Shown here: one piece after another, positions 1 through 64,000 of the stretch
How the letters are laid out: each line of letters opens with the position of its first letter
Position numbering within the stretch: position 1 is the first letter of the stretch
Sequence record: MT135025.1
Strand: one strand, 5' to 3'
Length of the DNA stretch: 64,000 bases
Program-made: the position numbers and the translations under genes
The notes under the pieces: generated by a model
Told to the model about the DNA's origin: nothing
Databases searched by the model: none
Seen by the model: the letters and a program-made list of their open reading frames with translations, nothing else

Positions 1-1
1 G

Positions 2-1141
2 AAACTTGTTTTCACGTTGAAAGACGGTGTTAACTTGAAAGAAGGTGATCCTTGTTACGGAATCAAGAAGCTTGCTCTTGAGTGTGCAAGTAAACGCATG
101 TACCCGGACATTTTGAACTATGAAAAGCTAGTTGAAACAACTGGCGGATTCAAGTCGCCTATGGGATGTCGTTCATTCTTGGGTGAATGGAAAAATGAAG
201 ATGGCGAAACTGTATTCGACGGTCGTAATAACTTAGGTGTTGTTTCTATAAACATCCCGCGTATTGCAATCGAAGCGTCGGGAGACACTGAACGTTTCTT
301 CGAGATCTTGCACGAACGTTGTACACTAGCTTACGAAGCGTTGATGTTGCGTATCAAGCGTTTTGACGATGTTACTGCATCAGTTGCACCGATTCTGTAC
401 TGTGAAGGCGCTATGGGCGTACGCTTGAAGCCAACTGATAAAGTCAGTGAAGTGTTCAAGAACGGTCGCGCAAGTATCTCACTCGGTTACATCGGTCTGC
501 ATGAGGCTGTAACGCTGCTTTCGCCTGACAAAGACATGCACACATTCGAGTCGCAGCACAAGCAATTCCTTGCTGAAAAGATTGTTGAGACGCTTAGAGC
601 GTACACAGACGCATGGAAAGAACTGACTGGCTACGGATTCAGTCTATACAGCACGCCAAGCGAATCGCTATGTGATCGTTTCTGTCGTCTCGATCAAGAG
701 AAATACGGTATCATTACGGGTATCAACGACAAAGACTATTACACGAACTCGTTTCACTTAGATGTGTTCAAGAAAGTGAATCCGTTCGAGAAGATTGATT
801 TCGAAGCAGCATACCCAATTCATGCGAATGGTGGTTTCATCTGCTATGCTGAATTCCCGAACATGCGAGACAACATCAAAGGTCTAGAGCGCGTATGGGA
901 TTACGCATATAAGAAAGTTGCGTACTTCGGCACAAACACGCCGATTGACCAGTGTACTTGTGGTTGGTCTGGTGAAGCACATACAGACTCTGAGGGTTAT
1001 TCATGTCCTGTATGTGGCGAACGCGACCCTGAAAAACTACACGTGACACGTCGTGTCTGTGGCTATCTCGGTAACCCAGGTGCTCGTGGATGGAATCACG
1101 GAAAGACGGTCGAAATGCAAAATCGAGTTAAACACTGTTAA
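2..1141 (+). CDS. nrdD: Anaerobic ribonucleoside-triphosphate reductase, C-terminal part (5' end outside window)
   Basis: Frame open from window start (KLVFTLKDG); MGCRSFL, GRNNLGVVSIN, YTNSFH; C-terminal RRVCGYLG glycyl-radical motif. Confidence 0.97.
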   Translation, partial: KLVFTLKDGVNLKEGDPCYGIKKLALECASKRMYPDILNYEKLVETTGGFKSPMGCRSFLGEWKNEDGETVFDGRNNLGVVSINIPRIAIEASGDTERFFEILHERCTLAYEALMLRIKRFDDVTASVAPILYCEGAMGVRLKPTDKVSEVFKNGRASISLGYIGLHEAVTLLSPDKDMHTFESQHKQFLAEKIVETLRAYTDAWKELTGYGFSLYSTPSESLCDRFCRLDQEKYGIITGINDKDYYTNSFHLDVFKKVNPFEKIDFEAAYPIHANGGFICYAEFPNMRDNIKGLERVWDYAYKKVAYFGTNTPIDQCTCGWSGEAHTDSEGYSCPVCGERDPEKLHVTRRVCGYLGNPGARGWNHGKTVEMQNRVKHC

Positions 1142-1142
1142 G

Positions 1143-1166
1143 AAAGCGCCTTCGGGCGCTTTTTTT
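1143..1166 (+). terminator. Intrinsic terminator with UUCG tetraloop
   Basis: aagcgcc-ttcg-ggcgctt followed by T tract. Confidence 0.9.
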
Positions 1167-1186
1167 GTTTTTGTCGGAGAAAAAGG

Positions 1187-1261
1187 TTGCAACGCGAATC
1201 AGAAGTGCGTAATATTAACTTCATCGAGACGACATCGACTAACAGAGAGAGAAACATTATG
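1187..1261 (+). promoter_or_regulatory. Class A early sigma70-like promoter and conserved leader
   Basis: TTGCAA-N17-TAATAT; leader tcatcgagacgacatcgactaacagagagagaaacattATG. Confidence 0.75.
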
Positions 1262-1678
1262 CTATACATCAACTTGACTACTTGCAGCGTAACATATGAA
1301 CATTCAGTAGCTGAACTGTGGCGTATTCGAGACGGTCACAATGTTGAATCTAGATGGGATTGGGGTTCACTAGAGCGAGTTACTGAAGTCTGCAATATGC
1401 TTGATCAAGATCTATACATGGTGACAGACGCAGGTTCGGGTTGTTCACCGCGCTTTGACATTATCAAAAAGCCACGTGTAGGTGATTCAGTTAGCTATTG
1501 TTTCAATGGTGACAGCCGTCCCGACGGTGAAATCACTAAGATTTCAAAAACAATGAAGATGATTACGACATCAACTGGCAGCAAATACTATCGCCGTAAG
1601 TTGACTGGTCGATGGGTTCGGGGCGGCTGTTGGACGTTAGTACACGGTCATGTGTCTAAAATGAATGAGGAATTTTAA
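1259..1678 (+). CDS. Hypothetical phage protein
   Basis: ORF; start moved to the ATG after the GAGAG leader. Confidence 0.8.
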   Translation: MLYINLTTCSVTYEHSVAELWRIRDGHNVESRWDWGSLERVTEVCNMLDQDLYMVTDAGSGCSPRFDIIKKPRVGDSVSYCFNGDSRPDGEITKISKTMKMITTSTGSKYYRRKLTGRWVRGGCWTLVHGHVSKMNEEF

Positions 1679-2247
1679 TGTATTTCCCACGAGAACGAAG
1701 AGTTCCTGTCATGCAGCCAACGCCTTTAGCTGTTGGCAGTATGGTTCGAGTATACGTTGATCAAAAACAATATCTCGGTGCTAAATTTGTGTATCAAGGC
1801 GAGTGTGAAGAGTACATTCTGTATGATTACATGAACACTGAGACTTTCATCATCGAGAATGGTCTAATACGCACAAACACAAGCGGATTATTGATCTCTC
1901 GCATCGAAGAGCAAGAAACGTGTCAAGAACTGTTTATGCACGACGGTGTCCTGTCATACAATACAGAAAAAATTGAAACGAAGATGGAACATGTTCGTAT
2001 CAAATCGGGCGACAAGATCAAAGTCTATATGAACTGTCAGTTCTCACCTAGACAAGAAGAAGCGACGGTTGTTTTCTGTAACGACGACTTTCTCACCGTT
2101 GTTTGCGACGGTGTACCGTTTACCTTTTCTCGCCGTGAAGTTATGTGCAAAAACATTGTTCATGTGTCTAACGACGGTATCAGAGAATCTTGCCGCATAA
2201 ACGAAGACGTTTTTGTAGGTAGACCTAGTGAAGTATCAAAAAATTAA
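1678..2247 (+). CDS. Hypothetical protein
   Basis: ORF coupled by TAATG overlap. Confidence 0.75.
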   Translation: MYFPRERRVPVMQPTPLAVGSMVRVYVDQKQYLGAKFVYQGECEEYILYDYMNTETFIIENGLIRTNTSGLLISRIEEQETCQELFMHDGVLSYNTEKIETKMEHVRIKSGDKIKVYMNCQFSPRQEEATVVFCNDDFLTVVCDGVPFTFSRREVMCKNIVHVSNDGIRESCRINEDVFVGRPSEVSKN

Positions 2248-2704
2248 CGAATTTGATTTTGCAAACGGCGAAGGTGTTCGATTGAGCATCTTCGTTTCCG
2301 GCTGTGAGCACCGCTGTGCGGGCTGCTACAACGAATCGACGTGGGACCCGAACGATGGTATTGATTTTACCGAAGAAACGCTTAGAGACGTTCTGACGAG
2401 CTTAGAACAGCACGATGGTTTGAGTCTTACAGGCGGCGATCCGTTATATCCGGGTAATCGCGAAGCGATTTTGCGAATTTGTAAAGCAGTGAAAGAACGT
2501 TATCCCGACAAAGACATTTGGATGTGGAGCGGGTACAAGTTATCCCGTGTTGAACATTTAGAGATAATGAATTATATTGATGTTTTCATTGATGGACGTT
2601 ACAAGAGACATCAACCAACGCAGAAAGCGTGGCGCGGTTCTGACAATCAAATATTGTACGTTCGGGTAAATGATGAATTAGTTATTGACGAAGAGAGAAA
2701 TTAA
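2228..2704 (+). CDS. nrdG: Anaerobic RNR activating enzyme (radical SAM)
   Basis: DFANGEGVRLSIFVSGCEHRCAGCYN (CxxxCxxC); LTGGDPL. Confidence 0.96.
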   Translation: MKYQKINEFDFANGEGVRLSIFVSGCEHRCAGCYNESTWDPNDGIDFTEETLRDVLTSLEQHDGLSLTGGDPLYPGNREAILRICKAVKERYPDKDIWMWSGYKLSRVEHLEIMNYIDVFIDGRYKRHQPTQKAWRGSDNQILYVRVNDELVIDEERN

Positions 2705-3228
2705 TGAGTTGTGTTTGGATTACAAGTGACTTGCATTTAGGTCACAAAAACATTGGTAAGTTTCGCGACGGGATTGAAGACACTCAAGCGAACACCGACT
2801 GGATTGTTGACTTCTGGCTGAAGAACGTTCGCAAGCGTGACACTGTGATCATGCTTGGCGATACTGCATTCACTGAAGAAGCTATTGGCATTTTAGCAGG
2901 TCTACCGGGTCGTAAAGTACAATATGGCGGGAATCACGACGATCTGCCTGTTTCAAGCTACATGCGTGCATTTGACGTAATTCGTGGTTGTGAGAAGTTC
3001 AAGAAGCTTGGGTGGTTGAGTCATTTCCCTCTACACCCTGCTGAATTACGTGGTCATTTCAGCATTCATGGTCACGTGCATTACGAAACAATTGACGACT
3101 ATCGTTATGTTAACGTTTGCTGTGACAATTTGCAACGTCACATTGGTCAACCGATGATTCGTCTTACCGATTTGCGGCAACTTCTTGACAAACGACGCGA
3201 GTCTAAAGAGGTCAGTTACGACTTCTAG
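2704..3228 (+). CDS. Calcineurin-like metallophosphoesterase
   Basis: SDLHLGH, LGD, GNHD, SHFP, HGHVH. Confidence 0.9.
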   Translation: MSCVWITSDLHLGHKNIGKFRDGIEDTQANTDWIVDFWLKNVRKRDTVIMLGDTAFTEEAIGILAGLPGRKVQYGGNHDDLPVSSYMRAFDVIRGCEKFKKLGWLSHFPLHPAELRGHFSIHGHVHYETIDDYRYVNVCCDNLQRHIGQPMIRLTDLRQLLDKRRESKEVSYDF

Positions 3229-3251
3229 AACGTAGTCTATCTGCATGAACA

Positions 3252-3259
3252 TCTAAATA
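3252..3259 (+). promoter_or_regulatory. Putative late promoter variant TCTAAATA
   Basis: One mismatch to T4 late TATAAATA; intergenic; same variant at 50551. Confidence 0.5.
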
Positions 3260-3292
3260 CTGGTATGGTATTAAAGATGGTGTTCATGCACT

Positions 3293-4138
3293 ATGATAGA
3301 TGTTTTGTTAAGATATGACGCAAGGATCATCAATAGCAGAAAGATAGTCATCTATACAGATGAAAATCGTCTCAGTCTTATTGTGAAACTCGCGAAAGAG
3401 CTTAACGGGACGTACAAGAAGTGCGATCCCGGTAGTTCAATTGGTTGTATACAGATGGAAAAATGCAGAGTATACGTCAAACCAACATCTAATCCTGGCA
3501 TCGAGAATGAACGCAATTTCTATACTATTGTAAAGCAACACATTGATTCTGGCTGTACGCGGATTAAAATTGGTGGGCGTCTTATAAAAGGTGTTCAGTC
3601 AATCGAAATGACTGGTCACGACACGAAAAACAATAAGAAAGCCGATATGGTCTTGAAAACAGACAAAGGCGACTTTCCGATTTCAATCAAAAAATCAAAT
3701 GCAGAACGTTGGGCGAGTACTGACGTTATTCACGGCACAGAAGCATGTAAGCTGTTAAATCGCATGGTAGACAAGAAAATCGTCACACTAACCGATTTCT
3801 CAGATGACGGGAAAGTAAAACGACTGAGCCAGCCCATTGCTAGACGACTTAGAGACGATGAGATCAATCACGTTGTATTCGGGTCTGATATTCTCGGGAG
3901 GGGTCTTGTTGTCGTCAATAGCTTTACTCTAGATGATTTTGTATTCAAGCGCGGTACTTTACATATTAGCGGTGAAGTGCTTTTAGATTCGAGTGATGTA
4001 AAAGACACAATTTACCACCCATATATGATGATTAGAAATGATGCATGTCGCCGCTCGAAGGCATTGCCTTATGGTGTACGTGTTGAAGTTGTATTCGAGT
4101 CAAGAATTACTAAAAATACGATTGTTTACGAGGAGTAG
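3293..4138 (+). CDS. Hypothetical protein with PD-(D/E)xK nuclease-like motif
   Basis: KKADMVL..FPISIKK pattern. Confidence 0.5.
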   Translation: MIDVLLRYDARIINSRKIVIYTDENRLSLIVKLAKELNGTYKKCDPGSSIGCIQMEKCRVYVKPTSNPGIENERNFYTIVKQHIDSGCTRIKIGGRLIKGVQSIEMTGHDTKNNKKADMVLKTDKGDFPISIKKSNAERWASTDVIHGTEACKLLNRMVDKKIVTLTDFSDDGKVKRLSQPIARRLRDDEINHVVFGSDILGRGLVVVNSFTLDDFVFKRGTLHISGEVLLDSSDVKDTIYHPYMMIRNDACRRSKALPYGVRVEVVFESRITKNTIVYEE

Positions 4139-4141
4139 CTA

Positions 4142-4966
4142 ATGGCTATCAAAGATAAATTGGAAGAACTTATTGCGTCGGTTCACCAATGTACTACAAA
4201 AGACGGCGTAGTTGAAATTGAAAAACTATATACGCAAAAGAAAAAAGAACTCGGTGCCAACATCACCCCGATGATGGATATTCGCGTTCGTGACGCAATT
4301 CGTGGTAAAATCACGATGTTCGATAAAGAAAATGCTGCTGCTAAAGAAGAAGCTAAACGGAAAAAACAACAAGAAGAAGCTGAAGCAATTGCGGCTAAAC
4401 TCGATGAGGGTCTTTTTGTTGTTTCTGAGAAAGAGTTCTTTGAACACGAAACCGTTGTGAATGAGTGTGCGATTGATGCTGCGTGTATTATGGACGTAGA
4501 CTCAAGCATCCCTTCTGTTGGTCATAAAGAACTGACTAAAACGCTTTCTGAGGCATGTGAGCATGTTGGTGCAGTAGGTAAAATATTTGTACCTGAGTCA
4601 CAGAACAAAGTATTGTCGCTGCAAGAGCGCGTTGAACTATTTGAATCATTCTCAGACGTTGATGTTGCACCCAAAGGTGTGATGTTTGCTGAGGTTGAGA
4701 ACATGAATCAGAAAGGCATTACTCGGGTGTTTGCATTCGTAGAAGCGAATAAAGTAGCGGAGTACCGTCGTCTCGGTCGCCATTTCTTGCGTGTTGGTGG
4801 CACTCGCTTTGAGATTGTTGAAGTCAAGAACAAAGTACCATCTAGTACGATTGAAAATCTGATTCGTGAGGATAATCTCATTGAGTTTATGCGTAGTGTA
4901 CCTATGCCATTAAACGAAGCCGAGAAGATCTTTGATCGTCAGCTTGAACAACTACTGGGGGCGTAA
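4142..4966 (+). CDS. Degenerate cytidylyltransferase (HIGH-family)-like protein
   Basis: IPSVGHKEL, SQNKVLSLQER, SSTIENLIREDN resemble the PTxGH / SQ..NPL / SAS.MR pattern of T4-like phage CTases. Confidence 0.45.
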   Translation: MAIKDKLEELIASVHQCTTKDGVVEIEKLYTQKKKELGANITPMMDIRVRDAIRGKITMFDKENAAAKEEAKRKKQQEEAEAIAAKLDEGLFVVSEKEFFEHETVVNECAIDAACIMDVDSSIPSVGHKELTKTLSEACEHVGAVGKIFVPESQNKVLSLQERVELFESFSDVDVAPKGVMFAEVENMNQKGITRVFAFVEANKVAEYRRLGRHFLRVGGTRFEIVEVKNKVPSSTIENLIREDNLIEFMRSVPMPLNEAEKIFDRQLEQLLGA

Positions 4967-5442
4967 TGAGTGTAGCTAAACGTGGCGCAGATGGGTTTTA
5001 TGCTCTTCGCTTATCTCGTTTGCTTCATCTTCGGTTTGATCGTTGGGAAGCATATCGAATGGGGATCATCGACGCAGATGGTAAAAAACTGCGTGACCCT
5101 GTAACTGCTCAAGAAAAGAGTAACTGGACGTTGTTCCACGTAACTGTGCGCAACATCAAGCGAATGGTTGGCGCATTGCCGGGTGGTAAGACAGCACTTG
5201 ATTACGGCGCGTCATATCTGTTGCTAATGGAACTTGCAAAAGAGTACGGTTTATCTGACCAATTTGCAGATGAGTGTATTCGAGTAGAAGAATCCGTTGT
5301 TGCGGGTGATTCGGGTGGTGATGTAGGCGCTATTGCTTCTGGTGAAACTACGGGTGCAGTTACAAGCGCAGGGCCCGAGACTCTTGGTGACAAGAAGAAA
5401 AAGAAAAAGAAGAAGCTGAAAAAGTTCAGACACTTCGACTAA
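4966..5442 (+). CDS. 61.1: gp61.1-like conserved protein
   Basis: GIIDADGK..P.T.QEK..WT.FH and VAGDSGG..GETTGAVT..GPE; directly upstream of primase. Confidence 0.8.
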   Translation: MSVAKRGADGFYALRLSRLLHLRFDRWEAYRMGIIDADGKKLRDPVTAQEKSNWTLFHVTVRNIKRMVGALPGGKTALDYGASYLLLMELAKEYGLSDQFADECIRVEESVVAGDSGGDVGAIASGETTGAVTSAGPETLGDKKKKKKKKLKKFRHFD

Positions 5443-5449
5443 TTAAAAT

Positions 5450-5471
5450 GCCTCGTTTTCGGGGCTTTTTT
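5450..5471 (+). terminator. Intrinsic terminator
   Basis: gcctcg-tttt-cggggc plus T tract. Confidence 0.75.
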
Positions 5472-5473
5472 AT

Positions 5474-5503
5474 GTTTATCGTATCGTGATGCCGTGTAAT
5501 AAT
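5474..5503 (+). promoter_or_regulatory. Class B promoter (primase)
   Basis: GTTTAT-N18-AATAAT. Confidence 0.5.
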
Positions 5504-5522
5504 AAGACACGGAGGTTATATT

Positions 5523-6581
5523 ATGCAGATTTTGATTGATATACAATATGCCAAAATGCTTCAGCATCGTTTGTTATTGCCAAAAGTGCATAGCAATCGA
5601 CCATTCAAAATAAATGCTCGTTGTCCGATCTGCGGCGACTCAAAAAAGAACAAGTACAAAACTCGTTTCTGGATTAATGAAGTCAAGACGAAAAGCGGTG
5701 AACTTCACTTGCGCTGCTCTTGTTGGAACTGTGACTACAACGAATCGCTGTACACTTTTTTGAAAGATCACGAGCCCGCTCTATTTTCTCAATATCGAGT
5801 TGATCTTTTCAAAGAACGCAACTCACGCGAACGCAAAGAACGCGAGCCTGAACCAGTCGTTGAAAAGAAAGAAGCGACGGTTATCGAGAAAGAACAAGAA
5901 GAACAGCTTTTTTACAACATCACTGCACTGAAAGAAGGTCATGTGATGCACAAGTATCTTGAATCTCGTAAAATACCGAAAGACAAGTGGCATTTGCTTG
6001 GGTTTACTCGCGGTTGGACTACAATGGCGAAGACATTACGCCCCGACTTGTACGAGGGTGAAATCAAGAATGACCACCCGCGTCTTGTAATTCCGATTTA
6101 CAACAAAGACGGTCTGGTGGCAGTTCAAGGTCGTGCGCTGACGAACAAACACGCTCAACGTTATATGACCATCAAAATCGACGATGATTTTGACAAAATC
6201 TATGGTACTGAGCGCATCAACGAAGAAGATCCTGTAATTTTCGTTGAGGGCCCGATTGATAGTTTATTCCTATACAATTGCTGTGCTATAGTAGGTGGAC
6301 AAGTCAGCCCAAACAACGCACCGTATGCTGGTAATCGTATATGGGCGCTTGATAATGAGCCACGACATCCCGACGTTATCAAACGTCTTCAAGTTCTAAT
6401 CAGAGCGGGTGAACGTGTTGTTATTTGGGATAAGCTCCCACCGCAAATCATTGGTAAGAAAGACATCAATGATTTCATCAAAGCTGGCGTATCTGCTGAG
6501 TTCATTCAGCAATACATTTATGAAAATGCCGTTAGTGGTCTAATGGCTACAAATCGACTTAACAGATGGAAGAAAATTTAA
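5523..6581 (+). CDS. 61: DNA primase
   Basis: RCPICGDS..CWNC zinc finger; VEGPIDSLF TOPRIM; DNEPR; KDIND. Confidence 0.97.
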   Translation: MQILIDIQYAKMLQHRLLLPKVHSNRPFKINARCPICGDSKKNKYKTRFWINEVKTKSGELHLRCSCWNCDYNESLYTFLKDHEPALFSQYRVDLFKERNSRERKEREPEPVVEKKEATVIEKEQEEQLFYNITALKEGHVMHKYLESRKIPKDKWHLLGFTRGWTTMAKTLRPDLYEGEIKNDHPRLVIPIYNKDGLVAVQGRALTNKHAQRYMTIKIDDDFDKIYGTERINEEDPVIFVEGPIDSLFLYNCCAIVGGQVSPNNAPYAGNRIWALDNEPRHPDVIKRLQVLIRAGERVVIWDKLPPQIIGKKDINDFIKAGVSAEFIQQYIYENAVSGLMATNRLNRWKKI

Positions 6582-7159
6582 TGAAGATTATTTACCTGCC
6601 GCACTACAAAGAAAACAAGGAACTTGGTCTAAAAGCAATTGAGCCAATCGGTGTTAAAGACCCAGATGACGCGGGTATTGATCTGCGTGCTGCAATTGAA
6701 GAATCAATCGAGTTACAACCGGGTGATTCAGTCGTTATCCCGTCTGGTGTCAAGATTCATATTGGTTCTCACCCGATTCATACAAATCATGTAGAACTTA
6801 GCATGTTTAAGCGTATATTACGCACACTTTGGAATCGAAATGTTGAAGAGTTTCCTGAGCGACAAATGATTGATGAGATAGGCGTATACGGTGCAATTGC
6901 ACCGCGCAGTGGTCTTGGGTTCAAGCACTTCTTGCGTCTAGCAAACACAATCGGGATTATCGACGCGAACTATCAAGGCGAAATCATGATCAAGATTCGC
7001 AACGAAGGCGACGACGTGTTGCACATTGAGCGCGGCGACCGTATCTGTCAATTGATTTTCCATACTTACGTGAAGAACGTGCAGTTTGAAGAAGTTGATG
7101 ATTTCGATGAAGAAACTGACCGCGGTGCTCGTGGGTTTGGTGGTAGCGGGGTGAAATAA
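6581..7159 (+). CDS. dut: Trimeric dUTPase with internal insertion
   Basis: AGIDL, PRSGL, GIIDANYQGEI, GDRICQL, RGARGFGGSG. Confidence 0.95.
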   Translation: MKIIYLPHYKENKELGLKAIEPIGVKDPDDAGIDLRAAIEESIELQPGDSVVIPSGVKIHIGSHPIHTNHVELSMFKRILRTLWNRNVEEFPERQMIDEIGVYGAIAPRSGLGFKHFLRLANTIGIIDANYQGEIMIKIRNEGDDVLHIERGDRICQLIFHTYVKNVQFEEVDDFDEETDRGARGFGGSGVK

Positions 7160-7395
7160 TGCATACACCTATTTCTAGGACTGGTGAAATTCTAGGGTCA
7201 ATGCGTTCTGTGCTCATGGATGAGCGCATTGAAGCTGCTCTTCGCATGGATATTGCACGCGATCAAGAGCAAAAGGAAAAGATGTTGAATTCGAATCGAA
7301 CGATGATTTCGGATATTGACAAGCAACAACGCAGAATCGAATCTAAGCTCGATTTACTACATACATTACTTGACGTGAAGAAGGAAATATCATGA
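7159..7395 (+). CDS. Hypothetical protein
   Basis: Coupled ORF, coiled-coil-like. Confidence 0.7.
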   Translation: MHTPISRTGEILGSMRSVLMDERIEAALRMDIARDQEQKEKMLNSNRTMISDIDKQQRRIESKLDLLHTLLDVKKEIS

Positions 7396-8084
7396 GTGAT
7401 AAACCCGTCTATGACATTCTAATCGACTATGAGGGATTCGACGTGACTCCCGACGCAGCGGTTATCGAACTAGGTGCAGTTGAATTCGAGCACGATTTTA
7501 CTAAAGTTCCCGATTACCAAGAGCTTGTGAAGAACTCGTTTCGCTGTAAGTTTGAGATCAAATCTCAAAAAGGCAAACGCAGCATCAATAAAGCGACTGT
7601 GCAATGGTGGTCTGAGCAGTCTCAAGAAGCTAAAGAAATTCTAATCCCTAGCGCAGAAGACGTGACGGTTGAAGAAGGTCATAAGCTTTTTATCGAGTGG
7701 ATTGAACAAAACACTCGTTACGACGGTCGTTCTCATTTCTACTGCCGTGGCAACAACTACGATATTCCGCTCATGGCTGATTGTTTCCGTTACAGCGGTT
7801 TGCGTCATGCGATCATCGAGCGATTCTGGAAATTCCGTGACGTTCGTACTCGTATTGAAGCATTGATGCTTCAACGCGACATGTGTAAAGTGCCGATTCG
7901 ACGTGATGCAATGCCAGGGTTTATTCACCACAACGGCGTTCACGACTGTGCTAAAGATGCAATGATGCTTATCATGGCAGCGCGTTACGCACTTGACTTA
8001 GAAGATCTGCCCGAGAAAATGGAATGCCATGAAGTATCGGTTGACTTCACTGACGAAGAGAAAGAGGAACTTGGGCTACTATGA
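7392..8084 (+). CDS. dexA: DexA-like 3'-5' exonuclease (DEDDh)
   Basis: IDYE, RGNNYDIP, RDVRT, HNGVHDCAKD. Confidence 0.88.
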   Translation: MSDKPVYDILIDYEGFDVTPDAAVIELGAVEFEHDFTKVPDYQELVKNSFRCKFEIKSQKGKRSINKATVQWWSEQSQEAKEILIPSAEDVTVEEGHKLFIEWIEQNTRYDGRSHFYCRGNNYDIPLMADCFRYSGLRHAIIERFWKFRDVRTRIEALMLQRDMCKVPIRRDAMPGFIHHNGVHDCAKDAMMLIMAARYALDLEDLPEKMECHEVSVDFTDEEKEELGLL

Positions 8085-8242
8085 TGATTGCTGTACATCT
8101 ACTGTCACAAGCCAAGCCAGTTGTTCATGAGCACGTAAAGAACGCTTACACCAAAGACGGTCTTTACTGCTTGATGATGAAAGACGGTATGGTTTACAAA
8201 TACCCACTGATCAATATTTTCCGAATTACAGAAAATATGTAA
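8081..8242 (+). CDS. Small hypothetical protein (53 aa, not in ORF track)
   Basis: ATGA overlap with dexA stop; MMIAVHLLSQAKPVV...RITENM. Confidence 0.6.
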   Translation: MMIAVHLLSQAKPVVHEHVKNAYTKDGLYCLMMKDGMVYKYPLINIFRITENM

Positions 8243-8249
8243 AAAGTGG

Positions 8250-8313
8250 TTGCGTTGTCGGTGTGACTTGTGTAATATACTCACATCGACAACGAAAAGA
8301 GAATATTATTATG
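8250..8313 (+). promoter_or_regulatory. Class A promoter and leader
   Basis: TTGCGT-N17-TAATAT; acatcgacaacgaaaagagaatattattATG. Confidence 0.7.
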
Positions 8314-8448
8314 ACAACGAATCGCCTAGATTGGACAATTGAAAAGAAAGCTCAGTTCATCGCGACATACAAAGACGGGACTGTTTTAGTTGCTCGTACT
8401 CGCGAAGAACTCAATTCGCAAATCAATGAATTTGAAAAGACGCTATGA
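8311..8448 (+). CDS. Small hypothetical protein
   Basis: ATG after leader. Confidence 0.65.
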   Translation: MTTNRLDWTIEKKAQFIATYKDGTVLVARTREELNSQINEFEKTL

Positions 8449-8843
8449 ACTTTCAATCGTTTATGTACAAATGGAAGAGATTTTCATTTGACTTTAATAA
8501 TTATGCGATTGAGAAGCAGCGTGGCTTAGTCGGGACTGTTGACTTTGTAATGAAGAAACACTTCACGCATCGAGTTTATGATAGATTCTGTGCTGCTGAA
8601 TTTTCAACTCTGCGTAGAATGTTGTATCACACTGTGAACAAACACTTAGGTGAAGTTCTGTTTTGGTACTACAGCACCGATAAGCGTGAGCTGGCTATCA
8701 AGCGTGATGATATTTTCATCATCATGCAACGTGGTATCACGGGTTGTATTTTGATCACTACTGTATATCGTAATGAACATAAGCAAAACTCTGATAAGTT
8801 CTTTTTGATTGACATAAGCAGAAAGCAAAATGAAGCAGATTAG
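8445..8843 (+). CDS. Hypothetical protein
   Basis: ORF with ATGA overlap. Confidence 0.75.
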   Translation: MNFQSFMYKWKRFSFDFNNYAIEKQRGLVGTVDFVMKKHFTHRVYDRFCAAEFSTLRRMLYHTVNKHLGEVLFWYYSTDKRELAIKRDDIFIIMQRGITGCILITTVYRNEHKQNSDKFFLIDISRKQNEAD

Positions 8844-9075
8844 ACTTGGTGACTTCATCGAGGTCACTGAAAGGCTTGACCAAGAGAGTTTTTTTGGTCA
8901 ATTAATTGATATTGCACCGTGTATATGGGCACGTGGTGATTTTCTACGACTTGTCGATGACGCAGGTAATGAAGTTCAAGTGAACACTGTGAACATTGAC
9001 ATGATTAATGGCACTGTTGTGGGCGAAATCATTCGCAACGCCCATGGCTTTATGTATTGTGAGGAAAAGATTTGA
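8830..9075 (+). CDS. Hypothetical protein
   Basis: ORF. Confidence 0.7.
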   Translation: MKQIRLGDFIEVTERLDQESFFGQLIDIAPCIWARGDFLRLVDDAGNEVQVNTVNIDMINGTVVGEIIRNAHGFMYCEEKI

Positions 9076-9518
9076 GCAAAGCATATATTTTTGTGAATCG
9101 CTACTGTAAAGGGATTCAAGCTGGGATTCAAGGCGCACATGCGCTGCTACGACTTGCGCGTAAAGCAGAAAAGCCTATCTTTGACAAGTGGTTAAACGAA
9201 GACGAAACAATTGTGATTCTGTCAGCGTCGGGTCACGATCATCTTGAAGAAATCGAAAAGACGATTCGTGAAATGAATGTTGTGGAAGACATCACGTTTT
9301 TTCAAGAAGAAGGTTTACATCACTCTCTAACGGGTGTAGCATTCATTGGTGACGACACGCTAATGAAAGTTCAAGCCGAAATGAAAGAATGGCGCGAACT
9401 TCGTAAAAATGGCGAAGGTCCGAAGCGTCGAGACTTCGACTCAGATATGTTCTACAAGTACGGTCGAACATATGAACTTGCAAAATACTTAGAGGGGTTT
9501 CATTCTCATCATGGATAA
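9072..9518 (+). CDS. Peptidyl-tRNA hydrolase type 2 (Pth2)-like protein
   Basis: YIFVN..GIQAGIQGAHA..W...TIVILSA..FQE..LTGVAF follows the Pth2 pattern. Confidence 0.5.
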   Translation: MSKAYIFVNRYCKGIQAGIQGAHALLRLARKAEKPIFDKWLNEDETIVILSASGHDHLEEIEKTIREMNVVEDITFFQEEGLHHSLTGVAFIGDDTLMKVQAEMKEWRELRKNGEGPKRRDFDSDMFYKYGRTYELAKYLEGFHSHHG

Positions 9519-9741
9519 CTTAAATCTTAAATTGACTACTGCTTCTCGTTTTGAAGAATTGATGACGCGCCCTGGCGTCATCGTCAAGAACAGCTCTTCG
9601 GGTCCTGAATACATCACGACTGTTTACGATAAAGGCGAGTTAATTGCCGAACGTGTCCTGTACGTATCGCAAGCAGAGCATTTCGAGCTACAACTTCCTG
9701 AAGCAGTAAAAGCAGTTCGAAAGCCTAGTAAACTGCCGTAA
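9511..9741 (+). CDS. Hypothetical protein
   Basis: ORF. Confidence 0.7.
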   Translation: MDNLNLKLTTASRFEELMTRPGVIVKNSSSGPEYITTVYDKGELIAERVLYVSQAEHFELQLPEAVKAVRKPSKLP

Positions 9742-9746
9742 AAACT

Positions 9747-9776
9747 GTTTAACAACTAACTTTGTGAGTGTAATAT
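9747..9776 (+). promoter_or_regulatory. Class B promoter (td)
   Basis: GTTTAA-N18-TAATAT. Confidence 0.6.
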
Positions 9777-9777
9777 T

Positions 9778-9978
9778 ATGAAATCTAAAGGTTTTACTCT
9801 GATCGAATTGATAGTCGTGATTATGATTTTAGGTGTTTTAGCGTCAATCGGCGCAGGTGCATTGGGTTTAGGTCAAACTGCATCGTACACGACTCAACCG
9901 CAATCAGTGACATATGAAATTGACGGTCAGTTGATGCAATGTACTCCTGTGCAATCTGCATGGGACGATGATTTTTAA
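9778..9978 (+). CDS. Type IV prepilin-like mini-protein
   Basis: MKSKG/FTLIELIVVIMILGVLASIG: class III signal peptide with Glu at +5. Confidence 0.85.
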   Translation: MKSKGFTLIELIVVIMILGVLASIGAGALGLGQTASYTTQPQSVTYEIDGQLMQCTPVQSAWDDDF

Positions 9979-9984
9979 AGGTAA

Positions 9985-10887
9985 TTGATGAAAAACTACT
10001 TGCAACTATGTACTGAAATTCTCAACGAAGGTGATTTTCTTGAGAATCGAACAGGCACAAACACTGTTAGCGTGATTTCGCGTGAGCTTCGCTGGGATTT
10101 ATCGAAAGGTTTCCCGTTACTGACGACTAAGAAAATGGCAACTAAAGCCATCTTCGGTGAACTTCTATGGTTCTTGAGTGGTTCGGGACTGATCAGCGAT
10201 TTGCGCAAATATACTGAGCTTTCAGACGAAGATTTCTGCATTTGGCAGCAAAATCTAGACGAGCTAAACGAGCGTGCAAAGAAAGCAGGTATTGTTCGAA
10301 ATGAAGACGATCTCGGTTATGTTTACGGTAAAGTATGGCGTAAGCGTCTGTCTGTGACTGCTGACAAAGAAGTGACTGAGTTCGATCAGATTCATCAATT
10401 GCTGTGCGATATTGCAGCGGTTAAAGAAGATCCGACGCAAAGTGCGCAGCGTCGCATGATAGTTGAAGCATGGGACCCGTACTTCCACACTGAAAGCAAC
10501 TCAGTTGACGTAGCTCTACCGCCGTGTCACTATGGCTTTCAAGTGTTCGTGCGTAATGGTAAGATCAGTCTGAAGTGGAATCAGCGTTCAGTTGACACAT
10601 TCTTGGGTCTGCCGTTCAATATCGCATCGTATGCACTATTGGTTCACATTCTAGCACAGCTAACTGGCTTGAAAGTAGGTGAACTGATTTTCTCTGGTGG
10701 TGATGTTCACATTTATGAAGATCACATTGTGCAGGTACTGAAACAATTGCGACGTACTCCGCGTGAGCTACCGCAAATTCAACTACCTGAATTTGATACG
10801 TTGTCACAATTGTTGACTAAACGTGCAAGCGACTTTGTTGTGTACGATTATGATCCGTACCCAGCACTAAAAGGTAAAATGTCATGA
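9985..10887 (+). CDS. td: Thymidylate synthase (no intron)
   Basis: RTGT, ELLWFLSG, LPPCHY, QRSVDTFLGLPFNIASY, DVHIYEDH. Confidence 0.98.
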   Translation: MMKNYLQLCTEILNEGDFLENRTGTNTVSVISRELRWDLSKGFPLLTTKKMATKAIFGELLWFLSGSGLISDLRKYTELSDEDFCIWQQNLDELNERAKKAGIVRNEDDLGYVYGKVWRKRLSVTADKEVTEFDQIHQLLCDIAAVKEDPTQSAQRRMIVEAWDPYFHTESNSVDVALPPCHYGFQVFVRNGKISLKWNQRSVDTFLGLPFNIASYALLVHILAQLTGLKVGELIFSGGDVHIYEDHIVQVLKQLRRTPRELPQIQLPEFDTLSQLLTKRASDFVVYDYDPYPALKGKMS

Positions 10888-11078
10888 TCAGCAAAACCGA
10901 TTATTTTGAACTGAAAACAGGTACGCCAATCATCGTGATTGAGCGTATTGACACAATCGACGGTGAGCTTCTAAAGCTCCCGTTCAGTAAAGTTGTTGCC
11001 GCAGATGATCCGAATATCAGCGAATCGTTAGCTGACGGTAAAATTCACTATCTTTTTGACTTCGAAATAGGTGAGTAA
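10884..11078 (+). CDS. Hypothetical protein
   Basis: ORF. Confidence 0.7.
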   Translation: MISKTDYFELKTGTPIIVIERIDTIDGELLKLPFSKVVAADDPNISESLADGKIHYLFDFEIGE

Positions 11079-11080
11079 AC

Positions 11081-11287
11081 ATGAACGTTGGTGAGTTCGT
11101 AGAAGGGTTGTTGACATTAATGGTATATGGTATCATTGCAGTTTGTCTTATTCTCGTACTGTCAGTTGGCGGGCTTATCTTCGGAACGTGTCTCATCATT
11201 TCGGGTCATACAATCGCTGGGTGGGTTGTTTCTGTTGTCTCAGCGATTATTTTTGCTTTCATATGCGCATTAATGAGGAATTTGTAA
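11081..11287 (+). CDS. Small membrane protein
   Basis: Two hydrophobic segments. Confidence 0.7.
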   Translation: MNVGEFVEGLLTLMVYGIIAVCLILVLSVGGLIFGTCLIISGHTIAGWVVSVVSAIIFAFICALMRNL

Positions 11288-11577
11288 TGTCTTTACACAT
11301 TTACGTAGAAGTTGACACCAACGACGGTGATTATGTCGGCGGTCTAACCGCAGCATCAAGTGAAGAAATCGAAAGATTTGAAACACTTGTTCATCTTTCG
11401 GGTGATAGTCTAGCGAGTTGGACAGAAGGCGAATGCCAAGATCGCCCGAATTCAGAAGTATACCCGCAGTTTAGCGAAAATGACATCGAGTTCATTTCCG
11501 ATAAAATGCCTTACTGTGAATACGGCTTTCACACCGTTGAAAAAATTAAAATTGTTGATGTGTTGAATACGCTATGA
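11287..11577 (+). CDS. Hypothetical acidic protein
   Basis: Start moved to MSLHIYVEV (TAATG overlap). Confidence 0.75.
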   Translation: MSLHIYVEVDTNDGDYVGGLTAASSEEIERFETLVHLSGDSLASWTEGECQDRPNSEVYPQFSENDIEFISDKMPYCEYGFHTVEKIKIVDVLNTL

Positions 11578-11894
11578 TCAATGAAATTCTAGCTTCAAGT
11601 AAGCGAATCGACAACGGTCGAACTGTTAAAGACGTTCATATGAGCGTTGTTGAAGAAGTAGGCGAACTAGCAACTGAAGTTCGCGTCAAGTACGGCACGT
11701 CGTACAAAAACGCTGACGTTGACGGCATTCTGGGTGAAGCGGTAGACGGGATTTTGTGTCTCGTTGATCTGATTTACGTTGATAACCCGAACATCACTGA
11801 AGCTGAAATCATGAACGTTGTTCGTAACAAGCTCGCCAAATGGGAGCGCAAAGAAAACGAACACAAAACAAAATCTGAACAAATGGTGAAATAA
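11574..11894 (+). CDS. MazG-like NTP pyrophosphohydrolase
   Basis: VVEEVGELATEV..GEAVDGILCLVD (ExxE..ExxD). Confidence 0.8.
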   Translation: MINEILASSKRIDNGRTVKDVHMSVVEEVGELATEVRVKYGTSYKNADVDGILGEAVDGILCLVDLIYVDNPNITEAEIMNVVRNKLAKWERKENEHKTKSEQMVK

Positions 11895-12191
11895 ATGACA
11901 AATCGTTATACATTCGAAGAAATTCTTGGTGAAGACTACGAAAACAAAGACTATCTTGACTTTCTGCTATATGGCGATGGTGACTTCTCGGGCGTAAACT
12001 TCATTGAACAAGATGGTGGTGGCGAAGGTGGTTCTGAATACTGCTACACGATTCTTGAAAAAGACGGTCGTTACTTCAAGACTGAATACAGTTACTACAG
12101 CTACCACGGTTACGACAACTACGGTGATTCGTTCGTTGAAGTTTACCCAAAGCAAGTTACGATCACCCAATACGTGAGCACTCCTCAGTAA
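11895..12191 (+). CDS. Hypothetical acidic Tyr/Gly-rich protein
   Basis: GGGEGGSEY..YSYYSYHG. Confidence 0.75.
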   Translation: MTNRYTFEEILGEDYENKDYLDFLLYGDGDFSGVNFIEQDGGGEGGSEYCYTILEKDGRYFKTEYSYYSYHGYDNYGDSFVEVYPKQVTITQYVSTPQ

Positions 12192-12952
12192 TGCGTATTG
12201 TTGTCGGGTCAACTGCGTTGCATCATAATGGTATTCGACTGCGTAAGACCATTAAAGATCTAGATGTATTCGTAGACTCGCCCGACTCGGCTAACGACGG
12301 GGATGATTTTATTGTCATGCCCGTCGAGATATTGCAGATGTTCGATGGTGATATAGCAACTGCTGACGAAATCTACACGATTAAGTGCAGTCATCTTGGT
12401 TGGGATGAGCATAAAGTCGGATATAGTCAGTTTGGTGGTTCGACATTGTGGGACAAGCACAAGCGTGATGTTATTGCGCTATCACGATTCTGCAAAATCA
12501 AGCCTGAGCTATACGCAGCGTTGACGAATCATTGGCGAAAAGAGCTTGGCAATAAAGAGTATCTGTGCTTGAACAAAGACGCAGACGACTTCTTTAATGA
12601 CAAAGTGAGATACGTGTATGACCATGATGAACTACATCGAATGGTTGCAGCACCCAATCGCCCGTTGTATGAGAAAATTCTCAAAGACGACTGTGATGTT
12701 TTAGTCAGTAAAGAGAAGTTCGAACAATTGTCATTCGAAGACAAGATCAATTTGTTCCACGAGGAAATTTCGGTGATTGCTATTGAACGATATATTGTTC
12801 ACGGTATGATGCCGCTGAATGCGTGGAATCATGCGTTGAAGAAGACAATTACACGGCTGACCAAGAATTGGGCATGTGATTTCATTTGTGCAAACATGAG
12901 TCATTACATGAAGCCGAAATATAATTTGAATATTCTTGAAGAAAAGGGTTGA
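12191..12952 (+). CDS. Putative Pol-beta-superfamily nucleotidyltransferase
   Basis: N-terminal VVGSTAL..KDLDVF (GS..DxD). Confidence 0.6.
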   Translation: MRIVVGSTALHHNGIRLRKTIKDLDVFVDSPDSANDGDDFIVMPVEILQMFDGDIATADEIYTIKCSHLGWDEHKVGYSQFGGSTLWDKHKRDVIALSRFCKIKPELYAALTNHWRKELGNKEYLCLNKDADDFFNDKVRYVYDHDELHRMVAAPNRPLYEKILKDDCDVLVSKEKFEQLSFEDKINLFHEEISVIAIERYIVHGMMPLNAWNHALKKTITRLTKNWACDFICANMSHYMKPKYNLNILEEKG

Positions 12953-13024
12953 CTGCGGTCAGCCCTTTCGCGTATTATAGCTTCATCAACACGACGTTGA
13001 CCAAAACAAAGAGAGAACATTATG
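12942..13024 (+). promoter_or_regulatory. Terminator/promoter fusion cassette and leader
   Basis: Hairpin aaagggttgac-tgcg-gtcagcccttt containing TTGACT; N18; TATTAT; conserved leader. Confidence 0.8.
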
Positions 13025-13351
13025 ACTGACCTAACTAAATTCGACATCAAATTTGCTGAAATCAAAGTCGTTTATTCTATGCGTGCAGAACACCAAAAAG
13101 TAGCAATGCGCCTTGAAGACGGTACAATCATGCTGCATGAAGTGCTTTTCATGGATGCGAAAGGTTCATATTGTGAAAGTCGCAAACTGTGGAGCACTAC
13201 AGTTGAAAAAGCATGTGCATGGCCAGGTTATGAGTCAGCGCAGCTTATTGACAAAATCAAAGCAGCGGGTAAAGTGTCACTTCGTCACTGGCGTGCTGCA
13301 TCTGAAGCAGATTACGAACTATTTCGTTTAACAGAAGCATTCGAGGGTTAA
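13022..13351 (+). CDS. Hypothetical early protein
   Basis: ORF after cassette. Confidence 0.8.
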   Translation: MTDLTKFDIKFAEIKVVYSMRAEHQKVAMRLEDGTIMLHEVLFMDAKGSYCESRKLWSTTVEKACAWPGYESAQLIDKIKAAGKVSLRHWRAASEADYELFRLTEAFEG

Positions 13352-13353
13352 TC

Positions 13354-13755
13354 ATGTCAGAAGTTTACCAAATGTGGGAAAAGAAAATCGAACGTCTTGA
13401 AGAAATGCACAAGAAAATCTACGACATGGGTCAACTTGCTGCTGGTGATGAAGGCAAGTATATTTTCAAAACTGAAATGAAGCGTGAACATCTATCACGC
13501 GAGATTTCACATGAAATTGACCATAAAGGTCTAGATCTACACCATCTTATGTACAAAGGTTTGCATGAGACAGCACGTGAATATCAAAGTGCAATCATGA
13601 TTTTCTGCAAAGAAATGCCTCTTGAACAGCGTCGAGAACTGTTTGACAAGATTCGCGCTGTGTTCAATATTGATGCTTACACCGACGAAGCATGGGACGG
13701 CGTTCTTAAACGTTTTAAAGATTCACTGTTAAGCCAAGGTATGATTGAGGAGTAA
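13354..13755 (+). CDS. Hypothetical protein
   Basis: ORF. Confidence 0.75.
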   Translation: MSEVYQMWEKKIERLEEMHKKIYDMGQLAAGDEGKYIFKTEMKREHLSREISHEIDHKGLDLHHLMYKGLHETAREYQSAIMIFCKEMPLEQRRELFDKIRAVFNIDAYTDEAWDGVLKRFKDSLLSQGMIEE

Positions 13756-13758
13756 ATT

Positions 13759-14466
13759 ATGAGCAGCTACAATGTCAAGAAAGCAGAGTGTGAAAAGCGC
13801 GGCATTGCATTCAACTTCACAGAAGAACAATGGAAAACATTACAAAATATGAAGAACGGTGGTCGTTGTGCGTACACCAACCACCCGTTTAATCCAAGCA
13901 GCAAGAAAATGCGTGCTACAGTAGAGCGCATTGATGAGTCGATGCCGTATGAACCAAAGAACTGTGTTCTTGTGACTCAGCTTGCTAACAACGTAAAGTG
14001 TAATTACATCGAGCAGAATCAGCCCGTGAGTAAAGCAAATGCTGAAGAAGTTCATACATTGAAGCAGATTCAACGTGTTCTTGCGGATGATAAGAAAGTC
14101 AAAAGCATCATTCAGACATATATTGAACGCTACAGAGGTGAAGTTATTGAAACTCCGATGACTGATCTTGAGATCACCAAGCTATACGTGAAGTACGCAA
14201 CTGAAGCACAGCGCAAAGGCAAGCACTTTGAAATCACGATAGGCGACTTCAAACGAACTGTATCGCGTAAACGCTGTCAGGTTAGTAAAGTATTACTGCC
14301 GAACATGAAACAGCGCGTAGTGCGCGTCATAGACGATTCTAAGCCTATTACGTGCGACAACATTCAAGTAACTTCGCGTCAAATCGACGAAATCATGACT
14401 GCCATTGAAGAAATGGACATGACACTCGCGCAAAAACGAGCAATGATGAAATCAATTGGAGCATAA
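13759..14466 (+). CDS. srd: Srd-like protein with tandem His-Me-finger-like domains
   Basis: KRGIAFNF..RCAYTN..TVERID..Y..KNCVLV, repeated as RKGKHFEI..RCQVSK..RVID..DNIQV. Confidence 0.55.
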   Translation: MSSYNVKKAECEKRGIAFNFTEEQWKTLQNMKNGGRCAYTNHPFNPSSKKMRATVERIDESMPYEPKNCVLVTQLANNVKCNYIEQNQPVSKANAEEVHTLKQIQRVLADDKKVKSIIQTYIERYRGEVIETPMTDLEITKLYVKYATEAQRKGKHFEITIGDFKRTVSRKRCQVSKVLLPNMKQRVVRVIDDSKPITCDNIQVTSRQIDEIMTAIEEMDMTLAQKRAMMKSIGA

Positions 14467-14467
14467 C

Positions 14468-14728
14468 ATGAGCTATTTGTTATCAATGAACAAAGGTTGT
14501 TCAACTGTAGTAATGGTTAGTGGTGTACCGTTAGTTGTTGATCACGAGATCGAGTACGTGACGGTTGATAAAAATGGTTACGTGACGGGGTGGACTGACC
14601 GCCCTTATTTCGACGAAGACGATAAAACGTGGTCGTGTTACGAGCTATATGGTGAACAATGGCATCTTGCAACGATTGCAAATCCAACACTAGAAGCAAT
14701 TGAAACATTAATTGAGGTATATCCATGA
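14468..14728 (+). CDS. Hypothetical protein
   Basis: ORF. Confidence 0.7.
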   Translation: MSYLLSMNKGCSTVVMVSGVPLVVDHEIEYVTVDKNGYVTGWTDRPYFDEDDKTWSCYELYGEQWHLATIANPTLEAIETLIEVYP

Positions 14729-15093
14729 AAAACGTAATGCAACAACTTGCAGATGAGTATCGTAACTCAGACAAAAATGATCCAGAGTTACACTGTGACA
14801 TTTTTCTTTTACCCGTTAATGAAGGCGGTGGGATTGATTCAGAGTACATCAAAGAGACACTTTCTGCGGTGTATGCTGAAATTCGTCGATTTACGGGAAT
14901 GACTCTCACTGAAGCAAGAGAATGGTTCTCGAAACAACAATGTGAAACGTGGTTTGGTGAATCAAAAATCGTAAACGAAAAAGTTTATAAGTCGTTCTAC
15001 GTGCGATACGATATTCCTGAAGACTTATTGAAATCCGTATTCACGTCAGATTGGACACAGGGTCCGTCTGCAACATTTGAGGAAGCAATTTGA
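14725..15093 (+). CDS. Hypothetical protein
   Basis: ORF. Confidence 0.75.
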   Translation: MKNVMQQLADEYRNSDKNDPELHCDIFLLPVNEGGGIDSEYIKETLSAVYAEIRRFTGMTLTEAREWFSKQQCETWFGESKIVNEKVYKSFYVRYDIPEDLLKSVFTSDWTQGPSATFEEAI

Positions 15094-15830
15094 GAATTTT
15101 TATTTTTAGTGGTGCTGGACTTGACGCCGAATCAGGTATCAGCACGTTTCGAGACGCAAATGGTTTGTGGGAAAATCATGATATTATGCAAGTTTGCAAT
15201 ATCAATACATTCCTCAACAACTACGAGTTGACTCACAAGTTTTACAACCAACGTCGCGTGCAATTGGCAGATGTTCACCCGAACGCAGCACATTACAAAA
15301 TTGCTGAACTATGCGAAAAATACGACGTTGACAATTACACTGCGAACGTTTCTGATCTATTAGAGCGTGCGGGGTGTAAAGATGTGAAGCACATTCACGG
15401 TGAATTGACCAAGATTGTGCAAGATTACACATCAAAAGACAGTACGGTCATTGACATTGGTTACAATGAATATGAACTACGCACTGGTCGACGCGATAAA
15501 CCGGGCGTTGTATTCTTCAATGAAGGCGCGCCGATGTACACGCAGTTCTGGGGTGATATTGACACTCTATTGCCAAGCGACATTGCTATCGTTGTTGGTT
15601 CAACTCTCGAAATCAACCCAATTCATTGGGATTTGGCAAAAACGGGTTGTAAATTCATTTTAATTAATCCGACTGGCATTGATACAGAGAAACACACTGA
15701 ATTGAATGAAGCTATCCGAATGTGTGATATTTTCATCAACAAGCCAGCAACTGAGGCATTTGATGAAATTGACAAGCATATTGAAGAACATGTTTCTATT
15801 CACTTTCCACATGGCATCCCTTCTGTTTGA
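15090..15830 (+). CDS. Sir2/CobB-family NAD-dependent enzyme
   Basis: SGAGLDAESGISTFRDANGLW, HIHG, KPGVVFFNE, VVGSTL, INP. Confidence 0.93.
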   Translation: MRIFIFSGAGLDAESGISTFRDANGLWENHDIMQVCNINTFLNNYELTHKFYNQRRVQLADVHPNAAHYKIAELCEKYDVDNYTANVSDLLERAGCKDVKHIHGELTKIVQDYTSKDSTVIDIGYNEYELRTGRRDKPGVVFFNEGAPMYTQFWGDIDTLLPSDIAIVVGSTLEINPIHWDLAKTGCKFILINPTGIDTEKHTELNEAIRMCDIFINKPATEAFDEIDKHIEEHVSIHFPHGIPSV

Positions 15831-15993
15831 AGCAATCGGGATTATCATTAGTGCGAGTGGTGCTGCTGTTTCTTTCATATCAGCGTTTTTACTCATTCTA
15901 GATAAGTTGTATATTTTAGCAGTATGTGCGTCTATACTAGGCGCACTGTTAACGTACTGCTATGTGAAATTGAGTGAGGAACATGATGTCTAA
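15811..15993 (+). CDS. Small membrane protein
   Basis: Hydrophobic ORF between sir2 and topoisomerase; start uncertain. Confidence 0.55.
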   Translation: MASLLFEAIGIIISASGAAVSFISAFLLILDKLYILAVCASILGALLTYCYVKLSEEHDV

Positions 15994-17779
15994 GCAAGAC
16001 AATTTTCAAATTTTATCAGACAAACAACACGTGCTCAAACGCCCGGGCATGTACATCGGGTCGGTTGATAGAGAAGCACATGAACGTTTTGTTCTAGGTG
16101 AATACAAGCAAATCGAATATGTACCGGGTCTTGTGAAAATCATCAACGAAGTGATTGACAACTCTCTTGATGAAGCGATTCGTACGAAATTCAAATTTGC
16201 AAACGTCATCGAAGTCAAGGTTGAAGGCAATCGAATTACTATTGCAGATAACGGTCGTGGTATTCCGCAAGACAAAGTTATCGACCCGCATGGTAATGAA
16301 CTTCTTCGACCAGAAGCTGCGTGGACTCGCACAAAGGCAGGTAGCAACTTCGAAGACGACCGAACAACTGTTGGTATGAACGGGGTGGGTGCTGCATTAA
16401 CCAACTACTTCAGTCATCAATTCATCGGTAAGACGTGTGACGGTAAGAACACAGTTACCGTAAGCTGTTCGAACAACGCAGAGCGTATTTTCGTTAGAAC
16501 TTCGAAAGGTGGTACACAAGGTACGTCGGTTGAATTCATCCCTGATTTCAATCGTTTTGGTGTCTTCGGTATTTCACCACAAGACGAAGAAATCATCAAA
16601 GATCGATTAGCTGCGTTATCAGTAGCATTCCCTGAAATCACGTTCAAGTACAATGGTAAGAAGCACGCACCTACGCTGAAGCAATACGCGAAGATGTTCG
16701 GGACTGATGTTTCATTTGAGTTTGATAACGTCGCGTTGTTTATTGCAGCGTCTGATGAATTTAGACATAATAGTTTCATCAATGGTGTGCATACTATTAA
16801 TGGTGGTACGCATGTTGATTATTTCTCGAATAAATTAGCCGATGAGCTAATCCCGATGATTAAGCGCAAGCACAAAATCAACGTACCGAAGCCACAATTG
16901 AAGAACGGATTGACAATTGGTCTGTTTATCAGAAACTTTGTTGACCCGAAATTTGATAGTCAGACAAAAGAGCGTCTAACGAGTTCTCAAGGTGATGTAT
17001 CGCCATACTTGAAAGACATTTCTTACGACAAAATTGCCAAGAAGATTTTAGCTGATGATGACATCATCATGCCAATCATCGAAGCATTGCTTGCAAAGCA
17101 ACATGCAGCGGAAGCACGCGAGTTAGCACGCAAGCAGAAAAAAGCACAGAACGCAAAAGTCGTAGACCACATCAAAGCAACTATGCCTGGTGGTACGTTG
17201 TTCTTGACTGAGGGTAAGTCTGCGATTGGTTATTTGATCAAAGTTCGTGACAGTAAGAAACATGGTGGCATTCCGCTGCGTGGTAAAGTACTGAGCACAT
17301 GGGGTAAACGCCCTGCTAAGATCATGGAAAATAAAGAACTGTGCGATATTATGTCAGTTCTGAACATTCAGCTTGGTAACGACGACATTCGAGACATGTA
17401 TTATCACGACATCGGCATTTTAGTTGACGCTGACGTTGATGGTAAAGGTTCGATTTTCCCGTTATTGCTTGCGTTTTTCTATAACTGGCCAGAGCTATAC
17501 AAACAGAAGCGAATCAAATTCGTTCGTACGCCAGTAGTGATTGCGACTAACAAGAAAGAAACTAAATGGTTCTATTCTATTGATGAGTATCGCAAGGCTA
17601 AGCTGTCTAAAACGTGGAAGATTCGTTACATCAAGGGTTTGGGTTCATTGACTGAAAAAGAATACAAGAAAGTTATTAACGAGCCAGTTTTTGACGAGAT
17701 TGTAATTGATGACCCATCTTGTTTTGAACTACTATTCGGTGACGACACTGATAAACGTAAGGATTGGATGACCCAATGA
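15986..17779 (+). CDS. 39: Type II DNA topoisomerase large subunit (gp39+gp60 in one ORF)
   Basis: HVLKRPGMYIGS, NEVIDNSLDE, DNGRGIP, GMNGVG, EGKSA, PLRGK, DADVDG, YIKGLGS. Confidence 0.97.
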   Translation: MSKQDNFQILSDKQHVLKRPGMYIGSVDREAHERFVLGEYKQIEYVPGLVKIINEVIDNSLDEAIRTKFKFANVIEVKVEGNRITIADNGRGIPQDKVIDPHGNELLRPEAAWTRTKAGSNFEDDRTTVGMNGVGAALTNYFSHQFIGKTCDGKNTVTVSCSNNAERIFVRTSKGGTQGTSVEFIPDFNRFGVFGISPQDEEIIKDRLAALSVAFPEITFKYNGKKHAPTLKQYAKMFGTDVSFEFDNVALFIAASDEFRHNSFINGVHTINGGTHVDYFSNKLADELIPMIKRKHKINVPKPQLKNGLTIGLFIRNFVDPKFDSQTKERLTSSQGDVSPYLKDISYDKIAKKILADDDIIMPIIEALLAKQHAAEARELARKQKKAQNAKVVDHIKATMPGGTLFLTEGKSAIGYLIKVRDSKKHGGIPLRGKVLSTWGKRPAKIMENKELCDIMSVLNIQLGNDDIRDMYYHDIGILVDADVDGKGSIFPLLLAFFYNWPELYKQKRIKFVRTPVVIATNKKETKWFYSIDEYRKAKLSKTWKIRYIKGLGSLTEKEYKKVINEPVFDEIVIDDPSCFELLFGDDTDKRKDWMTQ

Positions 17780-18006
17780 TTACAGCAAAAGAAGCACGAG
17801 CACGCAGGAAGAAACTTCCTGCTGCTGTTGAAAAATCGCTTGAGGAACTGGATTTTGCGGTGCAATGCGCCGCTCAGTCGAAGAACCGTGTCGATTTTCG
17901 CACTGACAAACTGACCGAAAGTGAACGCGATCAACTACGGGCTATACTGATTAGCCTCGGTTATGAAGCGTTTATTGCCGGTGAAAAACTTGAGGTAATG
18001 TGGTAA
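17776..18006 (+). CDS. Hypothetical protein (EARAR family)
   Basis: Similar to 18905..19168. Confidence 0.75.
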   Translation: MITAKEARARRKKLPAAVEKSLEELDFAVQCAAQSKNRVDFRTDKLTESERDQLRAILISLGYEAFIAGEKLEVMW

Positions 18007-18221
18007 TGAGCAATTTTCTTCGAATTCTAGAAGACATGTGTCGCGACTTTCGCGGCGAACTGAACGAAGCAGCGACTGCCGAGGTTGATTACTACCTCAT
18101 TCAGATATATGTCGCGTTGCTTTCACTAGGCTTCGGCGTGCAGATTGCGATTTTCGTTGCATTTTATGCAATTTTTTACATCCCAATGAGTATGATCGGT
18201 CGAGTGGTAGGTATTAAATAA
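18006..18221 (+). CDS. Small membrane protein
   Basis: Hydrophobic C-terminal half. Confidence 0.65.
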   Translation: MSNFLRILEDMCRDFRGELNEAATAEVDYYLIQIYVALLSLGFGVQIAIFVAFYAIFYIPMSMIGRVVGIK

Positions 18222-18238
18222 GAGACGGAGGTGGCACT

Positions 18239-18505
18239 ATGCTAAAGTCTTTTATTGAAATATCACTGAACGAAATGACATACCAAGAGTTGCGTGATCT
18301 CACGATCAATGAGATTCACGCGCTCGTTAAGAAGCTGAAGAAACAGCTTCCGAAGAAGTACAAAGACATTATCGACGAACTAGAACCAGACATGTATGAA
18401 GATCTGATTGCAGAAATCGCATATGATGGTGGGTTAAAAGGTAAGAAATTTGTCAACTTAAAAATCCCGAAGCGAATCTTAGATAGGTACGCTGACTACT
18501 TCTGA
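18239..18505 (+). CDS. Candidate internal head protein
   Basis: Leader MLKSFIEISLNE; ATTAAATA late-like box at 18213-18220; Lys-rich. Confidence 0.5.
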   Translation: MLKSFIEISLNEMTYQELRDLTINEIHALVKKLKKQLPKKYKDIIDELEPDMYEDLIAEIAYDGGLKGKKFVNLKIPKRILDRYADYF

Positions 18506-18515
18506 GAGAAATATT

Positions 18516-18908
18516 ATGTTTGATGCTGCTAGTATGCGGGCCCGTTATAAGCCGAAACAACCGTCCGACCTTCAGATGCAGAAAATCGAAGAATTTCAAG
18601 ATTTTTTGTATAACACTCTGCAATCAATTGATAAAATAGCTGATACGGAACTTGAGATAAAAGTCGGCGTAAAAGCTGAATTTTATGAATCAGCGGTTGT
18701 AGAATTTGAGAAATTAGGTTACAATATCAGAGCAGTGAAGAAGACATTCGATATTGAAAATCGAATCAATCCTCACGAGCCGGCAGAAATCGGTCACTTA
18801 AAGTACGAAACTCACAGTTTAGCACTTGCTTATGTGAATCGTATGTTGAGAGAACGAGGCTCTGAACACATGATATTGACGATAATTGATTGGAGACGTA
18901 ATGCATGA
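18516..18908 (+). CDS. Hypothetical protein
   Basis: ORF; weak similarity to EARAR family. Confidence 0.75.
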   Translation: MFDAASMRARYKPKQPSDLQMQKIEEFQDFLYNTLQSIDKIADTELEIKVGVKAEFYESAVVEFEKLGYNIRAVKKTFDIENRINPHEPAEIGHLKYETHSLALAYVNRMLRERGSEHMILTIIDWRRNA

Positions 18909-19168
18909 TTATGAAAGCCGAAGAAGCACGAGCACGCAGCATCAAAGTAATGGAAGAGAAATTTCCAGTTGACGATCTAGAACATCTAGATGAGCGCATT
19001 GCACAAGCAACCGACGAAATGCGTTTTGGTATTAATATTCGAATTCGCGACGAAATGCCAGGTATCAATAGCCACAGCCTGAAACGACTATTGATTGAAT
19101 ATCTGCGTTTGCACAATTACAACGCATTTTATGTTGATGACATCTTGGAGATTCGATGGCAAATTTAA
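18905..19168 (+). CDS. Hypothetical protein (EARAR family)
   Basis: Similar to 17776..18006. Confidence 0.75.
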   Translation: MIMKAEEARARSIKVMEEKFPVDDLEHLDERIAQATDEMRFGINIRIRDEMPGINSHSLKRLLIEYLRLHNYNAFYVDDILEIRWQI

Positions 19169-19884
19169 AGGTTTATTACTGTAGTGATATTCATAATGAT
19201 TATCACGACGAAAACGCGCTAGAACGCATTACAGGCGACAAAGACGCTGTATTGGTAGTAGCGGGTGACATTAACAGCAAAGGGCGAACAGTGCGCGATT
19301 TAGAAGCTGTCGCCGACCGCTGGCGTGCTATTATCGCAGTGCCGGGAAATCACGATTGGTGGGGTCTTGCGATTCACGAGCGACACAAATTTGAAACTTC
19401 GGTTGACAATGTTCACGTATTGCTTGAAGATACAGTTCAGATTGACGATGTGACATTCTGCGGGACTACGCTGTGGCACGAAGTCAATGACTGGTTTGAA
19501 GGTCAACGCTGGAAAGAAAACATGAACGACCGTCGTAAGATTCGCGGTCCTCAATGGCGACCTTTGTATGGTGAAGATGTTCACGCGCTTCATTGTCAAT
19601 CAGTAAAATTTATCGAGAAATGTCGCGAGATTGAAGGTAAGAAAGTGTTAATAACACATCACGCCCCGTCTCTGAAGAGCATTTCATCTTACTATGCGTA
19701 CTCAAGTACGAATAGTTTTTATTGCACTGACCTTGAGCATTTGCTTGAAGGATTCAACTTTGCAATTCACGGTCATGTTCATCAAGAATTTGACTATCAC
19801 GTAAACGGCTGTAATGTACTGTGTAACCCACGTGCATACGGCTCAGAAAACCCGGATTACGGGCTTAGGATTTTCGACATATGA
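19156..19884 (+). CDS. Calcineurin-like metallophosphoesterase
   Basis: SDIH, AGD, PGNHD, THH, HGHVH, CNPRAY. Confidence 0.92.
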   Translation: MANLKVYYCSDIHNDYHDENALERITGDKDAVLVVAGDINSKGRTVRDLEAVADRWRAIIAVPGNHDWWGLAIHERHKFETSVDNVHVLLEDTVQIDDVTFCGTTLWHEVNDWFEGQRWKENMNDRRKIRGPQWRPLYGEDVHALHCQSVKFIEKCREIEGKKVLITHHAPSLKSISSYYAYSSTNSFYCTDLEHLLEGFNFAIHGHVHQEFDYHVNGCNVLCNPRAYGSENPDYGLRIFDI

Positions 19885-20069
19885 CTTTTATTCTTGGTTA
19901 CTTACTAATCGGTGCTTTGCTTACTATTGCTATCAACCCTCAATTGAGTAAGCACTTCAAGCAAATGGGTGGTGAAAGCATCATTCTTATGAATGTAGCA
20001 TCGGTAGTACTATCGCCTATATTCGTAGTTATTCTGCTGATTAAAAAGCTGTTTGGTAAACTAAAATAA
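19881..20069 (+). CDS. Small membrane protein
   Basis: Two hydrophobic segments. Confidence 0.7.
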   Translation: MTFILGYLLIGALLTIAINPQLSKHFKQMGGESIILMNVASVVLSPIFVVILLIKKLFGKLK

Positions 20070-20114
20070 CGTATTAAATACGTGCGTCTAATAATAACGT
20101 AAAAGGTAATACAA

Positions 20115-20360
20115 ATGACGCACGATTTGAATATGCTTCTTGAGCAGTACAACCTCGCGAATTACGATTGCGACGGTGATTTTGAAGACTATTACTGGTC
20201 GGTGGCAGAATGGATTGGTCAGACTGTCTTTAGTCACGGTACAATTCGTAAACACGATATTCTTGAACTGCTTTGCGATTTACTTGAAATATCTGAAGAC
20301 CAAATCAACGTAGATGACGTTGACGATTTTCTAACCGAAGTTTATGAGGTGATTGAATAA
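20115..20360 (+). CDS. Hypothetical acidic protein
   Basis: ORF. Confidence 0.7.
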   Translation: MTHDLNMLLEQYNLANYDCDGDFEDYYWSVAEWIGQTVFSHGTIRKHDILELLCDLLEISEDQINVDDVDDFLTEVYEVIE

Positions 20361-20420
20361 TGAAGAAAATTCATCGTAAGGAGCTGTTTCACTGAGTAAT
20401 TTAACTCGGAGAAACAGCAA

Positions 20421-20933
20421 ATGACTGAAGTCAAAAAATACAAAGGCGTAAAAGAAAACGAACTACCAATCTACAATTCTCGTGAAATGCGCTACAGATA
20501 CATTTACAAGGTAGATGAAGGTTCATGGGTACCAGAGTGGGCTAGAACATACGTTCGTTACGAACGTTTCTGGATGATGCGTCTAGAAGTCGGGTTTTAC
20601 ATTGCCGACGAAGCAAGTCGCAAACTAGATCTGATTCGCAAAGCCGAACGTCTTGCATCATACAAAGGTAACTACGTTTTCCGTTACACGCCAGTGCCAC
20701 ATACAGGTGGCTACAAGAACTGGGTATCAACCATTCGAGGGAAGGGGTTGATGTCTGAGATCCATCACAATAAGATTTGCAAAGACGAAATTGAGCCAGA
20801 ATACGGTAATGTCGTACGCAAAAAGCGTGATAAACTAGTGCGCTGTCTTAGAGATTGGGATGGTCTAGAGTCGTATCATTCACAGGAACGCGGTTGGAAA
20901 CGTTCTAAGAAGCGTAAGCAGTGGATGAAATAA
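20421..20933 (+). CDS. Hypothetical basic protein
   Basis: ORF; SD lies within hairpin 20383-20418. Confidence 0.75.
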   Translation: MTEVKKYKGVKENELPIYNSREMRYRYIYKVDEGSWVPEWARTYVRYERFWMMRLEVGFYIADEASRKLDLIRKAERLASYKGNYVFRYTPVPHTGGYKNWVSTIRGKGLMSEIHHNKICKDEIEPEYGNVVRKKRDKLVRCLRDWDGLESYHSQERGWKRSKKRKQWMK

Positions 20934-20938
20934 TGAAG

Positions 20939-21005
20939 AAAAGGGTTGCAATTCGCAGCCCTTTTTAGTATCATACAGTAGATTCACATTGAGAGATATA
21001 TTATG
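20939..21005 (+). promoter_or_regulatory. Terminator/promoter fusion cassette
   Basis: aaagggttgc-aattc-gcagcccttt; TTGCAA-N17-TATCAT. Confidence 0.75.
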
Positions 21006-21599
21006 ACTGATAAGAAACAAAAACCAACTCTAATTTTTGACGTAGATGGTGTTCTAATTGATTGGGCAAGCCAGCTACCGTTATTCTGCAAACGCTGCGG
21101 AATCGACCCTGTTCGTGCGCTGAAGCATTTCACAGCGAAAGAACACGTTGACGTACGCGACCTATTCGGCGTTGAACAACGCTCAATTGCATTCGATTTG
21201 CTTGAGAAATACAATCTCGAACATGGCAAATACATGACTGCTTTCCCAGATGCTGTCGAGCACGTACACAAAATCGCCAAAGAGTACAATCTAGTCGCAT
21301 TGACTAAATTCGGTGACACTACAGATCACTGGCTAGTTCGCAAGTTTAATCTTGAGACGTTCTTCCCTGGGTGTTTCAGTGAGTTGATCACAATTCGCGG
21401 TGATGAGAGCAAAGTCGGGTATGTTGCTGCATTACAAGCAGATCATAATGTAGTTGGTTTTATCGACGACCAGCTTGAGAATATTCAAGCAATCGGTCGA
21501 GCAACGAATCTAAAAACGATTCATCTAAACCGCTACGATGAACGCGCTGATGTTCATCACATGTCGAAGCTATTAGACTTTCTTCACGAAAAAGTTTAA
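21003..21599 (+). CDS. 30.2: gp30.2-like HAD-superfamily hydrolase
   Basis: LIFDVDGVLIDW, KFNLETFFPGCFSE, FIDD. Confidence 0.8.
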   Translation: MTDKKQKPTLIFDVDGVLIDWASQLPLFCKRCGIDPVRALKHFTAKEHVDVRDLFGVEQRSIAFDLLEKYNLEHGKYMTAFPDAVEHVHKIAKEYNLVALTKFGDTTDHWLVRKFNLETFFPGCFSELITIRGDESKVGYVAALQADHNVVGFIDDQLENIQAIGRATNLKTIHLNRYDERADVHHMSKLLDFLHEKV

Positions 21600-21623
21600 T
21601 ACAGCAATAACTCATCGTATAAT
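21594..21623 (+). promoter_or_regulatory. Class B promoter (ligase operon)
   Basis: GTTTAA-N18-TATAAT. Confidence 0.65.
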
Positions 21624-21646
21624 AAAGCTCCGTTTGGGGCTTTTTT
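21624..21646 (+). terminator. Intrinsic terminator overlapping the class B start site
   Basis: aaagctcc-gttt-ggggcttt plus T tract. Confidence 0.7.
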
Positions 21647-21656
21647 GGATTCGAAG

Positions 21657-21956
21657 ATGATTAAACGAGCTTATATTATTCACGCAGATAGCGCACTTGC
21701 AAAACGCGCAGTCGCGCTTGACAAACGAGAAGCAAAAGGTAAACCGTTCTTCACTAGTAAAGAAGAGTGGGAAGCTGAACTGCAAACGGATTGGCAAGAA
21801 TGGAACAAGGAAGCATGTGATTACATCGTTCACATATACGGCGATCATATCGCTGGAAAAACATTCTTAGTTACAATTCAAGACGGCAACGTATATTTTG
21901 AGGAAAATGATGTTTGCTATACTAATGAAAAGCAACCAAGAAGTGGCGATTATTGA
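21657..21956 (+). CDS. Hypothetical protein
   Basis: ORF. Confidence 0.7.
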   Translation: MIKRAYIIHADSALAKRAVALDKREAKGKPFFTSKEEWEAELQTDWQEWNKEACDYIVHIYGDHIAGKTFLVTIQDGNVYFEENDVCYTNEKQPRSGDY

Positions 21957-22128
21957 TCTCGGTGATGTTACAATGCCTGCATTGTACATGAAAGAAGATG
22001 ACGCGCTTCGAGTGTTGTACAAAAATGATTTACACGACCGTTGCTTTGTTGCACGTGTTCGTCCTGAAATTTATATAGAGGGTCCAGATGATTCTACCGA
22101 TTCTAAACAAACTAGCAGCAACGACTAA
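21907..22128 (+). CDS. Hypothetical protein
   Basis: ORF with GAGG SD. Confidence 0.6.
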   Translation: MMFAILMKSNQEVAIIDLGDVTMPALYMKEDDALRVLYKNDLHDRCFVARVRPEIYIEGPDDSTDSKQTSSND

Positions 22129-23431
22129 ACGTACTGAAAAAGAGAAGATTTTGAAGTCTGAAGCAAGCAACGAATTGCTGAAGCGAGTCTTCCAACTTGC
22201 GTACACGCCAACATATCAGTACAACATGAAAAAACTGCCTGAAGTTTGTCATGAAACTGCTGCTCTACACGTCGATTGCTATCTTCCGCTTGAAGAAGCA
22301 CTTGAGCACGTGTTTGATGCGCTAGTGACTAAACAAACTCGCGGGCAAGCTGCTCAGACTGTTGTCTCCAACATCTTAAAGCAAGTAACTGCTGATGATG
22401 CTGAGGTGATTCGTCGTGTGATTCTACGTGATTTGCGCACTGGTTGTACTGGCAGTACCGCTAATAAAGTTTGGAAGAAACTGATTCCTGAGCAGCCACA
22501 AATGCTTGCAAGTGCGCATAACGAAAAGCTAATCGACGCGATTCTGACTAAAATCGCATACGCGGAACTAAAAGCAGACGGCGCACGCTGTTTCGCTCAC
22601 GTTGATCTTGACGGTAATATTACGCTGACATCGAGAAACGGCAAACCGTATCTTGGTTTACAGAAAGTCGAGAAAGCATTGACTGCAATGGGCGTGAATG
22701 GCTTTGTAATTGACGGTGAGCTTGTCTATGCACCGAATGGTCTCCACGCAGTCGAAGATCGTTCAACTGGTAACGGCATCGTTAACAAAGCAAGCAAAGG
22801 CACGATTTCTCTAAAAGAGCAAGCTGACATCATCTTCCAAGTATGGGACATCATCCCAGAAGATGTGTACTTCGGCAAGTCAAATGAACTCAACATGGCG
22901 TACAGCAAGCGTAAGCGTGTTTTAGCAGATGTTGCGCTTAAAGCAAAGGGTGTCATTGAGCCGATTCCGTGGCAAACAGTTTCGACTAAAGAACAAGCGT
23001 CTGAAATCTACAATCAGTACGTTGCTCAGGGTCTAGAAGGCATCATCTTGAAAGATCCAGATGCGCTTTGGGAAAACAAACGAAGCAAATCACTCGTGAA
23101 GTACAAAGAAGTGCATGACGGCGATCTTGAGATCATTGAAGTCATCGAAGGCGACAAGAAGAACAAAGGCAAGATGGGCGCTCTTCTATTGCGTTCAGCT
23201 TGCGGTAAGTTGATTACTAAAGTTGGTAGCGGGTTCACTGACAAAGATCGCGAAGAAATTTGGGCGCGTCGTGATGAAGTTATCGGAATGATTGTCGAAA
23301 TCAACTACAACGCGATTACTCGCGCAAGAAACAAAGACACGTGGTCATGCTTCTTGCCGATTTTCGTGCAATTCCGTGACGACAAAGACGTTGCGAACAC
23401 GCTTGAAGAAATGAGCGGGTTCAAGGGTTAA
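22088..23431 (+). CDS. 30: ATP-dependent DNA ligase
   Basis: ELKADGAR (KxDG), IDGEL, EGIILKD, KRSKSLVKYK, VGSGFTD, LPIF. Confidence 0.97.
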   Translation: MILPILNKLAATTKRTEKEKILKSEASNELLKRVFQLAYTPTYQYNMKKLPEVCHETAALHVDCYLPLEEALEHVFDALVTKQTRGQAAQTVVSNILKQVTADDAEVIRRVILRDLRTGCTGSTANKVWKKLIPEQPQMLASAHNEKLIDAILTKIAYAELKADGARCFAHVDLDGNITLTSRNGKPYLGLQKVEKALTAMGVNGFVIDGELVYAPNGLHAVEDRSTGNGIVNKASKGTISLKEQADIIFQVWDIIPEDVYFGKSNELNMAYSKRKRVLADVALKAKGVIEPIPWQTVSTKEQASEIYNQYVAQGLEGIILKDPDALWENKRSKSLVKYKEVHDGDLEIIEVIEGDKKNKGKMGALLLRSACGKLITKVGSGFTDKDREEIWARRDEVIGMIVEINYNAITRARNKDTWSCFLPIFVQFRDDKDVANTLEEMSGFKG

Positions 23432-23432
23432 T

Positions 23433-23456
23433 AAAAGGGGCTTTCGCCCCTTTTTT
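23433..23456 (+). terminator. Intrinsic terminator
   Basis: aaaaggggc-tttc-gcccctttt. Confidence 0.88.
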
Positions 23457-23458
23457 CG

Positions 23459-23466
23459 TATAAATA
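23459..23466 (+). promoter_or_regulatory. T4-type late promoter
   Basis: TATAAATA exact. Confidence 0.85.
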
Positions 23467-23489
23467 CTTTCATTTAGAGAGAACCGAAA

Positions 23490-24371
23490 ATGATTATATT
23501 CGAAGATATTAATCCGCTGTGTGAAGCATTTGATCGCCCAGCACCATACAAATGGGATTCTATGTACAACGAAGCTCGATTTACGGTTGGGAACGTTCAG
23601 TATGTCGCGTTTATCAAAGATAATGACACAGCAAGAGGTTTAAGTCTGTATGTGGCATTCCAGCGTCGTGATAACGCAACTGGTCAATGGACTCACTCAC
23701 TTGCTAAAGGCTCGCCGAAAGACGCCATGACGGTATTGAGCACAATACTGGCAGCAACATTTGACAAGGCATCAAAAGTTGAACCGAATGAAATTACATT
23801 CAGTGCATTTCGTGACGCAGATGACGAAGACGCAAATAAGCGTTTTAGGCTATACAAGCGTATGGCTGAGCGATACGCAAAGCAAATGAATTACACAGTT
23901 CATATCACTGGTAATAGCTTCACACTAACAAACAACAATCCACCTAAGATCAGACGACTCCACAATGACGGCATTCACAAAGAAGATGGACTTACATACG
24001 TAAATTTCCCTGCTTGTAATGCCTTTACATGGGCGAAGATTTTCTGGCTTGACAATGACGGCGATTACATCAAACTTACATTGCCTCACGGTCGTATTCA
24101 CATTGTGAGAAAATCAAGTGACGTGATTGAAATCGAAGCAATTACACCGAAAGGTCGTTTTGACAATCTAGATTCAGATGAGATTTGGATGTCGATGTTA
24201 TCTGATATTAAAGTGAAAGCTAGAGGCGGAAGCACATTTACTATATCAGAGAAAGGCGCGATTTTAGATGCGGGTGATATGATTTTGTGTGAGCAAGGTA
24301 CGTTTTATTACCTAAGTTCTGAAGATGATTTCAAAGAAATCTGGGGATATGAAATCGACTCGATTGAATAA
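23490..24371 (+). CDS. Late protein, paralog of 58927..59580; candidate virion-packaged
   Basis: Leader MIIFEDINPLCE; motifs shared with 58927. Confidence 0.8.
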   Translation: MIIFEDINPLCEAFDRPAPYKWDSMYNEARFTVGNVQYVAFIKDNDTARGLSLYVAFQRRDNATGQWTHSLAKGSPKDAMTVLSTILAATFDKASKVEPNEITFSAFRDADDEDANKRFRLYKRMAERYAKQMNYTVHITGNSFTLTNNNPPKIRRLHNDGIHKEDGLTYVNFPACNAFTWAKIFWLDNDGDYIKLTLPHGRIHIVRKSSDVIEIEAITPKGRFDNLDSDEIWMSMLSDIKVKARGGSTFTISEKGAILDAGDMILCEQGTFYYLSSEDDFKEIWGYEIDSIE

Positions 24372-24372
24372 G

Positions 24373-24399
24373 AAAAGGGAGCAATTTGCTCCCTTTTTT
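24373..24399. terminator. Bidirectional terminator between convergent genes
   Basis: aaaagggagc-aattt-gctccctttt; near-identical copy at 63403. Confidence 0.88.
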
Positions 24400-24401
24400 G
24401 A

Positions 24402-26066
24402 TCATGGTGTCAGAGGACTACGTTCTTTCACTTTGCGGTCTTCGTCGATTTCAATATCAACAACTCGCATGAAGTTAGCAACTTGCGCTAACTCACTCAA
24501 ACGTTCCTGCTTTTTGTAAGCAGACAGGACGCCGCTTTTCGATGAATTGTCTTTGGCTTTCAAGCGAATCACCGCATCGAATTCTGATAATTGAACAACG
24601 TCGGCTTCGAACATCGTATTACGGTTGATGATGAAATCACAATCGCCTTTCTTCCCGTATTTGCCTGGTGCTAAAACAGGTAACCCGTCAGACTCAATAA
24701 CAAACACAACGTTCAGTTTTCTGTCAGATTCGAGCATATCACGCATAATTGATTTGCTATTCTTGCTCGTCGCGTTGACGATTGTTTTCGCGCTAGATTC
24801 AACAAAGTCACATACAACAAATGGATCAGTTGATGATGTGATGAACGCAGTTGAAACGAACGCGCCAGATTCAAGAATCGAGCCGACACGTTTGCTAGAC
24901 ATTTCACAACCACGATATAGCGTAACGCCATTCGACACCTTACCAGCTTCATAGAAAGCTCGGTCTAAGCGAGAAATTGCATCCCTAACCTTTTCATCAC
25001 CTGCGCCGTGAACTAACTCTTCATTGACCTTCCACGAATAACGAGACGCAGAATAGCGAGAAATTGCAGCTTGAGTAAGAGAAGATAGACCAGCATATGA
25101 ATCTTCTTGCATCATTTGCAACGATAATTGGTCATATTGCTTCTCAAACGCACGTGAACGGGCTTTTAACAGTGCGCCGCATACTTCGCTAATCAAGTTA
25201 GCTTTAACGCCCTCAGAGCGTGCAGCGTCGATATATGGGTTCATTCGTTCTGCTACATCAACAAGGTCGATGTTCATATCAACAATTGCTTGAGCAGCGT
25301 TAGCCAATTTCGTTAGACCGTCAGTTGCTGCCGCTTCTGTTAATTGCTGCTTGATAGATGCACTGACCCGCGCTTCCAGTTGTGGCATTTGTAGAATTTG
25401 ATTTGGGACGCGAACGGCAGGGTTTTCTTCTACCCATTGACCTAGAACATCATCTTCATAATCATCATAGCCAGCATCGGCAGTCACGATGATTGTTTTC
25501 TTGCTTGAAATGTCAGTCTCTTTCGCCATTTTAGCAGCAAGAATATTGATTGTTTCTTCGGTTGCTTCGACGAGTTTATCAGCGTCATAGCCTGGTTTCG
25601 TGATCACGAAGAAGCTGAAATCTTCAGCCATTTCATTATCACCGACGTTCATGATTTTAGTCGTTTCGCAGCCGTATCGAAGTTTCTTGAACAGCGTTTT
25701 AACACGCATGTCGAACATTTTACCGCTACCGATCTTTTGAATACGCATAGACACAGCGTTGGCGCGTGTTTTCAACATGAAACTTTGGATCAATTTAACC
25801 AATGTTTCTTGAAACTTTTCTTGGTCTCCCATGTCACGAATAGTTAATCCGCCTTTTTTGCCTCGCATTGCTGAGACAGTACAGAACCACGAACGTTTTC
25901 CGCGATTTCCGATGTTTGATTTTGTTTTAGTTGTGAACGAAACTACAACGTCACGAGCTTCGCCTTTCATATCGATCACAAAGAATTTGTTTTCTTTGGT
26001 CGAGCGAGCCGGATAGTAGTCGTACGTTGCGCTCATGTTTTCAGTTAATTGTTGAAATCCAATCAT
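24402..26066 (-). CDS. alt: Alt-like ADP-ribosyltransferase (atypical DxD at the catalytic loop)
   Basis: YS..YSWKVN..L, LDRAF, TLYRGC, FITSST, GDCDFIINRNTMF; next to gene 30 as in T4; leader ..QLTE. Confidence 0.7.
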   Translation of the reverse strand: MIGFQQLTENMSATYDYYPARSTKENKFFVIDMKGEARDVVVSFTTKTKSNIGNRGKRSWFCTVSAMRGKKGGLTIRDMGDQEKFQETLVKLIQSFMLKTRANAVSMRIQKIGSGKMFDMRVKTLFKKLRYGCETTKIMNVGDNEMAEDFSFFVITKPGYDADKLVEATEETINILAAKMAKETDISSKKTIIVTADAGYDDYEDDVLGQWVEENPAVRVPNQILQMPQLEARVSASIKQQLTEAAATDGLTKLANAAQAIVDMNIDLVDVAERMNPYIDAARSEGVKANLISEVCGALLKARSRAFEKQYDQLSLQMMQEDSYAGLSSLTQAAISRYSASRYSWKVNEELVHGAGDEKVRDAISRLDRAFYEAGKVSNGVTLYRGCEMSSKRVGSILESGAFVSTAFITSSTDPFVVCDFVESSAKTIVNATSKNSKSIMRDMLESDRKLNVVFVIESDGLPVLAPGKYGKKGDCDFIINRNTMFEADVVQLSEFDAVIRLKAKDNSSKSGVLSAYKKQERLSELAQVANFMRVVDIEIDEDRKVKERSPLTP

Positions 26067-26098
26067 TTTATAGACTCACCCTTTAGAAAATATATGAG

Positions 26099-26106
26099 TA
26101 TTTATG
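26099..26106 (-). promoter_or_regulatory. Late promoter variant CATAAATA (alt-like gene)
   Basis: Reverse complement of tatttatg, 33 bp upstream of the start. Confidence 0.55.
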
Positions 26107-26156
26107 ATGCACATAACACCCGTTGAAAATATTTTAAACTTTTTCGCAAAAAAAGG

Positions 26157-26229
26157 TTGCACAACGATAATGTTATCTCCTATGATTACTTCATCAAAAC
26201 GAATTAACAAAAAAGAGAGAACAATTATG
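26157..26229 (+). promoter_or_regulatory. Class A promoter and leader
   Basis: TTGCAC-N18-TATGAT; tcatcaaaacga..aaagagagaacaattATG. Confidence 0.7.
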
Positions 26230-26730
26230 AATGCACAATCAATGACTAACGCTCAAATCGCTGAACTATTCGACATGACAGTTGACGCAAACGGTTTTCA
26301 AGCAGTTGATGCGAAAGGTCGTCGTCATTACCTGACCGACTTACGTCAAAAAGCAATGAAAGCTGCTAAGACGAAGAAAGCACGTAAAGTACGCGCTGAA
26401 GCACAACCTAAAGCAACTGCCGAAGAACTACTTGCAGAACTACAAAGCGAGTCGTCAGATTTCTGGGAAATTCGCGAATCTCAGCCAGGGATGGACTCTG
26501 AAGAACACGGTCTGAACGTGTACGTGACTGCTGGTCTGCCTGATCGTCACCGCGTAATGATTCGCTCAAGTGTTTTAACAAACAAAGAGCTTGATCGTGA
26601 ACTCGGCTACCTGAATCCATCAAAGCAGAAAGAAGAACAGCGTCGCAAAAAATCGACAATTATTTTCTCAAACCGTTCAGCGAAAGAAATCGTTGAAATC
26701 ATTGAAAAAGTGAAGTCAATTAGTGAATAA
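26227..26730 (+). CDS. Hypothetical early protein
   Basis: Start after leader (MNAQSMTN). Confidence 0.8.
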   Translation: MNAQSMTNAQIAELFDMTVDANGFQAVDAKGRRHYLTDLRQKAMKAAKTKKARKVRAEAQPKATAEELLAELQSESSDFWEIRESQPGMDSEEHGLNVYVTAGLPDRHRVMIRSSVLTNKELDRELGYLNPSKQKEEQRRKKSTIIFSNRSAKEIVEIIEKVKSISE

Positions 26731-26759
26731 TGTGAACTAACTCACGAAAAAGTAGTTTT

Positions 26760-26841
26760 CGGGTATTGACAATAACACATCAATACCCGATAATAAACAC
26801 ATCAAGACGAGATACGAACTACTTAAAGAGAGAACATTATG
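26760..26841 (+). promoter_or_regulatory. Class A promoter inside an inverted repeat, with leader
   Basis: cgggtattga..tcaatacccg; TTGACA-N17-GATAAT. Confidence 0.7.
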
Positions 26842-27651
26842 ACAATCACTAAAGCAGAAATGAAAGCAATCGCACTTGACCTAATGAGCGGTAACAATCT
26901 AATGCAACGCGATTTGATTGCTGAAGGTTGGTCTTTCGAATTCTCAACTCGCAAAGCTGCACTTGGTGACTGTAACTACCGTACTAAAGTACTACGTCTT
27001 TCTGAAGTGTACTTGAATGCTCGTACTAAAGAAGAGCAAATCAACACAATCACTCACGAAATGGCTCACGCAATCGCGTACACTGATTTCAACGAACGTG
27101 GTCACGGTGCTATCTGGAAGCGTGTGCATCGTCAACTAGGTGGTACTGCTGAACGTTGTTCAACTGTTTCAAATCCTGAAGCCGTAGACAGCAAGTACGT
27201 TGTTTTCTTCGAAAACGCTCAAGGTGAACTAGAAGTAGTTCAAAAAATGGATCGCATGACTAAGCGTTTTCAACCAGTACACATCAAGTCTCTATACTTG
27301 AAAGGTCGCAAAGCTGAAACTGAAGGTCAACTTCGTTGTGTTTCTTCAGCGACGTTCAAAGCTATCAAAGCTGATTTAGAAGCTAAGAAAGCTGATAACG
27401 CTGAAGCATCAAAACCAGTTGCACCTAAAGCTAAGAAAGCTGAAACACCTAAAGCTAAGAAAGTTTCAGCACGCGGTCAAGCTGCTCGTGACGCAATCGC
27501 AGAAATCGTGATGACTACGACTCATAAAGGTTGCAAGTCAGTGTCTTTCGAACAGCGTGGTAAATACAAAGACTGGTACATCATGATTGAACTAGAATCT
27601 CACACAATCGAACAGCGTCTAGATACTTTCAAAAAGAAACACAGCCTATAA
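26839..27651 (+). CDS. SprT-like zinc metalloprotease
   Basis: ALGDCNY, ITHEMAHAI (HExxH), HGAIWK..LGG; Lys/Ala-rich linker. Confidence 0.88.
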   Translation: MTITKAEMKAIALDLMSGNNLMQRDLIAEGWSFEFSTRKAALGDCNYRTKVLRLSEVYLNARTKEEQINTITHEMAHAIAYTDFNERGHGAIWKRVHRQLGGTAERCSTVSNPEAVDSKYVVFFENAQGELEVVQKMDRMTKRFQPVHIKSLYLKGRKAETEGQLRCVSSATFKAIKADLEAKKADNAEASKPVAPKAKKAETPKAKKVSARGQAARDAIAEIVMTTTHKGCKSVSFEQRGKYKDWYIMIELESHTIEQRLDTFKKKHSL

Positions 27652-27661
27652 TCTCTCATTT

Positions 27662-27682
27662 AGCCCCGAAAGGGGCTTTTTT
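27662..27682 (+). terminator. Intrinsic terminator with GAAA loop
   Basis: agcccc-gaaa-ggggct plus T tract. Confidence 0.9.
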
Positions 27683-27712
27683 AGGTTTGAGCCGGAAAAA
27701 TTCCGTCTCATC

Positions 27713-27763
27713 TTAGTAGAATTAGTGCTTTTAGTAATATTAGAAGTATTAGTAAGATTTGTT
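27713..27763. repeat. 9-bp-period TTAG tandem array
   Basis: TTAG at 27713, 27722, 27731, 27740, 27749; TTTG at 27758. Confidence 0.8.
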
Positions 27764-27790
27764 TAACAAACACCTTGACAGCCGTATAAT
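27761..27790 (+). promoter_or_regulatory. Class B promoter
   Basis: GTTTAA-N18-TATAAT. Confidence 0.65.
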
Positions 27791-27808
27791 ACACGTCGAG
27801 GTGATGAA

Positions 27809-28048
27809 ATGATAACGATATACACAATTCCTAACTGTGACGGTTGTCGTCACGCTATCGCCCTCTGTAAGTTCAAACACGTCCCGTATACTGTAATCGA
27901 GTTACAGTCACAGACTGACATCGACCAATTACATCAAAAGCTTGGTGGCAATCGCAATATTCGCGTTCCTCTGGCTATGCATGGTGACACATACATCGGT
28001 CACCTGCCTGAATTGAAGAAATGGGTTGATGAACAGACGTATAAATAA
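27809..28048 (+). CDS. Glutaredoxin/thioredoxin-like protein
   Basis: IYTIPNCDGC (CxxC), RVPL..YIG. Confidence 0.88.
   Translation: MITIYTIPNCDGCRHAIALCKFKHVPYTVIELQSQTDIDQLHQKLGGNRNIRVPLAMHGDTYIGHLPELKKWVDEQTYK
28040..28047 (+). promoter_or_regulatory. T4-type late promoter
   Basis: TATAAATA exact. Confidence 0.85.
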
Positions 28049-28106
28049 AAGAAATTACGTACATTCTCTCCGCTGAAATGCGGCAATAAATTAAAGGAAT
28101 CAAACA

Positions 28107-29003
28107 ATGACTGTATCTAATAGTAACGGTTTACCAGACATTGTTACTGTTCAAAAACGACTATATCCGCTGATCTTCACGGAAATCGTTTCTGAACAGC
28201 CAACAAAGCAACCCGTTGCAACTGCTTACGGCTTTAAAGCTGTACCTGAAGCTGATGACGGCAGCGGCTGGACACAATTTGGGTTTAGACTTGATCGTTG
28301 GTATGCTCAAGTTGAATCTTCAAAAATGAAGACTGAAATCTCTCTTGAAACGCTGCAAGATATGCAAGCACTCGGGGTTAGCAATTCAGTGATCGTAGAC
28401 TCACTAGCTGACCAAATTGCTGATGAAATCAATACGTCGATTATCGGTGCGTTGAATAGCATTTCAACTGTTGGTGCTGCACTAACTCTGACGGGTAATA
28501 CTGATTTTGAAAAAGGTCAAGATCTTTATACGAAAGTACACCTAGCAGCGTCTGAAATTGAAAAAACAACTGGTTGTAAAGGCACATATGTCGTTGCGGG
28601 CGGTAAATGTTTCGGTTATTTGACTGGTTGTGGTGTTGTACAGCGAGTTGGCGAATCGGACGTTTACAAAGCATGGTCTGGTTTATACATCGTACACGAC
28701 AAATACGCAACAAGCGATTACGTGACTGTAGGTGTTAAGAAAGACATGGGTGATTATGAAATCTCAAGTCTAGTATTCAGCCCGTATCAATTCGACCAAG
28801 CGAATGACGGCGCGATTGCTTATCAATACAAGGGCACTGACCCGAAATCATTCCACCCTGTGTATGGTGTTATTGCTCGTTACGCACTAACTGTTCCGCC
28901 ACTAGAAGACAATCAGACTGGTGCAGTTGAGATTGATTGGTCGAACTTAGGCGCGCTTGCTAATAGCTCAAAGCTTTCATACACATACGCAGTAACAGTA
29001 TAA
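28107..29003 (+). CDS. 24: Capsid vertex protein (gp23/gp24 fold, short)
   Basis: LIFTEIVSEQPT..GFRLDRW..KMKTEISLETLQDMQA..EINTSII..YGVIARYAL resembles gp23/24. Confidence 0.75.
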   Translation: MTVSNSNGLPDIVTVQKRLYPLIFTEIVSEQPTKQPVATAYGFKAVPEADDGSGWTQFGFRLDRWYAQVESSKMKTEISLETLQDMQALGVSNSVIVDSLADQIADEINTSIIGALNSISTVGAALTLTGNTDFEKGQDLYTKVHLAASEIEKTTGCKGTYVVAGGKCFGYLTGCGVVQRVGESDVYKAWSGLYIVHDKYATSDYVTVGVKKDMGDYEISSLVFSPYQFDQANDGAIAYQYKGTDPKSFHPVYGVIARYALTVPPLEDNQTGAVEIDWSNLGALANSSKLSYTYAVTV

Positions 29004-29011
29004 GGTGTGAC

Positions 29012-29524
29012 ATGAAAAATCATTATGTAGATAATAAAGCTCTATACGCATCACTATGCGAATGGAAAGACGAAATGAATAAGAATCCTGATGCGACAAT
29101 CCCAGTACCTGATGTGGTCGCGATTAGCATCATGAAGATTAGCGAGAACCTGTCTCGCCGTTACAACTTTAGTGGTTACACTGCTACGTGGAAAGAAGAA
29201 ATGATTGGTGACGCAATCGAACATTGCTTGCGTTACATCAAAAATTTCGATACTGATAAGTACAATAATCCACACGCTTACATCACTCGTATCTGTTTCA
29301 ATGCGTTCGTGCAACGCATTAAGAAAGAAAGAAAAGATACAGCGATTAAATATAAAGTATTCTTATGTGATTCGTCTAACTACACAGTTGAAGGCGAAGA
29401 AACTGATTTCGAGTTTCTTCAGCAAATGTTAGAGCGTGTCAATTCTTACGAGTCTGGCAAAACGGCTAAAGCTCAACCAGATGAACAGAAAGAACCACTT
29501 AACTTACAGAAATTTTACGATTAA
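29012..29524 (+). CDS. 55: Late transcription sigma factor
   Basis: HYVDNKALY, RRYNFSGYT..EMIGDAIE, NPHAYIT..NAFVQRIKKE. Confidence 0.96.
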   Translation: MKNHYVDNKALYASLCEWKDEMNKNPDATIPVPDVVAISIMKISENLSRRYNFSGYTATWKEEMIGDAIEHCLRYIKNFDTDKYNNPHAYITRICFNAFVQRIKKERKDTAIKYKVFLCDSSNYTVEGEETDFEFLQQMLERVNSYESGKTAKAQPDEQKEPLNLQKFYD

Positions 29525-29533
29525 GGAATTAAC

Positions 29534-30979
29534 ATGTTAGGTAACTTTGACTCATTTCTGAGTGAAAATCGCCGTCAAACTCAGGGTGGAAAAATCTACC
29601 CTAAGTTTGGTCAAGTTATTGTTGAGCTAGGCACTGCATCTACTGAGTTCAGCAAAGGCAAAGGCGTTGAAACAACTATCGGCATGATGGAGAAGGCAAA
29701 TGAGCTTAAATCTATCATGAACAATAAACTGGCTGAAGATAAAAACGTCGATGAGAAACATTTCGACATCAATCTGAGCGAGAACGTGAGCACGGTTAAC
29801 CTGCTTATGGAAAACGAATTCTTGGCGCTGCCAGCTCATGAGCTACAGCAAGTCAAATCAATGATCATGTGTACTGAAGCACGTCTTCCTAGCATCGTGA
29901 TTAAAGGCGCTTCATTGGATCAAGTTGTAGCTGAAGCAACGAAACTAGGCTACAAGAAAAGTGACATTCACGTTGTTTTCCCGATGCGTGAAATGAAAAT
30001 CAATCTTGCTGACTCTGACAAGATTGTTATTGAATCTCTATCAATTGACGACAATTCAGCGTCTGAGATTCTTTCAATGGCTGAAAACATCGAGCTTGGT
30101 GACGTTTATGTGACTGTAGAATCGGTTGATTCTAAGGCTGAACTGTCTGAAATCACTGAACTGAAGATTAAATCTGGTAAAAATGCGCTGACACTAGCTG
30201 CACTTAACCGCAAGATCATGGATCAGTTTATCGTGAAAGAAGCGAAAGAAGTTTCATATGCACGTGAGCGTAAAGAAGACACTGGTCTCCCAATGCTTGA
30301 AGGGTTCAAGGCATACGATCTGAAACAGAACATCACCATGATTGAACATGCTCAGAACGCATTCACAAAAGAGATTACAGTAGCTCCGCTATCTTCGACT
30401 GCGTGGCAAAATCTTGTTGATGTTAAAGAAGCTTACTTCGATAACGGTTGGAAACTGAAGCACAACAATACAAGCATCGTTCTAACAAACGCTGAACACG
30501 CAATGCGTGCTGGTCGTGTTTGTGAAGAATATCGAGTCGAGCTATCTGAAGCAGGTTATCCTCTTCTTGATATGATCGCAATGATGGAAAGCAAAGGCAT
30601 GACTCGCTTTGATTGTAAATCATTTGCTGAATCAATGATGAAATTCGACGGCTGTGTTACGCCAGAGCGCCAGACTGTGACTGCATTTGTTACTGAATCT
30701 GCTAGTAATCGCGTATTTCACCCGAATATTATGTCAAGCCTACGTCCTGTGACCGAAATGGTTGATGATGTTGACGGTCTAATTCGTGCGCTTGCTAATG
30801 ATCAGTTCAGTACGTTCAAAATCGGACAATCATTCTCTGAATCAATGCTTGACCAAGAAACGCTATACTCTATGATGGAAAGCATTGTTTCTGATGGTGT
30901 TGATGTATCAGTGGACGGGACTTTGATTGAATTCAAAGTGAATGCAACCAATTACCTAATCAATATCGACATCAAATAA
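29534..30979 (+). CDS. Hypothetical protein; candidate virion-packaged; degenerate P-loop-like N-terminus
   Basis: Leader MLGNFDSFLSE; YPKFGQVIVELGTASTEFSKG. Confidence 0.6.
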   Translation: MLGNFDSFLSENRRQTQGGKIYPKFGQVIVELGTASTEFSKGKGVETTIGMMEKANELKSIMNNKLAEDKNVDEKHFDINLSENVSTVNLLMENEFLALPAHELQQVKSMIMCTEARLPSIVIKGASLDQVVAEATKLGYKKSDIHVVFPMREMKINLADSDKIVIESLSIDDNSASEILSMAENIELGDVYVTVESVDSKAELSEITELKIKSGKNALTLAALNRKIMDQFIVKEAKEVSYARERKEDTGLPMLEGFKAYDLKQNITMIEHAQNAFTKEITVAPLSSTAWQNLVDVKEAYFDNGWKLKHNNTSIVLTNAEHAMRAGRVCEEYRVELSEAGYPLLDMIAMMESKGMTRFDCKSFAESMMKFDGCVTPERQTVTAFVTESASNRVFHPNIMSSLRPVTEMVDDVDGLIRALANDQFSTFKIGQSFSESMLDQETLYSMMESIVSDGVDVSVDGTLIEFKVNATNYLINIDIK

Positions 30980-30987
30980 GGTGAATC

Positions 30988-31635
30988 ATGAAACAATTTT
31001 GTAATTTTTTAGCTGAAGTTCAGAAATACAGTTCAGCGGCTACGTCGATTCGCGGCAAAGAAGTTGCTGCATTGGTTAAATTGTTCAAGTCAGGCATGTT
31101 CGTGCCTGGCGGAACAGCACTTGACTACGGCGCGGGCAAATACGGTCGTAATGCTGAATTTCTTCGCAGTGAAGGCATTCGCACTTACGCATACGACAAA
31201 TTCAATGGGACATCGGCTGATGGTTGGAACGCAGTTAGCTTAACTATCCCAAATGGTGAGACATTCGATACCGGCTTCACGTCATACGTATTGAACGTTG
31301 TTCCTGAAGAAATCGAAGCAGAAATCATCCGTGATGTTGAGTCTCGTACACGCGGTAAAGTGTTCCATATTACACGCGGTACTGACATCACTCAGACTGT
31401 ATTCAACGTAATCAGCGGTAAGAGCAAGAATGACGTAATGATGCAATTCATTGCTCAAGAATATCCAGAGATTTACGGTCAGATTGTCGCGAACGGTGGG
31501 ACGAAAGAATTGGCTAAAGAGATTGCAACCCGTGGAGTTGTAACAGCTAAAGACAGTTTCCAACGTATTCCAGACCTATCGAAATACGGTTACAAGAAAT
31601 CTGGTTCAGGTGCTTCGGTAGTGTGGACAAAATAA
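30988..31635 (+). CDS. Class I SAM-dependent methyltransferase; candidate virion-packaged
   Basis: ALDYGAGKYGR, AYD, SYVLNVV; leader MKQFCNFLAE. Confidence 0.8.
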   Translation: MKQFCNFLAEVQKYSSAATSIRGKEVAALVKLFKSGMFVPGGTALDYGAGKYGRNAEFLRSEGIRTYAYDKFNGTSADGWNAVSLTIPNGETFDTGFTSYVLNVVPEEIEAEIIRDVESRTRGKVFHITRGTDITQTVFNVISGKSKNDVMMQFIAQEYPEIYGQIVANGGTKELAKEIATRGVVTAKDSFQRIPDLSKYGYKKSGSGASVVWTK

Positions 31636-31652
31636 TTTTAATTTATTTGAAT

Positions 31653-31726
31653 AAAAGGGTTGCTTCGGCAACCCTTTTTGCGTATTATAGCTACATCGAA
31701 ACGAGATACAAAGAGAGAACGTTATG
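31653..31726 (+). promoter_or_regulatory. Terminator/promoter fusion cassette and leader
   Basis: aaaagggttgc-ttcg-gcaaccctttt; TTGCTT-N17-TATTAT. Confidence 0.8.
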
Positions 31727-31984
31727 ATGATTACTGAATACCTACGCAATAATACAGTTCGCGAAATGCTAGATTGCCCTGCTACTTCGCTTGCATTCTG
31801 GTCACAAGAATTCATGATCATCCCTGATGAAGATCTAACTTTTGTTGAAAACGATGAAAACGTTCTAATCAAGATGAACGAAATCGAAGTTGTTGTGCCG
31901 TACAATATGACGCTTGAAGTTCTTGAGCAAATGTTCGGTGACGCACTAAGTGAACATGTTAGAAAGATTAAAGAACGTGTTTAA
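31724..31984 (+). CDS. Hypothetical protein
   Basis: ORF after cassette. Confidence 0.75.
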   Translation: MMITEYLRNNTVREMLDCPATSLAFWSQEFMIIPDEDLTFVENDENVLIKMNEIEVVVPYNMTLEVLEQMFGDALSEHVRKIKERV

Positions 31985-32008
31985 CATCGGTTTATCTCAT
32001 CCTATAAT
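31979..32008 (+). promoter_or_regulatory. Class B promoter (gp47/46 operon)
   Basis: GTTTAA-N18-TATAAT. Confidence 0.65.
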
Positions 32009-32031
32009 AATCAAACATTGAAGGAAATATT

Positions 32032-32490
32032 ATGATCTACATTGAAACAAGCAACATCCTTTCTGATGACACTCTCGGCTTTGCAATGGCTGGCGCGCCT
32101 CAAGTTGATAAACTTGAGAAAAAAGAGCGTGACAATGTGCTTAACAAAGCTGTTGAAGTCAAGCTATACGAACGTCTTCCATCGACTGCTGTACTTGATT
32201 TTCTCTTGAATCAAAAAATTCCCTTCATCGCCGTACTGAGCAAAGTAGAAGTTATTGCTGAACAGCAACGTGCGTGGTTTGATGCAATTGGCAAGCACTT
32301 GAATATTGATGTGATGTACACAGATTTTCAAGAAGTCGAGCACAATCTCGATACGCTGTTGATTGCTGAAGATCGACATGAACTGAAACGTCACGCTCAA
32401 AATAACGGTAGAATTCTACCATTCACAACTGAAACACAATTTCAATTCATTATCGATCATTTATCTTCGGTCGACAATAAGGAGCAGTAA
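32032..32490 (+). CDS. Hypothetical protein
   Basis: ORF. Confidence 0.75.
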   Translation: MIYIETSNILSDDTLGFAMAGAPQVDKLEKKERDNVLNKAVEVKLYERLPSTAVLDFLLNQKIPFIAVLSKVEVIAEQQRAWFDAIGKHLNIDVMYTDFQEVEHNLDTLLIAEDRHELKRHAQNNGRILPFTTETQFQFIIDHLSSVDNKEQ

Positions 32491-32840
32491 TGCAAGAGAA
32501 GCCAGATTTACTCAAAGACGACGAAATTGTTGATGTAGTCGAAGATCAAGAAGTTCTTGACTATCTTGATGAACTGCAAGCTCAACGTCGTGCGCTTGTT
32601 GAGAAAGAAGCACATCGTCGTATCAAGAAAAACTCGCGTGAGATTAAACGTCTGCGTAAACATGCTGAAAAGTGTCTAATCGAAGGTAACAAAGCGGGTT
32701 ACGTCTACGCAATCGGCAAACTTCGTTCTATTACTGGTCAGACAGTCGGTGACGATGTACTTGAAACGCTATGGGAAACGAGTCGTGAGCAAGTACTAAC
32801 AATCGCACGCTCATTTGCAGAAGCGAAAGCAGGTCAATAA
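32490..32840 (+). CDS. Conserved T4-like protein (a-gt.4-like)
   Basis: KKNSREIKRLRKHAE..YVYAIGKLR. Confidence 0.6.
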   Translation: MQEKPDLLKDDEIVDVVEDQEVLDYLDELQAQRRALVEKEAHRRIKKNSREIKRLRKHAEKCLIEGNKAGYVYAIGKLRSITGQTVGDDVLETLWETSREQVLTIARSFAEAKAGQ

Positions 32841-33304
32841 TGGACATTAAATCAGGCGCTGGTTATCCAGCCAGTGCGCTGTCAAACTTTGCGCCTCACG
32901 CATTCGTTGTGCGTGGTGTTGAGTGTGCTTCTATGGAAGGGTTTCTTCAGTCGTTGAAGTTCAAAAACCCAGAAATGCAACGTGAAGTCTGCAAACTCGT
33001 GGGTAAAGTTGCTAAAGCACGCGGTTCAAAGAAAAATTGGCAACGCACTCAGACACTTTATTGGCAAGGTGAGCCGATTCAGCGTGCTTCGGTTGGGTAT
33101 CAAACGTTGCTCGATGACGCATACGCTGCATTAGCTCAGAACGTCAAATTTCAAAAGGCACTGCTTGCTACCGGTAAAGCTACCCTTACACATTCAATCG
33201 GGCGTAAGAAGCAGGCAGAGACGGTTTTAACTGTACAAGAATTCTGTAGCCGATTGACAGTGATTCGGGAACATTTGCAGAATGAAGCTGATGAATGTAG
33301 TTAA
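32840..33304 (+). CDS. 30.3: gp30.3-like NADAR-family ADP-ribosylhydrolase
   Basis: ALSNFAPHAF..MEGFLQSLK..LYWQG..TLTHS..TVLT..EF. Confidence 0.8.
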   Translation: MDIKSGAGYPASALSNFAPHAFVVRGVECASMEGFLQSLKFKNPEMQREVCKLVGKVAKARGSKKNWQRTQTLYWQGEPIQRASVGYQTLLDDAYAALAQNVKFQKALLATGKATLTHSIGRKKQAETVLTVQEFCSRLTVIREHLQNEADECS

Positions 33305-33794
33305 ATTAATGATTCGTGCGATTGCTCGTGCGAAGAAAACAGACAAGCCTATCGTATACATTGACATGGACAACGTGCTGGTCGACTTTCAGAGTGGAAT
33401 AGATTCTCTTTCTATCTGGGAAAAGAATCAGTATGAGGGTCGATATGACGAATGTCCGGGTATTTTCGCTCATATGAAGCCGATGAAAGGTGCGATTGCT
33501 GCATTTGAAGTGTTGAACAAACACTTTGATTGCTATATACTGTCTACCGCCCCGTGGGATAATCCTGGGTCATGGCAAGATAAGCGTCTGTGGGTTGAAC
33601 GCTACTTAGGCAAAGGTGCTTACAAGCGACTGATCTTGTCACATCACAAGCAGTTAAACTTCGGTCATTATCTCATCGACGACCGCACGAAAAACGGTGC
33701 AGGTGAGTTCATGGGCGAACACATTCACTTTGGCACAGACGAATTCCCTGACTGGTTTTCGGTTGTGACTTATCTTACGAGTGAGAACAAATGA
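33282..33794 (+). CDS. 5'(3')-deoxyribonucleotidase (HAD)
   Basis: YIDMDNVLVDF, ILSTAPW, DKRLWV, YLIDDR. Confidence 0.88.
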   Translation: MKLMNVVKLMIRAIARAKKTDKPIVYIDMDNVLVDFQSGIDSLSIWEKNQYEGRYDECPGIFAHMKPMKGAIAAFEVLNKHFDCYILSTAPWDNPGSWQDKRLWVERYLGKGAYKRLILSHHKQLNFGHYLIDDRTKNGAGEFMGEHIHFGTDEFPDWFSVVTYLTSENK

Positions 33795-34831
33795 AAGTAG
33801 CATTGCTAGGTGACTTACATATCGGCATCAAAGATGACGACATGTGGGTACAAAATTACCAGCGCAAGTTCTTCGACTTTATGTTCGCAGAACTAGAAGA
33901 GCGCGGTGTAAAAGAAATAATTCAACTCGGTGACTGGTTTGACGTACGTCGAGGAGCAACGCAAGAAACACTGATGTTTCAGCGAACGTATCTGAATGGC
34001 ATGTTGAAAGGTCACAATACACACGTTCTAGTGGGTAACCATGACATGCACTTGCGTGAATGCATTGTACCGAATACTCCGTATGAAGTATTGAGCGTTG
34101 TACCAGACGTTACAATCTACGAGCACCCGACGACTGTTGAGTTTGATGGTGTTAAAATTGACATAATTCCGTGGATTTGTAAAGAAAATGCAGTCGAAAT
34201 CGACGAATTCATTAAAAATTCAACGTCTGAATACTGTGTCGGTCACTTTGAGTTGAACGGGTTTGAATTTCATAAAGGTCAAAAAGCAACTGGCTGTCTT
34301 GATGCTGGTTTCTTGAAGAAATACAAACAAGTTTGGTCTGGACACTTTCATACTCAGTCTGAAGCGGGCAATATCAAGTATCTCGGTACGCCGTATACAT
34401 TGACTCTTGCAGATGCTGATGATAAACGTGGTTTTTGGTTGTTTGATACTGAAACACACGAAATGGAGTTCATTGAGAACCCCGATTGTTGGCACACCAA
34501 GCTGTATTTTGACGCTGAAACGTTTGACGCGAAAACAATCCCGTCATATGAAAATCGCAACGTCAAGATTATCGTTGAACGTCGTTCAAGTGACAAGCGT
34601 GAAATCTCTTTTGATGTAGTCGAAGATCGCATTGCGCAAATTGCACATGCGTGTCAGACTCTCGATGAGCTAGACATCAAAAAAGACGTAGCAGATGACA
34701 TCAAATCTATTAAAGATATTGATGATTATGTTGCTGAATATGCAGATACTCTAGACGAATCGACTGAAGTCAAGTCAAAAGTCAAAGCAATCTTCTCGGC
34801 GCTTCGTGCTGAAGCTCAGGAGAATGCGTGA
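33791..34831 (+). CDS. 47: Recombination endonuclease subunit (SbcD/Mre11-like)
   Basis: GDLHIG, LGDWFD, VGNHD, GHFE, SGHFH, YLGTPY. Confidence 0.96.
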   Translation: MKVALLGDLHIGIKDDDMWVQNYQRKFFDFMFAELEERGVKEIIQLGDWFDVRRGATQETLMFQRTYLNGMLKGHNTHVLVGNHDMHLRECIVPNTPYEVLSVVPDVTIYEHPTTVEFDGVKIDIIPWICKENAVEIDEFIKNSTSEYCVGHFELNGFEFHKGQKATGCLDAGFLKKYKQVWSGHFHTQSEAGNIKYLGTPYTLTLADADDKRGFWLFDTETHEMEFIENPDCWHTKLYFDAETFDAKTIPSYENRNVKIIVERRSSDKREISFDVVEDRIAQIAHACQTLDELDIKKDVADDIKSIKDIDDYVAEYADTLDESTEVKSKVKAIFSALRAEAQENA

Positions 34832-35055
34832 TGGAACGTGATTTGGTTAGTCCTTGTAAAATATGCGGTAAACTCCCGTTCATTCATAAGTCGCCAGTAA
34901 TGGCGAATGGTTGTTCATTCACAGCTTGGATTGTTGAGTGTGACAATGACGACGATGATCAGCGCACTCCACCTTTTGTTGAACATAGTCTAGTAGTCTA
35001 TGGGGCTACAAAAGAAGAAGCAATTGACCGATGGGATGAAATAGCGAATGATTAA
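34828..35055 (+). CDS. Small Zn-ribbon protein (Lar-like pattern)
   Basis: PCKICG..WIVEC..TKEEAIDRW. Confidence 0.55.
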   Translation: MMERDLVSPCKICGKLPFIHKSPVMANGCSFTAWIVECDNDDDDQRTPPFVEHSLVVYGATKEEAIDRWDEIAND

Positions 35056-37285
35056 GTTCAAAGAAGTGACGTATAGCAATATCATGTCGGTGGGTAATAC
35101 GCCGATTACGATTAAGCTAGACGAATTTAACAAAACGTTGATTACTGGCACGAATGGTGCTGGTAAATCAACGTACATCGAGGCAATCTGTTTCGCACTG
35201 TATGGAAAACCATTCCGTAACATCAAGAAAACACAGATTGTCAATGCTGTGAACAAGAAAAAGCTATTGGTTGAAATTACGTTTCAAGACAATAAGCACG
35301 TCTACAAGATTGTTCGCGGTATCAAACCAAACAAGTTCGAGATTTACAAAGACGATGAACTGATTCCGCAAGAAGCCGCGGTTGCTGATTACCAAGACAT
35401 GCTTGAAAAGAACATCTTGAAGATGAATCTGAGCACGTTTAAGCAAATCGCTGTTCTCGGTACTGCGGGTTACACGCCGTTTATGTTGCTTCCGGCTGCG
35501 AAACGTCGTGAAATCGTCGAAGACTTGCTTGATATTGGTATTTTCAGTGACATGGCAGCGTTAAACAAAGTCGCACTGAAGCAACTCAATGAGCAGATCA
35601 AAGACATCGAAGCGGATATCGAACGTCGAATGGGCGAATTGAAGTTGCACATTCAGTTCCAAAAAGAACAGAAAGATAATCGCGACGGCGATTTGGCACA
35701 GCTTGAAGCACGTAAATCAGAAGCTGAAGCTGAACTCGCACCACTTTCATTCGAAATTTCTCAACTTGAATCGCAGATCAGCGAAGATAGCAAGAAATTG
35801 CGTGACTTGAAAGAAAAATTGGCATTCGAGTTATCTGCGGCTGAAGAAGAGCAAGCAACTGAACTGATTGCACTTGATGCTGAACATCAAGCAAATATTG
35901 AAAAGGTTGAAGCTGAACAAAAAGCTGAAATCGACGCGCTAAAAGCCAAGCAAACGAGTGAGCAGAACGTCATTGATGAACTCAATGAACAGGCGGTGTT
36001 AGATCTCGATAAAGATCATTCACAGGCTCTAATTGATTTTGACGCTGAGACTAAACTGAACACGCCGGAAGCACCGGATGCTGATGAAATTGCTGCTGAC
36101 ACCTCTACGGTTTTGAGCAACAAGAAAGAAATCACGAAACTCAAAGAGAATAAAGGATTCTTTGAGAAGAACGGTGACTGCGAGTGTTCGACGTGTAAGC
36201 AAACAATCTCGTCTGATTTTGCGCAAAGTGTCATTGATATGGCAGACGCACAGATCGCAACGCTGACTGAAGAAACGAAAGTTCTGGCTGAGAAGATACG
36301 TGCAGCGCAAGCGCAATCTAAAGCACGTAGTGAGTATCTTAGCACTCGCGCTAGTGAACGTTCAGCTTTAGACGAAAAACAGCGTACAGAGCGTTCTACG
36401 CTCATTAAAACGCAATCAACTGAACGTATGCGAGTCGTAGACGCGCAGCGTGAAGCAATGTCGAGCTTAACAAGCAAATTCAATGAGGCTCTTTCTCTAT
36501 TGCGCAATACGCAATCGAAAGCTCGTTCTGAAATTGTATCGCAACATGCGACGATTAATGCTGAGTTAACGAAGAAAGGTGCGAGTGAGCGTGAAACGCT
36601 GACTGAAAACATTGGCAAATATCAAGCTGAACTAGCGAAGATTTTGGCTGATGAAAAGAACCTGACGTCCAAGATCGCGACGATTGAATCAGACATTGCT
36701 GATGTTAAAGCAAAGGCGGCAACTGAAGACCGTACGGACTTAATCAAGAAATTGACGGCTGAAGTTCGTGATGTTAAGAAAGGCTTACAAACTGACATGC
36801 AAACTAAGCACTGTCGTACCATTGTCGGCACGCTGTTGAAAGATGACGGTGTGAAATCAATGATTGTTCGGCAATACATTCCGATGATCAACAAGTACAT
36901 CAATGATTACTTGAAGACCATGAATGCGAACTACAACTTCGTGCTTGATGAAGAATTCAACGAGACTATCAAATCTCGTGGTCGTGATGACTTTAGTTAC
37001 ACGTCATTTTCTCAGGGTGAGCGTTGTCGTATCGACTTGGCATTGTTGTTTGCTTTCCGTGATTTGGTTAGCGCACGTACCGGCTCAATGACTAACTTGT
37101 TGGTTCTTGATGAGGTATTTGATTCAGCGGCTGACTCTGACGGGGTTGATTCTATCAACCAGATTCTAAGCAGCATCAAAGACAACGTGTTTATTATCTC
37201 ACATAGTGAGAAGCACGAACAAAGCATGTTTGATAAGCATATCAAGTTTGCGAAAAAAGGCAACTTCACAAGAGAGGTCAAATGA
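35048..37285 (+). CDS. 46: Recombination ATPase (SbcC/Rad50-like) with extended coiled coil
   Basis: GTNGAGKST, CSTC hook, FSQGE, LVLDEVFD, ISH. Confidence 0.96.
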   Translation: MIKFKEVTYSNIMSVGNTPITIKLDEFNKTLITGTNGAGKSTYIEAICFALYGKPFRNIKKTQIVNAVNKKKLLVEITFQDNKHVYKIVRGIKPNKFEIYKDDELIPQEAAVADYQDMLEKNILKMNLSTFKQIAVLGTAGYTPFMLLPAAKRREIVEDLLDIGIFSDMAALNKVALKQLNEQIKDIEADIERRMGELKLHIQFQKEQKDNRDGDLAQLEARKSEAEAELAPLSFEISQLESQISEDSKKLRDLKEKLAFELSAAEEEQATELIALDAEHQANIEKVEAEQKAEIDALKAKQTSEQNVIDELNEQAVLDLDKDHSQALIDFDAETKLNTPEAPDADEIAADTSTVLSNKKEITKLKENKGFFEKNGDCECSTCKQTISSDFAQSVIDMADAQIATLTEETKVLAEKIRAAQAQSKARSEYLSTRASERSALDEKQRTERSTLIKTQSTERMRVVDAQREAMSSLTSKFNEALSLLRNTQSKARSEIVSQHATINAELTKKGASERETLTENIGKYQAELAKILADEKNLTSKIATIESDIADVKAKAATEDRTDLIKKLTAEVRDVKKGLQTDMQTKHCRTIVGTLLKDDGVKSMIVRQYIPMINKYINDYLKTMNANYNFVLDEEFNETIKSRGRDDFSYTSFSQGERCRIDLALLFAFRDLVSARTGSMTNLLVLDEVFDSAADSDGVDSINQILSSIKDNVFIISHSEKHEQSMFDKHIKFAKKGNFTREVK

Positions 37286-37746
37286 AACTCGTACCGATGA
37301 CGGTCGATTACAGTGAGGATATTTACACTATGTGTAAGTATCTTCTACTTAACGACACACACTCAGACTGTCCAGAAACTAAGATCGGGCGATTTATGCT
37401 CGGTCGTGCGACTGGTCACACAACTTCGATGGTAAAGGCGGCTGAACGTCTACGTCGTGAAGGCTTCAACGTTCTTGAAGTCTATTACAACGAAGCGAAT
37501 CGAACAATGAATCGTCGTGGTTGGAATCATGACATGGCAACGACTTATGACAAGATCGTGCGTGACGGATTCTATCACAACGCATTCGTAGGTCGTGGAA
37601 ACGCAAACATGCCAGACATCATCTTGTTTGACACATATTCGTTTGCTGAACAACGCATTCGCGGTGTATCTACGAAAGTAGATGAATTGATGCATATTTT
37701 GCATCGTGAGTTTAACAAGAAAACTGCGTTTTTCTTCATTCAATAG
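37282..37746 (+). CDS. Hypothetical protein
   Basis: ORF; GRATGHTT motif. Confidence 0.7.
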   Translation: MKLVPMTVDYSEDIYTMCKYLLLNDTHSDCPETKIGRFMLGRATGHTTSMVKAAERLRREGFNVLEVYYNEANRTMNRRGWNHDMATTYDKIVRDGFYHNAFVGRGNANMPDIILFDTYSFAEQRIRGVSTKVDELMHILHREFNKKTAFFFIQ

Positions 37747-37747
37747 T

Positions 37748-37777
37748 GTTTAGACCGGTAAATAGCTGTGCTAATAT
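37748..37777 (+). promoter_or_regulatory. Class B promoter (clamp operon)
   Basis: GTTTAG-N18-TAATAT. Confidence 0.6.
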
Positions 37778-37802
37778 GAGCGCAGCTATTGAGGAAATAC
37801 AC

Positions 37803-38012
37803 ATGAACTTAGACAATCATTTATCAATGCCAGAGATAAAGCACTGGGTCATCATTGACAGCTTCACTGGCCAAGAAAAAATTCTCCCTGAAGCTCAACT
37901 GCTTGAAGCGTTTGGTCAAGAACGTTGGCAGAAAATCACTTCTGGGATTGACGACTACTTTACAGCTTACGAGTATAACTTTGAATATACTGAACGTGGC
38001 TTTAAACTGTAA
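37803..38012 (+). CDS. 45.2: gp45.2-like conserved protein
   Basis: Position upstream of gene 45; E.FGQERWQKI.SG pattern. Confidence 0.55.
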   Translation: MNLDNHLSMPEIKHWVIIDSFTGQEKILPEAQLLEAFGQERWQKITSGIDDYFTAYEYNFEYTERGFKL

Positions 38013-38046
38013 TTGAAGACTATATCATAATTTTGAAGGTAAAAGA

Positions 38047-38712
38047 ATGAAACTTAACAAATCTACAATCGAAGTACTGAAGAACTTTGCAGGCATCAAC
38101 AACGGTATGGTTATTCATGCTGGTTCACGTATTCGAACTCAAGACAACTTGAACAAGCAAATCGCTTATGCTGACATCGAAGATTCGTTCCCTGTAGAAT
38201 TCGCAGTGTACGATCTGGGTGAGTTTCTGAGCGCATTGAATCTTCTTGACAATGCTGAACTTGATTTCCAGGAAAAATTCGTTGTTGTTACTGGCGACGG
38301 TGGCACTAAGCTGACTTTCCAATACGCAAACGCTGAGTTCGTAACCGAAGCTCCTGAAAAGGTGAACTTCCCAACTGAACTAGACGGTGGTGCTGAATTC
38401 GACCTTAAAGGCGAAGATCTACAGCGCGTTAAGAAAGCGTCTGCGACTCTTGGTCTGTCTGACATTTGTGTACGCACTGAAGCGGGTAGCACTGCAATCA
38501 CGCTGTCAGCTACTGACGCACAAGGTTCAAGCAAGCACACGTTCGAAATCAACGTTGGTGAAGTTGATGCTGACACTGAATTCAAATTCTTCTTCAAATC
38601 AGAGCGTTTGAACATCGTCGACCAAGACTACAAAGTTTCGATTCACCCAGCGGGTATTTCTCGATTCCTTGGTCTTTCACTTGAGTACTTCATTGCAACT
38701 GAAGCACTGTAA
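38047..38712 (+). CDS. 45: Sliding clamp
   Basis: MKLNKSTIEVLKNFAGIN, AVYDLGEFL. Confidence 0.95.
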   Translation: MKLNKSTIEVLKNFAGINNGMVIHAGSRIRTQDNLNKQIAYADIEDSFPVEFAVYDLGEFLSALNLLDNAELDFQEKFVVVTGDGGTKLTFQYANAEFVTEAPEKVNFPTELDGGAEFDLKGEDLQRVKKASATLGLSDICVRTEAGSTAITLSATDAQGSSKHTFEINVGEVDADTEFKFFFKSERLNIVDQDYKVSIHPAGISRFLGLSLEYFIATEAL

Positions 38713-38728
38713 GTTTCGACTGTAGTTT

Positions 38729-38794
38729 TATAAATATCAATGTAGCTAGGTTTAGCGGCTGAAAAGACGTTGCTCGGTACACGTCCTGCTACAT
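38729..38794 (+). promoter_or_regulatory. Late promoter followed by a branched RNA structure
   Basis: TATAAATA; atgtagc/gctacat closing stem with inner gacgt/acgtc hairpin. Confidence 0.6.
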
Positions 38795-38826
38795 TATCAA
38801 GTACCGCGTCCTTTACCGAGGGATAT

Positions 38827-39368
38827 ATGAAACTACACGAAATCTTCAACATTTCTGATCTTGAAGATCAGTTTGGCGTGTGTGTTATCGAAAATGCTTT
38901 TGACGGAATCGTTGAGGGTGTTGATTACACGCTAGAAAACATACCCGCTTGTCATGATGATGTAACGCGAACTGTAATTGGCGAAGCATCGAAGAAGAAT
39001 TGGCAAGACAAATCATACCGAGAAAAACGAACAAAGCTCGTGCTGAAGCTCATGCTAAATGTACTTCATGGGGTCAAACAGACGAGGGTAAACGTTCTAT
39101 TGCTGATTATCATCGAAAGACACAGAATAGACCGTGGAAAGCTAAACGCTTTCAATCGGGGAAAGAGTGTTTAGAACGGTGGGTAAATCTGCGATACTAT
39201 TACTCGGAATGGCTCAAGCACGACAAGCCATCGCCATACAGATTCTCAAAAATCATGAATCAAAAGTCAGCTTATTACTTCGAAACAGTAATTAAGTATT
39301 TTTATGAACATGGTGATCCGTCATCGGACACCGAATATTTATTATGGGAAACGATTAAATGTCAGTAA
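38827..39368 (+). pseudogene. Frameshifted inserted gene (possible homing-endonuclease-related DNA-binding protein)
   Basis: Two overlapping ORFs join if the A5 at 39023-39027 gains one A: ..WQDKSYREK|TNKARAEAHAK.. Confidence 0.55.
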
Positions 39369-40315
39369 ATTTCGACGCAAAAGAACTTCTTTGGGAACAA
39401 CGCTACCGCCCGCAATCAATCAAAGATTGTGTACTGCCTGAACGTGTTCGTAAACTGTTTCAGAAAATGGTAGACGACAATCAAATCCCAAACATGCTGC
39501 TATGTAGCTCTTCACCAGGTACTGGCAAGACGACTGTTGCTCGTGCAGTGCTTGCAGACATGGGTTACGAAGTTCTATTTGTTAACGCATCATCAAGCCG
39601 TGGTATTGGTCTTGTTCAAAACGACTTACCGGCATTCTGCTCAACTGTTTCATTCTCTGGTAATCCAAAAGCGGTTATTCTCGATGAGGCAGATAACTTA
39701 ACTCCAGACGCTCAAAAAGCTCTACGTGGTTTGATTGAACAGTACAGCAAAAACGTTCGATTCGTTCTAACGTGTAACTATGCTCAGAAAATCTTGACGC
39801 CGATTCGTTCACGTCTGCAAGAATTTGAATTCGTGTACAACAAAGAAGAACAGCTATCTTGCGTTAAGCAAATGATTGTTCGCTCTATGCAAATCTGTAA
39901 ACAAGAAGGTGTATCGGTTACTAACGCTGCTGTTCTCAAAGAGCTTGTGAAGCGTAATTACCCAGATAATCGCAAAACCATCGTTTCGCTGCAAAACTAC
40001 GCACGAAACGGCGTGATTGACGAGGGTATTCTGTCTGAAATCACTGCAAACGACGATATTTCTGAAATGCTCGATGCGCTGAAATCGAAAGACTTCAAAA
40101 CCGTGCGCAGCTTGATTCCGAAATACTCAGGTGACATTGCATCGTTTCTGCATAATCTTTACAAAGCAGCATACACGCATTTAGACGGCAATAGCATCCC
40201 TGTTTTCATCCAAATTGTCGGCGAAGCAAACAACAACGCGACCACTTGTGTCGATACTGAAATACTACTAGCGTACACATTGGTTCAGATCATGCTTGAA
40301 TGTACTTTCGCATAA
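39359..40315 (+). CDS. 44: Clamp loader large subunit
   Basis: LWEQRYRP, SPGTGKTT, ILDEAD, QKALRG, IRSRL. Confidence 0.97.
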   Translation: MSVNFDAKELLWEQRYRPQSIKDCVLPERVRKLFQKMVDDNQIPNMLLCSSSPGTGKTTVARAVLADMGYEVLFVNASSSRGIGLVQNDLPAFCSTVSFSGNPKAVILDEADNLTPDAQKALRGLIEQYSKNVRFVLTCNYAQKILTPIRSRLQEFEFVYNKEEQLSCVKQMIVRSMQICKQEGVSVTNAAVLKELVKRNYPDNRKTIVSLQNYARNGVIDEGILSEITANDDISEMLDALKSKDFKTVRSLIPKYSGDIASFLHNLYKAAYTHLDGNSIPVFIQIVGEANNNATTCVDTEILLAYTLVQIMLECTFA

Positions 40316-40324
40316 GGGGGTTTG

Positions 40325-40813
40325 ATGGACATTTTTGAACTACTCGCGAAAGGTGAAGAAGCTGAGAAAGCAGCGCAGAACGAACAGGCTGAGTTCGAAG
40401 CTGAAATGAAGGCGGCGAAAGTCAAAAAACTCTCGCCATTTGACTTTCTCAATAGCTTGTACATGAAAGACTACATCATGAACGATGATGTGAAGAGTCA
40501 ATATCAAGCATTCATGGTGAATCGCGGTATGTCGAATGGCATCGACACAGTGGTTCATGCGTACATCATGGATCAAGTCGGTAGTAAACTGCCACCTGAT
40601 ATGCAATATGATTACTATTATCATGCAGTTCGAAAAGGTAAGCGATACAACTCGTGGGCGAAAGAAACGAAATACGAAGCAGTTGATATGATCATGGAAA
40701 TCTATCAAATCAACAAGCAAAAAGCTATTGATGTGCTTCATCGTCTGACCGCTGATGAGCTTGAGCAGTTGACTACATGGTTTGAATCCCGAACAGGGGG
40801 CTTAACACGCTAA
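40325..40813 (+). CDS. 62: Clamp loader small subunit
   Basis: SPFDFLN, FMVNRGMS, QYDYY..VRKGKRYNSWAK. Confidence 0.93.
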   Translation: MDIFELLAKGEEAEKAAQNEQAEFEAEMKAAKVKKLSPFDFLNSLYMKDYIMNDDVKSQYQAFMVNRGMSNGIDTVVHAYIMDQVGSKLPPDMQYDYYYHAVRKGKRYNSWAKETKYEAVDMIMEIYQINKQKAIDVLHRLTADELEQLTTWFESRTGGLTR

Positions 40814-40847
40814 TAAATATGTTTTTATTATGCTGTTGAGATTAATC

Positions 40848-41228
40848 ATGGACATTATTAACAAACTTGAAATTCAATTACCAGATGACGATGCCTTTCT
40901 AAAGATTCGCGAGACTCTAACGCGAATTGGCATCGCCAATAACAAAACAAACACTCTGTACCAGTCATGTCATATTCTTCAGAAGCGTGGCGTTTACTTT
41001 CTGGTGCACTTCAAAGAGCTTTTAGCACTTGACGGTCGTTGTGTGGAAATCACTGCTGAAGACATTGAACGACGCAACAACATCGCCAAGTTACTCGAAG
41101 ATTGGAACTTGTGTAAGATTGCTCATCCTGAGTCACATGAATTCACTGGTGATAATAAATTCCGCGTGATTTCGTTCCGCGATTCTAAAAACTGGAATCT
41201 AAGGTACAAATACAAAATCGGTGGCTAA
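40848..41228 (+). CDS. regA: Translational repressor RegA
   Basis: FLKIRETLTRIGIAN..LYQSCHILQKRG..VHFKEL. Confidence 0.97.
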   Translation: MDIINKLEIQLPDDDAFLKIRETLTRIGIANNKTNTLYQSCHILQKRGVYFLVHFKELLALDGRCVEITAEDIERRNNIAKLLEDWNLCKIAHPESHEFTGDNKFRVISFRDSKNWNLRYKYKIGG

Positions 41229-41258
41229 TATGCGCAGAGAAGAAGACTGGTTTTAATG

Positions 41259-41285
41259 AATAAGGGGCTAACGCCCCTTTTATTT
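41259..41285. terminator. Hairpin/terminator after regA
   Basis: aataaggggc-taac-gcccctttt. Confidence 0.7.
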
Positions 41286-41297
41286 GAGGAATACACT

Positions 41298-41816
41298 ATG
41301 AACAACGAACGTTTTCAAGAACTACTACAATTCGGCGGCGAATTCGAAGCTGCTGTTGAGCCTAAGATAGCAAGAGTGTTCTGTCACGCTGACCCAGACG
41401 CAATGCTAATCAATACGGCAACATCCAAAACAGACCAGAAACATAAGCGCGGTCAACGCCTCATGTACTGTCAAGACACATCCGCAAGCTTTATGCTACC
41501 TGACGTGTTTGTTTTCACAAAAGGCAAACAATTCTGCGTAGAAATCAAATGCAAGAAACGCTTTTACCGACACACTGATGGTAAATTATATGGCGTAATC
41601 GACACCTACAAAGTTCAAGAGTATCGCGACGCAGTTCGCCACATGGGATTTGATGGTATTTTCTATGTGTTCGGTGATGAAGAAACACGCTCGGTTTATT
41701 TTGCAAAAGACGACCCGATTGACATCAAAATCCCTGCGTTTCGCGAATACAAAAACAAAAAAGGTGAGTTTAAAGCCTGGCTAATCGACGATTTGCACTT
41801 TTTAGGGAAATGGTAG
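41298..41816 (+). CDS. Free-standing PD-(D/E)xK nuclease
   Basis: GGEFE..LPDVFV..CVEIKCK. Confidence 0.7.
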   Translation: MNNERFQELLQFGGEFEAAVEPKIARVFCHADPDAMLINTATSKTDQKHKRGQRLMYCQDTSASFMLPDVFVFTKGKQFCVEIKCKKRFYRHTDGKLYGVIDTYKVQEYRDAVRHMGFDGIFYVFGDEETRSVYFAKDDPIDIKIPAFREYKNKKGEFKAWLIDDLHFLGKW

Positions 41817-41845
41817 TTTAGAACTTCATTTTTCTCTGATAGCAT
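41816..41845 (+). promoter_or_regulatory. Class B promoter (DNA polymerase)
   Basis: GTTTAG-N18-TAGCAT. Confidence 0.5.
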
Positions 41846-41876
41846 AACAGCACGTAACAACTTGTGAAGGAATAAC

Positions 41877-44429
41877 ATGACAATCTATACATCAATTGAA
41901 CGAATCGGCTCTAATCTTTGCGAACGCTACATCGACGACGACGGTTTTGAGCATATGCGCAAAGTGAAATACGAACCGACGTTGTTCATTCACTGCAATG
42001 AAGAAACTGGATACAAAGACATTTACGGTCGCAACTGTCGCCCTAAGATGTTTGACACAATGGGCGAAGCGAGTAAGTACATCAAAGACACGAAGCAGTT
42101 CAACGAAGTGCTTGGTATGGATGATTTCATCGTTACGTATATCTCAGATGTGTATAAGCAGCGTGAATTCGATATGTCTCGCATTCGCATTGCTAACATA
42201 GATATTGAAACTCCGTCTGTGGAGTTCCCTGAAGCAGCACATGCGCCAGTGCCAATCACGTCAATTGGTCACTATGACAACATCGACGATAAATTCTACG
42301 TTTACGGTATCCCGTCAAACACTGAGTGGAAACGCGAAAGCAGCATCGTTAAGCCAGAGCTTCTAGAAAAGACTGTTTACATTCGATGTGCTACAGAAAA
42401 AGAGCTACTTGTTAAGTATCTTCAATTCTGGCGTGAGAAAACACCAGCAATCGTAACAGGTTGGAACATTGAATCGTTCGATATGCCGTACATCGTCAAC
42501 CGATACAAGAATCTGTTTGGCGAGAAAGTGATGAACAGCTTGTCACCATGGGGTAAAGTTCAAGTATCAACTACAGTCAACGACTACGGTCAAGAAATCT
42601 GTAAAGTGAACATTCTCGGCGTATCTGAACTCGATTATCTTCAACTTTACAAGAAATTCACGTATGTGACACGACCATCATATCGTCTAGATTACATCGG
42701 TGAAGTTGAGCTTGATGAGAAAAAGGTCGAGTTCGAACAAGCGAACTACCTTGAGTTCTATGAGCAAGATTATCAGAACTTCATTGACTACCAGATTCAA
42801 GACGTTAACTTGGTTAAGCGTCTAGATGAGAAGCTTCAGCTAATGCTTTTGACTATCTCTCTAGCGTACTACGCGGGTATCAACTATCAAACGGTATTAG
42901 GCACAATCAAACCGTGGGATGCAATCATCTTTAACAGCTTGAAAGCTGAGAAGAAGGTTGTTCCGATGATGCGTTCTCACGAAGGTGGACGATTCATGGG
43001 TGCGTTTGTTAAAGCGCCTCAAGTGGGTTATCATCGTGGAATTGGCTCATTCGACTTGACATCACTATACCCGTCGATTATTCGCGAATGTAACATTTCA
43101 CCAGAAACAATCGTTGGTCAGCTTGACTACGAAGGGTCTCTTGAAGACCGTATCGACAAGATTGTTGAAGGGTTGATCACGTTCCCTGCTGATGAGTTAT
43201 CAAACAGCGCGAACGGTATGCAGTATCGCAAAGACGTACGCGGCGTGATTCCAGTTGAAATTGAGAAAGTTTTCTTCCAGCGTAAAGCGAATAAGAAGAA
43301 AGCATTCGAATACGAGCAACAAGCAATCGACATCCAGAAACAGATGGATGAACAAGGTGAAACGCCTGAACTGCGTGCAGCGTATGAAGAAGCGAAGCAT
43401 CAAGCGAAGATCTACGACGTACAGCAAATGGCGCGTAAGATTCTTATCAACTCACTCTATGGTGCGCTAGGTAACGAATACTTCCGATTCTATGACTTGC
43501 GTAACGCTGAAGCAGTAACAGCTTACGGTCAGCTTGCAATCAAGTGGGTAGCGCGTGATGTGAACATTTGGTTGAACAAAGTTTGTAAGACAACTGACAA
43601 AGACTACGTGATTTACGGTGATACCGACTCAATCTACGTTAACTTTGATCCGCTGCTTGAACTGACAGGCATCAACAAGCTTGAGGGTGACGACTACACA
43701 GACAAATTCGCTAAAGTATGTGAGACTGTTGAAACGAAAGTTATCAACCCGTCATACGAAGCACTTCACAAGTACATGAACACGTACGAGCGTCAAATGT
43801 TCATGGATCGTGAGGTACTAGCACGTACTGGCTTCTTTATCGCGAAAAAGCGTTATGCACTTGACGTACAAGATAACGAAGGCATTCGTAAACCGAAGCT
43901 GAAAATCATGGGTATTGAGACTCAACGTAGTTCAACACCACCACTTTGCCAAAAAGGTCTTAAAGAAGCAATTCGTTTGATTCTGCAAGAAGGCGAAGCG
44001 AAGCTTCAAGAATTTGTAAAGGGGTATGAGAAAGAGTTCAAGGCAGCTCCATATCAAGAAGTGTCATTTGTATCTAGTGCAAACAACATGAACAAATACT
44101 CTGATGATAAAGGCAATCCTGGTAAGGGATGTCCAGGTCACGTGAAAGGCGCGCTGTACTACAACAAGCTTGCTGAAGAGCACGGGTTCGACAAGATCAA
44201 CGAGGGTGACAAAATCGCTGTTGTGTTCTTGACTCGAAACAAGCACGGCATTGACCGTATTGCTTACCCGTCGGGTGGCAAACTGCCGGAAGCAATCTCA
44301 TACTTGATTGATCACGTTGATTACAATCGTCTGTATGAAGATAAGTTCATCAAACCGTTGAGCGCGATTTCTGAAGCAATCAATTTCGACTACAAGAAAA
44401 CAATCACATTGGAGAGTTTCTTTGGCTAA
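41877..44429 (+). CDS. 43: Family B DNA polymerase (unsplit)
   Basis: [45 protein letters not shown]. Confidence 0.98.
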
Positions 44430-44460
44430 TGTAGATAAATTTGCAATCGGTGGCGCAGAA

Positions 44461-44730
44461 ATGCGCCCTGAGATTGGCGACGTGTGTCGTGACCACTTTC
44501 CGACTTCGAGAAATTGGCATGAGGATTGGAACACGACTGCGATTAATTACGTGAAATACGAGCGTGATATTCACCTCGACATTTCATCTTGGTACGTAGA
44601 TGCAGAGAACAATGTTCTGTCAATCACGTTGAAAAATGAAGAGCCGTCGATTCACGGGATGATTGTTCCACCTCGTGTTTGCCTTGATCTGACTAAGGTC
44701 AGAGAAATAATCACCGAAATCTTGAAATAA
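44461..44730 (+). CDS. Hypothetical protein
   Basis: ORF; alternative start 44422. Confidence 0.65.
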   Translation: MRPEIGDVCRDHFPTSRNWHEDWNTTAINYVKYERDIHLDISSWYVDAENNVLSITLKNEEPSIHGMIVPPRVCLDLTKVREIITEILK

Positions 44731-44734
44731 GACG

Positions 44735-44763
44735 TTGACAGTGTGCATGAACTCGTGTACACT
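44735..44763 (+). promoter_or_regulatory. Class A promoter of rnlA
   Basis: TTGACA-N17-TACACT. Confidence 0.7.
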
Positions 44764-44793
44764 GTTAAAAGACTATTTTGAGAGGAAAAGACA

Positions 44794-45939
44794 ATGACTA
44801 CACAAGAACTATACAATCATTTGATGACACTGACCGAAGACGCCGAAGGCAAGTTCTTCTTTGCTGATCACATTTCACCGCTCGGTGAGAAACTTCGTGT
44901 GTTTAGCTATCACATTGCGTCGTACTCTGACTGGCTGCTGCCGGGTGCTCTTGAAGCGCGTGGTATCATGTTCCAGCTTGACGAACAAGATAAGATGGTT
45001 CGTATCGTGTCTCGCCCGATGGAGAAATTCTTCAATCTGAACGAGAATCCCTTTACGATGGATCTTGACTTGACGACTACTGTTCAGCTAATGGACAAAG
45101 CTGATGGTTCTTTAATCAGTACGTATCTGACTGGTGAGAACTTCGCGCTGAAGTCAAAAACAAGCATCTTCTCTGAGCAAGCCGTTGCAGCGAATCGCTA
45201 CATCAAATTGCCAGAGAATCGCGACTTGTGGGAATTCTGTGACGACTTAACTCAAGCAGGTTGTACAGTCAACATGGAATGGTGCGCGCCAAATAACCGT
45301 ATTGTTCTTGAGTATCCAGAAGCGAAGCTGGTCATCTTGAATATTCGTGACAACGAAACAGGTGATTACGTGAGCTTTGACGACATCCCGCTACCTGCGT
45401 TGATGCGTGTCAAGAAGTGGTTAGTCGATGAGTATGACCCTGAAACTGCACACGTAGACGATTTCGTTGAGAAATTGCGTGCGACTAAAGGCATCGAAGG
45501 CATGATCTTGCGCCTAGCAAACGGTCAATCGGTGAAAATCAAGACTCAGTGGTATGTCGATCTGCACTCGCAAAAAGACTCTGTGAACGTTCCGAAGAAG
45601 TTGGTGACAACTATCTTGAACAATAATCACGATGACCTGTACGCGCTGTTTGCCGACGACAAGCCGACAATCGACCGCATTCGTGAGTTCGATTCTCACG
45701 TATCGAAGACTGTATCTGCATCGTTCCACGCTGTAAGTCAGTTTTACGTGAAAAATCGACATATGTCGCGCAAAGATTATGCAATCGCAGGTCAGAAAGC
45801 ACTTAAACCGTGGGAATTTGGCGTAGCAATGATCGCGTATCAGAAGAAAACCGTCGAAGGCGTGTACGAAGCTTTAGTCGGTGCGTATCTGAAGCGACCA
45901 GAACTACTCATTCCTGAGAAGTATCTGAATGAGGCATAA
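44794..45939 (+). CDS. rnlA: RNA ligase 1
   Basis: EARGIMF, SRPMEKFFN, KADGSL, IEG, VKIKT.WY. Confidence 0.95.
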   Translation: MTTQELYNHLMTLTEDAEGKFFFADHISPLGEKLRVFSYHIASYSDWLLPGALEARGIMFQLDEQDKMVRIVSRPMEKFFNLNENPFTMDLDLTTTVQLMDKADGSLISTYLTGENFALKSKTSIFSEQAVAANRYIKLPENRDLWEFCDDLTQAGCTVNMEWCAPNNRIVLEYPEAKLVILNIRDNETGDYVSFDDIPLPALMRVKKWLVDEYDPETAHVDDFVEKLRATKGIEGMILRLANGQSVKIKTQWYVDLHSQKDSVNVPKKLVTTILNNNHDDLYALFADDKPTIDRIREFDSHVSKTVSASFHAVSQFYVKNRHMSRKDYAIAGQKALKPWEFGVAMIAYQKKTVEGVYEALVGAYLKRPELLIPEKYLNEA

Positions 45940-46212
45940 ATGCACCACTTTGTATTTCAAAACGGGGAGCCGATGCGAGTCGGCAACCCACAAGAGTTCA
46001 TAGAAAAATTCAACAAATATTTCCTACCAGAGCTGCAAAAACGATTAGATGACGACCCGAAAACTCGCGGTGGTCGAATCGTGTATGCGGGCCCTTCTAA
46101 AACAGACACTATTCAAGGCATTGATGTTCAAATAATGGACAAAGATGGTATCGTGTCTACGTTTTACGTGAATGTCTTCACACAGACGTTCAGTCCTGTC
46201 TTCTACCAGTGA
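45940..46212 (+). CDS. Hypothetical protein
   Basis: ORF. Confidence 0.7.
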   Translation: MHHFVFQNGEPMRVGNPQEFIEKFNKYFLPELQKRLDDDPKTRGGRIVYAGPSKTDTIQGIDVQIMDKDGIVSTFYVNVFTQTFSPVFYQ

Positions 46213-46243
46213 TAAATACTCCCGTATGAATAATATGGGAGTA
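46211..46243 (+). promoter_or_regulatory. Late promoter variant with RBS-sequestering hairpin
   Basis: GATAAATA overlapping tactccc..gggagta. Confidence 0.65.
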
Positions 46244-46248
46244 ATATC

Positions 46249-46632
46249 ATGTTCGCACAATACAAAATCTATGTGCTATTGGCTATTGCTGCTGTGTTCA
46301 TTGGGTCTATTGGTTATCTGAAGTATGAGAATGTTAGTCTTGAGAAAGAACTAGTCACTCAAATTGCTGAAGTCGAACGACTGACTGGTGATAATGAACG
46401 CTTGCACGCGACTGTTGAAAGCAAAGACCGCACAATCGAGAACTGGCGTTCAGTTTACAACGAGCAAGAGCAGTATCGAAGCAAACTTCAGAAAGATCTA
46501 GACGAACTAACCGCAACTATAGACACGTATAAGTCACGTCAAGACATCGTGTTTAAAAAGCCAGGTCTAGTTCAGATTAAAGAGCAGAAGGCTCTTGATA
46601 AGTTCTTTGATGAGGTGCGTAATGGTCAATAA
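46249..46632 (+). CDS. Inner-membrane spanin (Rz/pseT.3-like)
   Basis: N-terminal TM plus coiled coil; position between rnlA and pseT. Confidence 0.8.
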   Translation: MFAQYKIYVLLAIAAVFIGSIGYLKYENVSLEKELVTQIAEVERLTGDNERLHATVESKDRTIENWRSVYNEQEQYRSKLQKDLDELTATIDTYKSRQDIVFKKPGLVQIKEQKALDKFFDEVRNGQ

Positions 46633-46951
46633 AATCATAGCTATTGCTCTATGCTTAACGCTGGTTGGGTGTATCGGTACACCAAAAGAGCCAGTACCAG
46701 AGCCGCCAAAGAATGAAATCGTTCATCCGAACATACCGACCCCGCCGCCAAATCCCGGTGTTAAAATATTGGTCATTACGACGGACACTATCAAAGCTAA
46801 TACAGCTTACGTGGGGTTTGAGTACGACGAGTGGCTAGATTTCGCGAAATGGATGCACTCGTACAAGTCATATAACCAAGATTTGCTTGAAGTTATTCGA
46901 CTGTATAAAGAGCAAGATCCGAACATTCAGAAAAAAGTTGAAAATAATTAA
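46622..46951 (+). CDS. Outer-membrane spanin lipoprotein (Rz1/pseT.2-like)
   Basis: Lipobox LVGC, Pro-rich, overlaps i-spanin. Confidence 0.82.
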   Translation: MVNKIIAIALCLTLVGCIGTPKEPVPEPPKNEIVHPNIPTPPPNPGVKILVITTDTIKANTAYVGFEYDEWLDFAKWMHSYKSYNQDLLEVIRLYKEQDPNIQKKVENN

Positions 46952-46953
46952 AG

Positions 46954-47033
46954 AAAAGGGTTGCTTCGGCAGCCCTTTTCTCGTATTATAGCTTTATCGA
47001 AACGACATCGACTAACAAAGAGAGCATATTATG
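46954..47033 (+). promoter_or_regulatory. Terminator/promoter fusion cassette and leader
   Basis: aaaagggttgc-ttcg-gcagccctttt; TTGCTT-N17-TATTAT; leader shares acgacatcgactaaca with the 1187 copy. Confidence 0.8.
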
Positions 47034-47330
47034 ATTCAATTCAAACGCAGAAATCTTGTACCTGACAATCAATCTCCACTATGGGCATATGATTCAGTTG
47101 ACGCGCTTAAAAGCGACGACTTGAATGAGCGTAACTTTTACAACAACGTAACAGGTGAAACTCACAACAAGCTGCGTATCACTCGCGGTCGATTCGACAA
47201 GAAATGGGTTCTTCGTGCTACGTCTAAAGACAACGACTTCAAATTGTTAGTTGTCGCTGATGACTTCAAAACGAAGAAAGAAGCAATTGAATACGTAAAT
47301 GACGTTTACTTAAACACAAAAGGGCTGTAA
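47031..47330 (+). CDS. Hypothetical early protein
   Basis: ORF after cassette. Confidence 0.75.
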   Translation: MIQFKRRNLVPDNQSPLWAYDSVDALKSDDLNERNFYNNVTGETHNKLRITRGRFDKKWVLRATSKDNDFKLLVVADDFKTKKEAIEYVNDVYLNTKGL

Positions 47331-47331
47331 G

Positions 47332-47565
47332 ATGAACGAACTTATTGATGCAACAAACGAAGCGCGTACTCAATACGAACAGTATGGTGCATGTAGTGCT
47401 TTTCAAATTGAAAGTCTACTCGCTGAACTCGAAAAGCACGCTTCTGACAACGCTGTTGTGAAGTCTGCACGCACTGAGTTCGACGATTACGATAATTTGA
47501 CTGGTACACGTATTGATCAACTACTGACAGTCGCTGAAGTCACCATCTTTAAAACAAACAAGTGA
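47332..47565 (+). CDS. Hypothetical protein
   Basis: ORF. Confidence 0.7.
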   Translation: MNELIDATNEARTQYEQYGACSAFQIESLLAELEKHASDNAVVKSARTEFDDYDNLTGTRIDQLLTVAEVTIFKTNK

Positions 47566-47575
47566 GAAAAGCTTA

Positions 47576-48493
47576 ATGAAACTGATTGTAACCGTCGGTG
47601 TGCCTGCGTCCGGCAAAACTACGTGGGCTGAGAAATTCTGTGCAAACGGAAAAGCAGTAAATGTCAATCGCGACGACACTCGTCAAGAACTGTTCGGTCC
47701 TTTCAAGTGGGGCGAATACAGCTTCAAGAAGCAGAACGAAGAACTTGTGACGAAAGTCAACAAAGACAAAGCTATGCTTGCCCTACGTTCTGGTAAAGAC
47801 GTTGTAATCTCTGATACTAACCTTGTGCCAGAGCGTCGTGAAGAGTGGCGTAATATCGCTAAACAGCTTGGTGCTGAATACGAAGAGAAGTTGTTTCATA
47901 TCTCTTTCGATGAAGCATTTGCACGCGATAAAGCTCGTGAAATGTCAGTTGGTGGTAAAGTTCTAACAACTATGTTCCAGAACTACCACAAAAACAACCG
48001 CGATTTGATTATCGCGCACTTCAAATCACTGCTTGAGCCTCTTTGGGAAGCAGGTACTGAGTTGTGCGTATTGTCTGACATCGACGGCACAGTTGCTGAA
48101 ATGCACAAAGGTGTTAAAGGTCGTCGTAGCCCATTTGAATGGCTACGTGTTGAAGAAGACTCACCGCGTGACACCGTAATCGAAATGCTAGATCTTCTAA
48201 GCGCCCACTATCCAATCATTTTCATGAGCGGTCGTGATGGTGTTTGTGAAGAGCATACACGCCGTTGGCTATTGAAGCATATGCCATTCGCGTATTCAAG
48301 TGGGTTTGACTTGGTCATGCGTGGTAAAGGCGATTCACGCCCAGACTGGGTAATCAAACTAGAATTGCTACTAGAATTAGCAAAACGTGGTTATCGTCGT
48401 CCTATCGTGATGTTCGATGATCGTGATCAAGTAGTCAATACTCTACGTGAAGTAGGTGTTGAAGTGTTCCAAGTACAACCAGGTAACTTTTAA
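47576..48493 (+). CDS. pseT: Polynucleotide 5'-kinase/3'-phosphatase
   Basis: GVPASGKTT, NRDD, SDTNL, DIDGT, SGRD, FDDR. Confidence 0.96.
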   Translation: MKLIVTVGVPASGKTTWAEKFCANGKAVNVNRDDTRQELFGPFKWGEYSFKKQNEELVTKVNKDKAMLALRSGKDVVISDTNLVPERREEWRNIAKQLGAEYEEKLFHISFDEAFARDKAREMSVGGKVLTTMFQNYHKNNRDLIIAHFKSLLEPLWEAGTELCVLSDIDGTVAEMHKGVKGRRSPFEWLRVEEDSPRDTVIEMLDLLSAHYPIIFMSGRDGVCEEHTRRWLLKHMPFAYSSGFDLVMRGKGDSRPDWVIKLELLLELAKRGYRRPIVMFDDRDQVVNTLREVGVEVFQVQPGNF

Positions 48494-48502
48494 GGCAAAA
48501 TT

Positions 48503-49024
48503 ATGACTGAAGTATTAATCACAATCGCTGCAATTGCATTTGTAGCACTCGTAGTAACACTGATCGTACGTGCTCGTACCAAGCAAAAAGAAGAAGCTGC
48601 GAATGCATTGTCAATGCGTGAAGCTGCGGCTAATCGCACACGTGAACAACTCGAATCAATCAGCGCAATGAGTAACGGTGCTTCTCGTATGAAGTCTAAA
48701 GCTCCATCACGACCTGCGAGTTCTTCTCGACATAGCGCACCATCACGTTCTCGTACGCGACGTGACGACGATGACATCATCACGAACCCGCTGCACCCGT
48801 TAAATCCGATTACTGACCCGGTCGGTCTGTATGAACGCGATGAACCAAGCTACTCTGCACCTGAGCCGAGTTACAGTGAGCCAGAACGTAGTCCGAGCGT
48901 ATCAAGCCCAGGCAGCTACTCATTCGGTGGTAGTTCGGATAGCGGCTCAAGCTACTCAAGCTCAAGTGACAGTGGTTCAAGTTACTCAAGCAGCGATAGT
49001 AGTTCAGGTGGGAGCTTCGACTAA
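48503..49024 (+). CDS. Membrane-anchored protein with Ser-rich low-complexity tail
   Basis: N-terminal TM; DSGSSYSSSS repeats. Confidence 0.75.
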   Translation: MTEVLITIAAIAFVALVVTLIVRARTKQKEEAANALSMREAAANRTREQLESISAMSNGASRMKSKAPSRPASSSRHSAPSRSRTRRDDDDIITNPLHPLNPITDPVGLYERDEPSYSAPEPSYSEPERSPSVSSPGSYSFGGSSDSGSSYSSSSDSGSSYSSSDSSSGGSFD

Positions 49025-49536
49025 TGATTGTATCTGAAATTCGTGGCGACTTGGTCGCCACCCTTGCTCAAGCAATTGAAAATCCGAATCATCAACGTAC
49101 GTTTATCATGGGGCAGGGTTGTAACTGCTTTATCAGACAAGGTTCTGGTATTGCAGGTCAGCTACGGCGTTTCCCTGAAGTATATCAAGCTGATATTGAC
49201 TACGGTCGTGAAGGCGATCCGTTGAAACTTGGTGAATTCTCTGTTGCATTGTTCGACAAACACGGAACTGTTCCACAAGCTGCTGTGTTCAACCTGTACA
49301 CGCAGTTTAGTATGGGGACTCGTGAGCGTCATGCTGAATATTCAGCAATCAAAGAAGGCGTTCGCGCTATGGTTCGCTACCTTGAAGACAATGACGACAA
49401 GATCTACTTGCCATTAATCGGTGCTGGATTAGCTGGCGGCGATTGGGAAATCATTCGCCATATCATCGACAAATCAAGTGGAAATAAAGAAATTGTCATT
49501 GTACATTTCGAAGAAGGCACACTAATCGACTGGTGA
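49024..49536 (+). CDS. Macrodomain ADP-ribose-processing protein (Tk.4-like)
   Basis: QGCNCF..GSGIAGQL, NLYTQF, PLIGAGLAGGDW. Confidence 0.88.
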   Translation: MIVSEIRGDLVATLAQAIENPNHQRTFIMGQGCNCFIRQGSGIAGQLRRFPEVYQADIDYGREGDPLKLGEFSVALFDKHGTVPQAAVFNLYTQFSMGTRERHAEYSAIKEGVRAMVRYLEDNDDKIYLPLIGAGLAGGDWEIIRHIIDKSSGNKEIVIVHFEEGTLIDW

Positions 49537-49539
49537 TTT

Positions 49540-49710
49540 ATGTTTACCTCAGCATTTGTGTATAACGCACTGATTTTTCTCGCTATTCTATCTGTTGGTG
49601 CTATTTTTGCATATTTTATCGCGAAAATGCTTGACAAGAGTGAGGAGAAACGTGTTAAACTACGTCACAAGCTCATAAGACAACGAGCGAGAAAGAGACT
49701 ACCGAAATGA
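49540..49710 (+). CDS. Small membrane protein (not in ORF track)
   Basis: MFTSAFVYNALIFLAIL..basic tail. Confidence 0.55.
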   Translation: MFTSAFVYNALIFLAILSVGAIFAYFIAKMLDKSEEKRVKLRHKLIRQRARKRLPK

Positions 49711-49937
49711 GTTTTGAAACAAACAAAAAGCTTGCCGAAGCATTTGACTCATGGCGTGTAGTGCCTAGAATTTTAGTTGCACTGTACTGTTACTTACTGT
49801 ATACTACAGCAATATGGTTCATGGCACTGCCTGATCCGTCAGCAACTCAATCAGCATTCGTATCGACAATTGTCGGTGCGGGTGCGGCAATCTTCGGCTT
49901 ATACACTAATTCTGGAAAAGGAAAGACTAATGGCTAA
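49707..49937 (+). CDS. Two-TM membrane protein
   Basis: WRVVPRIL..WFM.LPDP..QSAFVS.IVGAG. Confidence 0.7.
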   Translation: MSFETNKKLAEAFDSWRVVPRILVALYCYLLYTTAIWFMALPDPSATQSAFVSTIVGAGAAIFGLYTNSGKGKTNG

Positions 49938-50121
49938 ACGACTATACTCACATGAAGTTGATCACGAACTACAGCGTCGCGACGTTTGGTTGAAAGCGTG
50001 GTGTCATACTGCTAACGCGAATGACTGCAAAGAAACGTCAACTGCAACAAACTATGCTGATGCCTGTCTGGCTGCATTTGACCGTCGTTTTGAAGCTATC
50101 GAGGTAATTAATCATGACTGA
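49930..50121 (+). CDS. Hypothetical protein
   Basis: Start moved to MAKRLY. Confidence 0.65.
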   Translation: MAKRLYSHEVDHELQRRDVWLKAWCHTANANDCKETSTATNYADACLAAFDRRFEAIEVINHD

Positions 50122-50512
50122 TTTTGATATTGCACTACTTAACCCGACTATCATCAAGTCAACTGAAATTGCAGGTCATAACTTCGGTAACAAAGTTATC
50201 GAGATTGTGAGTGATCACATTGACGGCGATGACATGGATAACTTCATTGAATTCATCGTTGAAGCTGAAGCACGAGAGCGTGAGCACCCGTATGTAGGTC
50301 ATTTCTACGGTGATTTGTTAGTCATGAGCTTGTCTGAAGACCGTCATCACTTCGAAGCACGTATGTCTGACGAAGACATTGCGAATCTGACAATCACGAT
50401 TGATGATGCATTTATTCAATACACAAATGAGTTTATTGAATGGTACAAGCAGAAAGCGCGAGAGTTCTTCGATGATGATGAATTGGAATTCATCATTGAA
50501 AACGAAATCTAA
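50114..50512 (+). CDS. Hypothetical acidic protein
   Basis: ORF. Confidence 0.75.
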   Translation: MTDFDIALLNPTIIKSTEIAGHNFGNKVIEIVSDHIDGDDMDNFIEFIVEAEAREREHPYVGHFYGDLLVMSLSEDRHHFEARMSDEDIANLTITIDDAFIQYTNEFIEWYKQKAREFFDDDELEFIIENEI

Positions 50513-50513
50513 C

Positions 50514-50542
50514 AAAATCCCGTCTCTATTGGCGGGATTTTT
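50514..50542 (+). terminator. Intrinsic terminator
   Basis: aaaatcccg..cgggattttt. Confidence 0.8.
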
Positions 50543-50585
50543 AGTTTTCATCTAAATAGAAGAAACAACACAAAAAGGTATCATA

Positions 50586-52037
50586 ATGAAACTGTTTACT
50601 GAATTTTATCAAGAAGTTCGACTTGACGAAATCTCAGATCGTGCGAATATCGACATTGATTGGGATTGGGGTCATGAGAACGGTACGGGAGAAACTTCGG
50701 CGAGATTTGACGCAGCCGGTGAGAAATTCCAAGTTAGCGTTGACGAGAGTAACCCGGGTTATTTCACGATCACATTCCAGAACTCTAGTGGTTATTCTCA
50801 GACTGGTAGAGCGGGACACTCTGCGGCTGCTGTATTCTCTGGCGTATTGACGACTTTACGTGAATTCACCGAAACGTACGAAGAAGAAATGGGCATGAAA
50901 CCATATGAATATGACTTCAGCGCAGCGTACGAACTACCGCGAAATCACGACTATTACTCATTGGTTAACAATCGTCGCGAGGCAACTCGTTTAGATGAAG
51001 AAAGTAAGAAAAAGCTATTGAAAGACTTGATTTCTCGCCCTATGCTTTACTACGCACTATCGTTGACTTTTGGTAAAGAATACGGCTATTCAACTGAAAT
51101 TAGCGACCGTTGGCTTGCTCGTCTTGCAGGGGGCGCGAATGATTTCCGTTCCGTTCGTAAGAACGTGACTCGAAGCATTCTGTCGATGAATGACAACGAC
51201 GTTAACCAAGCGTTGATGAACATGAGCGGTTCTGTTTCGTTCACTCTTACCAACGAAAACGAACGTCCTAGCAGCTACGACACAGCATTCGGTGGCGGTC
51301 CGTCTCTTGAAGACTACGTTGATGAAGCAGACCAATACCAAATCGAAGCGTGGATCAATGATGGTCGTGAAGATGAAATCATCGAACATGCTGATTGGCA
51401 AACTCTAGTTCGCATTGCGGAATGGGGTCTGATGCACGATGAACTGATTTTCCATGATGATGAAGACGTTCGAAACGCGGTAATTCGCACAGACTACGAA
51501 ATGGGCGAGAAACTAGCCGAATCGCCTGAGTGGGAACATCGTAAACAAGCTGCTGAAAATGGTTTTGGCATTTGGGATCTTGTTCTTGACTCTGACGAAG
51601 ACGTGCGCGAAGCTGCATGGGACTGGTCGTTTGAAAATGACGATGCTGATACTCGAATCACATACGCGAAACGCTACGAAGGCAACTTCGGTCGCGCAAT
51701 GGCTGAAGACGTGTGGGATCGCATGATCGACGATTCAGATGACTATGAAGAGCGTCAATACGTAGCTGAACAAGGTTATCGTCTTGAAGAACTTCTAGCA
51801 GACCATGACGAAGACGTGCGTTCTTCTGCAATCAATGCTGTATTCACGGTAATGGGTCTGGATGGTCGAGAAGCGGCTGAGTTCTTGATGGAAAACTCTG
51901 AACCTTACCAAGAAGAAGTGTTTGAATACGCGATTAACGGTAACTTCGGTCCATCTTTCGATGAAGCACTAATCGAAATTGCTGAAGAAAACGGCGTTGA
52001 TGTTTCTGAGTACAAAGACGAAGAAGACGACGAATAA
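50586..52037 (+). CDS. Late protein with acidic HEAT/LRV-like repeats; candidate virion-packaged
   Basis: TCTAAATA at 50551; leader MKLFTEFYQEVRLDE; repeats D.DEDVR. Confidence 0.75.
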   Translation: MKLFTEFYQEVRLDEISDRANIDIDWDWGHENGTGETSARFDAAGEKFQVSVDESNPGYFTITFQNSSGYSQTGRAGHSAAAVFSGVLTTLREFTETYEEEMGMKPYEYDFSAAYELPRNHDYYSLVNNRREATRLDEESKKKLLKDLISRPMLYYALSLTFGKEYGYSTEISDRWLARLAGGANDFRSVRKNVTRSILSMNDNDVNQALMNMSGSVSFTLTNENERPSSYDTAFGGGPSLEDYVDEADQYQIEAWINDGREDEIIEHADWQTLVRIAEWGLMHDELIFHDDEDVRNAVIRTDYEMGEKLAESPEWEHRKQAAENGFGIWDLVLDSDEDVREAAWDWSFENDDADTRITYAKRYEGNFGRAMAEDVWDRMIDDSDDYEERQYVAEQGYRLEELLADHDEDVRSSAINAVFTVMGLDGREAAEFLMENSEPYQEEVFEYAINGNFGPSFDEALIEIAEENGVDVSEYKDEEDDE

Positions 52038-52040
52038 TGA

Positions 52041-52108
52041 AAAAAGGGTTGACAGATGTCAGCCCTTTCGTGTATTCTACGTATAAGAAATCAACGGAGA
52101 GTAATATG
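52041..52108 (+). promoter_or_regulatory. Terminator/promoter fusion cassette
   Basis: aaagggttgac-agat-gtcagcccttt; TTGACA-N18-TATTCT. Confidence 0.75.
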
Positions 52109-52369
52109 AACATCCAAGACTTAACTGAAATCTTTATCAATTTTCATGACGAAAATTATGAAGTTGATGCAACACTTGACCGAATTGAAGACGTAATCGA
52201 CCGAGAAGACGTGCATGGCGTAATGCTGCCATTTTCTCAAGGCGTGAGCATCTTTATTGAAAAGGTCGACAATACCGATCTTACCATTGCTGAATATGAA
52301 GCATTCGTTGTTGAAAAACTTGAAGAAGAGTTCAACGACGAAATTGGCGAAATCGAATTCATTTACTAA
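52106..52369 (+). CDS. Hypothetical very acidic protein
   Basis: Start MNIQDL after GGAG SD. Confidence 0.75.
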   Translation: MNIQDLTEIFINFHDENYEVDATLDRIEDVIDREDVHGVMLPFSQGVSIFIEKVDNTDLTIAEYEAFVVEKLEEEFNDEIGEIEFIY

Positions 52370-52379
52370 GAGAGAAAAC

Positions 52380-53003
52380 ATGCTTCTAGCTGACTACATC
52401 AAACACGCAATGCAAGAATATCACACGATTTTCCCGACACGATTTTCTGTGCTTGAACACCTTTTCGCTACGAATGGGAATGGAATCACGCTCAAAAACG
52501 GTTATATTTATGATCGCGAGACTCGTGAAGTAAAGGCAAAGCCCTTGTTATCGCGTGAAGACATCATTCTAGAAGTGAAAGACGCTTCTGAGCATTCTCT
52601 AGGCATGTGGGCTCGGTTTGTCAAAGAACTCGGTGATGAACACCCAGAGCTAGTCGAAAAATTCAAGAAGAAGATCGACGCACAGCTTGAAGAAGATGAA
52701 CGCACGGTCGAAAGACTATGTAACATCGACGAAGCATACAAAATACATCCAGATTTAACCAATCTGCATGTATATGCATGGGGCGGGGATCGTCGCTACA
52801 TTCCAATGTATGACTTCGAGTATTCGAAGTACGATGACACAATCGAGCAACTTGAGTACTTCAGAGATTGTATTGCCAACGCAACTGTACGTGAAGTCAC
52901 AGAAGACGACTCTCAAACCGATCAGTTCTACGCTCGTGGACTCGTGTCATGGAAAGAAAACATCGGTGAAATCGACAAAATCATCGAGAAGCTTCGTAAG
53001 TAA
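52380..53003 (+). CDS. Hypothetical protein
   Basis: Start MLLADY after GAGAG SD. Confidence 0.75.
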   Translation: MLLADYIKHAMQEYHTIFPTRFSVLEHLFATNGNGITLKNGYIYDRETREVKAKPLLSREDIILEVKDASEHSLGMWARFVKELGDEHPELVEKFKKKIDAQLEEDERTVERLCNIDEAYKIHPDLTNLHVYAWGGDRRYIPMYDFEYSKYDDTIEQLEYFRDCIANATVREVTEDDSQTDQFYARGLVSWKENIGEIDKIIEKLRK

Positions 53004-53004
53004 T

Positions 53005-53052
53005 GTTTAATCTCTCTTGTTTATTGACTATAATTTAAGCATAACAAGAGAG
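53005..53052 (+). promoter_or_regulatory. Class B promoter inside an RBS-sequestering hairpin
   Basis: GTTTAA-N18-TATAAT; ctctcttgtt..aacaagagag. Confidence 0.65.
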
Positions 53053-53060
53053 GTGAACAA

Positions 53061-53276
53061 ATGGGACATTACGATTGCAAAGAATGCGGCACTTTTGGTT
53101 GTTTCGGTGAGTGTCAAGAGCCAGCAAACGTCGAACGAGAAAAACAACGTGTAGAGCGTCAAGCACGTGCTGACAAATACGCTGCGATTATTGATGCTGA
53201 AGAGAGACGAGTACGAGATTTAGAAAAAGCACGCGCATTTTTCTTGGTGCACGATAAGAAAGGGAATCCGATTTAA
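53061..53276 (+). CDS. Small Cys-rich protein
   Basis: CKECGTFGCFGEC. Confidence 0.7.
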   Translation: MGHYDCKECGTFGCFGECQEPANVEREKQRVERQARADKYAAIIDAEERRVRDLEKARAFFLVHDKKGNPI

Positions 53277-53653
53277 TGCTGCACAAGTATTCAACAAATC
53301 GTTTCATGAACATGGTTAATTACATGAGTTCTCAGTTCGTACAGGGTACGATTTTCTTGGGATTCATGCCAATTACAGCGCCTGACGATTCTTGGGGAAT
53401 GAACGTACCTGAGAGTGACCATCGTTGGTGCGCTGTCCATTTATTCGATTCTGAGCAACAAGCTACACGCTCAGACGAAGAAGAACGCGAACAGAAGCGA
53501 ATCAATAAAGGCTACGAGTGGTTGATCGTGCTTTATGGCACTGACAACACATCGTACATGAAACGCTTTAAACGTCGCGAAGACGCAATCGCGTGGTTCT
53601 TCAATGAAGAATCTGTAAAAACACTAGATGGACTATTTTTCTACAATAGTTGA
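53276..53653 (+). CDS. Hypothetical protein
   Basis: ORF. Confidence 0.75.
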   Translation: MLHKYSTNRFMNMVNYMSSQFVQGTIFLGFMPITAPDDSWGMNVPESDHRWCAVHLFDSEQQATRSDEEEREQKRINKGYEWLIVLYGTDNTSYMKRFKRREDAIAWFFNEESVKTLDGLFFYNS

Positions 53654-53655
53654 AT

Positions 53656-53724
53656 AAAAAGGGTTGCACTGTGCAGCCCTTTTCTATATCATGAGCACAT
53701 CAACACGAAAGAGAGACGATTATG
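53656..53724 (+). promoter_or_regulatory. Terminator/promoter fusion cassette and leader
   Basis: aaaagggttgca-ctg-tgcagccctttt; TTGCAC-N17-TATCAT. Confidence 0.78.
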
Positions 53725-54342
53725 AACGTTGAACAAACACTACGCGAATTGAATATCACTAACAACCAAGTTTACACTCGCATCGTAAATGAAGTAATGA
53801 AACCGAACATTCTTTCAATTTATGAACACATGAGATTGAAAATCGGATATAATCAAGAAATTTGGTATGGTGATGCTGATGTGTATGTATCAATCGAGCC
53901 TGCATTCGAGAAATACAGAGAACAGCATGACGTTTTGATCATCAACAACGTTGTATCGTGCTTTGATCGAGCAATTGTCATTGCAATTATCAACAAAGAG
54001 ACTGGCGACATACCATTGTGTAAATGTGTCGAGGGTCAAGGTGTGAAACACGAGGGTTGGAATTTCGGTGATCATCGAGATTGGGAAATTGAGGGGATTG
54101 ATACGCTTCGCGACCATAAGTGGAAATTCGGTTACGAGGATTTACGCGACGACTCGCTTGTGTTTCAGCTAGATTCGATTTGGGCTGATATTCGACCGGA
54201 TAAGCCGTATAACGGTTGGCATCGTTCGTCTTATGGCTGTGGTTTTCATGTTGAGAATCTACTGTACGCAGAACGCGAAATCAGATGGGCATTCAGTGCT
54301 GTTGTTGAAGAAGAAGCATATACAATTTGCGGAAAAGAATAA
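53722..54342 (+). CDS. Hypothetical early protein
   Basis: ORF after cassette. Confidence 0.8.
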   Translation: MNVEQTLRELNITNNQVYTRIVNEVMKPNILSIYEHMRLKIGYNQEIWYGDADVYVSIEPAFEKYREQHDVLIINNVVSCFDRAIVIAIINKETGDIPLCKCVEGQGVKHEGWNFGDHRDWEIEGIDTLRDHKWKFGYEDLRDDSLVFQLDSIWADIRPDKPYNGWHRSSYGCGFHVENLLYAEREIRWAFSAVVEEEAYTICGKE

Positions 54343-54366
54343 AAAGAGGGGCATTCGCCCCTTTTT
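54341..54366. terminator. Bidirectional terminator
   Basis: aaaaagaggggc-attc-gccccttttt between convergent genes. Confidence 0.82.
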
Positions 54367-55420
54367 ATGGTCTGTAGATCATGTGATTTGAACCCATTCG
54401 TTCCCATGTACCTAGATTCATGCGATTTTTCATTTCAGCGAAGAATGCGGGGTTTGCTCTAATGTCATCAAGTGGCAGTGCAACAACACCTTCAGTTTTA
54501 TGCGCCAATAGCTCTAGTTTATCAAGCAAATCAGACGTTGTACGACCGTCATATTTGAATTGACTGAACCAATAACCAATCTTACTGAATTTCGTATCTC
54601 TTGTGTATTTCACATCAAAGCCTTTCAGAGCATACGCTAAGTTACTTTCTTTACCGTGAAACGGCTTGCGATATGCGCTATGTTCAGCACCAGCACGAGC
54701 AAGCAATCTCTTCTTAGCTGCGTCTGGTAGATTGAACCACCCATCAAAGTTTTTCTTGAAGTTCAACATCCATGCTTCTGGCGTAGCTGGTGAGCCTTTG
54801 AAGTATGCTTTCGTATCAGCAATGGCTTGTGCATAGCGTGCGTTAATCTCATGAGAATAGTTCTGATATTCGTCGTGAGACGCTTCGTGACCGCTTTTAG
54901 CGTGACGGATGAACTCTTTATCAATGTATCCGCGTTTACGCCCTGAGTGTTGATACACGCCCTCTGCGTCGCTTGTCTCGAAGTCTTCAATGTCACCAGA
55001 ACGATAGTTGTCGTAAGCGTGTTGCAGTTCATGTAATGCCGTGCTATACAACTGTGGTTTCTGCAATCTGAATTTCGCCATGATTTGACTAACTGCTGTT
55101 ACTCCAGTTATATCCACGACAAGCTTGAGATACCCTGCTTCTGTGATCGAGTCGTCATGTAATTTGCCATTCCAAACACCGAGTTCGGTTGGGTTATTAT
55201 TGTCTAACTTCAGATATGCTAGAATACCTTCAGCTAGTAATGCATCGAACTCACTCTCACCAGTTCTGATATTCAGAGTTTTTGTGTTGACGGATAGTTT
55301 ATTTGGATCCCATGGTGCTTTACTTAGAGCGCCTTCTAACTGGCGTTCCAATGTATCGACGATGGTTTTTGACGCTTGTTCTAATGCGCGTTGTGATTGT
55401 ACGTTTTCAAAAATAATCAT
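54365..55420 (-). CDS. Zincin-like metalloprotease domain protein; probable late gene
   Basis: STALHELQHAYD (HExxH), Y..HEINAR; CTAAATA on the minus strand at 55453-55459. Confidence 0.7.
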   Translation of the reverse strand: MIIFENVQSQRALEQASKTIVDTLERQLEGALSKAPWDPNKLSVNTKTLNIRTGESEFDALLAEGILAYLKLDNNNPTELGVWNGKLHDDSITEAGYLKLVVDITGVTAVSQIMAKFRLQKPQLYSTALHELQHAYDNYRSGDIEDFETSDAEGVYQHSGRKRGYIDKEFIRHAKSGHEASHDEYQNYSHEINARYAQAIADTKAYFKGSPATPEAWMLNFKKNFDGWFNLPDAAKKRLLARAGAEHSAYRKPFHGKESNLAYALKGFDVKYTRDTKFSKIGYWFSQFKYDGRTTSDLLDKLELLAHKTEGVVALPLDDIRANPAFFAEMKNRMNLGTWERMGSNHMIYRP

Positions 55421-55438
55421 CTTTTTTCTCGAATTCGG

Positions 55439-55500
55439 TTGACTGTATTACTTATTTAGGTTAATATCTCTCTCATCGAAACGAAAGAGAGAACATTATG
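55439..55500 (+). promoter_or_regulatory. Class A promoter and leader; its spacer holds the divergent late box
   Basis: TTGACT-N17-TAATAT; tcatcgaaacgaaagagagaacattATG. Confidence 0.75.
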
Positions 55501-56193
55501 ACTAATGCAGCACGCAAATATGTATACGACATCTTCCATGATGAGCTTCAAAAGCCGGTTGTGAATCTAGACGTATTTAAAATCAAGGGTTCAGATGGTA
55601 AGCCAGTGATTAACTATCTATCGAACCCGCACCTACGCAAACAACGCTTTATTATGTTCGTGAATAAACGACATGACAACAAGTACGGACGTTCTCTTTG
55701 GTCGCATGATATTCGTGATGATTGTGACAAAATCGAAGGTACTTGGTCGAGCGTGGCTAAGGAAATCATCAAACGCAAAGCCGAATACGCAAATTACGTG
55801 ACTAAGACGTATCTTGATTACGACTATGGTGTTGAAGAGCCGACCCTTGCAATCATCGACAAGATGCTGAACAAGCCGAAGCGTTTTCACGTTGCAAAGT
55901 ACATCAATAATGAACTGTGTGTCAGTTCGACGAACAATTCAACTGTGCTAATTGATCGTGATACTGGTGTGAAATTCGTTGCGAAGATGCAAGATTATCG
56001 CCATACTAGTGATATAATGCGACTTGCAACACCTGAAAAAGTGTTTACACCTAACGAAGAAAAAGCACTTTGCAGTGCAATTACACATCTTGTAAATTCT
56101 CGCATCAACGATATTCGTGCTAAGAAACGTGCGAAAGAAGAGAAACGCCGCCAAGCAAAACGTCAACAACTAATCGAAGCATACGGGGCATAA
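55498..56193 (+). CDS. Hypothetical early protein
   Basis: ORF after leader. Confidence 0.8.
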   Translation: MTNAARKYVYDIFHDELQKPVVNLDVFKIKGSDGKPVINYLSNPHLRKQRFIMFVNKRHDNKYGRSLWSHDIRDDCDKIEGTWSSVAKEIIKRKAEYANYVTKTYLDYDYGVEEPTLAIIDKMLNKPKRFHVAKYINNELCVSSTNNSTVLIDRDTGVKFVAKMQDYRHTSDIMRLATPEKVFTPNEEKALCSAITHLVNSRINDIRAKKRAKEEKRRQAKRQQLIEAYGA

Positions 56194-56195
56194 TC

Positions 56196-56588
56196 ATGGC
56201 ATACGAAGTAATCAACGGCAAATTGCGTAAAGTAAAGAAAAACAAGCCACGCGACTATGATAAAGAATGGTCAAAGATGCACGAATCTGCCAAGAAGCAA
56301 GTCGAAATCATGGATCGTATTCATGAACGTGAGCGCATTGACCGTCTAGGTACTCGTGAGCGTCACGAAGCAATGATTGACCTTGCTAAACGCAATGAGC
56401 GTAAAGGTAAGAAAGGCGGTGACTGTAACGTAACTCAGTGTCAAAAGCCAGGCGCAAGCTCTTACAACACTGCAATGAGAGCGTATTACTGCGAGTCTTG
56501 TGCTCACGATATTTGGCAAGCAGGTCAACGCGACGGTCGTGACTTCATTCGACCAACACCAGATTACACATACAAGTACGAGGGTTAA
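56196..56588 (+). CDS. Putative Zn-finger protein
   Basis: GGDCNVTQCQ..YYCESCAH. Confidence 0.7.
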   Translation: MAYEVINGKLRKVKKNKPRDYDKEWSKMHESAKKQVEIMDRIHERERIDRLGTRERHEAMIDLAKRNERKGKKGGDCNVTQCQKPGASSYNTAMRAYYCESCAHDIWQAGQRDGRDFIRPTPDYTYKYEG

Positions 56589-56592
56589 TCTC

Positions 56593-56832
56593 ATGGGCGA
56601 TTTTCTATTGGCAATGTTTATCTTCTCGTTCGTAATGGCAAACATCGGTTCGATTTTCATTTGCTTGTATGCGGCATTCAATCGCCAATACAACGTACCG
56701 ATGATCTTAGTTGCACTGTACGGGTTCATGGGTACATTTGTTGTCGGCATCGTGTTCTTTCTGCTGTTCATCTTTGCCAAAATCGAAGAAACGAAATTCT
56801 GGCAAAAACTGTCTAAAATGAGGGAATTCTAA
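56593..56832 (+). CDS. Small membrane protein
   Basis: Two TM segments. Confidence 0.65.
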   Translation: MGDFLLAMFIFSFVMANIGSIFICLYAAFNRQYNVPMILVALYGFMGTFVVGIVFFLLFIFAKIEETKFWQKLSKMREF

Positions 56833-57164
56833 TGCAACAAACTGTATTATTCATCGACTTCCGCAACCCACACACTGCGATTGTCGCCAACACGACATTA
56901 CGAGACAAAAACTTCGATTTGTCGGGTATGGGATTGCGTCGAGCTTGTCAGTCGAACTATATTGCACTTGAGAAGCAAGGCAAATGGCGTTTAGTGAAAT
57001 GTCGTTACATGTTTGGGTTCGAATCTATGGAATTCAACACGCTCGATGGTGTTGTTGCATTCATCAACGCGATTAACATCGACAACAATCAACCATTGAT
57101 TCGTGAAGTTGTTGTTGAAGAAGTCGCACCCGTGTACACTAACATTAAAGTACGAGGTTTATAA
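56832..57164 (+). CDS. Hypothetical protein
   Basis: Coupled ORF. Confidence 0.7.
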   Translation: MQQTVLFIDFRNPHTAIVANTTLRDKNFDLSGMGLRRACQSNYIALEKQGKWRLVKCRYMFGFESMEFNTLDGVVAFINAINIDNNQPLIREVVVEEVAPVYTNIKVRGL

Positions 57165-57445
57165 TGGGATTTGAAACAAAAATTATCTGCTATGCAGCGC
57201 ACGTAACTGAATTTGAGCCAGGATGGGGAACTCGACCAGATGGTTACATCATTGCCAAGACTGAAGCTGATGTTCTGGCAAAAGGCGAGCACATGCGAGA
57301 GATCGCTAAACAATCCAAACACGGCTATGAGTATATCGGTGAAGTCTTTAAGTTCGAACCGACTCAGAAAGCTATTGATGAATTAACCGACCGTGACTAT
57401 ATCTGGACTGGTCGAAACTTTGATGAATGGGGTACTGTACTATGA
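57164..57445 (+). CDS. Hypothetical protein
   Basis: Coupled ORF. Confidence 0.7.
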   Translation: MGFETKIICYAAHVTEFEPGWGTRPDGYIIAKTEADVLAKGEHMREIAKQSKHGYEYIGEVFKFEPTQKAIDELTDRDYIWTGRNFDEWGTVL

Positions 57446-57675
57446 CAATCTTTCTGCTTGTATCATTCTTTCTAGGCGCTTATTTCATGAGCGAACTGCC
57501 ACCAGAATTGCGATACAAAACAACATCGCCTAAGAAACTATGGGCTTCTGCATCACGACTGCAACAAATTGCACTTGTTGTCGGGTTTGTCGGCGTGCTG
57601 TTCTTCTACTTGATTCTAGCTATCCTAATTGGATGGACTAAAGTTAAAGAATCTGACTGGAATCGCAAGGCATGA
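57442..57675 (+). CDS. Small membrane protein
   Basis: Two TM segments. Confidence 0.65.
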   Translation: MTIFLLVSFFLGAYFMSELPPELRYKTTSPKKLWASASRLQQIALVVGFVGVLFFYLILAILIGWTKVKESDWNRKA

Positions 57676-57842
57676 TAGTTCTTCAGCACGAGACTGACGG
57701 GTATATCGTCCAAATTGGATGTGACATTTGTTGCACCCCTGACATTGACAAAGCATCCATGTTCGAAACTGTTGGTGTCGCACAAGAATTCAAAGATCAA
57801 TGGGACTTATGGGACTGGGAAGTTAGAGAGGTCGGCTTATGA
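57672..57842 (+). CDS. Small hypothetical protein (not in ORF track)
   Basis: ATGA overlaps at both ends; MIVLQHETDG.. Confidence 0.6.
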   Translation: MIVLQHETDGYIVQIGCDICCTPDIDKASMFETVGVAQEFKDQWDLWDWEVREVGL

Positions 57843-58027
57843 TGCGTAGGCATGAAATTCAAGAACTAGTTGAGCGTCGCGGGTTTGAATTTCGCGAAGC
57901 AATCAATGAATACAGCGAATCACGTTGGCAAGTCATCGACAATGGTACAGTGGTCTACGAATCATACAATGAATACTGCATTGAAGCATTCTTGCTTGGC
58001 GTAGATTACATCACAGACGCAATTTAA
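57839..58027 (+). CDS. Hypothetical protein
   Basis: ORF. Confidence 0.65.
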   Translation: MMRRHEIQELVERRGFEFREAINEYSESRWQVIDNGTVVYESYNEYCIEAFLLGVDYITDAI

Positions 58028-58047
58028 GCCGCATTTCGCGGCTTTTT
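58026..58047 (+). terminator. Intrinsic terminator
   Basis: aagccgc-attt-cgcggct plus T tract. Confidence 0.75.
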
Positions 58048-58056
58048 GAGGTTCAT

Positions 58057-58359
58057 ATGAAGAAACAAATATTAAACATTCAGCGCGACGATGCGAAATT
58101 CGAGCTATATCGTCAAGGTCAAGCTGCACGTCATGCACGTGCTGAAATCATCCGACACGTTGCGAAGAATCATAACCCATTTCTAGTTGGTCAATACACG
58201 CTTTACAAAGAGCACGACGTGAAAATCGTTCGTCAGTTGCTGCGTTATGCTGAGATAGATGCTGATGTGCGAGTTGTCCCTACGATTGGTCGTTTACCAG
58301 ACTGTTTGAACGAAATTCACGGAATCGGGTTCGAGGTAACGCTAAATAATGATAGTTAA
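58057..58359 (+). CDS. Hypothetical protein
   Basis: ORF with GAGG SD. Confidence 0.7.
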   Translation: MKKQILNIQRDDAKFELYRQGQAARHARAEIIRHVAKNHNPFLVGQYTLYKEHDVKIVRQLLRYAEIDADVRVVPTIGRLPDCLNEIHGIGFEVTLNNDS

Positions 58360-58633
58360 CATTGCTCATCATTCTTTTGATGTGTACATTGGTCGCGGCA
58401 CACCGTTCGGAAATCCATTCAGAGCAGGGATCGACGGCACTCGGAGCGAAGTTATTGAGCTTTATCGAGAGTGGTTGCGCATTCAATTACAAGACGACGA
58501 ATTTAAAAAGCAGTTTATGCAACTAAAAGGAAAGATTCTCGGCTGTCATTGTAAGCCAAAAGCGTGCCATGGCGATGTAATTCTCGAAGAACTTGATAGA
58601 TTGAGCAGCCCACTAAACAATTTTATAGGTTAA
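58349..58633 (+). CDS. DUF4326-family protein
   Basis: VYIGRGTPFGNPF..LGCHCKPKACHGDV. Confidence 0.85.
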   Translation: MIVNIAHHSFDVYIGRGTPFGNPFRAGIDGTRSEVIELYREWLRIQLQDDEFKKQFMQLKGKILGCHCKPKACHGDVILEELDRLSSPLNNFIG

Positions 58634-58636
58634 TCT

Positions 58637-58930
58637 ATGAGAGAAGCAATTGCATTATTAAGCAACACGAGAATGGGATATACTGACATTAGCGCATTTG
58701 GCGATCCAGTATTATATGTTCATGCGGGACATGAGACGGTATTAAAAGTGCAATACACTGAAGATTGCTACTCATTTTACGACTACAGAAGCAAGTATCT
58801 TTATACAGAGCAGTCCATCGACGACTTAGAGATACATTTGAAATCAATAGATGTCGGGTTAGACGATGATCTACCGTTAAATGGTAACATCGACAAAGAC
58901 ACAATACCAGATGGGGAATTTTTAGAATGA
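58637..58930 (+). CDS. Hypothetical protein
   Basis: ORF. Confidence 0.7.
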   Translation: MREAIALLSNTRMGYTDISAFGDPVLYVHAGHETVLKVQYTEDCYSFYDYRSKYLYTEQSIDDLEIHLKSIDVGLDDDLPLNGNIDKDTIPDGEFLE

Positions 58931-59580
58931 AGTTTAGTGAATATCAAAGAATAAACGAATCTCTAGATCGCCCTGCTAATTATAAACTGGTTAGAGAACT
59001 CCCAAATTTAAACGTGTATGCGTTTCAAGTTGGTGGTGTTTATTATGAAATAGACATTCAGAAATCAAACATACGAGAGCCTAACGGGATGCAGTCAATG
59101 AAAGCTGAAGTCTCATTCAAAGCACTCGACGGTAGTGGTTATCAACTAACCAAAAAAGACGATAAAACAGCACGAATTGTACTATCAACCGTAGTTGATG
59201 CTATCTTCAGCTTCGTACGCGAATACAATCCTGCTCAAATATTATATTCCGCATTCAACGATGCTGATCCTTCAGATGCTGCTAAACGACTTCGTTTATA
59301 TCAGATCATGACTAAAGCAAAACTGCGTGAATTCCCCGAATATGATTTCCGAAACGTTGGGCGTGATTTCATCGTCTACGATGTCAATTACCAAAAACGA
59401 GTCGAGGAATTTTCAAGAAGAGCACGTAGACCAGTGGGATATGAAGAAAGATCAGACCACGTTGAAGTGAATTTATCACACGCCAACGCTTTTGCGTTTA
59501 TACGGGCGTTTGGTGTAAATGATGGCGACTCGAAGAGCGGCGTACTAGGTAAAGGTCGAGCTTTCGTAGGAGCAACATGA
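58927..59580 (+). CDS. Paralog of 23490..24371; candidate virion-packaged
   Basis: Leader MKFSEYQRINE; shared motifs. Confidence 0.8.
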   Translation: MKFSEYQRINESLDRPANYKLVRELPNLNVYAFQVGGVYYEIDIQKSNIREPNGMQSMKAEVSFKALDGSGYQLTKKDDKTARIVLSTVVDAIFSFVREYNPAQILYSAFNDADPSDAAKRLRLYQIMTKAKLREFPEYDFRNVGRDFIVYDVNYQKRVEEFSRRARRPVGYEERSDHVEVNLSHANAFAFIRAFGVNDGDSKSGVLGKGRAFVGAT

Positions 59581-60475
59581 TCAAGTTTCAGCTATTGCTG
59601 CTGAACATTTAGGTAAAAAAGCTGGCGATTACAGCGATTTCGTTGACATCGTAGAAGTTCGCCCTGATTTACTCGTGCCGATCCCGCGTGAACTGAATCG
59701 AACTGACTACGGTATCACAAATGAAGACTTTGCAGGGTTTGATACGTGGCATGGCTTCGAAGTTTCTGCACTGACTGAACAAGGTCTGCCTGTATCAGGC
59801 ATGGCTAAAGTAGTGTATCCGAGTGATTCACCAAACATCGTTGAAAGTAAATCAATGAAACTGTACTGGAACAGCTTCAACATGGCTAAAGTCGCTGCGA
59901 CTCGTGCTGAGGTGAAGGGTGCAATTGAAGCAATCGCGTCGCGTGATCTATCTGAAGTCATCGGTGCGCCTGTTCAAGTGAGTTTCTTCACTGAAAAGCT
60001 AACTCAACCTCATGGTATGACTGGCTTTGCTGAACTCGACAAATATGTTTCTGAATCGACTGTGTTTGACTCTGAGAGTGGTGCTGACACCGAGCTATTG
60101 CAAGAGTCGCACATCAAGAAACTGAAAGTGTTCACGCCTAATCTGCGTTCAAACTGTCGCGTTACACATCAACCCGACTTCGGTGATTTGTACGTATACA
60201 TGAGCGGCGAAAAGACTCCGACTGTTGATAGTTTGATGCAATACATCGTTTCTTTCCGCAAAGAGAATCATTTCCATGAAGAATGCGTTGAAATGATTTA
60301 CAAAGCATTGCTTGACAAGTTCGACCCGACTGAACTGATGGTCACAGCGTTATACACACGTCGCGGTGGATGGAATATCTGTCCAGCACGAGCGACACAC
60401 GAAGAGCTATTGCCAGAAGCACTTGGTAGTAAATCTGTCTCGCACACTAACGGAAGTTGTTTATTCCGTCAGTAA
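59577..60475 (+). CDS. queF: 7-cyano-7-deazaguanine (preQ0) reductase; start codon out of frame
   Basis: ESKSMKLYWNSF QueF motif, CRVTHQPDFG, FHEECVE; frame open back to 59570 with no ATG. Confidence 0.9.
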
Positions 60476-60488
60476 TAAGAGCTATGAT
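60459..60488 (+). promoter_or_regulatory. Class B promoter (queC)
   Basis: GTTTAT-N18-TATGAT. Confidence 0.55.
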
Positions 60489-60530
60489 GAGTGTTCAATT
60501 GTGAGCACTCATATACTTGAGAGGTTAAAA

Positions 60531-61247
60531 ATGAAAGTAGTATCTGTTCTAAGCGGTGGCTTGGACTCAACAATCCTTACGTACAAACTAGTTGACGAAT
60601 TCGGCAAAGACAATGTGTTTGCATTATCGTTCTACTACGGTCAAAAACAGTCGATTGAGCTAGAAAAAGCTAAATTGACTTGTCAAAAGCTCGGCATCGA
60701 GCATCGTCTAATTGACATTTCATTCTTAGGTGAAGTCGTCGCGCCAGTCTGTGCGAATATCGCTGGTTCAGATGTTGCTATGCCAACTATTCAAGATGTT
60801 CTCGGTGACCCTCAGCCACCAACTGAAGTTCCATATCGTAACATGCTATTGAACACAATCGCGTTCTCATTCGCACAAGCAAATGGTTGTTCAGCGGTGT
60901 TTACGGGTATTCAAGTGCATGACGCATATGGTTATTGGGACTGCACGCAAGATTTTCTTGACGGTATGAACAAAATTTCAGCACTGAATCGTCAACACGA
61001 AATCACATTACATGCGCCGTTCGCTCAAATGTCAAAAGCTGATGAAATCGCTATCGGTGTTGAGCTTGGTGTGCCGTTCGAGGATAGTCTGACTTGTTAC
61101 GACCCGAACGAAGCTGGCGAAAGCTGTGGTAAATGTCCGTCGTGTGCTGAACGCATCATGAACTTCGGCAAAGCTGGTATAGTCGATCCTGCGCCTTACT
61201 CAATTGACATCCCGTGGAAGCAAGTATTTGCTAAGGCAGGTCATTAA
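60531..61247 (+). CDS. queC: 7-cyano-7-deazaguanine synthase
   Basis: VLSGGLDS, YGQKQ..E, VPYRN, Y.DC, TCY..CGKCPSCAER. Confidence 0.95.
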   Translation: MKVVSVLSGGLDSTILTYKLVDEFGKDNVFALSFYYGQKQSIELEKAKLTCQKLGIEHRLIDISFLGEVVAPVCANIAGSDVAMPTIQDVLGDPQPPTEVPYRNMLLNTIAFSFAQANGCSAVFTGIQVHDAYGYWDCTQDFLDGMNKISALNRQHEITLHAPFAQMSKADEIAIGVELGVPFEDSLTCYDPNEAGESCGKCPSCAERIMNFGKAGIVDPAPYSIDIPWKQVFAKAGH

Positions 61248-61855
61248 TGTGTGGATTATTTGCTGCTAGAAGCAAGCAAGAGCTTATTGAATTGTCAAAA
61301 AGCAACATTCATCGTGGTTCGCGTACTCACTCTGTGAGTACGTTTAAGAACGGTCACGTGACGATTCATAAGTTTACAGGCGCGTTTGACGCGACGAATG
61401 TTCCCGATAGTGCAGATTTTTATATTTGTCACGTACAAGCACCGACGGGAACAAGTGCTCAAGCACATCCCGCTATTGTGACAATCGAAGAGAATGGCCA
61501 ATTACACGATTCACACGTGTGGCACAATGGCATTCTTAAAGATCATTACATGAAAAAGCAGTCTCAAGATTGGGATACTGCACACATTGCCGAAGCAATT
61601 TGCTACGGAAAACTAAACGAACTTGACGGTACATTTGCTTGTTTTCACTTCATAAACGGTCATTTGCGTGTATTTCGCAATGAAATCAGCCCGCTGTTCA
61701 TGAGTGAAGACGGGACATCGTTTAGCAGCACGCGAACGATTCTCACGCCAGAGCATGTTGAGCCGAATAAAGTGTTTAACATCGACTTGAAGACGTTTAA
61801 AATGTCAATCGTAAACGAGTTCAAGACTCTAGAAAACCCCTATTTCTTTATGTGA
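61247..61855 (+). CDS. Class II (Ntn) glutamine amidotransferase-like protein
   Basis: N-terminal MCG, HRG, H.Q.PT, HNGI, DT. Confidence 0.8.
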   Translation: MCGLFAARSKQELIELSKSNIHRGSRTHSVSTFKNGHVTIHKFTGAFDATNVPDSADFYICHVQAPTGTSAQAHPAIVTIEENGQLHDSHVWHNGILKDHYMKKQSQDWDTAHIAEAICYGKLNELDGTFACFHFINGHLRVFRNEISPLFMSEDGTSFSSTRTILTPEHVEPNKVFNIDLKTFKMSIVNEFKTLENPYFFM

Positions 61856-61863
61856 GGTAAAAC

Positions 61864-62139
61864 ATGATTGAAGTGAATATCGACGACTTGCTTAAAAACG
61901 GCAAAGTCACATTTGAATTTGAGAAAGCAGACGGTACTATCAAGACAGTGACTGGTACGCGCAATCTCGATTTCATCCCTGCTGAGTTTCACCCGAAAGA
62001 AAAGCCTTTAGCTGAAGGCGAGACGAAGCCAGAGAAAACAGAAAAGCAAAAAGCAACATGCGGTTATTTCGATCTTGAAGCTAACGGCTGGCGCTCATTC
62101 AAACGTGCAAATCTTCGCGAAGTAAAATCGTTTGTATAA
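61864..62139 (+). CDS. WYL_2/SH3-like beta-barrel protein
   Basis: FEFEKADGTIK..GT..YFDLE..GWRSFK. Confidence 0.65.
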   Translation: MIEVNIDDLLKNGKVTFEFEKADGTIKTVTGTRNLDFIPAEFHPKEKPLAEGETKPEKTEKQKATCGYFDLEANGWRSFKRANLREVKSFV

Positions 62140-62332
62140 CGACCCGTTTGCTGAACAATTGCGCGTCGGACAGTGGATTCTTCACAAGAAGACGGGTAAT
62201 GTGTATATAGTAACGAGTAAAGGCAAACTCAAGTTCGACGGTAAATGGTATAATTCTGTCACTTACACGAGCGAACTAGGCGACGTATATACAAGAACAT
62301 ACGACGACTTCCGCGGGTTTGAACTAGCATAA
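62132..62332 (+). CDS. Hypothetical protein
   Basis: ORF. Confidence 0.65.
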   Translation: MYNDPFAEQLRVGQWILHKKTGNVYIVTSKGKLKFDGKWYNSVTYTSELGDVYTRTYDDFRGFELA

Positions 62333-62437
62333 GTCCGCACTGAGAGACGGTCGCAGTGCGCTGATAAAACAGCGATCAACAAATAGGAGTGATGGGCCCT
62401 AACTCATCAATTCATCAACTTTCGTGAGATCTATATA

Positions 62438-62644
62438 ATGGCTACAGATAAAGAATTACTCAATGACGTAAACAACTTCTGGATTGGTTGGGATCAACGC
62501 GGTCCCGAGAGTCGAGATTACGATGTTGAGCACGGTAATATGCGCAAGAAATGTCGTGAGTTTGAAGAGCGTAAGAAAGCTACAGACGAACGCATTGCAG
62601 CATTTGAAGAAACACGAAGCAAATACAAAAGACGAGAGAAATAA
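62438..62644 (+). CDS. Hypothetical protein
   Basis: ORF. Confidence 0.65.
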   Translation: MATDKELLNDVNNFWIGWDQRGPESRDYDVEHGNMRKKCREFEERKKATDERIAAFEETRSKYKRREK

Positions 62645-62982
62645 TGACACTTAAAGCATACGCAATGGGCGAACAAATCATCATCGACACAAAAGCTGTT
62701 AAAGAAGGTGAAGAAATCAAATCCGAAGGCGGCATCGTTCTAGGACGTGCAACACAAGGTGAAGTTCCGCTACACGGTATCGTAATTTCTGTCGGTGAAG
62801 ACGTTGACCAAAACGTCATCAAAGTCGGTGATAAAGTTCTATTACCACAAGGCAATATGAAAAACGTTCCAGATCCACGCATTATCGCAGGTATCATGAA
62901 GCCAGATGATCAAGACCGCGCACTCTGGGTACACACTCACTACAAAAATATCGCGGCTGTGTATCGCGACGACGAGGAATAA
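62644..62982 (+). CDS. 31: gp31-type co-chaperonin (GroES-like)
   Basis: LKA.GEQII, SEGGIVLG mobile loop, GIVISVGEDV, KVGDKVLLP, VPDP, THYKNI. Confidence 0.92.
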   Translation: MTLKAYAMGEQIIIDTKAVKEGEEIKSEGGIVLGRATQGEVPLHGIVISVGEDVDQNVIKVGDKVLLPQGNMKNVPDPRIIAGIMKPDDQDRALWVHTHYKNIAAVYRDDEE

Positions 62983-62983
62983 G

Positions 62984-63373
62984 ATGAACGACAACTTACG
63001 AATGATTGAAGTTTCAGCAACTGGTTACTACAGCAACGCTACAGCGGCACATACTTGTTGGGTGACTGCTGAATTCGTTGAGAAGTACGAAGACGAAATC
63101 AGAAAGTTCGATTTCTACTTCAGCGACCTTGATGGTAAGCATTCTGAAACTCATGCTGACATTGAAATCTACTCCGACCAACGTGATATGGCATTGGCGT
63201 GGAGCGAATCTCAAGGTGAAGATTGGTCAATTACTGAAATCATGTTCGACCAAGATGTGTTTGAAGATGCTGATATTGAAGAAATGATCAGCTTGAACGA
63301 AGACATGAACAACACGATTGAAGTCAAGACACAAACAGTCATCACAATCGGTACTGAAACTATCGTTGTATAA
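62984..63373 (+). CDS. Hypothetical acidic protein
   Basis: Start MNDNLR after GAGG SD. Confidence 0.75.
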   Translation: MNDNLRMIEVSATGYYSNATAAHTCWVTAEFVEKYEDEIRKFDFYFSDLDGKHSETHADIEIYSDQRDMALAWSESQGEDWSITEIMFDQDVFEDADIEEMISLNEDMNNTIEVKTQTVITIGTETIVV

Positions 63374-63402
63374 TTCAGCGAAAAGTGAAAGTATAGTTAC
63401 AC

Positions 63403-63428
63403 AAAAGGGAGCAATTAGCTCCCTTTTT
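63403..63428. terminator. Bidirectional terminator
   Basis: aaaagggagc-aatta-gctccctttt; copy of the 24373 element. Confidence 0.88.
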
Positions 63429-63429
63429 G

Positions 63430-63939
63430 CTATTCATCATCTTCGGCGTAACCATACTTGTTGTTATCAAAGTCACAACGCGGGTTATGCAAGAAACTCT
63501 TTCTATAAATCTTCTCTAAATCACTCTTCTTAGCGTTGTCTGGGTACTTAATACCAAGACTGTCCAAATGTTCCTTTTGCTCTTGTAGTTTCAAACGACT
63601 GAAGATCTTCGTTTGGTCTTTCGGATGTTGTGGATGATAATCATTATCTGAGTAATCGGCTTCTAGGTAATCAACGAGATTACGCAACCACTGAACGTAA
63701 TTGATTCCACGACCCTTCAAACCAGAGCGAGTGAACTTGTGAATAACAACACCTTCGTAAGTGTTGCACGCACGACAAAGAACGCCACGGATATGCCCAG
63801 TATTATGGTCATGATCAGTATGCGGTGTGCTCTTCTCTTCACTCAGTTTCGTCCCACATAACACACAACGGTCAAGTTGGCTCATGATGAGTTCGTTGCG
63901 GCATTCGGTCAGTTCTGATTGTTTTAATTGCTTGCTCAT
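63430..63939 (-). CDS. 49: Recombination endonuclease VII
   Basis: Q..RCVLCG..HTDHDH..GHIRGVLCRACN..EG. Confidence 0.93.
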   Translation of the reverse strand: MSKQLKQSELTECRNELIMSQLDRCVLCGTKLSEEKSTPHTDHDHNTGHIRGVLCRACNTYEGVVIHKFTRSGLKGRGINYVQWLRNLVDYLEADYSDNDYHPQHPKDQTKIFSRLKLQEQKEHLDSLGIKYPDNAKKSDLEKIYRKSFLHNPRCDFDNNKYGYAEDDE

Positions 63940-63959
63940 GTATTTTTCTCAAAAAGTTA

Positions 63960-63988
63960 TTGACTATACTCTTGTTTATATGTACAAT
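63960..63988 (+). promoter_or_regulatory. Class A promoter for a gene beyond the window
   Basis: TTGACT-N17-TACAAT. Confidence 0.65.
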
Positions 63989-64000
63989 GAGAAGGCAAAT

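Follow-up and report, generated by a model that had tools for sequence, protein, structure and literature searches.

A headless prepilin-like protein encoded next to thymidylate synthase in KVP40-like vibriophages: a candidate mimic of host pilins

What use might a lytic T4-type phage make of a gene that opens with the N-terminus of a pilin and stops short of a pilin head? The question is raised by a small open reading frame in Vibrio phage V07, a KVP40-like T4-type myovirus (Straboviridae, Schizotequatrovirus), of which we analysed a 64-kb stretch of DNA (record MT135025.1; hereafter the window). Over positions 9000–11000 the window is 100% identical to V07, 97–99% identical to KVP40, phi-pp2, PVA8 and others, and 84–88% identical to ValKK3, VH7D, QD01, VS1 and nt-1. 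The frame, which we call the mini-pilin, is a complete coding sequence on the + strand, with its ATG at 9778 and a TAA stop at 9976–9978, and specifies a 66-aa headless prepilin-like protein, the orthologue of KVP40.0030. It lies in a tightly packed, co-directional cluster in which a dUTPase (6566–7159), a DexA-like exonuclease (7392–8084) and a PTH2-like hydrolase (9072–9518) are followed by a 76-aa ORF, the mini-pilin itself and td, the thymidylate synthase gene (9985–10887, + strand; PF00303, E = 7e-81), with a MazG-like gene further on.

An earlier reading of this DNA, made from the letters only (hereafter the sequence-only reading), had described an ORF at 9778–9978 with an MKSKG leader, a Gly/Phe cleavage site, a Glu at +5 and a hydrophobic helix, followed by about 40 residues and no pilin head. 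All of these features can be read from the sequence, and the part beyond the helix comes to just 36 residues, which AlphaFold2 models as a linker and one hairpin. Because an in-frame stop occupies 9757–9759 and an alternative start codon is absent, the leader is exactly MKSKG; it spans M1–G5 (9778–9792, + strand), ends in the Gly at −1 and holds both basic residues of the protein. The predicted mature N-terminus, F6–G30 (9793–9867, + strand), begins with FTLIE (Phe at +1, Glu at +5) and continues as a hydrophobic, α1N-like helix with a Gly-rich end, an assignment drawn from HMM matches to residues 2–25, the AlphaFold2 model, PDB profile matches and a set of invariant residues. Then come a variable linker rich in Gly, Ser, Thr and Gln (residues 31–45; 9868–9912, + strand), which has the highest pN of the four segments (0.42) and low pLDDT; a conserved C-terminal module, Y46–V58 (YEIDGQLMQCTPV; 9913–9951, + strand), with a predicted β-hairpin, a DG turn and a single invariant Cys55, delimited by conservation, pN/pS and AlphaFold2; and an acidic C-terminal tail, QSAWDDDF (9952–9975, + strand), which alignments of orthologues show to be lineage-restricted.

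Cleaved at G5/F6, the predicted mature peptide would be 61 residues long, free of Lys and Arg, and would carry a net charge of −6. The placing of all basic residues in the leader is the arrangement that lets pilins leave the membrane once processed, and is as expected of an extractable peptide if the predicted cleavage takes place. Kyte–Doolittle 19-residue windows across residues 4–31 give values of 2.3–2.5, with the hydrophobic stretch reaching to about residue 29, and the AlphaFold2 model, built from a 9-sequence family alignment, has a helix at residues 8–28, a disordered linker and one β-hairpin (44–48/51–55), at a moderate mean pLDDT of 68 (92 over residues 11–20, 54–64 over residues 31–60). 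Pfam finds no Pilin or T2SSG domain in the mini-pilin and, as modelled, a 66-aa protein has no room for a pilin head.

The predicted class III signal matches far above chance. Pfam N_methyl (PF07963) aligns to residues 2–24 with E = 1.3e-8 (34.5 bits versus a gathering score of 21.2), TIGR02532 reaches 35.7 bits versus a cut-off of 16.3 (E = 4.8e-9), and a motif of the type G-[hydrophobic]-[TSA]-x-x-E has a single occurrence in the six-frame translation of the window. No second prepilin motif was found in these 64 kb, and the neighbours of the mini-pilin are nucleotide-metabolism genes. Class III signals consist of a hydrophilic leader ending in Gly and about 21 hydrophobic residues interrupted by Glu5 (PMC4471445); here about 21 mainly hydrophobic residues extend past the cleavage site (FTLIELIVVIMILGVLASIGAGAL), with the invariant Glu at +5 among them, and the leader, at five residues, is one below the range of 6–26 quoted in the same source. 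The Gly at −1 is essential for cleavage by prepilin peptidase, Glu5 is dispensable for cleavage and needed for filament assembly, and the hydrophobic N-terminal helix of pilins is their main assembly interface (PMC4471445). With its short leader the protein resembles type IVa and T2SS prepilins, the kind that PilD/VcpD-type peptidases process. Models of entire proteins (GspG, GspH, PpdD-type and ComG pilins) align within the first ~25 residues only and score far below their cut-offs: the GspG equivalog TIGR01710 fell short at 24.7 bits (residues 4–28 only) against the 88.85 required, and the PpdD-type equivalog at 25.5 bits against 138. Assignment of the N-terminus to one host system among MSHA, PilA-type pili and the T2SS failed, since the scores do not discriminate.

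Divergence among the orthologues indicates that the mini-pilin is a genuine, selected protein-coding gene under purifying selection. Pairwise dN/dS is 0.08–0.31, at dS of 0.5 to >2 (largely saturated); the exceptions are the near-identical V07 and KVP40, which differ by too few changes for the ratio to be meaningful, and F86 versus OZ195947, at 0.54. None of K4, G5, F6, T7, L8, E10 and G19 varies in the 9-sequence alignment or in four further orthologues, and the Gly at −1, Phe at +1 and Glu at +5 show no change across 13 family members with identities as low as about 43%. G19 is the Gly at mature position 14, and the rest of the helix varies conservatively. Since synonymous divergence over the N-terminus (pS 0.54) is like that elsewhere in the gene, the constraint there acts on the protein.

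The C-terminal module is likewise constrained (pN 0.18 vs pS 0.64). It is identical in the aligned Schizotequatrovirus and Mylasvirus orthologues and in distant members is reduced to (D/N/Q)G-x-x-x-x-C-T, in which G50, C55 and T56 are invariant; a second Cys beside C55 occurs only in P0029, a possible relative described below. The (W)DDDF tail is present in V07/KVP40, ValKK3/VH7D, the OZ195947 group and the phage sequence L013, and absent from nt-1, QD01/VS1, CZ01 and F86. Comparison of the C-terminal motif with known families and structures matched nothing, and a Foldseek search of the PDB with the AlphaFold2 model gave no match with E below 2. Look-alikes in the ESM Atlas (score 0.86 with the full protein, 0.72 with its C-terminal part) were discarded as evidence, being below that tool's reliability level, and a terminator-like hairpin at 9945–9965 was dismissed (z = −0.94 versus shuffled sequence, within the lineage-specific tail). 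The C-terminal module, which the sequence-only reading had overlooked, must carry the specific function; it also leaves room for roles outside pili.

Both the gene and its pilin similarity are already in databases. KVP40.0030 is annotated as ‘hypothetical protein, match to PF00114’, the orthologues ValKK3 ORF231 and QD01_029 bear the notes ‘PulG’ and ‘PilE’, respectively, the name of the UniRef cluster begins ‘Prepilin-type N-terminal cleavage/m...’, and PHROGs places the mini-pilin in phrog_13280 (E = 6e-43), a family of unknown function. The paper on ValKK3 mentions the pilin similarity of ORF231 within a virulence-gene screen and says nothing further of it (PMC13142089). This was the sole pilin remark recovered by our literature search, which found no paper combining KVP40 and ‘prepilin’, no functional work on the mini-pilin and no transcriptome or proteome of a KVP40-like phage.

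The sequence-only reading had proposed a survey of conservation across related phages, and the survey bears the gene out: tblastn recovered an intact mini-pilin from 29 records of Vibrio phages, among them F86, which is more distant, and the gene is also kept in more distant syntenic relatives at 43–48% identity. In all loci examined (KVP40, nt-1, ValKK3, QD01, F86, VH7D and CZ01) the next gene downstream is td, an invariant neighbour by which the synteny of the family is defined. A word-indexed protein search returned three close clusters only; the distant members needed an exhaustive profile search, which covered 1.84 billion representatives and gave 12,189 pilin-type N-terminal matches and only a handful of full-length relatives. 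These include P0005 (65 aa; 23 contigs, among them phage genomes of about 253 kb), P0006 (of the F86 type), P0009 (66 aa) and P0035 (70 aa; a contig of 31.7 kb, nearest in DNA sequence to KVP40-like phages), all of which adjoin td or the dexA cluster. On the P0035 contig, td is split by an I-TevI-like endonuclease gene. A further sequence, P0029 (73 aa), comes from an N4-like contig nearest an Alteromonas phage and has the IDG-x-L-x-QCT motif common to the family; tblastn with it gave no matches, and we list it as a possible member only, of unproven homology. Two matches in IMG/VR that had appeared to be full-length (L019, 119 aa; L020, 77 aa) are without the C-terminal motif and are not members. 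The full-length family thus defined was found almost only in KVP40-like/schizo-T4 phage genomes and related contigs, and its isolated members infect Vibrio. Phages nt-1, QD01, CZ01 and VH1_2019 have as their host V. natriegens, a non-pathogenic laboratory species, which makes the family directly testable.

Where the two halves of the protein came from is suggested by the reach of the matches outside phages. Among 185,579 bacterial and archaeal species representatives there is no full-length relative; the best bacterial match, at 77% identity, is confined to the first 26 residues of an MshA-like orphan pilin, 183 aa long, from a Vibrio species, and the profile matches in the PDB (Geobacter PilA-N, Vibrio MshA 9lab, PilA 9laa and GspG 5wda) are N-terminal only. 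Because the bacterial and PDB matches are confined to this end, the α1N part looks host-derived and the tail phage-specific.

Immediately upstream of the gene, a 36-nt gap holds an early-promoter-like element (GTTTAAC ... TG-TAATAT; 9747–9776, + strand), recognized by its boxes, by its repeated geometry and by its conservation in eight phages. Written as TTAACA-16-TAATAT (9749–9776), it ends 1 nt before the ATG. A 30-nt geometry, GTTTA-N19-TAnnAT with both boxes included, has nine copies in the window, 9/9 of them on the + strand, and most of these read GTTTAA and TATAAT; the pattern scanned was GTTTA, 17–20 nt, TA-n-n-[A/T]-T, for which shuffled sequence gave 6.1 ± 2.1, both strands together. 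Copies at 27761, 31979, 37748 and 53005 are followed by a Shine–Dalgarno sequence and an ATG about 17–25 nt downstream, which is what one would expect of genuine promoters. CTGTTTA and the block 9761–9777 are conserved in the eight phages, with a variable spacer between them; F86, OZ195947 and L013 lack the element, and in them the ORF touches or overlaps the gene before it. On this pattern, the element is probably a real early-type promoter. Because it ends 1 nt before the ATG, transcripts from it would begin near 9783, inside the ORF, and serve td, and the mini-pilin must therefore be read from longer upstream transcripts. The sequence-only reading had reasoned in the same way from an ATG 1 nt past the −10 box, a geometry that we confirm (TAATAT ends at 9776). 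The ribosome-binding site of the mini-pilin is weak (GAG, 9 nt upstream of the ATG). A 16-mer, TTGTGAGTGTAATATT, was also considered as a repeated element and rejected, as its three matches with ≤3 mismatches in the window were equalled in 11 of 100 shuffles.

What, then, might the protein do? Our preferred reading, to which we give a probability of roughly 0.4, is that the mini-pilin is an analogue of a pilin without a head: once processed by PilD, it would use its N-terminal helix to dock into the assembly of host type IV pili or of the T2SS, which it would then block or cap. The protein would be made during Vibrio infection by KVP40-like phages, from read-through transcripts of the upstream gene cluster, and the pre-protein would enter the inner membrane N-in/C-out, in the fashion of prepilins. 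The host prepilin peptidase (PilD/VcpD) would then cut MKSKG off at G5/F6, removing with it the only basic residues and leaving a 61-residue acidic peptide made up of an α1N-type helix (Phe1, Glu5), a flexible linker and a periplasmic β-hairpin with one Cys. The docking site of the helix would be either the assembly platform or one end, base or tip, of a growing PilD-dependent filament, for which the MSHA pilus, the ChiRP/competence pilus and the Eps T2SS pseudopilus are candidates. Lacking α1C and a globular domain, the peptide would not support further polymerization and would thereby become a cap or a subunit with dominant-negative effect. The conserved hairpin and its Cys might, and here we only conjecture, give specificity for a periplasmic partner, possibly by a mixed disulfide or by dimerization.

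The main argument for such a role is the invariance of Glu5, together with Phe1 and Gly14, which points to engagement of the assembly interface of a PilD-dependent filament. Because Glu5 is invariant though dispensable for cleavage, and costly in a membrane helix, an assembly-type interaction would explain it better than a mere anchor or a peptidase decoy. Viral interference with type IV filaments has precedents in phage inhibitors such as PfsE (cited in PMC12378983) and in the pilins of the archaeal provirus SNJ2, which take over host machinery (PMC12426801). Any incorporation could well be inefficient, since α1C and the head, the source of many subunit contacts, are absent. Counting against blocking are the lack of a clear benefit to a fast lytic phage, the weak ribosome-binding site, the lack of a promoter of its own and an N-terminus that does not discriminate between targets. 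KVP40 adsorbs through OmpK and not through a pilus (PMC13609209), so that pilus blocking would not exclude KVP40's own kind.

The chief rival explanation, which we consider somewhat unlikely, is that the class III signal only targets an acidic hairpin peptide to the periplasmic face of the inner membrane, for a role other than in pili or the T2SS; examples would be a block to superinfecting T4-like phages, at their genome entry or their tail lysozyme, as a functional analogue of Imm or Sp, or the timing of lysis. The setting of the gene fits this: the mini-pilin is small and lies in a co-directional nucleotide-metabolism cluster preceded by early-promoter-like elements, and T4 imm and sp are likewise small genes from comparable replication-gene regions. 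The most specific conserved element of the protein, moreover, is the C-terminal hairpin, a non-pilin feature. The niche also appears open, in that tblastn with T4 Imm and Sp did not recover the KVP40-like phages as a group (Vibrio is not among the ten commonest organism names, the tenth entries having 10 and 4 records, versus at least 28 KVP40-like records), although this absence is negative evidence only, and the mini-pilin has no similarity to Imm, Sp or any family beyond N_methyl. Against a plain signal-anchor is that it would not need an invariant G-F-T-L-x-E, in particular a charged Glu in the helix.

It is improbable, in our estimate, that the processed peptide serves a positive hijacking of the host machinery, in which it would be incorporated at a low level, altering the pilus or pseudopilus, or be pushed out as an exported phage peptide. 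Cleavage would leave it without a basic residue to hold it in the membrane and with a net charge of −6, and invariant Glu5 fits incorporation equally well as blocking; the pilins of the archaeal provirus SNJ2 do build filaments with host machinery (PMC12426801). However, a headless subunit with a helix of 21–24 residues is not known to assemble, the helix of Geobacter PilA-N being much longer, and a lytic phage would have no clear gain from it. Titration of the peptidase, in which the protein would flood PilD as a pure competitive substrate, starve all prepilins of processing and do nothing more, is the weakest variant of the sequence-only reading and decidedly improbable. The cleavage site is canonical, and one prepilin peptidase serves several systems in Vibrio, which would suit such a decoy; yet Glu5 and the C-terminal hairpin would be unnecessary for it and both are invariant, a substrate that is turned over makes a poor inhibitor, and very high expression seems unlikely given the weak ribosome-binding site and the missing own promoter. 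That the frame has no function, being a 5′ piece of a host pilin gene once captured and now surviving only as part of the td transcript leader, would suit a promoter-like element that starts RNA inside the ORF and an N-terminus that resembles Vibrio pilins, but it can be dismissed as extremely improbable in view of dN/dS of 0.08–0.31 at dS up to >2, an ORF intact in 29/29 Vibrio phage records and in distant syntenic relatives, and the conservation of a non-pilin C-terminal motif.

Returning to the reading as a headless pilin analogue, there are signs that the mini-pilin may have counterparts elsewhere. Several further pilin-like families of phages are filed in PHROGs, among them short ones (profiles of 59 and 72 positions). 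Among loci retrieved by the same query, ORFs of ≤90 aa bearing a K/R/N/Q-GFTL(I/L)E motif account for 15/85 (18%) on viral contigs versus 4/108 (4%) in bacterial genomes (odds ratio 5.6, Fisher p = 0.0014), in a small, similarity-chosen sample in which viral ORFs are generally shorter and some are perhaps fragments. The C-terminal tails of the short viral ORFs are mutually unrelated. We take it as a lead that headless pilins may be a recurrent phage invention. The broader idea that they are a general phage weapon, in the form of chain-terminating or capping analogues that are activated by the host prepilin peptidase and shut down the PilD-dependent type IV pili, competence pili and T2SS filaments of the infected cell, we hold to be doubtful; if true, the KVP40 family would be its first tractable example, and the short viral ORFs with class III signals would be the footprint of a wider class.

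What is new here is the recognition of a selected, phage-only, td-linked family with a second conserved module, together with the argument from Glu5 conservation and the promoter geometry. The pilin-mimic mechanism that we propose has, as far as our searches reach, no described precedent in bacterial viruses. If the mini-pilin is PilD-processed and filament-blocking, it would be the first inhibitor of type IV filament machines to act by mimicking a pilin, and could offer a tool for studying subunit selection and extraction by the platform, a probe of Glu5 and α1N, and a lead against Vibrio pili and T2SS. It would also mean that lytic T4-type phages remodel host surface filaments within a short infection, with a bearing on superinfection, chitin attachment, competence and secretion in marine Vibrio populations. 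If the prepilin signal is merely an anchor, the gene would still be a candidate for the missing Imm/Sp-type exclusion of KVP40-like phages.

Among known systems, the type IVa pilins and T2SS pseudopilins (Vibrio MshA, PilA, EpsG/GspG) share with the mini-pilin a short basic leader ending in Gly, Phe at +1, Glu at +5, Gly14 and an α1N of ~21 residues. Unlike them, the phage protein is without an amphipathic α1C or a globular α/β head, and it is encoded in a lytic phage, with no assembly gene among its neighbours. Type IVa pilins, moreover, have a C-terminal disulfide-bonded region with two Cys, whereas the mini-pilin has the single invariant C55 instead of the usual pair. Flp/Tad pilins have a longer leader, an Flp-type processing motif and a TadV-type peptidase; a place among them was rejected on the five-residue leader, the G/FTLIE site and the lack of an Flp family match in Pfam/NCBIfam. 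The best PDB matches of the family profile are to Geobacter PilA-N (‘Geopilin domain 1’; 2m7g, 6vk9, 7tgg and 9egp; E = 7e-12), which is headless too, the chain in 2m7g also having 61 residues. These matches lie within query residues 2–42 and stop at residue 30–42, however, and whereas PilA-N is one long helix, paired with a separate PilA-C protein, the predicted helix of the mini-pilin breaks at a Gly-rich stretch after ~24 residues and gives way to a β-hairpin; no PilA-C-like partner gene adjoins it.

The T4 proteins Imm and Sp (spackle) resemble the mini-pilin in being small envelope proteins encoded among the replication genes of a T4-type phage. Imm crosses the membrane several times, Sp carries a standard signal peptide, and neither is known to have a prepilin motif; homology to them was rejected, as Pfam and PHROG give N_methyl and phrog_13280 only. 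In its virus-encoded class III signal the mini-pilin is like PilA1 and PilA2 of the archaeal provirus SNJ2, which use the host peptidase and assembly machinery (PMC12426801). Those pilins, however, are full-size and filament-building and belong to a temperate archaeal virus, whereas the mini-pilin has no head and comes from a lytic virus of bacteria. Known phage inhibitors of host pili bind the ATPase or the platform protein, a mechanism distinct from pilin mimicry; PfsE, Tip and Aqs1, which come from temperate or filamentous Pseudomonas phages, bind PilC or PilB, and none of them is known to be pilin-like. Small proteins of this kind (Pf phage PfsE, D3112 Tip, DMS3 Aqs1; cited in PMC12378983) switch off the host type IV pilus and so exclude other phages. 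The likeness of the mini-pilin to these proteins is proposed as a functional analogy only, and its mechanism, as a mimic of the pilin itself, would be new.

The coding sequence of the mini-pilin, the headless prepilin-like ORF of 66 amino acids at 9778–9978 (+), directly upstream of the thymidylate synthase gene td, closes on a hairpin that resembles a terminator and has a run of T residues after it (9945–9965, + strand, at the very end of the ORF). This hairpin was no more stable than shuffled controls (z = -0.94), and it falls within the lineage-specific tail of the mini-pilin. A separate family of viral mini-pilins, 76–82 amino acids long, was found on two IMG/VR contigs (L048 and L050; match at 4001 onward). 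These proteins also carry a class III (prepilin-type) signal peptide, and they have in common a tail with two cysteines, …SFGINGxTEVRCIDGYKFVIGEGG…GRGVKC.

Other genes of the cluster flank the mini-pilin and td. Two genes upstream of the mini-pilin, in a conserved position, lies a gene for a protein of 148 amino acids (9072–9518, +) that is annotated as a 'hydrolase' in relatives and matches the Pfam PTH2 (peptidyl-tRNA hydrolase 2) domain with a score barely over the cut-off (26 versus 23 bits). Two genes downstream of td (11081–11287, +) is a gene encoding a very hydrophobic protein of 68 amino acids (phrog_17378, function unknown), a further small membrane protein of this cluster.

Across the window, an early-promoter-like geometry of about 30 nt, running from GTTTA through the end of a TAnnAT box, occurs in nine copies between 1932 and 61803, exclusively on the + strand (e.g. 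21594–21623, 27761–27790, 31979–32008, 37748–37777 and 53005–53034). Most copies read GTTTAA and TATAAT, and several are followed, some 17–25 nt downstream, by a Shine–Dalgarno sequence and an ATG. The record of Vibrio phage V07 itself (MT135025.1) is 349,331 bp long, compared with 244–250 kb in all close relatives, and may represent a concatemeric or otherwise over-long assembly.

Mobile endonucleases occur near this locus in related genomes. In ValKK3 the hydrolase gene is closely preceded by an inserted homing endonuclease gene that reads in the opposite direction (L003, 1551–2201). In a metagenomic relative (L015, 6222–8099) an I-TevI-like gene of the GIY-YIG type divides td into two parts, an arrangement reminiscent of the T4 td intron.

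Follow-up and report, generated by a model that had tools for sequence, protein, structure and literature searches.

Candidate capsid-targeted proteins with T4-type N-terminal leaders in the KVP40-like Vibrio phage V07

The internal proteins IPI, IPII and IPIII of phage T4 carry an N-terminal propeptide of 10-19 residues, M-K-x-(F/Y)-x-x-F-(I/L)-x-E, with functional positions 4, 7, 8 and 10; ipII and ipIII begin with MKTYQEFIAE/A and ipI with MKTFKEF...ITE/A (a slash marks a known or predicted cut). In this capsid-targeting sequence (CTS), residues 4 and 7 have been mapped as those for targeting, and residues 8 and 10 as those for processing (PMC9026906). Alt, the head-packaged ADP-ribosyltransferase (ART) of T4, has cut sites at ITE-6, directly ahead of LFD, and at LTE-619, and about 40 copies are packaged per head (PMC5694885). 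In the giant phages phiKZ, 201phi2-1 and SPN3US, ejection proteins are processed by a gp21-like prohead protease; they are diverse head-internal proteins, including enzymes, with N-terminal propeptides cut after Glu and with N-termini conserved within paralogue families (PMC5694885). Polyvalent and MuF-fused packaged effectors and the Dar system of phage P1 pair a common virion-association module with enzymatic domains that vary (ART, methyltransferase, peptidase) and are delivered together with the DNA (PMC9503650).

The window analysed here, a stretch of 64,000 nucleotides, belongs to Vibrio phage V07 and is 99.3% identical to the T4-like phage KVP40; our literature search found no virion proteome or transcriptome of KVP40-type phages. 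A preliminary description had singled out eight ORFs with a short leader ending in (I/L)-x-E, and their positions, strands and N-termini were all confirmed:

18239..18505, forward strand: 18239 (KVP40.0048 orthologue), conserved small protein of 88 aa, leader MLKSFIE
23490..24371, forward strand: 23490 (KVP40.0058), 293 aa, leader MIIFE, then a variable spacer and L-x-E12/AFDRPA
24402..26066, reverse strand: 24402c (KVP40.0059), Alt-like ADP-ribosyltransferase of 554 aa, leader MIGFQQLTE/N
29534..30979, forward strand: 29534 (KVP40.0065), acidic protein of 481 aa, N-terminus MLGNFDSFLSE/N, a match to the stricter motif described below
30988..31635, forward strand: 30988 (KVP40.0066), methyltransferase-like protein of 215 aa, leader MKQFCNFLAE/V
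50586..52037, forward strand: 50586 (KVP40.0097), 483 aa, leader MKLFTEFYQEVRLDE/ISDRAN
54365..55460 including its late box (start 55420), reverse strand: 54365c (KVP40.0103), 351 aa with HExxH, N-terminus MIIFENVQSQRALEQ
58927..59580, forward strand: 58927, 217 aa, leader MKFSEYQRINE/SLDRPAN, DUF6934-like N-domain

On balance, and by a modest degree, we favour the reading that the window encodes a set of late-expressed proteins with T4-type N-terminal propeptides. A leader of 5-15 residues, with an aromatic residue near position 4 and a hydrophobic or aromatic one three positions on, would dock the protein onto the gp22/gp67/gp68 scaffolding core during prohead assembly; the phage-encoded gp21-type prohead protease would then cut behind the Glu of (I/L)-x-E, such that the mature protein would lie free inside the head and exit with the DNA at the next infection. 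As in T4, the candidate genes lie dispersed, away from the head gene cluster, in a phage that encodes gp21, gp22, gp67 and gp68, and the N-terminus of KVP40 gp21, MELQLLIE, matches the LIE motif noted in T4 gp21.

The bare motif, which had been put forward as diagnostic, cannot single out the candidates: of the 110 window genes, 24 have an [IL]xE that ends at residues 5-16, against 18.0 +/- 3.5 in internal windows of the same proteins taken as control, which is chance level, and thymidylate synthase, DNA polymerase, the gp44 clamp loader and RNA ligase are among the 24. A stricter motif, modelled on the mapped T4 positions (an aromatic residue near position 4, a hydrophobic one three places on, then [IL]xE) and defined after the candidates were seen, gave 12 matches, all eight candidates among them, against 1.58 +/- 1.26 in residue-shuffled N-termini. 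Other versions of it gave 2 against 0.16, 4 against 0.55 and 8-10 against 1.1-1.4 (observed against expected). The CTS positions are found in 30988 as F4, F7, L8 and E10, in 50586 as F4, F7 and LDE-15, and in 29534 with a shift of one residue. The coding pattern for MK.[FY]..[FY] matches the three ip genes and nothing else in 28 kb of T4; in the approximately 190 kb of KVP40 it has four matches, and at two of these the orthologues of 30988 and 50586 begin. The coding pattern for MIIFE occurs in the same genome only at two gene starts, 23490 and 54365c. Five families show a propeptide-like conservation, in which the leader is kept, the spacer is free and carries indels, and [IL]xE and the mature domain are kept.

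These N-termini could also be alike without any role in packaging, through a fold-bound amphipathic helix or strand, a preference in translation initiation or chance, the proteins then being ordinary cytoplasmic late or early accessory enzymes of the producing cell. We hold this to be unlikely. It accords with the chance level of bare [IL]xE, and with the fact that the stricter motif is matched by housekeeping enzymes as well (DNA polymerase and thymidylate synthase), whereas the excess of that motif over shuffled N-termini, and a leader and Glu kept around a free spacer in five unrelated families, unlike a structural element, argue against it.

The transcription signals bear on the same question, and the following elements were located:

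18213-18220, forward strand: ATTAAATA box, 19 nt before 18239
23433..23466, forward strand: terminator-like hairpin followed by TATAAATA, upstream of 23490
23459-23466, forward strand: late box TATAAATA, a canonical late promoter 24 nt before 23490
26099-26106, reverse strand: late box CATAAATA / CATAAATAC, 33 nt before 24402c
27763-27790: sigma70-like promoter, which feeds the block 55-29534-30988 as well
28040-28047, forward strand: late promoter TATAAATA before gene 24, the context of the downstream block 55-29534-30988
28107-29003, forward strand: gene 24 (head vertex protein)
50551-50558, forward strand: TCTAAATA box, 28 nt before 50586 and after a terminator hairpin
55453-55460, reverse strand: CCTAAATA box, 33 nt before 54365c

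The late boxes that had been reported near 18239, 23490, 24402c, 50586 and 54365c are thus present, and 58927, as also noted before, has none of its own. TAAATA is depleted in the window, and of the 20 copies present 12 lie a short way ahead of a gene start; the known late genes of KVP40 share the same nnTAAATA variants. Such a box precedes 5 of the 12 genes that match the stricter motif and 7 of the 98 others (Fisher P = 0.003), an association that speaks against leaders without a packaging role. TATAAATA has only three copies in the 64 kb, those at 23459 and 28040 included, and the layout of a hairpin followed by TATAAATA is found upstream of alt in T4 as it is at 23490. Four candidates have late boxes conserved in divergent phages, and two of the four are antisense to surrounding early genes: the CATAAATAC box of 24402c is invariant, even in phage 1.081.O, the CTAAATA box of 54365c is invariant in four phages, and the TCTAAATA box of 50586 is kept in three of four. 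The ATTAAATA box of 18239 is invariant too but ambiguous, because it partly coincides with the stop codon of the preceding gene. As described earlier, 29534 and 30988 do lie behind the late promoter at 28040; late-only expression is not well supported, since they stand directly after gene 55 and downstream of the sigma70-like promoter and are therefore probably made early as well, which favours the view of ordinary accessory enzymes.

Judged from their sequences, 23490, 58927 and 50586 have a DUF6934-like N-terminal domain in common, for which a profile search returned 907 clusters. Eighteen free-standing members start with M-x-x-F-x-x-[FYH]-[IL]-x-E/[AS]FD, in which E is invariant and F4 at least 90% conserved, and this boundary resembles the T4 Alt cut site ITE/LFD. 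The HMM consensus, MkkFkefltE/a, aligns to the ipII/ipIII leader and is almost identical to that experimentally defined tag, which is hard to reconcile with N-termini that play no part in packaging. In tandem-repeat proteins, however, [ILVM]xE/[AS]FD stands ahead of every internal repeat, so that it may belong to the domain itself rather than mark a cleavage site, as the same rival view would have it. Proteins with DUF6934-like domains reach 2,215 aa and often contain them in repeated form; in the large ones scanned, no MuF or other named polyvalent-protein domain was found. The candidates resemble the polyvalent, MuF and P1 Dar effectors as modular proteins with a shared module and variable enzymatic domains, but the common element here is a short leader, with or without the DUF6934-like domain. 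The propeptides of the giant-phage ejection proteins are often more than 100 residues long and end in (S/A/G)-x-E, in contrast to (I/L)-x-E here, and no sequence relationship of the candidates to those proteins was found.

Within this group, 23490 is a strong cargo candidate. Its DUF6934-like N-domain (residues ~14-148) is followed by a beta-rich C-domain; the 10 relatives compared retain MIIFE and E12 and have only I or L at P3, with a spacer that is variable or deleted. In the AF2 model (pLDDT 85) leader residues 1-13 are disordered before a confident fold, contrary to what a fold-bound N-terminus would give, and BFVD fold matches include Alt-type ARTs. Its paralogue 58927 (BLASTP, 31% identity over 214 aa; phrog_6387) is a truncated copy of 217 aa, where KVP40 has 306 aa, and corresponds to the N-terminal two thirds of KVP40.0115; at a junction at ~59570-59577 its C-terminus and a third paralogue, KVP40.0116 (MKFSEYQNELTE/AFDRPA), are lost from the window. 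The 0058/0115/0116 family shows 44-55% identity within the genus, and its copy number and C-terminus vary. Also a strong candidate, 50586 combines a DUF6934-like N-domain (residues ~1-174; hhalign probability 96%, E = 2e-9, from residue 2; HMM E = 2.6e-8) with an acidic HEAT/ARM-like C-domain; a pI of 4.2 and a weak HEAT match bear out its earlier label as an acidic repeat protein. Its orthologues keep [IL]xE ahead of SDR(A/S)N, even that of 1.081.O, which has an indel.

The ART named before among the payloads was confirmed in 24402c (phrog_802, E = 1e-88; PF03496 in orthologues), and homology to T4 Alt makes this protein a strong cargo candidate. Like T4 alt, the gene adjoins the DNA ligase gene and has a late promoter, and its product joins an Alt/VIP2-type ART domain to a short leader at its N-terminus with L-T-E at the end. 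Four lineages share M-I-G-F-Q-x-L-x-E without change, and the N-domain is the best-conserved part. On the other hand, the ART domain alone aligns with T4 Alt (BLASTP E = 2e-4), the N-terminal halves being not detectably similar; the gene is inverted relative to the ligase, and KVP40 and V07 have Asp as the second acidic residue of the ExE-type motif. The N-domain is probably DUF6934-like as well, given a weak profile match (E = 0.004 among 110 proteins; hhalign probability 37%); the AF2 model of this domain was too poor for use, and the DUF6934 profile gave no sequence-level link to T4 Alt. That the ART is the sole capsid cargo, by descent from a T4-type Alt, with the other seven mere look-alikes, strikes us as very improbable. 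No other candidate has a packaged homologue that has been characterised, and its ligase synteny, invariant late box and invariant leader speak for such a reading, but the family-wide CTS-like leader of 23490, 58927 and 50586, and the match of 30988 to all four mapped CTS positions, are independent of Alt.

Among the remaining candidates, 30988 is the well-supported one. Its orthologues with a 26-aa insertion behind the leader still keep the leader, and in 22 distant family members a Glu at about residue 10 is at least 90% conserved, mostly with I or L at P3; the SAM methyltransferase label given to it finds support through its homologues (PF13489) only. In 18239 the leader is followed by a variable spacer of 2-5 residues and then (L/I/F)-x-E/MTYQEL; in 48 phages the protein is 83-100% identical, variation and indels are confined to residues 8-11, and E12 never changes. 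In 54365c, which has MIIFE in common with the unrelated 23490 and is antisense to its neighbour genes, HELQHAYD...HEINARY is invariant and present in 20 IMG/VR contigs; this motif is in line with the zincin proposed before, though no family match was obtained. Its N-terminal helix is conserved as a block, distant relatives included, and resembles part of the fold. The N-terminus of 29534, likewise, is part of one continuous conserved block, with E11 replaced by Ala in phage 1.081.O; both blocks are what N-termini without a packaging role would show. 29534 has no late box of its own and shares a transcript with gene 55, and its earlier label as kinase-like found no support.

The proteins may instead be directed to the prohead and processed by gp21 without being injected, as core or scaffold accessories cleared like gp67/gp68 or as retained DNA-packing or capsid-stabilising parts; we regard this as rather improbable. 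Payloads that look like enzymes (ART, methyltransferase-like, HExxH) are more usual among effectors, T4 Alt is injected and is the nearest relative that has been characterised, and the 0058/0115/0116 family is fast-evolving at a plastic locus, like the T4 IP loci. Yet 18239, 29534, 30988, 50586 and 54365c are core genes in all 48-49 schizoT4-type Vibrio phages of the phage collection and often 80-100% identical, unlike arms-race cargo; the N-terminus of KVP40 gp68, MKFISE, is close to that of 58927; 50586 is very acidic, as T4 internal peptides are; one 30988 family member sits between major-head and head-closure genes; and the KVP40 head is larger than that of T4, with unknown size determinants (PMC3012670). 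The candidates also differ from IPI-III in that the similarity is confined to the leader, that their payloads, at 22-60 kDa, are mostly large, have a neutral or acidic character and in part resemble enzymes, whereas T4 IPs are small, basic and fast-evolving, and that most are conserved core genes of the genus, several of them strongly conserved.

Returning to T4-type propeptides as the favoured reading, the idea of packaging leaders gains from the CTS fit, the pattern among orthologues, the late boxes and the shared N-domain, and not from the bare motif on which it had been built. We consider 23490, 58927, 50586, 24402c and 30988 strong or good candidates for capsid cargo; best supported are the Alt-like ART and the three proteins with DUF6934-like N-domains, together with KVP40.0116, while 18239 and the HExxH protein are possible, moderate candidates and 29534 is a weak and doubtful one. 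To call them an undescribed system was too strong, because the proposed mechanism is the CTS/internal-protein and Alt route of T4. The candidates are probably new members of this known route, and we infer that they may be packaged, cleaved at the predicted Glu and injected, with a putative role in anti-defence or host takeover.

The window corresponds to positions 62001-126000 of Vibrio phage V07 (MT135025.1) at 100% identity; with KVP40, the type schizoT4 phage, whose host is Vibrio parahaemolyticus, it shares 99.3% identity. It is an early/middle region read almost throughout from the + strand, and two of its only three minus-strand genes are among the candidates. The preliminary description had proposed that eight ORFs, each opening with a short leader ended by (I/L)-x-E, encode proteins packaged in the head and injected with the DNA; the ORFs and their N-terminal sequences are exactly as it gave them. 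All eight are annotated as 'hypothetical protein' in KVP40, KVP40.0059 being called an Alt-type RNA-polymerase ADP-ribosyltransferase (ART) in several relatives, and the families are kept across 48-49 schizoT4-type Vibrio phages of the phage collection. Mapping of the T4 IPIII tag with amber suppressors assigned residues 4 and 7 to targeting and residues 8 and 10 to processing (PMC9026906). The candidates, named by their coordinates (c, minus strand), are listed with the KVP40 gene and the residues matching the targeting positions.

18239, + strand: KVP40.0048, protein without assigned function; F5/I8
23490, + strand: KVP40.0058, DUF6934-like protein; F4 and I/L/V7
24402-26066, - strand (24402c): KVP40.0059, Alt-like ART; F4 and I/L/V7
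29534, + strand: KVP40.0065, protein without assigned function; F5/F8
30988, + strand: KVP40.0066, methyltransferase-like protein; F4/F7
50586, + strand: KVP40.0097, acidic protein with an ARM-like domain; F4/F7
54365-55460, - strand, late box included (54365c): KVP40.0103, HExxH protein; F4 and I/L/V7
58927, + strand: KVP40.0115, paralogue of 23490; F3/Y6

The bare (I/L)-x-E motif, on which the set had been assembled, cannot discriminate: [IL]-x-E ends at residues 5-16 in 24 of the 110 window genes versus 18.0 +/- 3.5 when segments are taken from inside these proteins, no more than chance, and the 24 include the genes for thymidylate synthase, gp44, DNA polymerase and RNA ligase. The capsid-targeting sequence (CTS) of T4, a propeptide of about 6-19 residues in the IP/Alt class, provides a narrower template. 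The fetched T4 genes ipII and ipIII begin with MKTYQEFIAE|A (the bar marks the predicted cut after Glu), ipI with MKTFKEFTSTTTPVSTITE|A, and alt, preceded by a hairpin and TATAAATA, with MELITE|LFD. A strict T4-derived motif was observed twice (0.16 expected), aromatic residues at i and i+3 followed by [IL]xE four times (0.55 expected), and a loose T4-derived motif 12 times against 1.58 +/- 1.26 in residue-shuffled N-termini. The twelve genes comprise all eight candidates together with thymidylate synthase, DNA polymerase, 13354 and 18006, the last four being likely false positives of the loose motif. All four mapped T4 positions fit in 30988 (MKQFCNFLAE), both targeting positions fit in 50586 (MKLFTEFYQE...LDE15), and 29534 fits after a shift of one residue; the fit to the T4 CTS is exact in two or three candidates only and looser in the rest. 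Cleavage would fall after E12 in KVP40.0058, E9 in.0059, E10 in.0066, E15 in.0097, E5 in.0103 and E11/E12 in.0115/.0116.

Searched as a DNA pattern, MK.[FY]..[FY] picks out the three ip genes and nothing else in 28 kb of T4. Some 190 kb of KVP40 contain four matches to it, two of which are the starts of KVP40.0066 and.0097, and there the MIIFE pattern matches only where.0058 and.0103 begin. KVP40 was scanned in this manner over fetched loci, with 1-8 kb and 120-150 kb outside the scan, and no match to the leader motif was found in the 50-kb segment at 150-200 kb. The KVP40 leaders include MKQFCNFLAE, MKLFTEFYQEVRLDE, MIIFEDINPLCE, MIIFE and MIGFQQLTE. Two further small ORFs of the window have leader-like N-termini: 18006-18221 (+; MSNFLRILE), directly 5' of 18239, and 20115-20360 (+; MTHDLNMLLE), with a ATTAAATA box 35 nt upstream.

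Comparison of orthologues revealed a propeptide-like pattern in five families, namely a kept leader, a free and indel-tolerant spacer, a kept (I/L)-x-E and a kept mature domain, the motif being retained among relatives of 23490/58927, 50586, 30988, 24402c and 18239. In the family of KVP40 genes 0058, 0115 and 0116, MIIFE or MKFSE is followed by 0-7 variable residues, an invariant Glu and then AFDRPA; P3 is always I or L and P2 is free (C, I, V, F, P, N, T). Orthologues of 18239 are 84-95% identical overall, yet variation and indels occur at residues 8-11 only. The RLDE| of 50586 becomes EETQIFE| in the divergent related phage 1.081.O, still immediately before a kept SDR(A/S)N. The 30988 leader is retained in two phages with a 26-residue insertion directly after it, and among 22 distant members of this family (38-50% identity) the Glu is kept in at least 90% and P3 is mostly I or L. 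In 24402c, M-I-G-F-Q-x-L-x-E does not vary, and conservation along the protein is highest over the N-terminal 200 residues. The two remaining candidates appear less convincing as CTS bearers judged by their alignments: the N-terminus of 29534 lies within a single continuous conserved block, and 1.081.O has Ala in place of its Glu; in 54365c only I-F-E-5 of the N-terminal motif is kept, within a conserved helix present in a distant IMG/VR relative too.

A junction was noted within 58927 at about 59570-59577 (window 59570-60475): the left flank follows KVP40 to about 67.23 kb, inside KVP40.0115, and the right flank matches KVP40 from 72,719 on (queF-like, then queC-like), such that V07 is without about 5.5 kb of KVP40 holding the 3' third of.0115, its paralogue.0116, cd and folE. 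Given that the 349-kb V07 record carries the mark UNVERIFIED_ORG, this loss may stem from the assembly instead of a true deletion.

The window has fewer copies of the late-promoter core TAAATA than its shuffles (20 versus 35.5 +/- 6.6), consistent with stray late promoters being selected against where genes are read early, and 12 of the 20 copies lie at most 60 nt ahead of a gene start in the same orientation. Canonical TATAAATA occurs three times only, once before gene 24 and once 24 nt 5' of 23490, behind a terminator hairpin, the layout found upstream of T4 alt. The structural region of KVP40 itself has only five canonical boxes, and nnTAAATA variants are plausible promoters because the known late genes gp9, gp19 and inh have them 20-45 nt upstream; we considered reading every nnTAAATA as a late promoter and retained these sites as supporting evidence only. 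Genes with the leader motif carry a box more often than others (5 of 12 versus 7 of 98, P = 0.003). The late boxes attributed to five candidates fared unequally. Those before 23490, 24402c, 54365c and 50586 are conserved: CATAAATAC before 24402c is invariant in four lineages despite diverged flanks, CTAAATA before 54365c is invariant, and TCTAAATA before 50586, behind a hairpin, is kept in three of the four phages compared, whereas the box before 18239 is ambiguous because it overlaps the upstream stop codon, and no late box precedes 58927. The late promoter at 28040 is not the only one in this part of the window: from a sigma70-like promoter at 27763-27790 (+; TTAACA-16-TATAAT, 11 of 12 matches), behind a terminator at 27662-27677, nrdH-24-55-29534-30988 would be transcribed early. 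Since 29534 and 30988 follow gene 55 with no gap, downstream of this sigma70-like promoter, they are probably expressed early as well as late.

With regard to the payloads, sequence searches of Pfam, NCBIfam and PDB with the eight proteins and two family profiles gave no significant match. The assignment of 24402c as an Alt/VIP2-type ART nevertheless stands: it has nothing in Pfam at E <= 0.1, but it matches phrog_802 over residues 279-553 (E = 1.4e-88), and PF03496 is recorded in five orthologue clusters. Of the catalytic R / S-T-x / E-x-E signature, LYRG and STA are invariant; the ExE-type motif of V07 and KVP40 reads D-C-D-F-I-I-N-R (residue 477), with Asp as the second acidic residue versus Glu in six orthologue clusters, a substitution by which the activity may be altered or reduced in the KVP40 subgroup.

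The proposed SAM methyltransferase, 30988, has no match in Pfam, NCBIfam or PDB sequences; the label of a putative class I enzyme comes through its large, mostly metagenomic family, many members of which have PF13489 (Methyltransf_23). The glycine-rich D46-x-G-A-G-K-Y-G-R is invariant, as is A68-Y-D70. A single-protein IMG/VR scan with 30988 returned KVP40 and VH7D only, and orthologues were taken from tblastn against the phage collection. One distant member (L022, 6001-6651) lies between phrog_138 (major head) and phrog_218 (head closure) on a metagenome contig of 33% GC from a phage unrelated to KVP40; another (L023), adjoined by a second gene of equal length (215 aa), lies in a nucleotide/RNA-repair setting with RNA-ligase, Thg1 and TROVE-like genes.

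In 54365c, HELQHAYD and HEINARY are invariant in orthologues, and the core HELQHAYD...HEIN(A/T)R(Y/F) is kept in 20 IMG/VR contigs (L026-L045), many of them of jumbo-phage size (125-365 kb), which by motif conservation defines a widespread, unannotated phage family of putative HExxH proteins. The protein has no match in Pfam, NCBIfam or PDB; for want of significant family matches 'zincin' is therefore kept as the name of a motif only, and 'kinase-like', proposed for 29534, is dropped. No function could be assigned to 29534 or 18239 from the family searches. The C-domain of 50586 is very acidic and HEAT/ARM-like.

Outside the window, KVP40.0359-0362 are annotated as a gp21-type prohead protease and the gp22/gp67/gp68 core, and gp21, which starts with MELQLLIE, retains the N-terminal LIE motif. 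A CTS-like propeptide would dock each protein on the scaffolding core, gp21 would cut after (I/L)-x-E, and the mature protein would be released inside the head. That KVP40-type phages use this T4 route is the most economical reading, and from it we infer packaging, cleavage and injection alike. Ranked by sequence features as predicted capsid cargo, 24402c and the DUF6934-like trio (23490, 58927 and 50586) are strong candidates, 30988 is a good one, 18239 and 54365c are moderate and 29534 is weak. Many of these proteins are large and belong to the conserved gene core, so that, instead of acting as effectors, they could contribute to the structure or assembly of the KVP40 head, which is unusually large. 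The literature searched contained no virion proteome or transcriptome data for the KVP40 group and no paper on KVP40 internal proteins.

The trio has a DUF6934-like N-domain in common. The paralogues 23490 and 58927 are 31% identical, and KVP40.0116 is a third. An AlphaFold model of 23490 (pLDDT 85) consists of a disordered leader (1-13), a beta4-alpha-beta-alpha-beta2 N-domain and a beta-rich C-domain. The 0058-family profile retrieved 907 clusters among 1.84 billion representatives (about 900 at 50% identity), almost all matching profile positions ~7-145 only; their members are free-standing proteins of 140-180 aa or reach 2,215 aa, often with 2-5 copies. Against Pfam DUF6934 (PF22028; gathering score 27 bits), 23490 and 58927 score below threshold (17.1 and 22.6 bits) and 50586 and 24402c do not match, while 16 of 20 aligned relatives and nine of nine large profile matches do (E down to 8e-48). 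Since the window proteins are themselves sub-threshold and their relatives match strongly, they are best called a divergent, DUF6934-like phage branch. The 50586 family aligns with the DUF6934-like domain from residue 2 (probability 96%, E = 2e-9; HMM E = 2.6e-8).

Alignment of the 24402c N-domain with DUF6934 is weak (probability 37%), T4 Alt aligns with the broader DUF6934 alignment over 18 residues, and the 0058-family profile matches neither the KVP40 Alt N-domain nor T4 Alt; no DUF6934-like domain was found in the T4 proteins of two fetched loci, where the leader alone aligns. The AF2 model of the 24402c N-domain (pLDDT 52) was too poor for a fold search. The 23490 model matched in BFVD (aligned region not reported) Alt-type ARTs of T4-like coliphages as well as zeta-toxin, deaminase and ParB-domain proteins. 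It matched nothing in PDB at E <= 0.001, the top folds, not significant, being the RNase E DNase-I-like domain and the acetyl-CoA-binding domain of ICL2, so that a GNAT-like fold is only a guess.

The N-terminus of the DUF6934-like family resembles the T4 tag. Eighteen free-standing metagenomic members start with M-x-x-F-x-x-(F/Y/H)-(I/L)-x-E|(A/S)-F-D (for example MKTFKQYIEE|AFD and MKRFKEFINE|AFD), with an invariant Glu and F4 in at least 90%, and the HMM consensus MkkFkefltEa aligns with the T4 ipII/ipIII leader. In metagenomic tandem-repeat proteins (P0016, P0029 and P0030), (I/L/V/M)-x-E followed by (A/S/L)-F-D-x-P precedes every repeat, as if a prohead-protease site bounded each unit. 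T4 Alt is cleaved at ITE-6, immediately before LFD (PMC5694885). This motif at the unit boundary may mark a protease site, or it may simply belong to the domain. On contig ERZ1426512, whose gene content suggests a large phage (helicase, SIR2, guanylate kinase and HNH), three tandem small genes at locus coordinates 9076-10480 encode proteins of 151 aa (no recorded match), 158 aa (recorded PF22028) and 159 aa (P0084, a DUF6934-like profile match), an arrangement reminiscent of the tandem IP loci of T-even phages.

Although the set had been put forward as an undescribed system, the proposed mechanism is the known T4 route, and relatives already have annotated Alt homologues. Two points appear undescribed in the literature searched: the presence of CTS-like leaders on methyltransferase-like, HExxH and ARM-like proteins of KVP40-type phages, and the tie of the T4 CTS to the N-terminus of the large DUF6934-like family, for whose function nothing was found there. 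This domain can stand alone, be encoded by genes arrayed in tandem, recur as repeats within one protein, or be joined to ART, HEAT-like and other modules. We consider it possible, if rather unlikely, that its roughly 900 clusters form a widespread unannotated capsid-cargo family of T4-like and other large myoviruses, with CTS-addressed and protease-bounded units. Were this so, a T4-type CTS would address each unit and a prohead-protease site, [ILV]-x-E|[AS]-F-D, would bound it, proteins with tandem repeats would be made as polyproteins and divided into units in the prohead, and KVP40-type phages would inject a fixed enzyme set (ART, methyltransferase-like and HExxH) together with a variable DUF6934 set.

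KVP40-type phages are broad-host-range Vibrio phages used for aquaculture biocontrol, and to our knowledge none of their internal proteins has been annotated. If loaded and injected, the proteins would act before any phage gene expression and would therefore be prime candidates for host-range and counter-defence functions. The T4 capsid-targeting tag would then be conserved far outside the T-even phages, DUF6934, a large domain family, would gain its first functional handle, and capsid cargo of further large phages could be predicted by a simple rule, a leader and (I/L)-x-E ahead of a conserved domain.

Follow-up and report, generated by a model that had tools for sequence, protein, structure and literature searches.

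A leader-bearing DUF6934-type GNAT-like module in proteins of Vibrio phage V07, proposed internal head proteins

A KVP40-type phage encodes a set of proteins sharing an N-terminal unit, in which a leader of 9-15 residues ending in (L/I)-x-E precedes a GNAT-like domain of about 140 residues; its members are the products of the reading frames starting at 23490, 58927, and 50586 and, probably, an Alt-like ADP-ribosyltransferase. The shared module is a GNAT-like domain of about 140 residues and represents a divergent branch of the Pfam family DUF6934 (PF22028). We consider it somewhat probable that these proteins are internal head proteins, which would be packaged, processed by the prohead protease, and ejected. 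The window (64,000 nt of Vibrio phage V07, MT135025.1) is 99.4% identical to KVP40, and the phage is of the KVP40 type within the T4 superfamily.

The two most similar proteins, 23490 (293 aa) and 58927 (217 aa), and a nearby junction are laid out as follows.
23490-23525, plus strand: leader of the 23490 protein (residues 1-12), a predicted propeptide with a prohead-protease site, ending in L-C-E
23526-23939, plus strand: GNAT-like DUF6934-type module of the 23490 protein (residues 13-150)
23961-24371, plus strand: C-terminal domain of the 23490 protein (residues 158-293), mainly beta in the model
58927-59580, plus strand: truncated ortholog of KVP40.0115, with leader (residues 1-11), module (residues 12-153), and a stretch to residue 217
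59571-59582, no strand: junction at which the sequence departs from KVP40 (breakpoint between 59576 and 59577, +/-1)

The original prediction called 23490 and 58927 clear paralogs joined to different C-terminal payloads. The paralogy was borne out, as BLASTP aligned about 215 residues at 30% identity (E 5e-19) and every motif pair quoted for the two is present in the translations. For this pair, the different payloads were not. KVP40.0115 has 306 aa, and its last 89 residues are absent from ORF 58927. About 5.5 kb of KVP40 (about 67231-72726) is missing from the window at the junction, which has a 6-bp microhomology (GAGCAA) on both sides and forms the stop codon of ORF 58927; it is either a deletion or an assembly junction. 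Because the end of the ORF coincides exactly with the departure from KVP40, we regard the shortness of 58927 as truncation and not as a distinct architecture. The KVP40 paralogs 0058, 0115, and 0116 are full-length relatives of one another. Although BLAST found no link between the C-domains of these three paralogs, hhalign connected them at 90% and 55%, and therefore we rejected the idea that they carry unrelated payloads; by the profiles, these C-domains are fast-diverged versions of one domain. The C-domain of 23490 is a remote homolog of that of KVP40.0115 (hhalign 90%, E 1.6e-6), and searches with it gave no informative match. Some relatives of about 300 aa have two copies of the module, and the C-terminal half of the 293-aa proteins might accordingly be another copy that has degenerated; we rejected this on the model, in which that half is a distinct domain of mainly beta structure.

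The third member combines the module with a repeat region.
50586-50630, plus strand: leader of the 50586 protein (residues 1-15)
50631-51155, plus strand: diverged DUF6934-type module (residues 16-190), located by hhalign and hmmsearch
51330-52037, plus strand: acidic HEAT-type repeat region (about residues 249-483), located by Pfam HEAT

Neither 23490 nor 58927 was matched by 50586 in pairwise BLAST, and profiles were needed. A narrow family profile matched the 50586 family at 63% (hhalign, E 6.8e-5), and a profile of 115 sequences raised this to 98% (E 2.6e-13, 145 columns). In an hmmsearch of the latter profile against all window ORFs, 50586 scored 29 bits (E 7.7e-10); no ORF other than 23490, 58927, and 50586 reached significance. 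The N-terminus of 50586 matched nothing in Pfam even at E<=10, and its module has an insertion of about 30 residues ahead of the last helix. By these profile comparisons, it is a true, diverged member of the module family, in agreement with the earlier view that it follows the same motif order as 23490 and 58927 before switching to acidic repeats. The repeats are of the HEAT type (Pfam HEAT, 25 bits; cut-off 23.5), with HEAT_2 under its own cut-off, and one homolog of 50586 is annotated as an armadillo-like helical protein.

The probable fourth member is encoded on the opposite strand.
24402-26066, minus strand: Alt-like ADP-ribosyltransferase (KVP40.0059, 554 aa, phrog_802), with leader (residues 1-9), N-terminal domain (about residues 10-170), and ADP-ribosyltransferase (ART) domain (residues 279-553)

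Residues 279-553 matched phrog_802 with E 1.4e-88, and residues 5-198 matched positions 3-242 of the same profile with E 2.5e-24, in register with the N-terminus of T4 Alt; homologs of the protein carry PF03496. Judged by these matches, it is a full-length Alt homolog with both the ART domain and the Alt N-terminal region. The original prediction had offered the Alt-like N-terminus as a possible remote member of the module family, and several weak lines of evidence point the same way. The Alt-like family matched the 115-sequence module profile at 25% (hhalign, E 7.8e-4) over 136 colinear columns, language-model feature matches of the Alt-like N-terminus to DUF6934 clusters in the Atlas reached 0.90-0.91, and a BFVD fold search with the 23490 model returned five T4-type Alt proteins among its matches. 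The sequence link is marginal: the match of the narrow family profile was confined to the leader, T4 Alt as a single sequence gave E 0.06 against the wide module profile, the N-termini of T4 Alt and of the KVP40 Alt-like protein showed no resemblance by BLAST, and the Alt N-terminus matched nothing in Pfam even at E<=10. A structure model of the Alt-like N-terminus built with 10 close homologs was poor (pLDDT 51), and its BFVD matches, all above E 0.001, are suggestive only. Taken together, the Alt-like N-terminus is probably a remote member. Truly different payloads are present in 50586, with its HEAT repeats, and in Alt, with its ADP-ribosyltransferase, and varied partner domains recur across the wider family.

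An exhaustive search for the module yielded 956 cluster representatives; the HMM search, of the kind that had been suggested, matched 23490, 58927, and 50586 in the window. The best Pfam match of the module is DUF6934, and the window proteins themselves fall below its gathering cut-off of 27 bits (17.1 for 23490 and 22.6 for 58927; 21.8 for KVP40.0115 and 18.5 for KVP40.0116); 50586 and the Alt-like protein did not match this Pfam model. Relatives found via the KVP40-type module profile scored 30-98 bits against DUF6934, and the module matched an Atlas DUF6934 cluster structurally with TM 0.78 and rmsd 2.6. The module is therefore homologous to bona fide DUF6934 members through intermediate sequences, and the fold is also shared. 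DUF6934 is reportedly mentioned once in a Flavobacterium genome report. Across the family, which numbers hundreds of phage proteins, the module occurs as single copies, as arrays of 2-5, and fused to enzyme domains that include GNAT, Zeta-toxin, and ParB-nuclease, so that the modular joining of a common domain to differing partners was confirmed well beyond the window. The pI of the module spans acidic to basic.

The leaders end in L-C-E at residue 12 (23490), I-N-E at 11 (58927), L-D-E at 15 (50586), and L-T-E at 9 (Alt-like protein), and these L/I-x-E ends are invariant among the orthologs of all four window proteins; in 23490 orthologs, E12 never varies and position -2 keeps L/I/V. The leader end of 23490 aligns with the (L/I/V)-x-E that opens every domain copy, with a hydrophobic residue at -2, a free position at -1, and 99% Glu. 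Capsid targeting in T4 needs no more than the first 10 residues, roles have been described for residues 4, 7, 8, and 10 of the capsid-targeting sequence (CTS), and the gp21 prohead-protease motif of T4-type internal proteins is L/I-X-E (PMC9026906). Within its first ten residues, 50586 has F4, F7, Y8, and E10, spaced as in the CTS of T4 IPII/IPIII; these residues and E15, where a second L-D-E ends, are invariant in 7 orthologs. Aromatics at CTS positions 4 and 7, present in 50586, were found in 14 of 103 N-terminal family copies, and the full aromatic pattern in about 14-18% of such copies. T4-CTS-like leaders and aromatic targeting residues occur in N-terminal copies only. The 58927 protein has F3 and Y6, F4 alone is present in 23490 and in the Alt-like protein, and T4 Alt has none. 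The N-terminus of KVP40 gp24, examined to calibrate the protease motif, has no clear propeptide.

Late-promoter motifs were found upstream of three of the four module genes, at 24-33 nt.
23434-23466, plus strand: terminator-like hairpin (23434-23457) followed by TATAAATA (23459-23466), which lies 24 nt ahead of the ATG of 23490
26099-26106, minus strand: CATAAATA, late-promoter-like with one mismatch, 33 nt ahead of the ATG of the Alt-like gene
50515-50558, plus strand: terminator-like hairpin (50515-50543), then TCTAAATA (50551-50558), which lies 28 nt ahead of the ATG of 50586

The motif before 23490 is an exact T4-type late-promoter motif, of which the 64-kb window holds three only, including one upstream of the head vertex gene 24 (28040-28047). 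That before 50586 has one mismatch, and 58927 lacks a late-promoter motif.

From these features, we envisage that the module proteins would be synthesized late and brought into the prohead core by the leader, possibly with assistance from the domain; a gp21-type prohead protease would then cleave them after the Glu, and they would be ejected into the Vibrio cell together with the DNA. In the cell, the attached parts would act, that is, the ART domain, the HEAT repeats, the beta domain, or the GNAT-like domain itself. The earlier proposal that the common domain could mediate packaging or ejection is compatible with the leader and its protease motif, with the late-promoter motifs, and with the precedent of T4 Alt. 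Its carrier role is not needed: as ten residues suffice for targeting in T4, the 140-residue domain need not be a carrier and may instead be an effector or core-binding unit. Observations that count against packaging include the absence of the full aromatic targeting pattern from 23490 itself and the finding that some module relatives belong to phages with a non-T4-type portal, whose prohead proteases may differ in specificity. Literature searches for virion proteomics of KVP40-type phages found none. A virion proteome of the phage Atu_ph07 has been published.

In relatives, the unit is repeated 2-5 times or fused to enzymes with each copy retaining (L/I/V)-x-E, and the tandem arrays may represent polyproteins that are cleaved into single units within the head. 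A tentative extension, which we hold with low confidence, is that phages of the T4 superfamily and related large phages generally use DUF6934-type modules to load and process the proteins that they deliver from the head, the arrays and fusions being polyproteins. The leader of the first copy would direct the chain to the prohead, cuts at each (L/I/V)-x-E would release GNAT-like units and free effectors for injection, and the Alt N-terminal domain would be the founding experimental example.

Alternatively, the proteins could be ordinary cytoplasmic paralogs, with the DUF6934-type domain being a soluble GNAT-derived enzyme or binding module inside the infected cell; (L/I/V)-x-E-A-F-D-x-P-Y would then be the first element of the fold, and its likeness to the T4 CTS and protease site coincidental. 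We regard this as possible but rather unlikely. In the model, the conserved L-x-E of 23490 is part of a short helix (residues 8-13) packed against the domain, and hence may be a structural element instead of a protease site; the following F, D, P, Y, and W are conserved too, as expected of a fold core. Most N-terminal copies lack the aromatic targeting residues, the four window genes are located amid replication genes, and the KVP40 module genes are surrounded by replication and nucleotide-metabolism genes. However, a coincidence would have to account for a hydrophobic -2, free -1, nearly invariant Glu pattern in register with the T4 Alt cut site, for aromatic residues confined to N-terminal copies, for late-promoter motifs at the right distance, and for fusion partners typical of injected effectors, with one relative in a head-module context.

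It is improbable, in our estimation, that the module itself is the active part, either as a minimal acyl-CoA-dependent acetyltransferase or as a CoA- or nucleotide-binding pseudoenzyme acting on a host target, with the variable C-terminal parts being accessory; such a role would be compatible with packaging or its absence. KacT and GmvT, both toxin-type GNATs, are among its structural neighbors, as is the anti-CRISPR AcrVA5; true GNAT domains are its most frequent fusion partners, and the family consensus has a T-G-x-G-D loop ahead of the central helix and an S-R-x-x-L-Y helix (Y at 96%), which we take to recall GNAT motifs A and B. The module differs from GNATs in lacking the alpha1-alpha2 arm, and Pfam GNAT models did not match its sequences. 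The Q/R-x-x-G-x-G/A acetyl-CoA loop is absent, T-G-x-G-D being the consensus, and KVP40 members are degenerate there. A Foldseek search of the PDB with the two-domain 23490 model gave no significant match. Finally, a chance or compositional likeness of 50586 and the Alt-like protein to 23490 and 58927, to which the empty pairwise BLAST and Pfam searches might have pointed, is highly improbable given the profile matches described above, which already refute it for 50586; for the Alt-like protein it may still be the explanation.

Phage proteins injected with the DNA are the first to act when a phage meets host defences, and they are hard to recognize from sequence outside T4 Alt, the T4 internal proteins (IPs), and the P1 Dar proteins. 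If packaging holds, the leader and DUF6934 unit would provide a sequence signature by which injected effectors could be found across hundreds of marine and jumbo phages, a role would be assigned to DUF6934 and to the hitherto unexplained N-terminal third of Alt, and some phages would deliver polyproteins cut up within the capsid. The natural leaders and carrier units might also be used to load foreign proteins into phage heads. If the motif is only structural, a well-defined, widespread family of GNAT-like phage domains with unusual tandem architectures still remains.

Among the closest known systems is T4 Alt, a capsid-packaged and ejected ADP-ribosyltransferase of RNA polymerase, with its homolog at 24402-26066; T4 alt and the Alt-like gene both adjoin the DNA ligase gene 30. 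The T4 Alt leader is cut experimentally at ITE-6, before LFDED, in register with the family (L/I)-x-E-[ASL]-F-D. In contrast to T4 Alt, 23490, 58927, and 50586 have no ART domain. T4 IPI, IPII, and IPIII have a short leader ending in L/I-x-E, removed by gp21, and varied mature parts, and some family leaders are near-identical in pattern to the T4 IP leader MKTYQEFIAE. The T4 IPs are small, basic, and mutually dissimilar past the leader, whereas here the leader precedes a conserved, often repeated 140-residue domain. For T4 IPIII, changing the Glu reportedly abolishes processing while packaging still occurs. Polyvalent proteins combine 2 to 15 effector-type domains per polypeptide and are linked to head or transfer genes (Iyer et al. 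2017, PMC5512222); term searches of that paper found no description of the DUF6934-type module. The large module relatives resemble them in combining GNAT, Zeta toxin, and ParB nuclease, and one lies after the portal gene, the typical site of head-delivered polyvalent proteins. Unlike polyvalent proteins, the KVP40 proteins are small, with one module and one partner, and are encoded among replication genes.

Four genes were assigned by comparison with KVP40, a T4-superfamily Schizotequatrovirus to which the window is 99.4% identical (100% to Vibrio phage V07, MT135025.1); we refer to the first, third and fourth by their start positions:

23490-24371, KVP40.0058, directly 3' of DNA ligase gene 30
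24402-26066, minus strand, KVP40.0059, Alt-like ADP-ribosyltransferase
50586-52037, KVP40.0097
58927-59580, counterpart of KVP40.0115

The offset between window and KVP40 coordinates falls from 8198 to 7647 between window positions 23000 and 50586, and the window therefore has about 550 bp more than KVP40 within that interval.

The sequence motifs on which the original prediction had based a common N-terminal domain were all found in the translations of 23490, 58927 and 50586. Paralogy of 23490 and 58927 was borne out by an alignment of about 215 residues with 30% identity (E 5e-19). Pairwise comparison of 50586 with these two gave no match, and its N-terminus was related to their domain by the profile methods hhalign and hmmsearch. 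With hhalign, a narrow family profile reached 50586 at 63% (E 6.8e-5) and a 115-sequence profile at 98% (E 2.6e-13, 145 columns), the latter alignment revealing an insertion of about 30 residues ahead of the last helix. When the 115-sequence profile was run against every window ORF by hmmsearch, only 23490, 58927 and 50586 were significant; the Alt-like protein came next, below significance (E 0.13). The common domain is a GNAT-like module of about 140 residues, a divergent form of Pfam DUF6934, preceded by a short leader ending in (L/I/V)-x-E. The acidic repeats expected behind it in 50586 are present and are of the HEAT type.

We then asked whether the C-terminal parts are different payloads, as had been proposed. 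All three KVP40 paralogs (0058, 0115 and 0116) matched phrog_6387 over their full length. Among 19 proteins of paralog size, the first 150 residues were mutually similar by BLAST in all 19, and the remainders past residue 150 fell into three groups with no BLAST cross-matches. Profiles of the C-terminal domains linked the 0058 type to the 0115 type (90%, E 1.6e-6) and the 0115 type to the 0116 type (55%, E 1.2e-4). Because profile comparison joins the three groups, 0058, 0115 and 0116 are paralogs along their entire length, and their second domain evolves fast. The payload idea thus holds for the HEAT repeats of 50586 and the ADP-ribosyltransferase domain of Alt, which truly differ, but not for 23490 versus 58927. 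In ValKK3-type relatives, the 0116-type gene encodes the module alone (149 residues).

The length of 58927 (217 residues, against 306 for KVP40.0115) is uninformative on architecture. The window matches KVP40 up to 59576/59577 and then picks up about 5.5 kb further along it, with a 6-bp microhomology at the join that creates the stop codon of 58927:

59571-59582 (59576/59577), junction with microhomology GAGCAA

The absent KVP40 stretch (about 67231-72726, ~5.5 kb) contains the last 89 codons of KVP40.0115, the third paralog KVP40.0116, dCMP deaminase, folE, other genes and the 5' end of the QueF-like gene KVP40.0123, of which an ORF with a GTG start remains at 59675-60475. In the 349-kb V07 record this stretch is present at another place, where its identity to KVP40 is only 97.9%. 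The record thus resembles a mixture of two related genomes, and the junction may be either a real deletion variant or an assembly product of a mixed stock; the length of 58927 is uninformative whichever applies.

An exhaustive profile search gave 956 cluster representatives at E<=1e-3, many of which passed the DUF6934 cut-off. Among the best 150 of the 956, one copy of the module was found in 56 proteins, two in 53, three in 28 and four or five in 12. Its position may be N-terminal, internal or C-terminal, in proteins that reach 2215 residues in length. Non-module segments contained a GNAT domain in eight cases, and also Zeta toxin/P-loop kinase, amidoligase, 5'-nucleotidase, ParB-like nuclease, cytidylyltransferase, HD, gamma-glutamyl cyclotransferase, DUF192 and DUF5661 domains; BFVD contributed a fusion to a deaminase, as well as Alt proteins of the T4 type. 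A common module with varied partners is therefore correct at the superfamily level. Six metagenomic relatives (P0032, P0046, P0048, P0094, P0036 and P0044) consist almost wholly of three to five back-to-back copies; no further domain can be recognised in them, and nothing but a conserved junction motif separates the copies. The gene contexts of relatives are those of phages: one lies on a 210-kb T4-like marine contig, one directly 3' of terminase, portal and two GNAT genes, and two more on phage contigs. In L003, a portal protein carries a fused 2'-5' RNA ligase domain (5249-8374); two GNAT genes come next, along with a 2215-residue protein with three weak module copies. DUF5661 (PF18905) recurs with the module, fused or in an adjacent gene (L006 2757-4514 and Atlas clusters), and may be another component of its system.

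The start of the module is strongly conserved. Across 283 aligned copies its first residue is Glu in 99%. Two positions earlier, 98% of N-terminal and 94% of internal copies have L/I/V/M, and the intervening residue is variable. In T4 IPIII, residues 1-10 form the capsid-targeting sequence, of which residues 4 and 7 are required for targeting and 8 and 10 for processing (PMC9026906); IPII and IPIII begin MKTYQEFIAE, and IPI begins MKTFKEF. Of 103 N-terminal copies, 14 showed the full pattern (aromatic, two residues, aromatic, aliphatic, one residue, Glu), MKTFQEFFTE and MKRFKEFINE among them; all 178 internal copies lacked it (Fisher P 4e-7). Because of this split, N-terminal copies appear often to carry both targeting and processing determinants, and internal copies to keep processing only. 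F4, F7, Y8 and E10 of 50586 are each invariant among its orthologs, as is L/I-x-E at residues 9-12 of 23490, 58927 and the Alt-like protein.

Leader-like sequences were observed elsewhere in the window:

29534-30979, plus strand, hypothetical protein starting MLGNFDSFLSE
30988-31635, plus strand, hypothetical protein starting MKQFCNFLAE
50234-50263, plus strand, internal Met opening the sequence MDNFIEFIVEA within ORF 50114-50512, just 5' of 50586

The first two belong to genes directly 3' of head vertex gene 24 and late sigma gene 55 and agree with the capsid-targeting pattern of T4; PHROGs and Pfam gave no function, and their products are candidate internal head proteins without relation to the DUF6934 module. 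The third is very near the IPII/IPIII leader MKTYQEFIAEA and could be an alternative start or chance.

The Alt N-terminus had been suggested as a remote member. On phrog_802, the KVP40 Alt-like protein and T4 Alt have their N-termini in register over the first 190-240 positions. A wide profile aligned with the Alt N-terminus over 136 colinear columns, leader included (hhalign 25%, E 7.8e-4); the 23490 model matched five T4-type Alt proteins in BFVD (E 1e-3 to 6e-3, probability 1.0); and language-model features of Alt-like residues 1-190 pointed to viral DUF6934 clusters (score 0.90-0.91, 177-186 features shared). A model of the Alt-like N-terminus, itself of low confidence, shows the element order of the module over its first two thirds, and its BFVD matches, though weak, largely coincide with those of the 23490 model. 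Although none of these five lines is decisive alone, together they make membership more likely than not.

Expression signals were also examined. The exact T4-type late-promoter motif TATAAATA occurs only three times in the window, and one-mismatch versions 37 times on both strands of the 64 kb, fewer than in shuffles (58 expected):

24 nt 5' of the 23490 start, exact, just after a terminator-like hairpin 3' of the ligase gene
33 nt 5' of the Alt-like start, one mismatch
28 nt 5' of the 50586 start, one mismatch, after a hairpin
28040-28047, plus strand, exact, 5' of head vertex gene 24
38729-38736, plus strand, exact, between genes 45 and 44, 5' of the clamp-loader region

That three of the four chosen genes should have a site in the 40 nt before their start is very unlikely by chance (order of 1e-5, a rough estimate). 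The gene for the late sigma factor gp55 is present in the window.

The most economical reading would be that the module proteins of the window are head-internal, protease-processed and ejected, like T4 Alt and the internal proteins. The arrays and fusions of relatives would then be cargo, possibly polyproteins cut at each junction. As the main rival explanation, L-x-E-A-F-D would be no more than the structural element with which the fold begins: the model shows a short helix there, and some relatives come from phages whose portal is not T4-type. A general DNA-binding role of the module, as in the basic internal proteins, is unlikely because its pI varies widely. The module might instead bind the scaffolding core, which is attractive for Alt because its six-residue leader lacks aromatic targeting residues; it might be an acyltransferase or a CoA-binding pseudoenzyme, since the family consensus retains a T-G-x-G-D loop and an S-R-x-x-L-Y helix; or it might bind a host target.

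Earlier work has described capsid-targeting leaders, processing by gp21, Alt and polyvalent proteins (PMC3012670, PMC9026906, PMC5694885, PMC5512222). The accessible parts of the literature contain no description of a conserved DUF6934/GNAT-like module that starts with a leader, is common to Alt and occurs in arrays parted by protease-type motifs. Such a module, with putative functional roles, appears to be the new element. Its conserved start is the motif L/I-X-E, after whose Glu the T4 prohead protease gp21 cuts (PMC9026906). Each T4 head packages about 40 copies of Alt, which is ejected and is cut at ITE-6 (PMC5694885), and the LFDED that follows this cut fits the E-[ASL]-F-D start of the module family. 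The Alt-like protein also has L-S-E at residues 523-525 (24489-24497, minus strand), 29 residues from its C-terminus, reminiscent of LTE-619, where T4 Alt is reported to be processed at its C-terminal end (PMC5694885).
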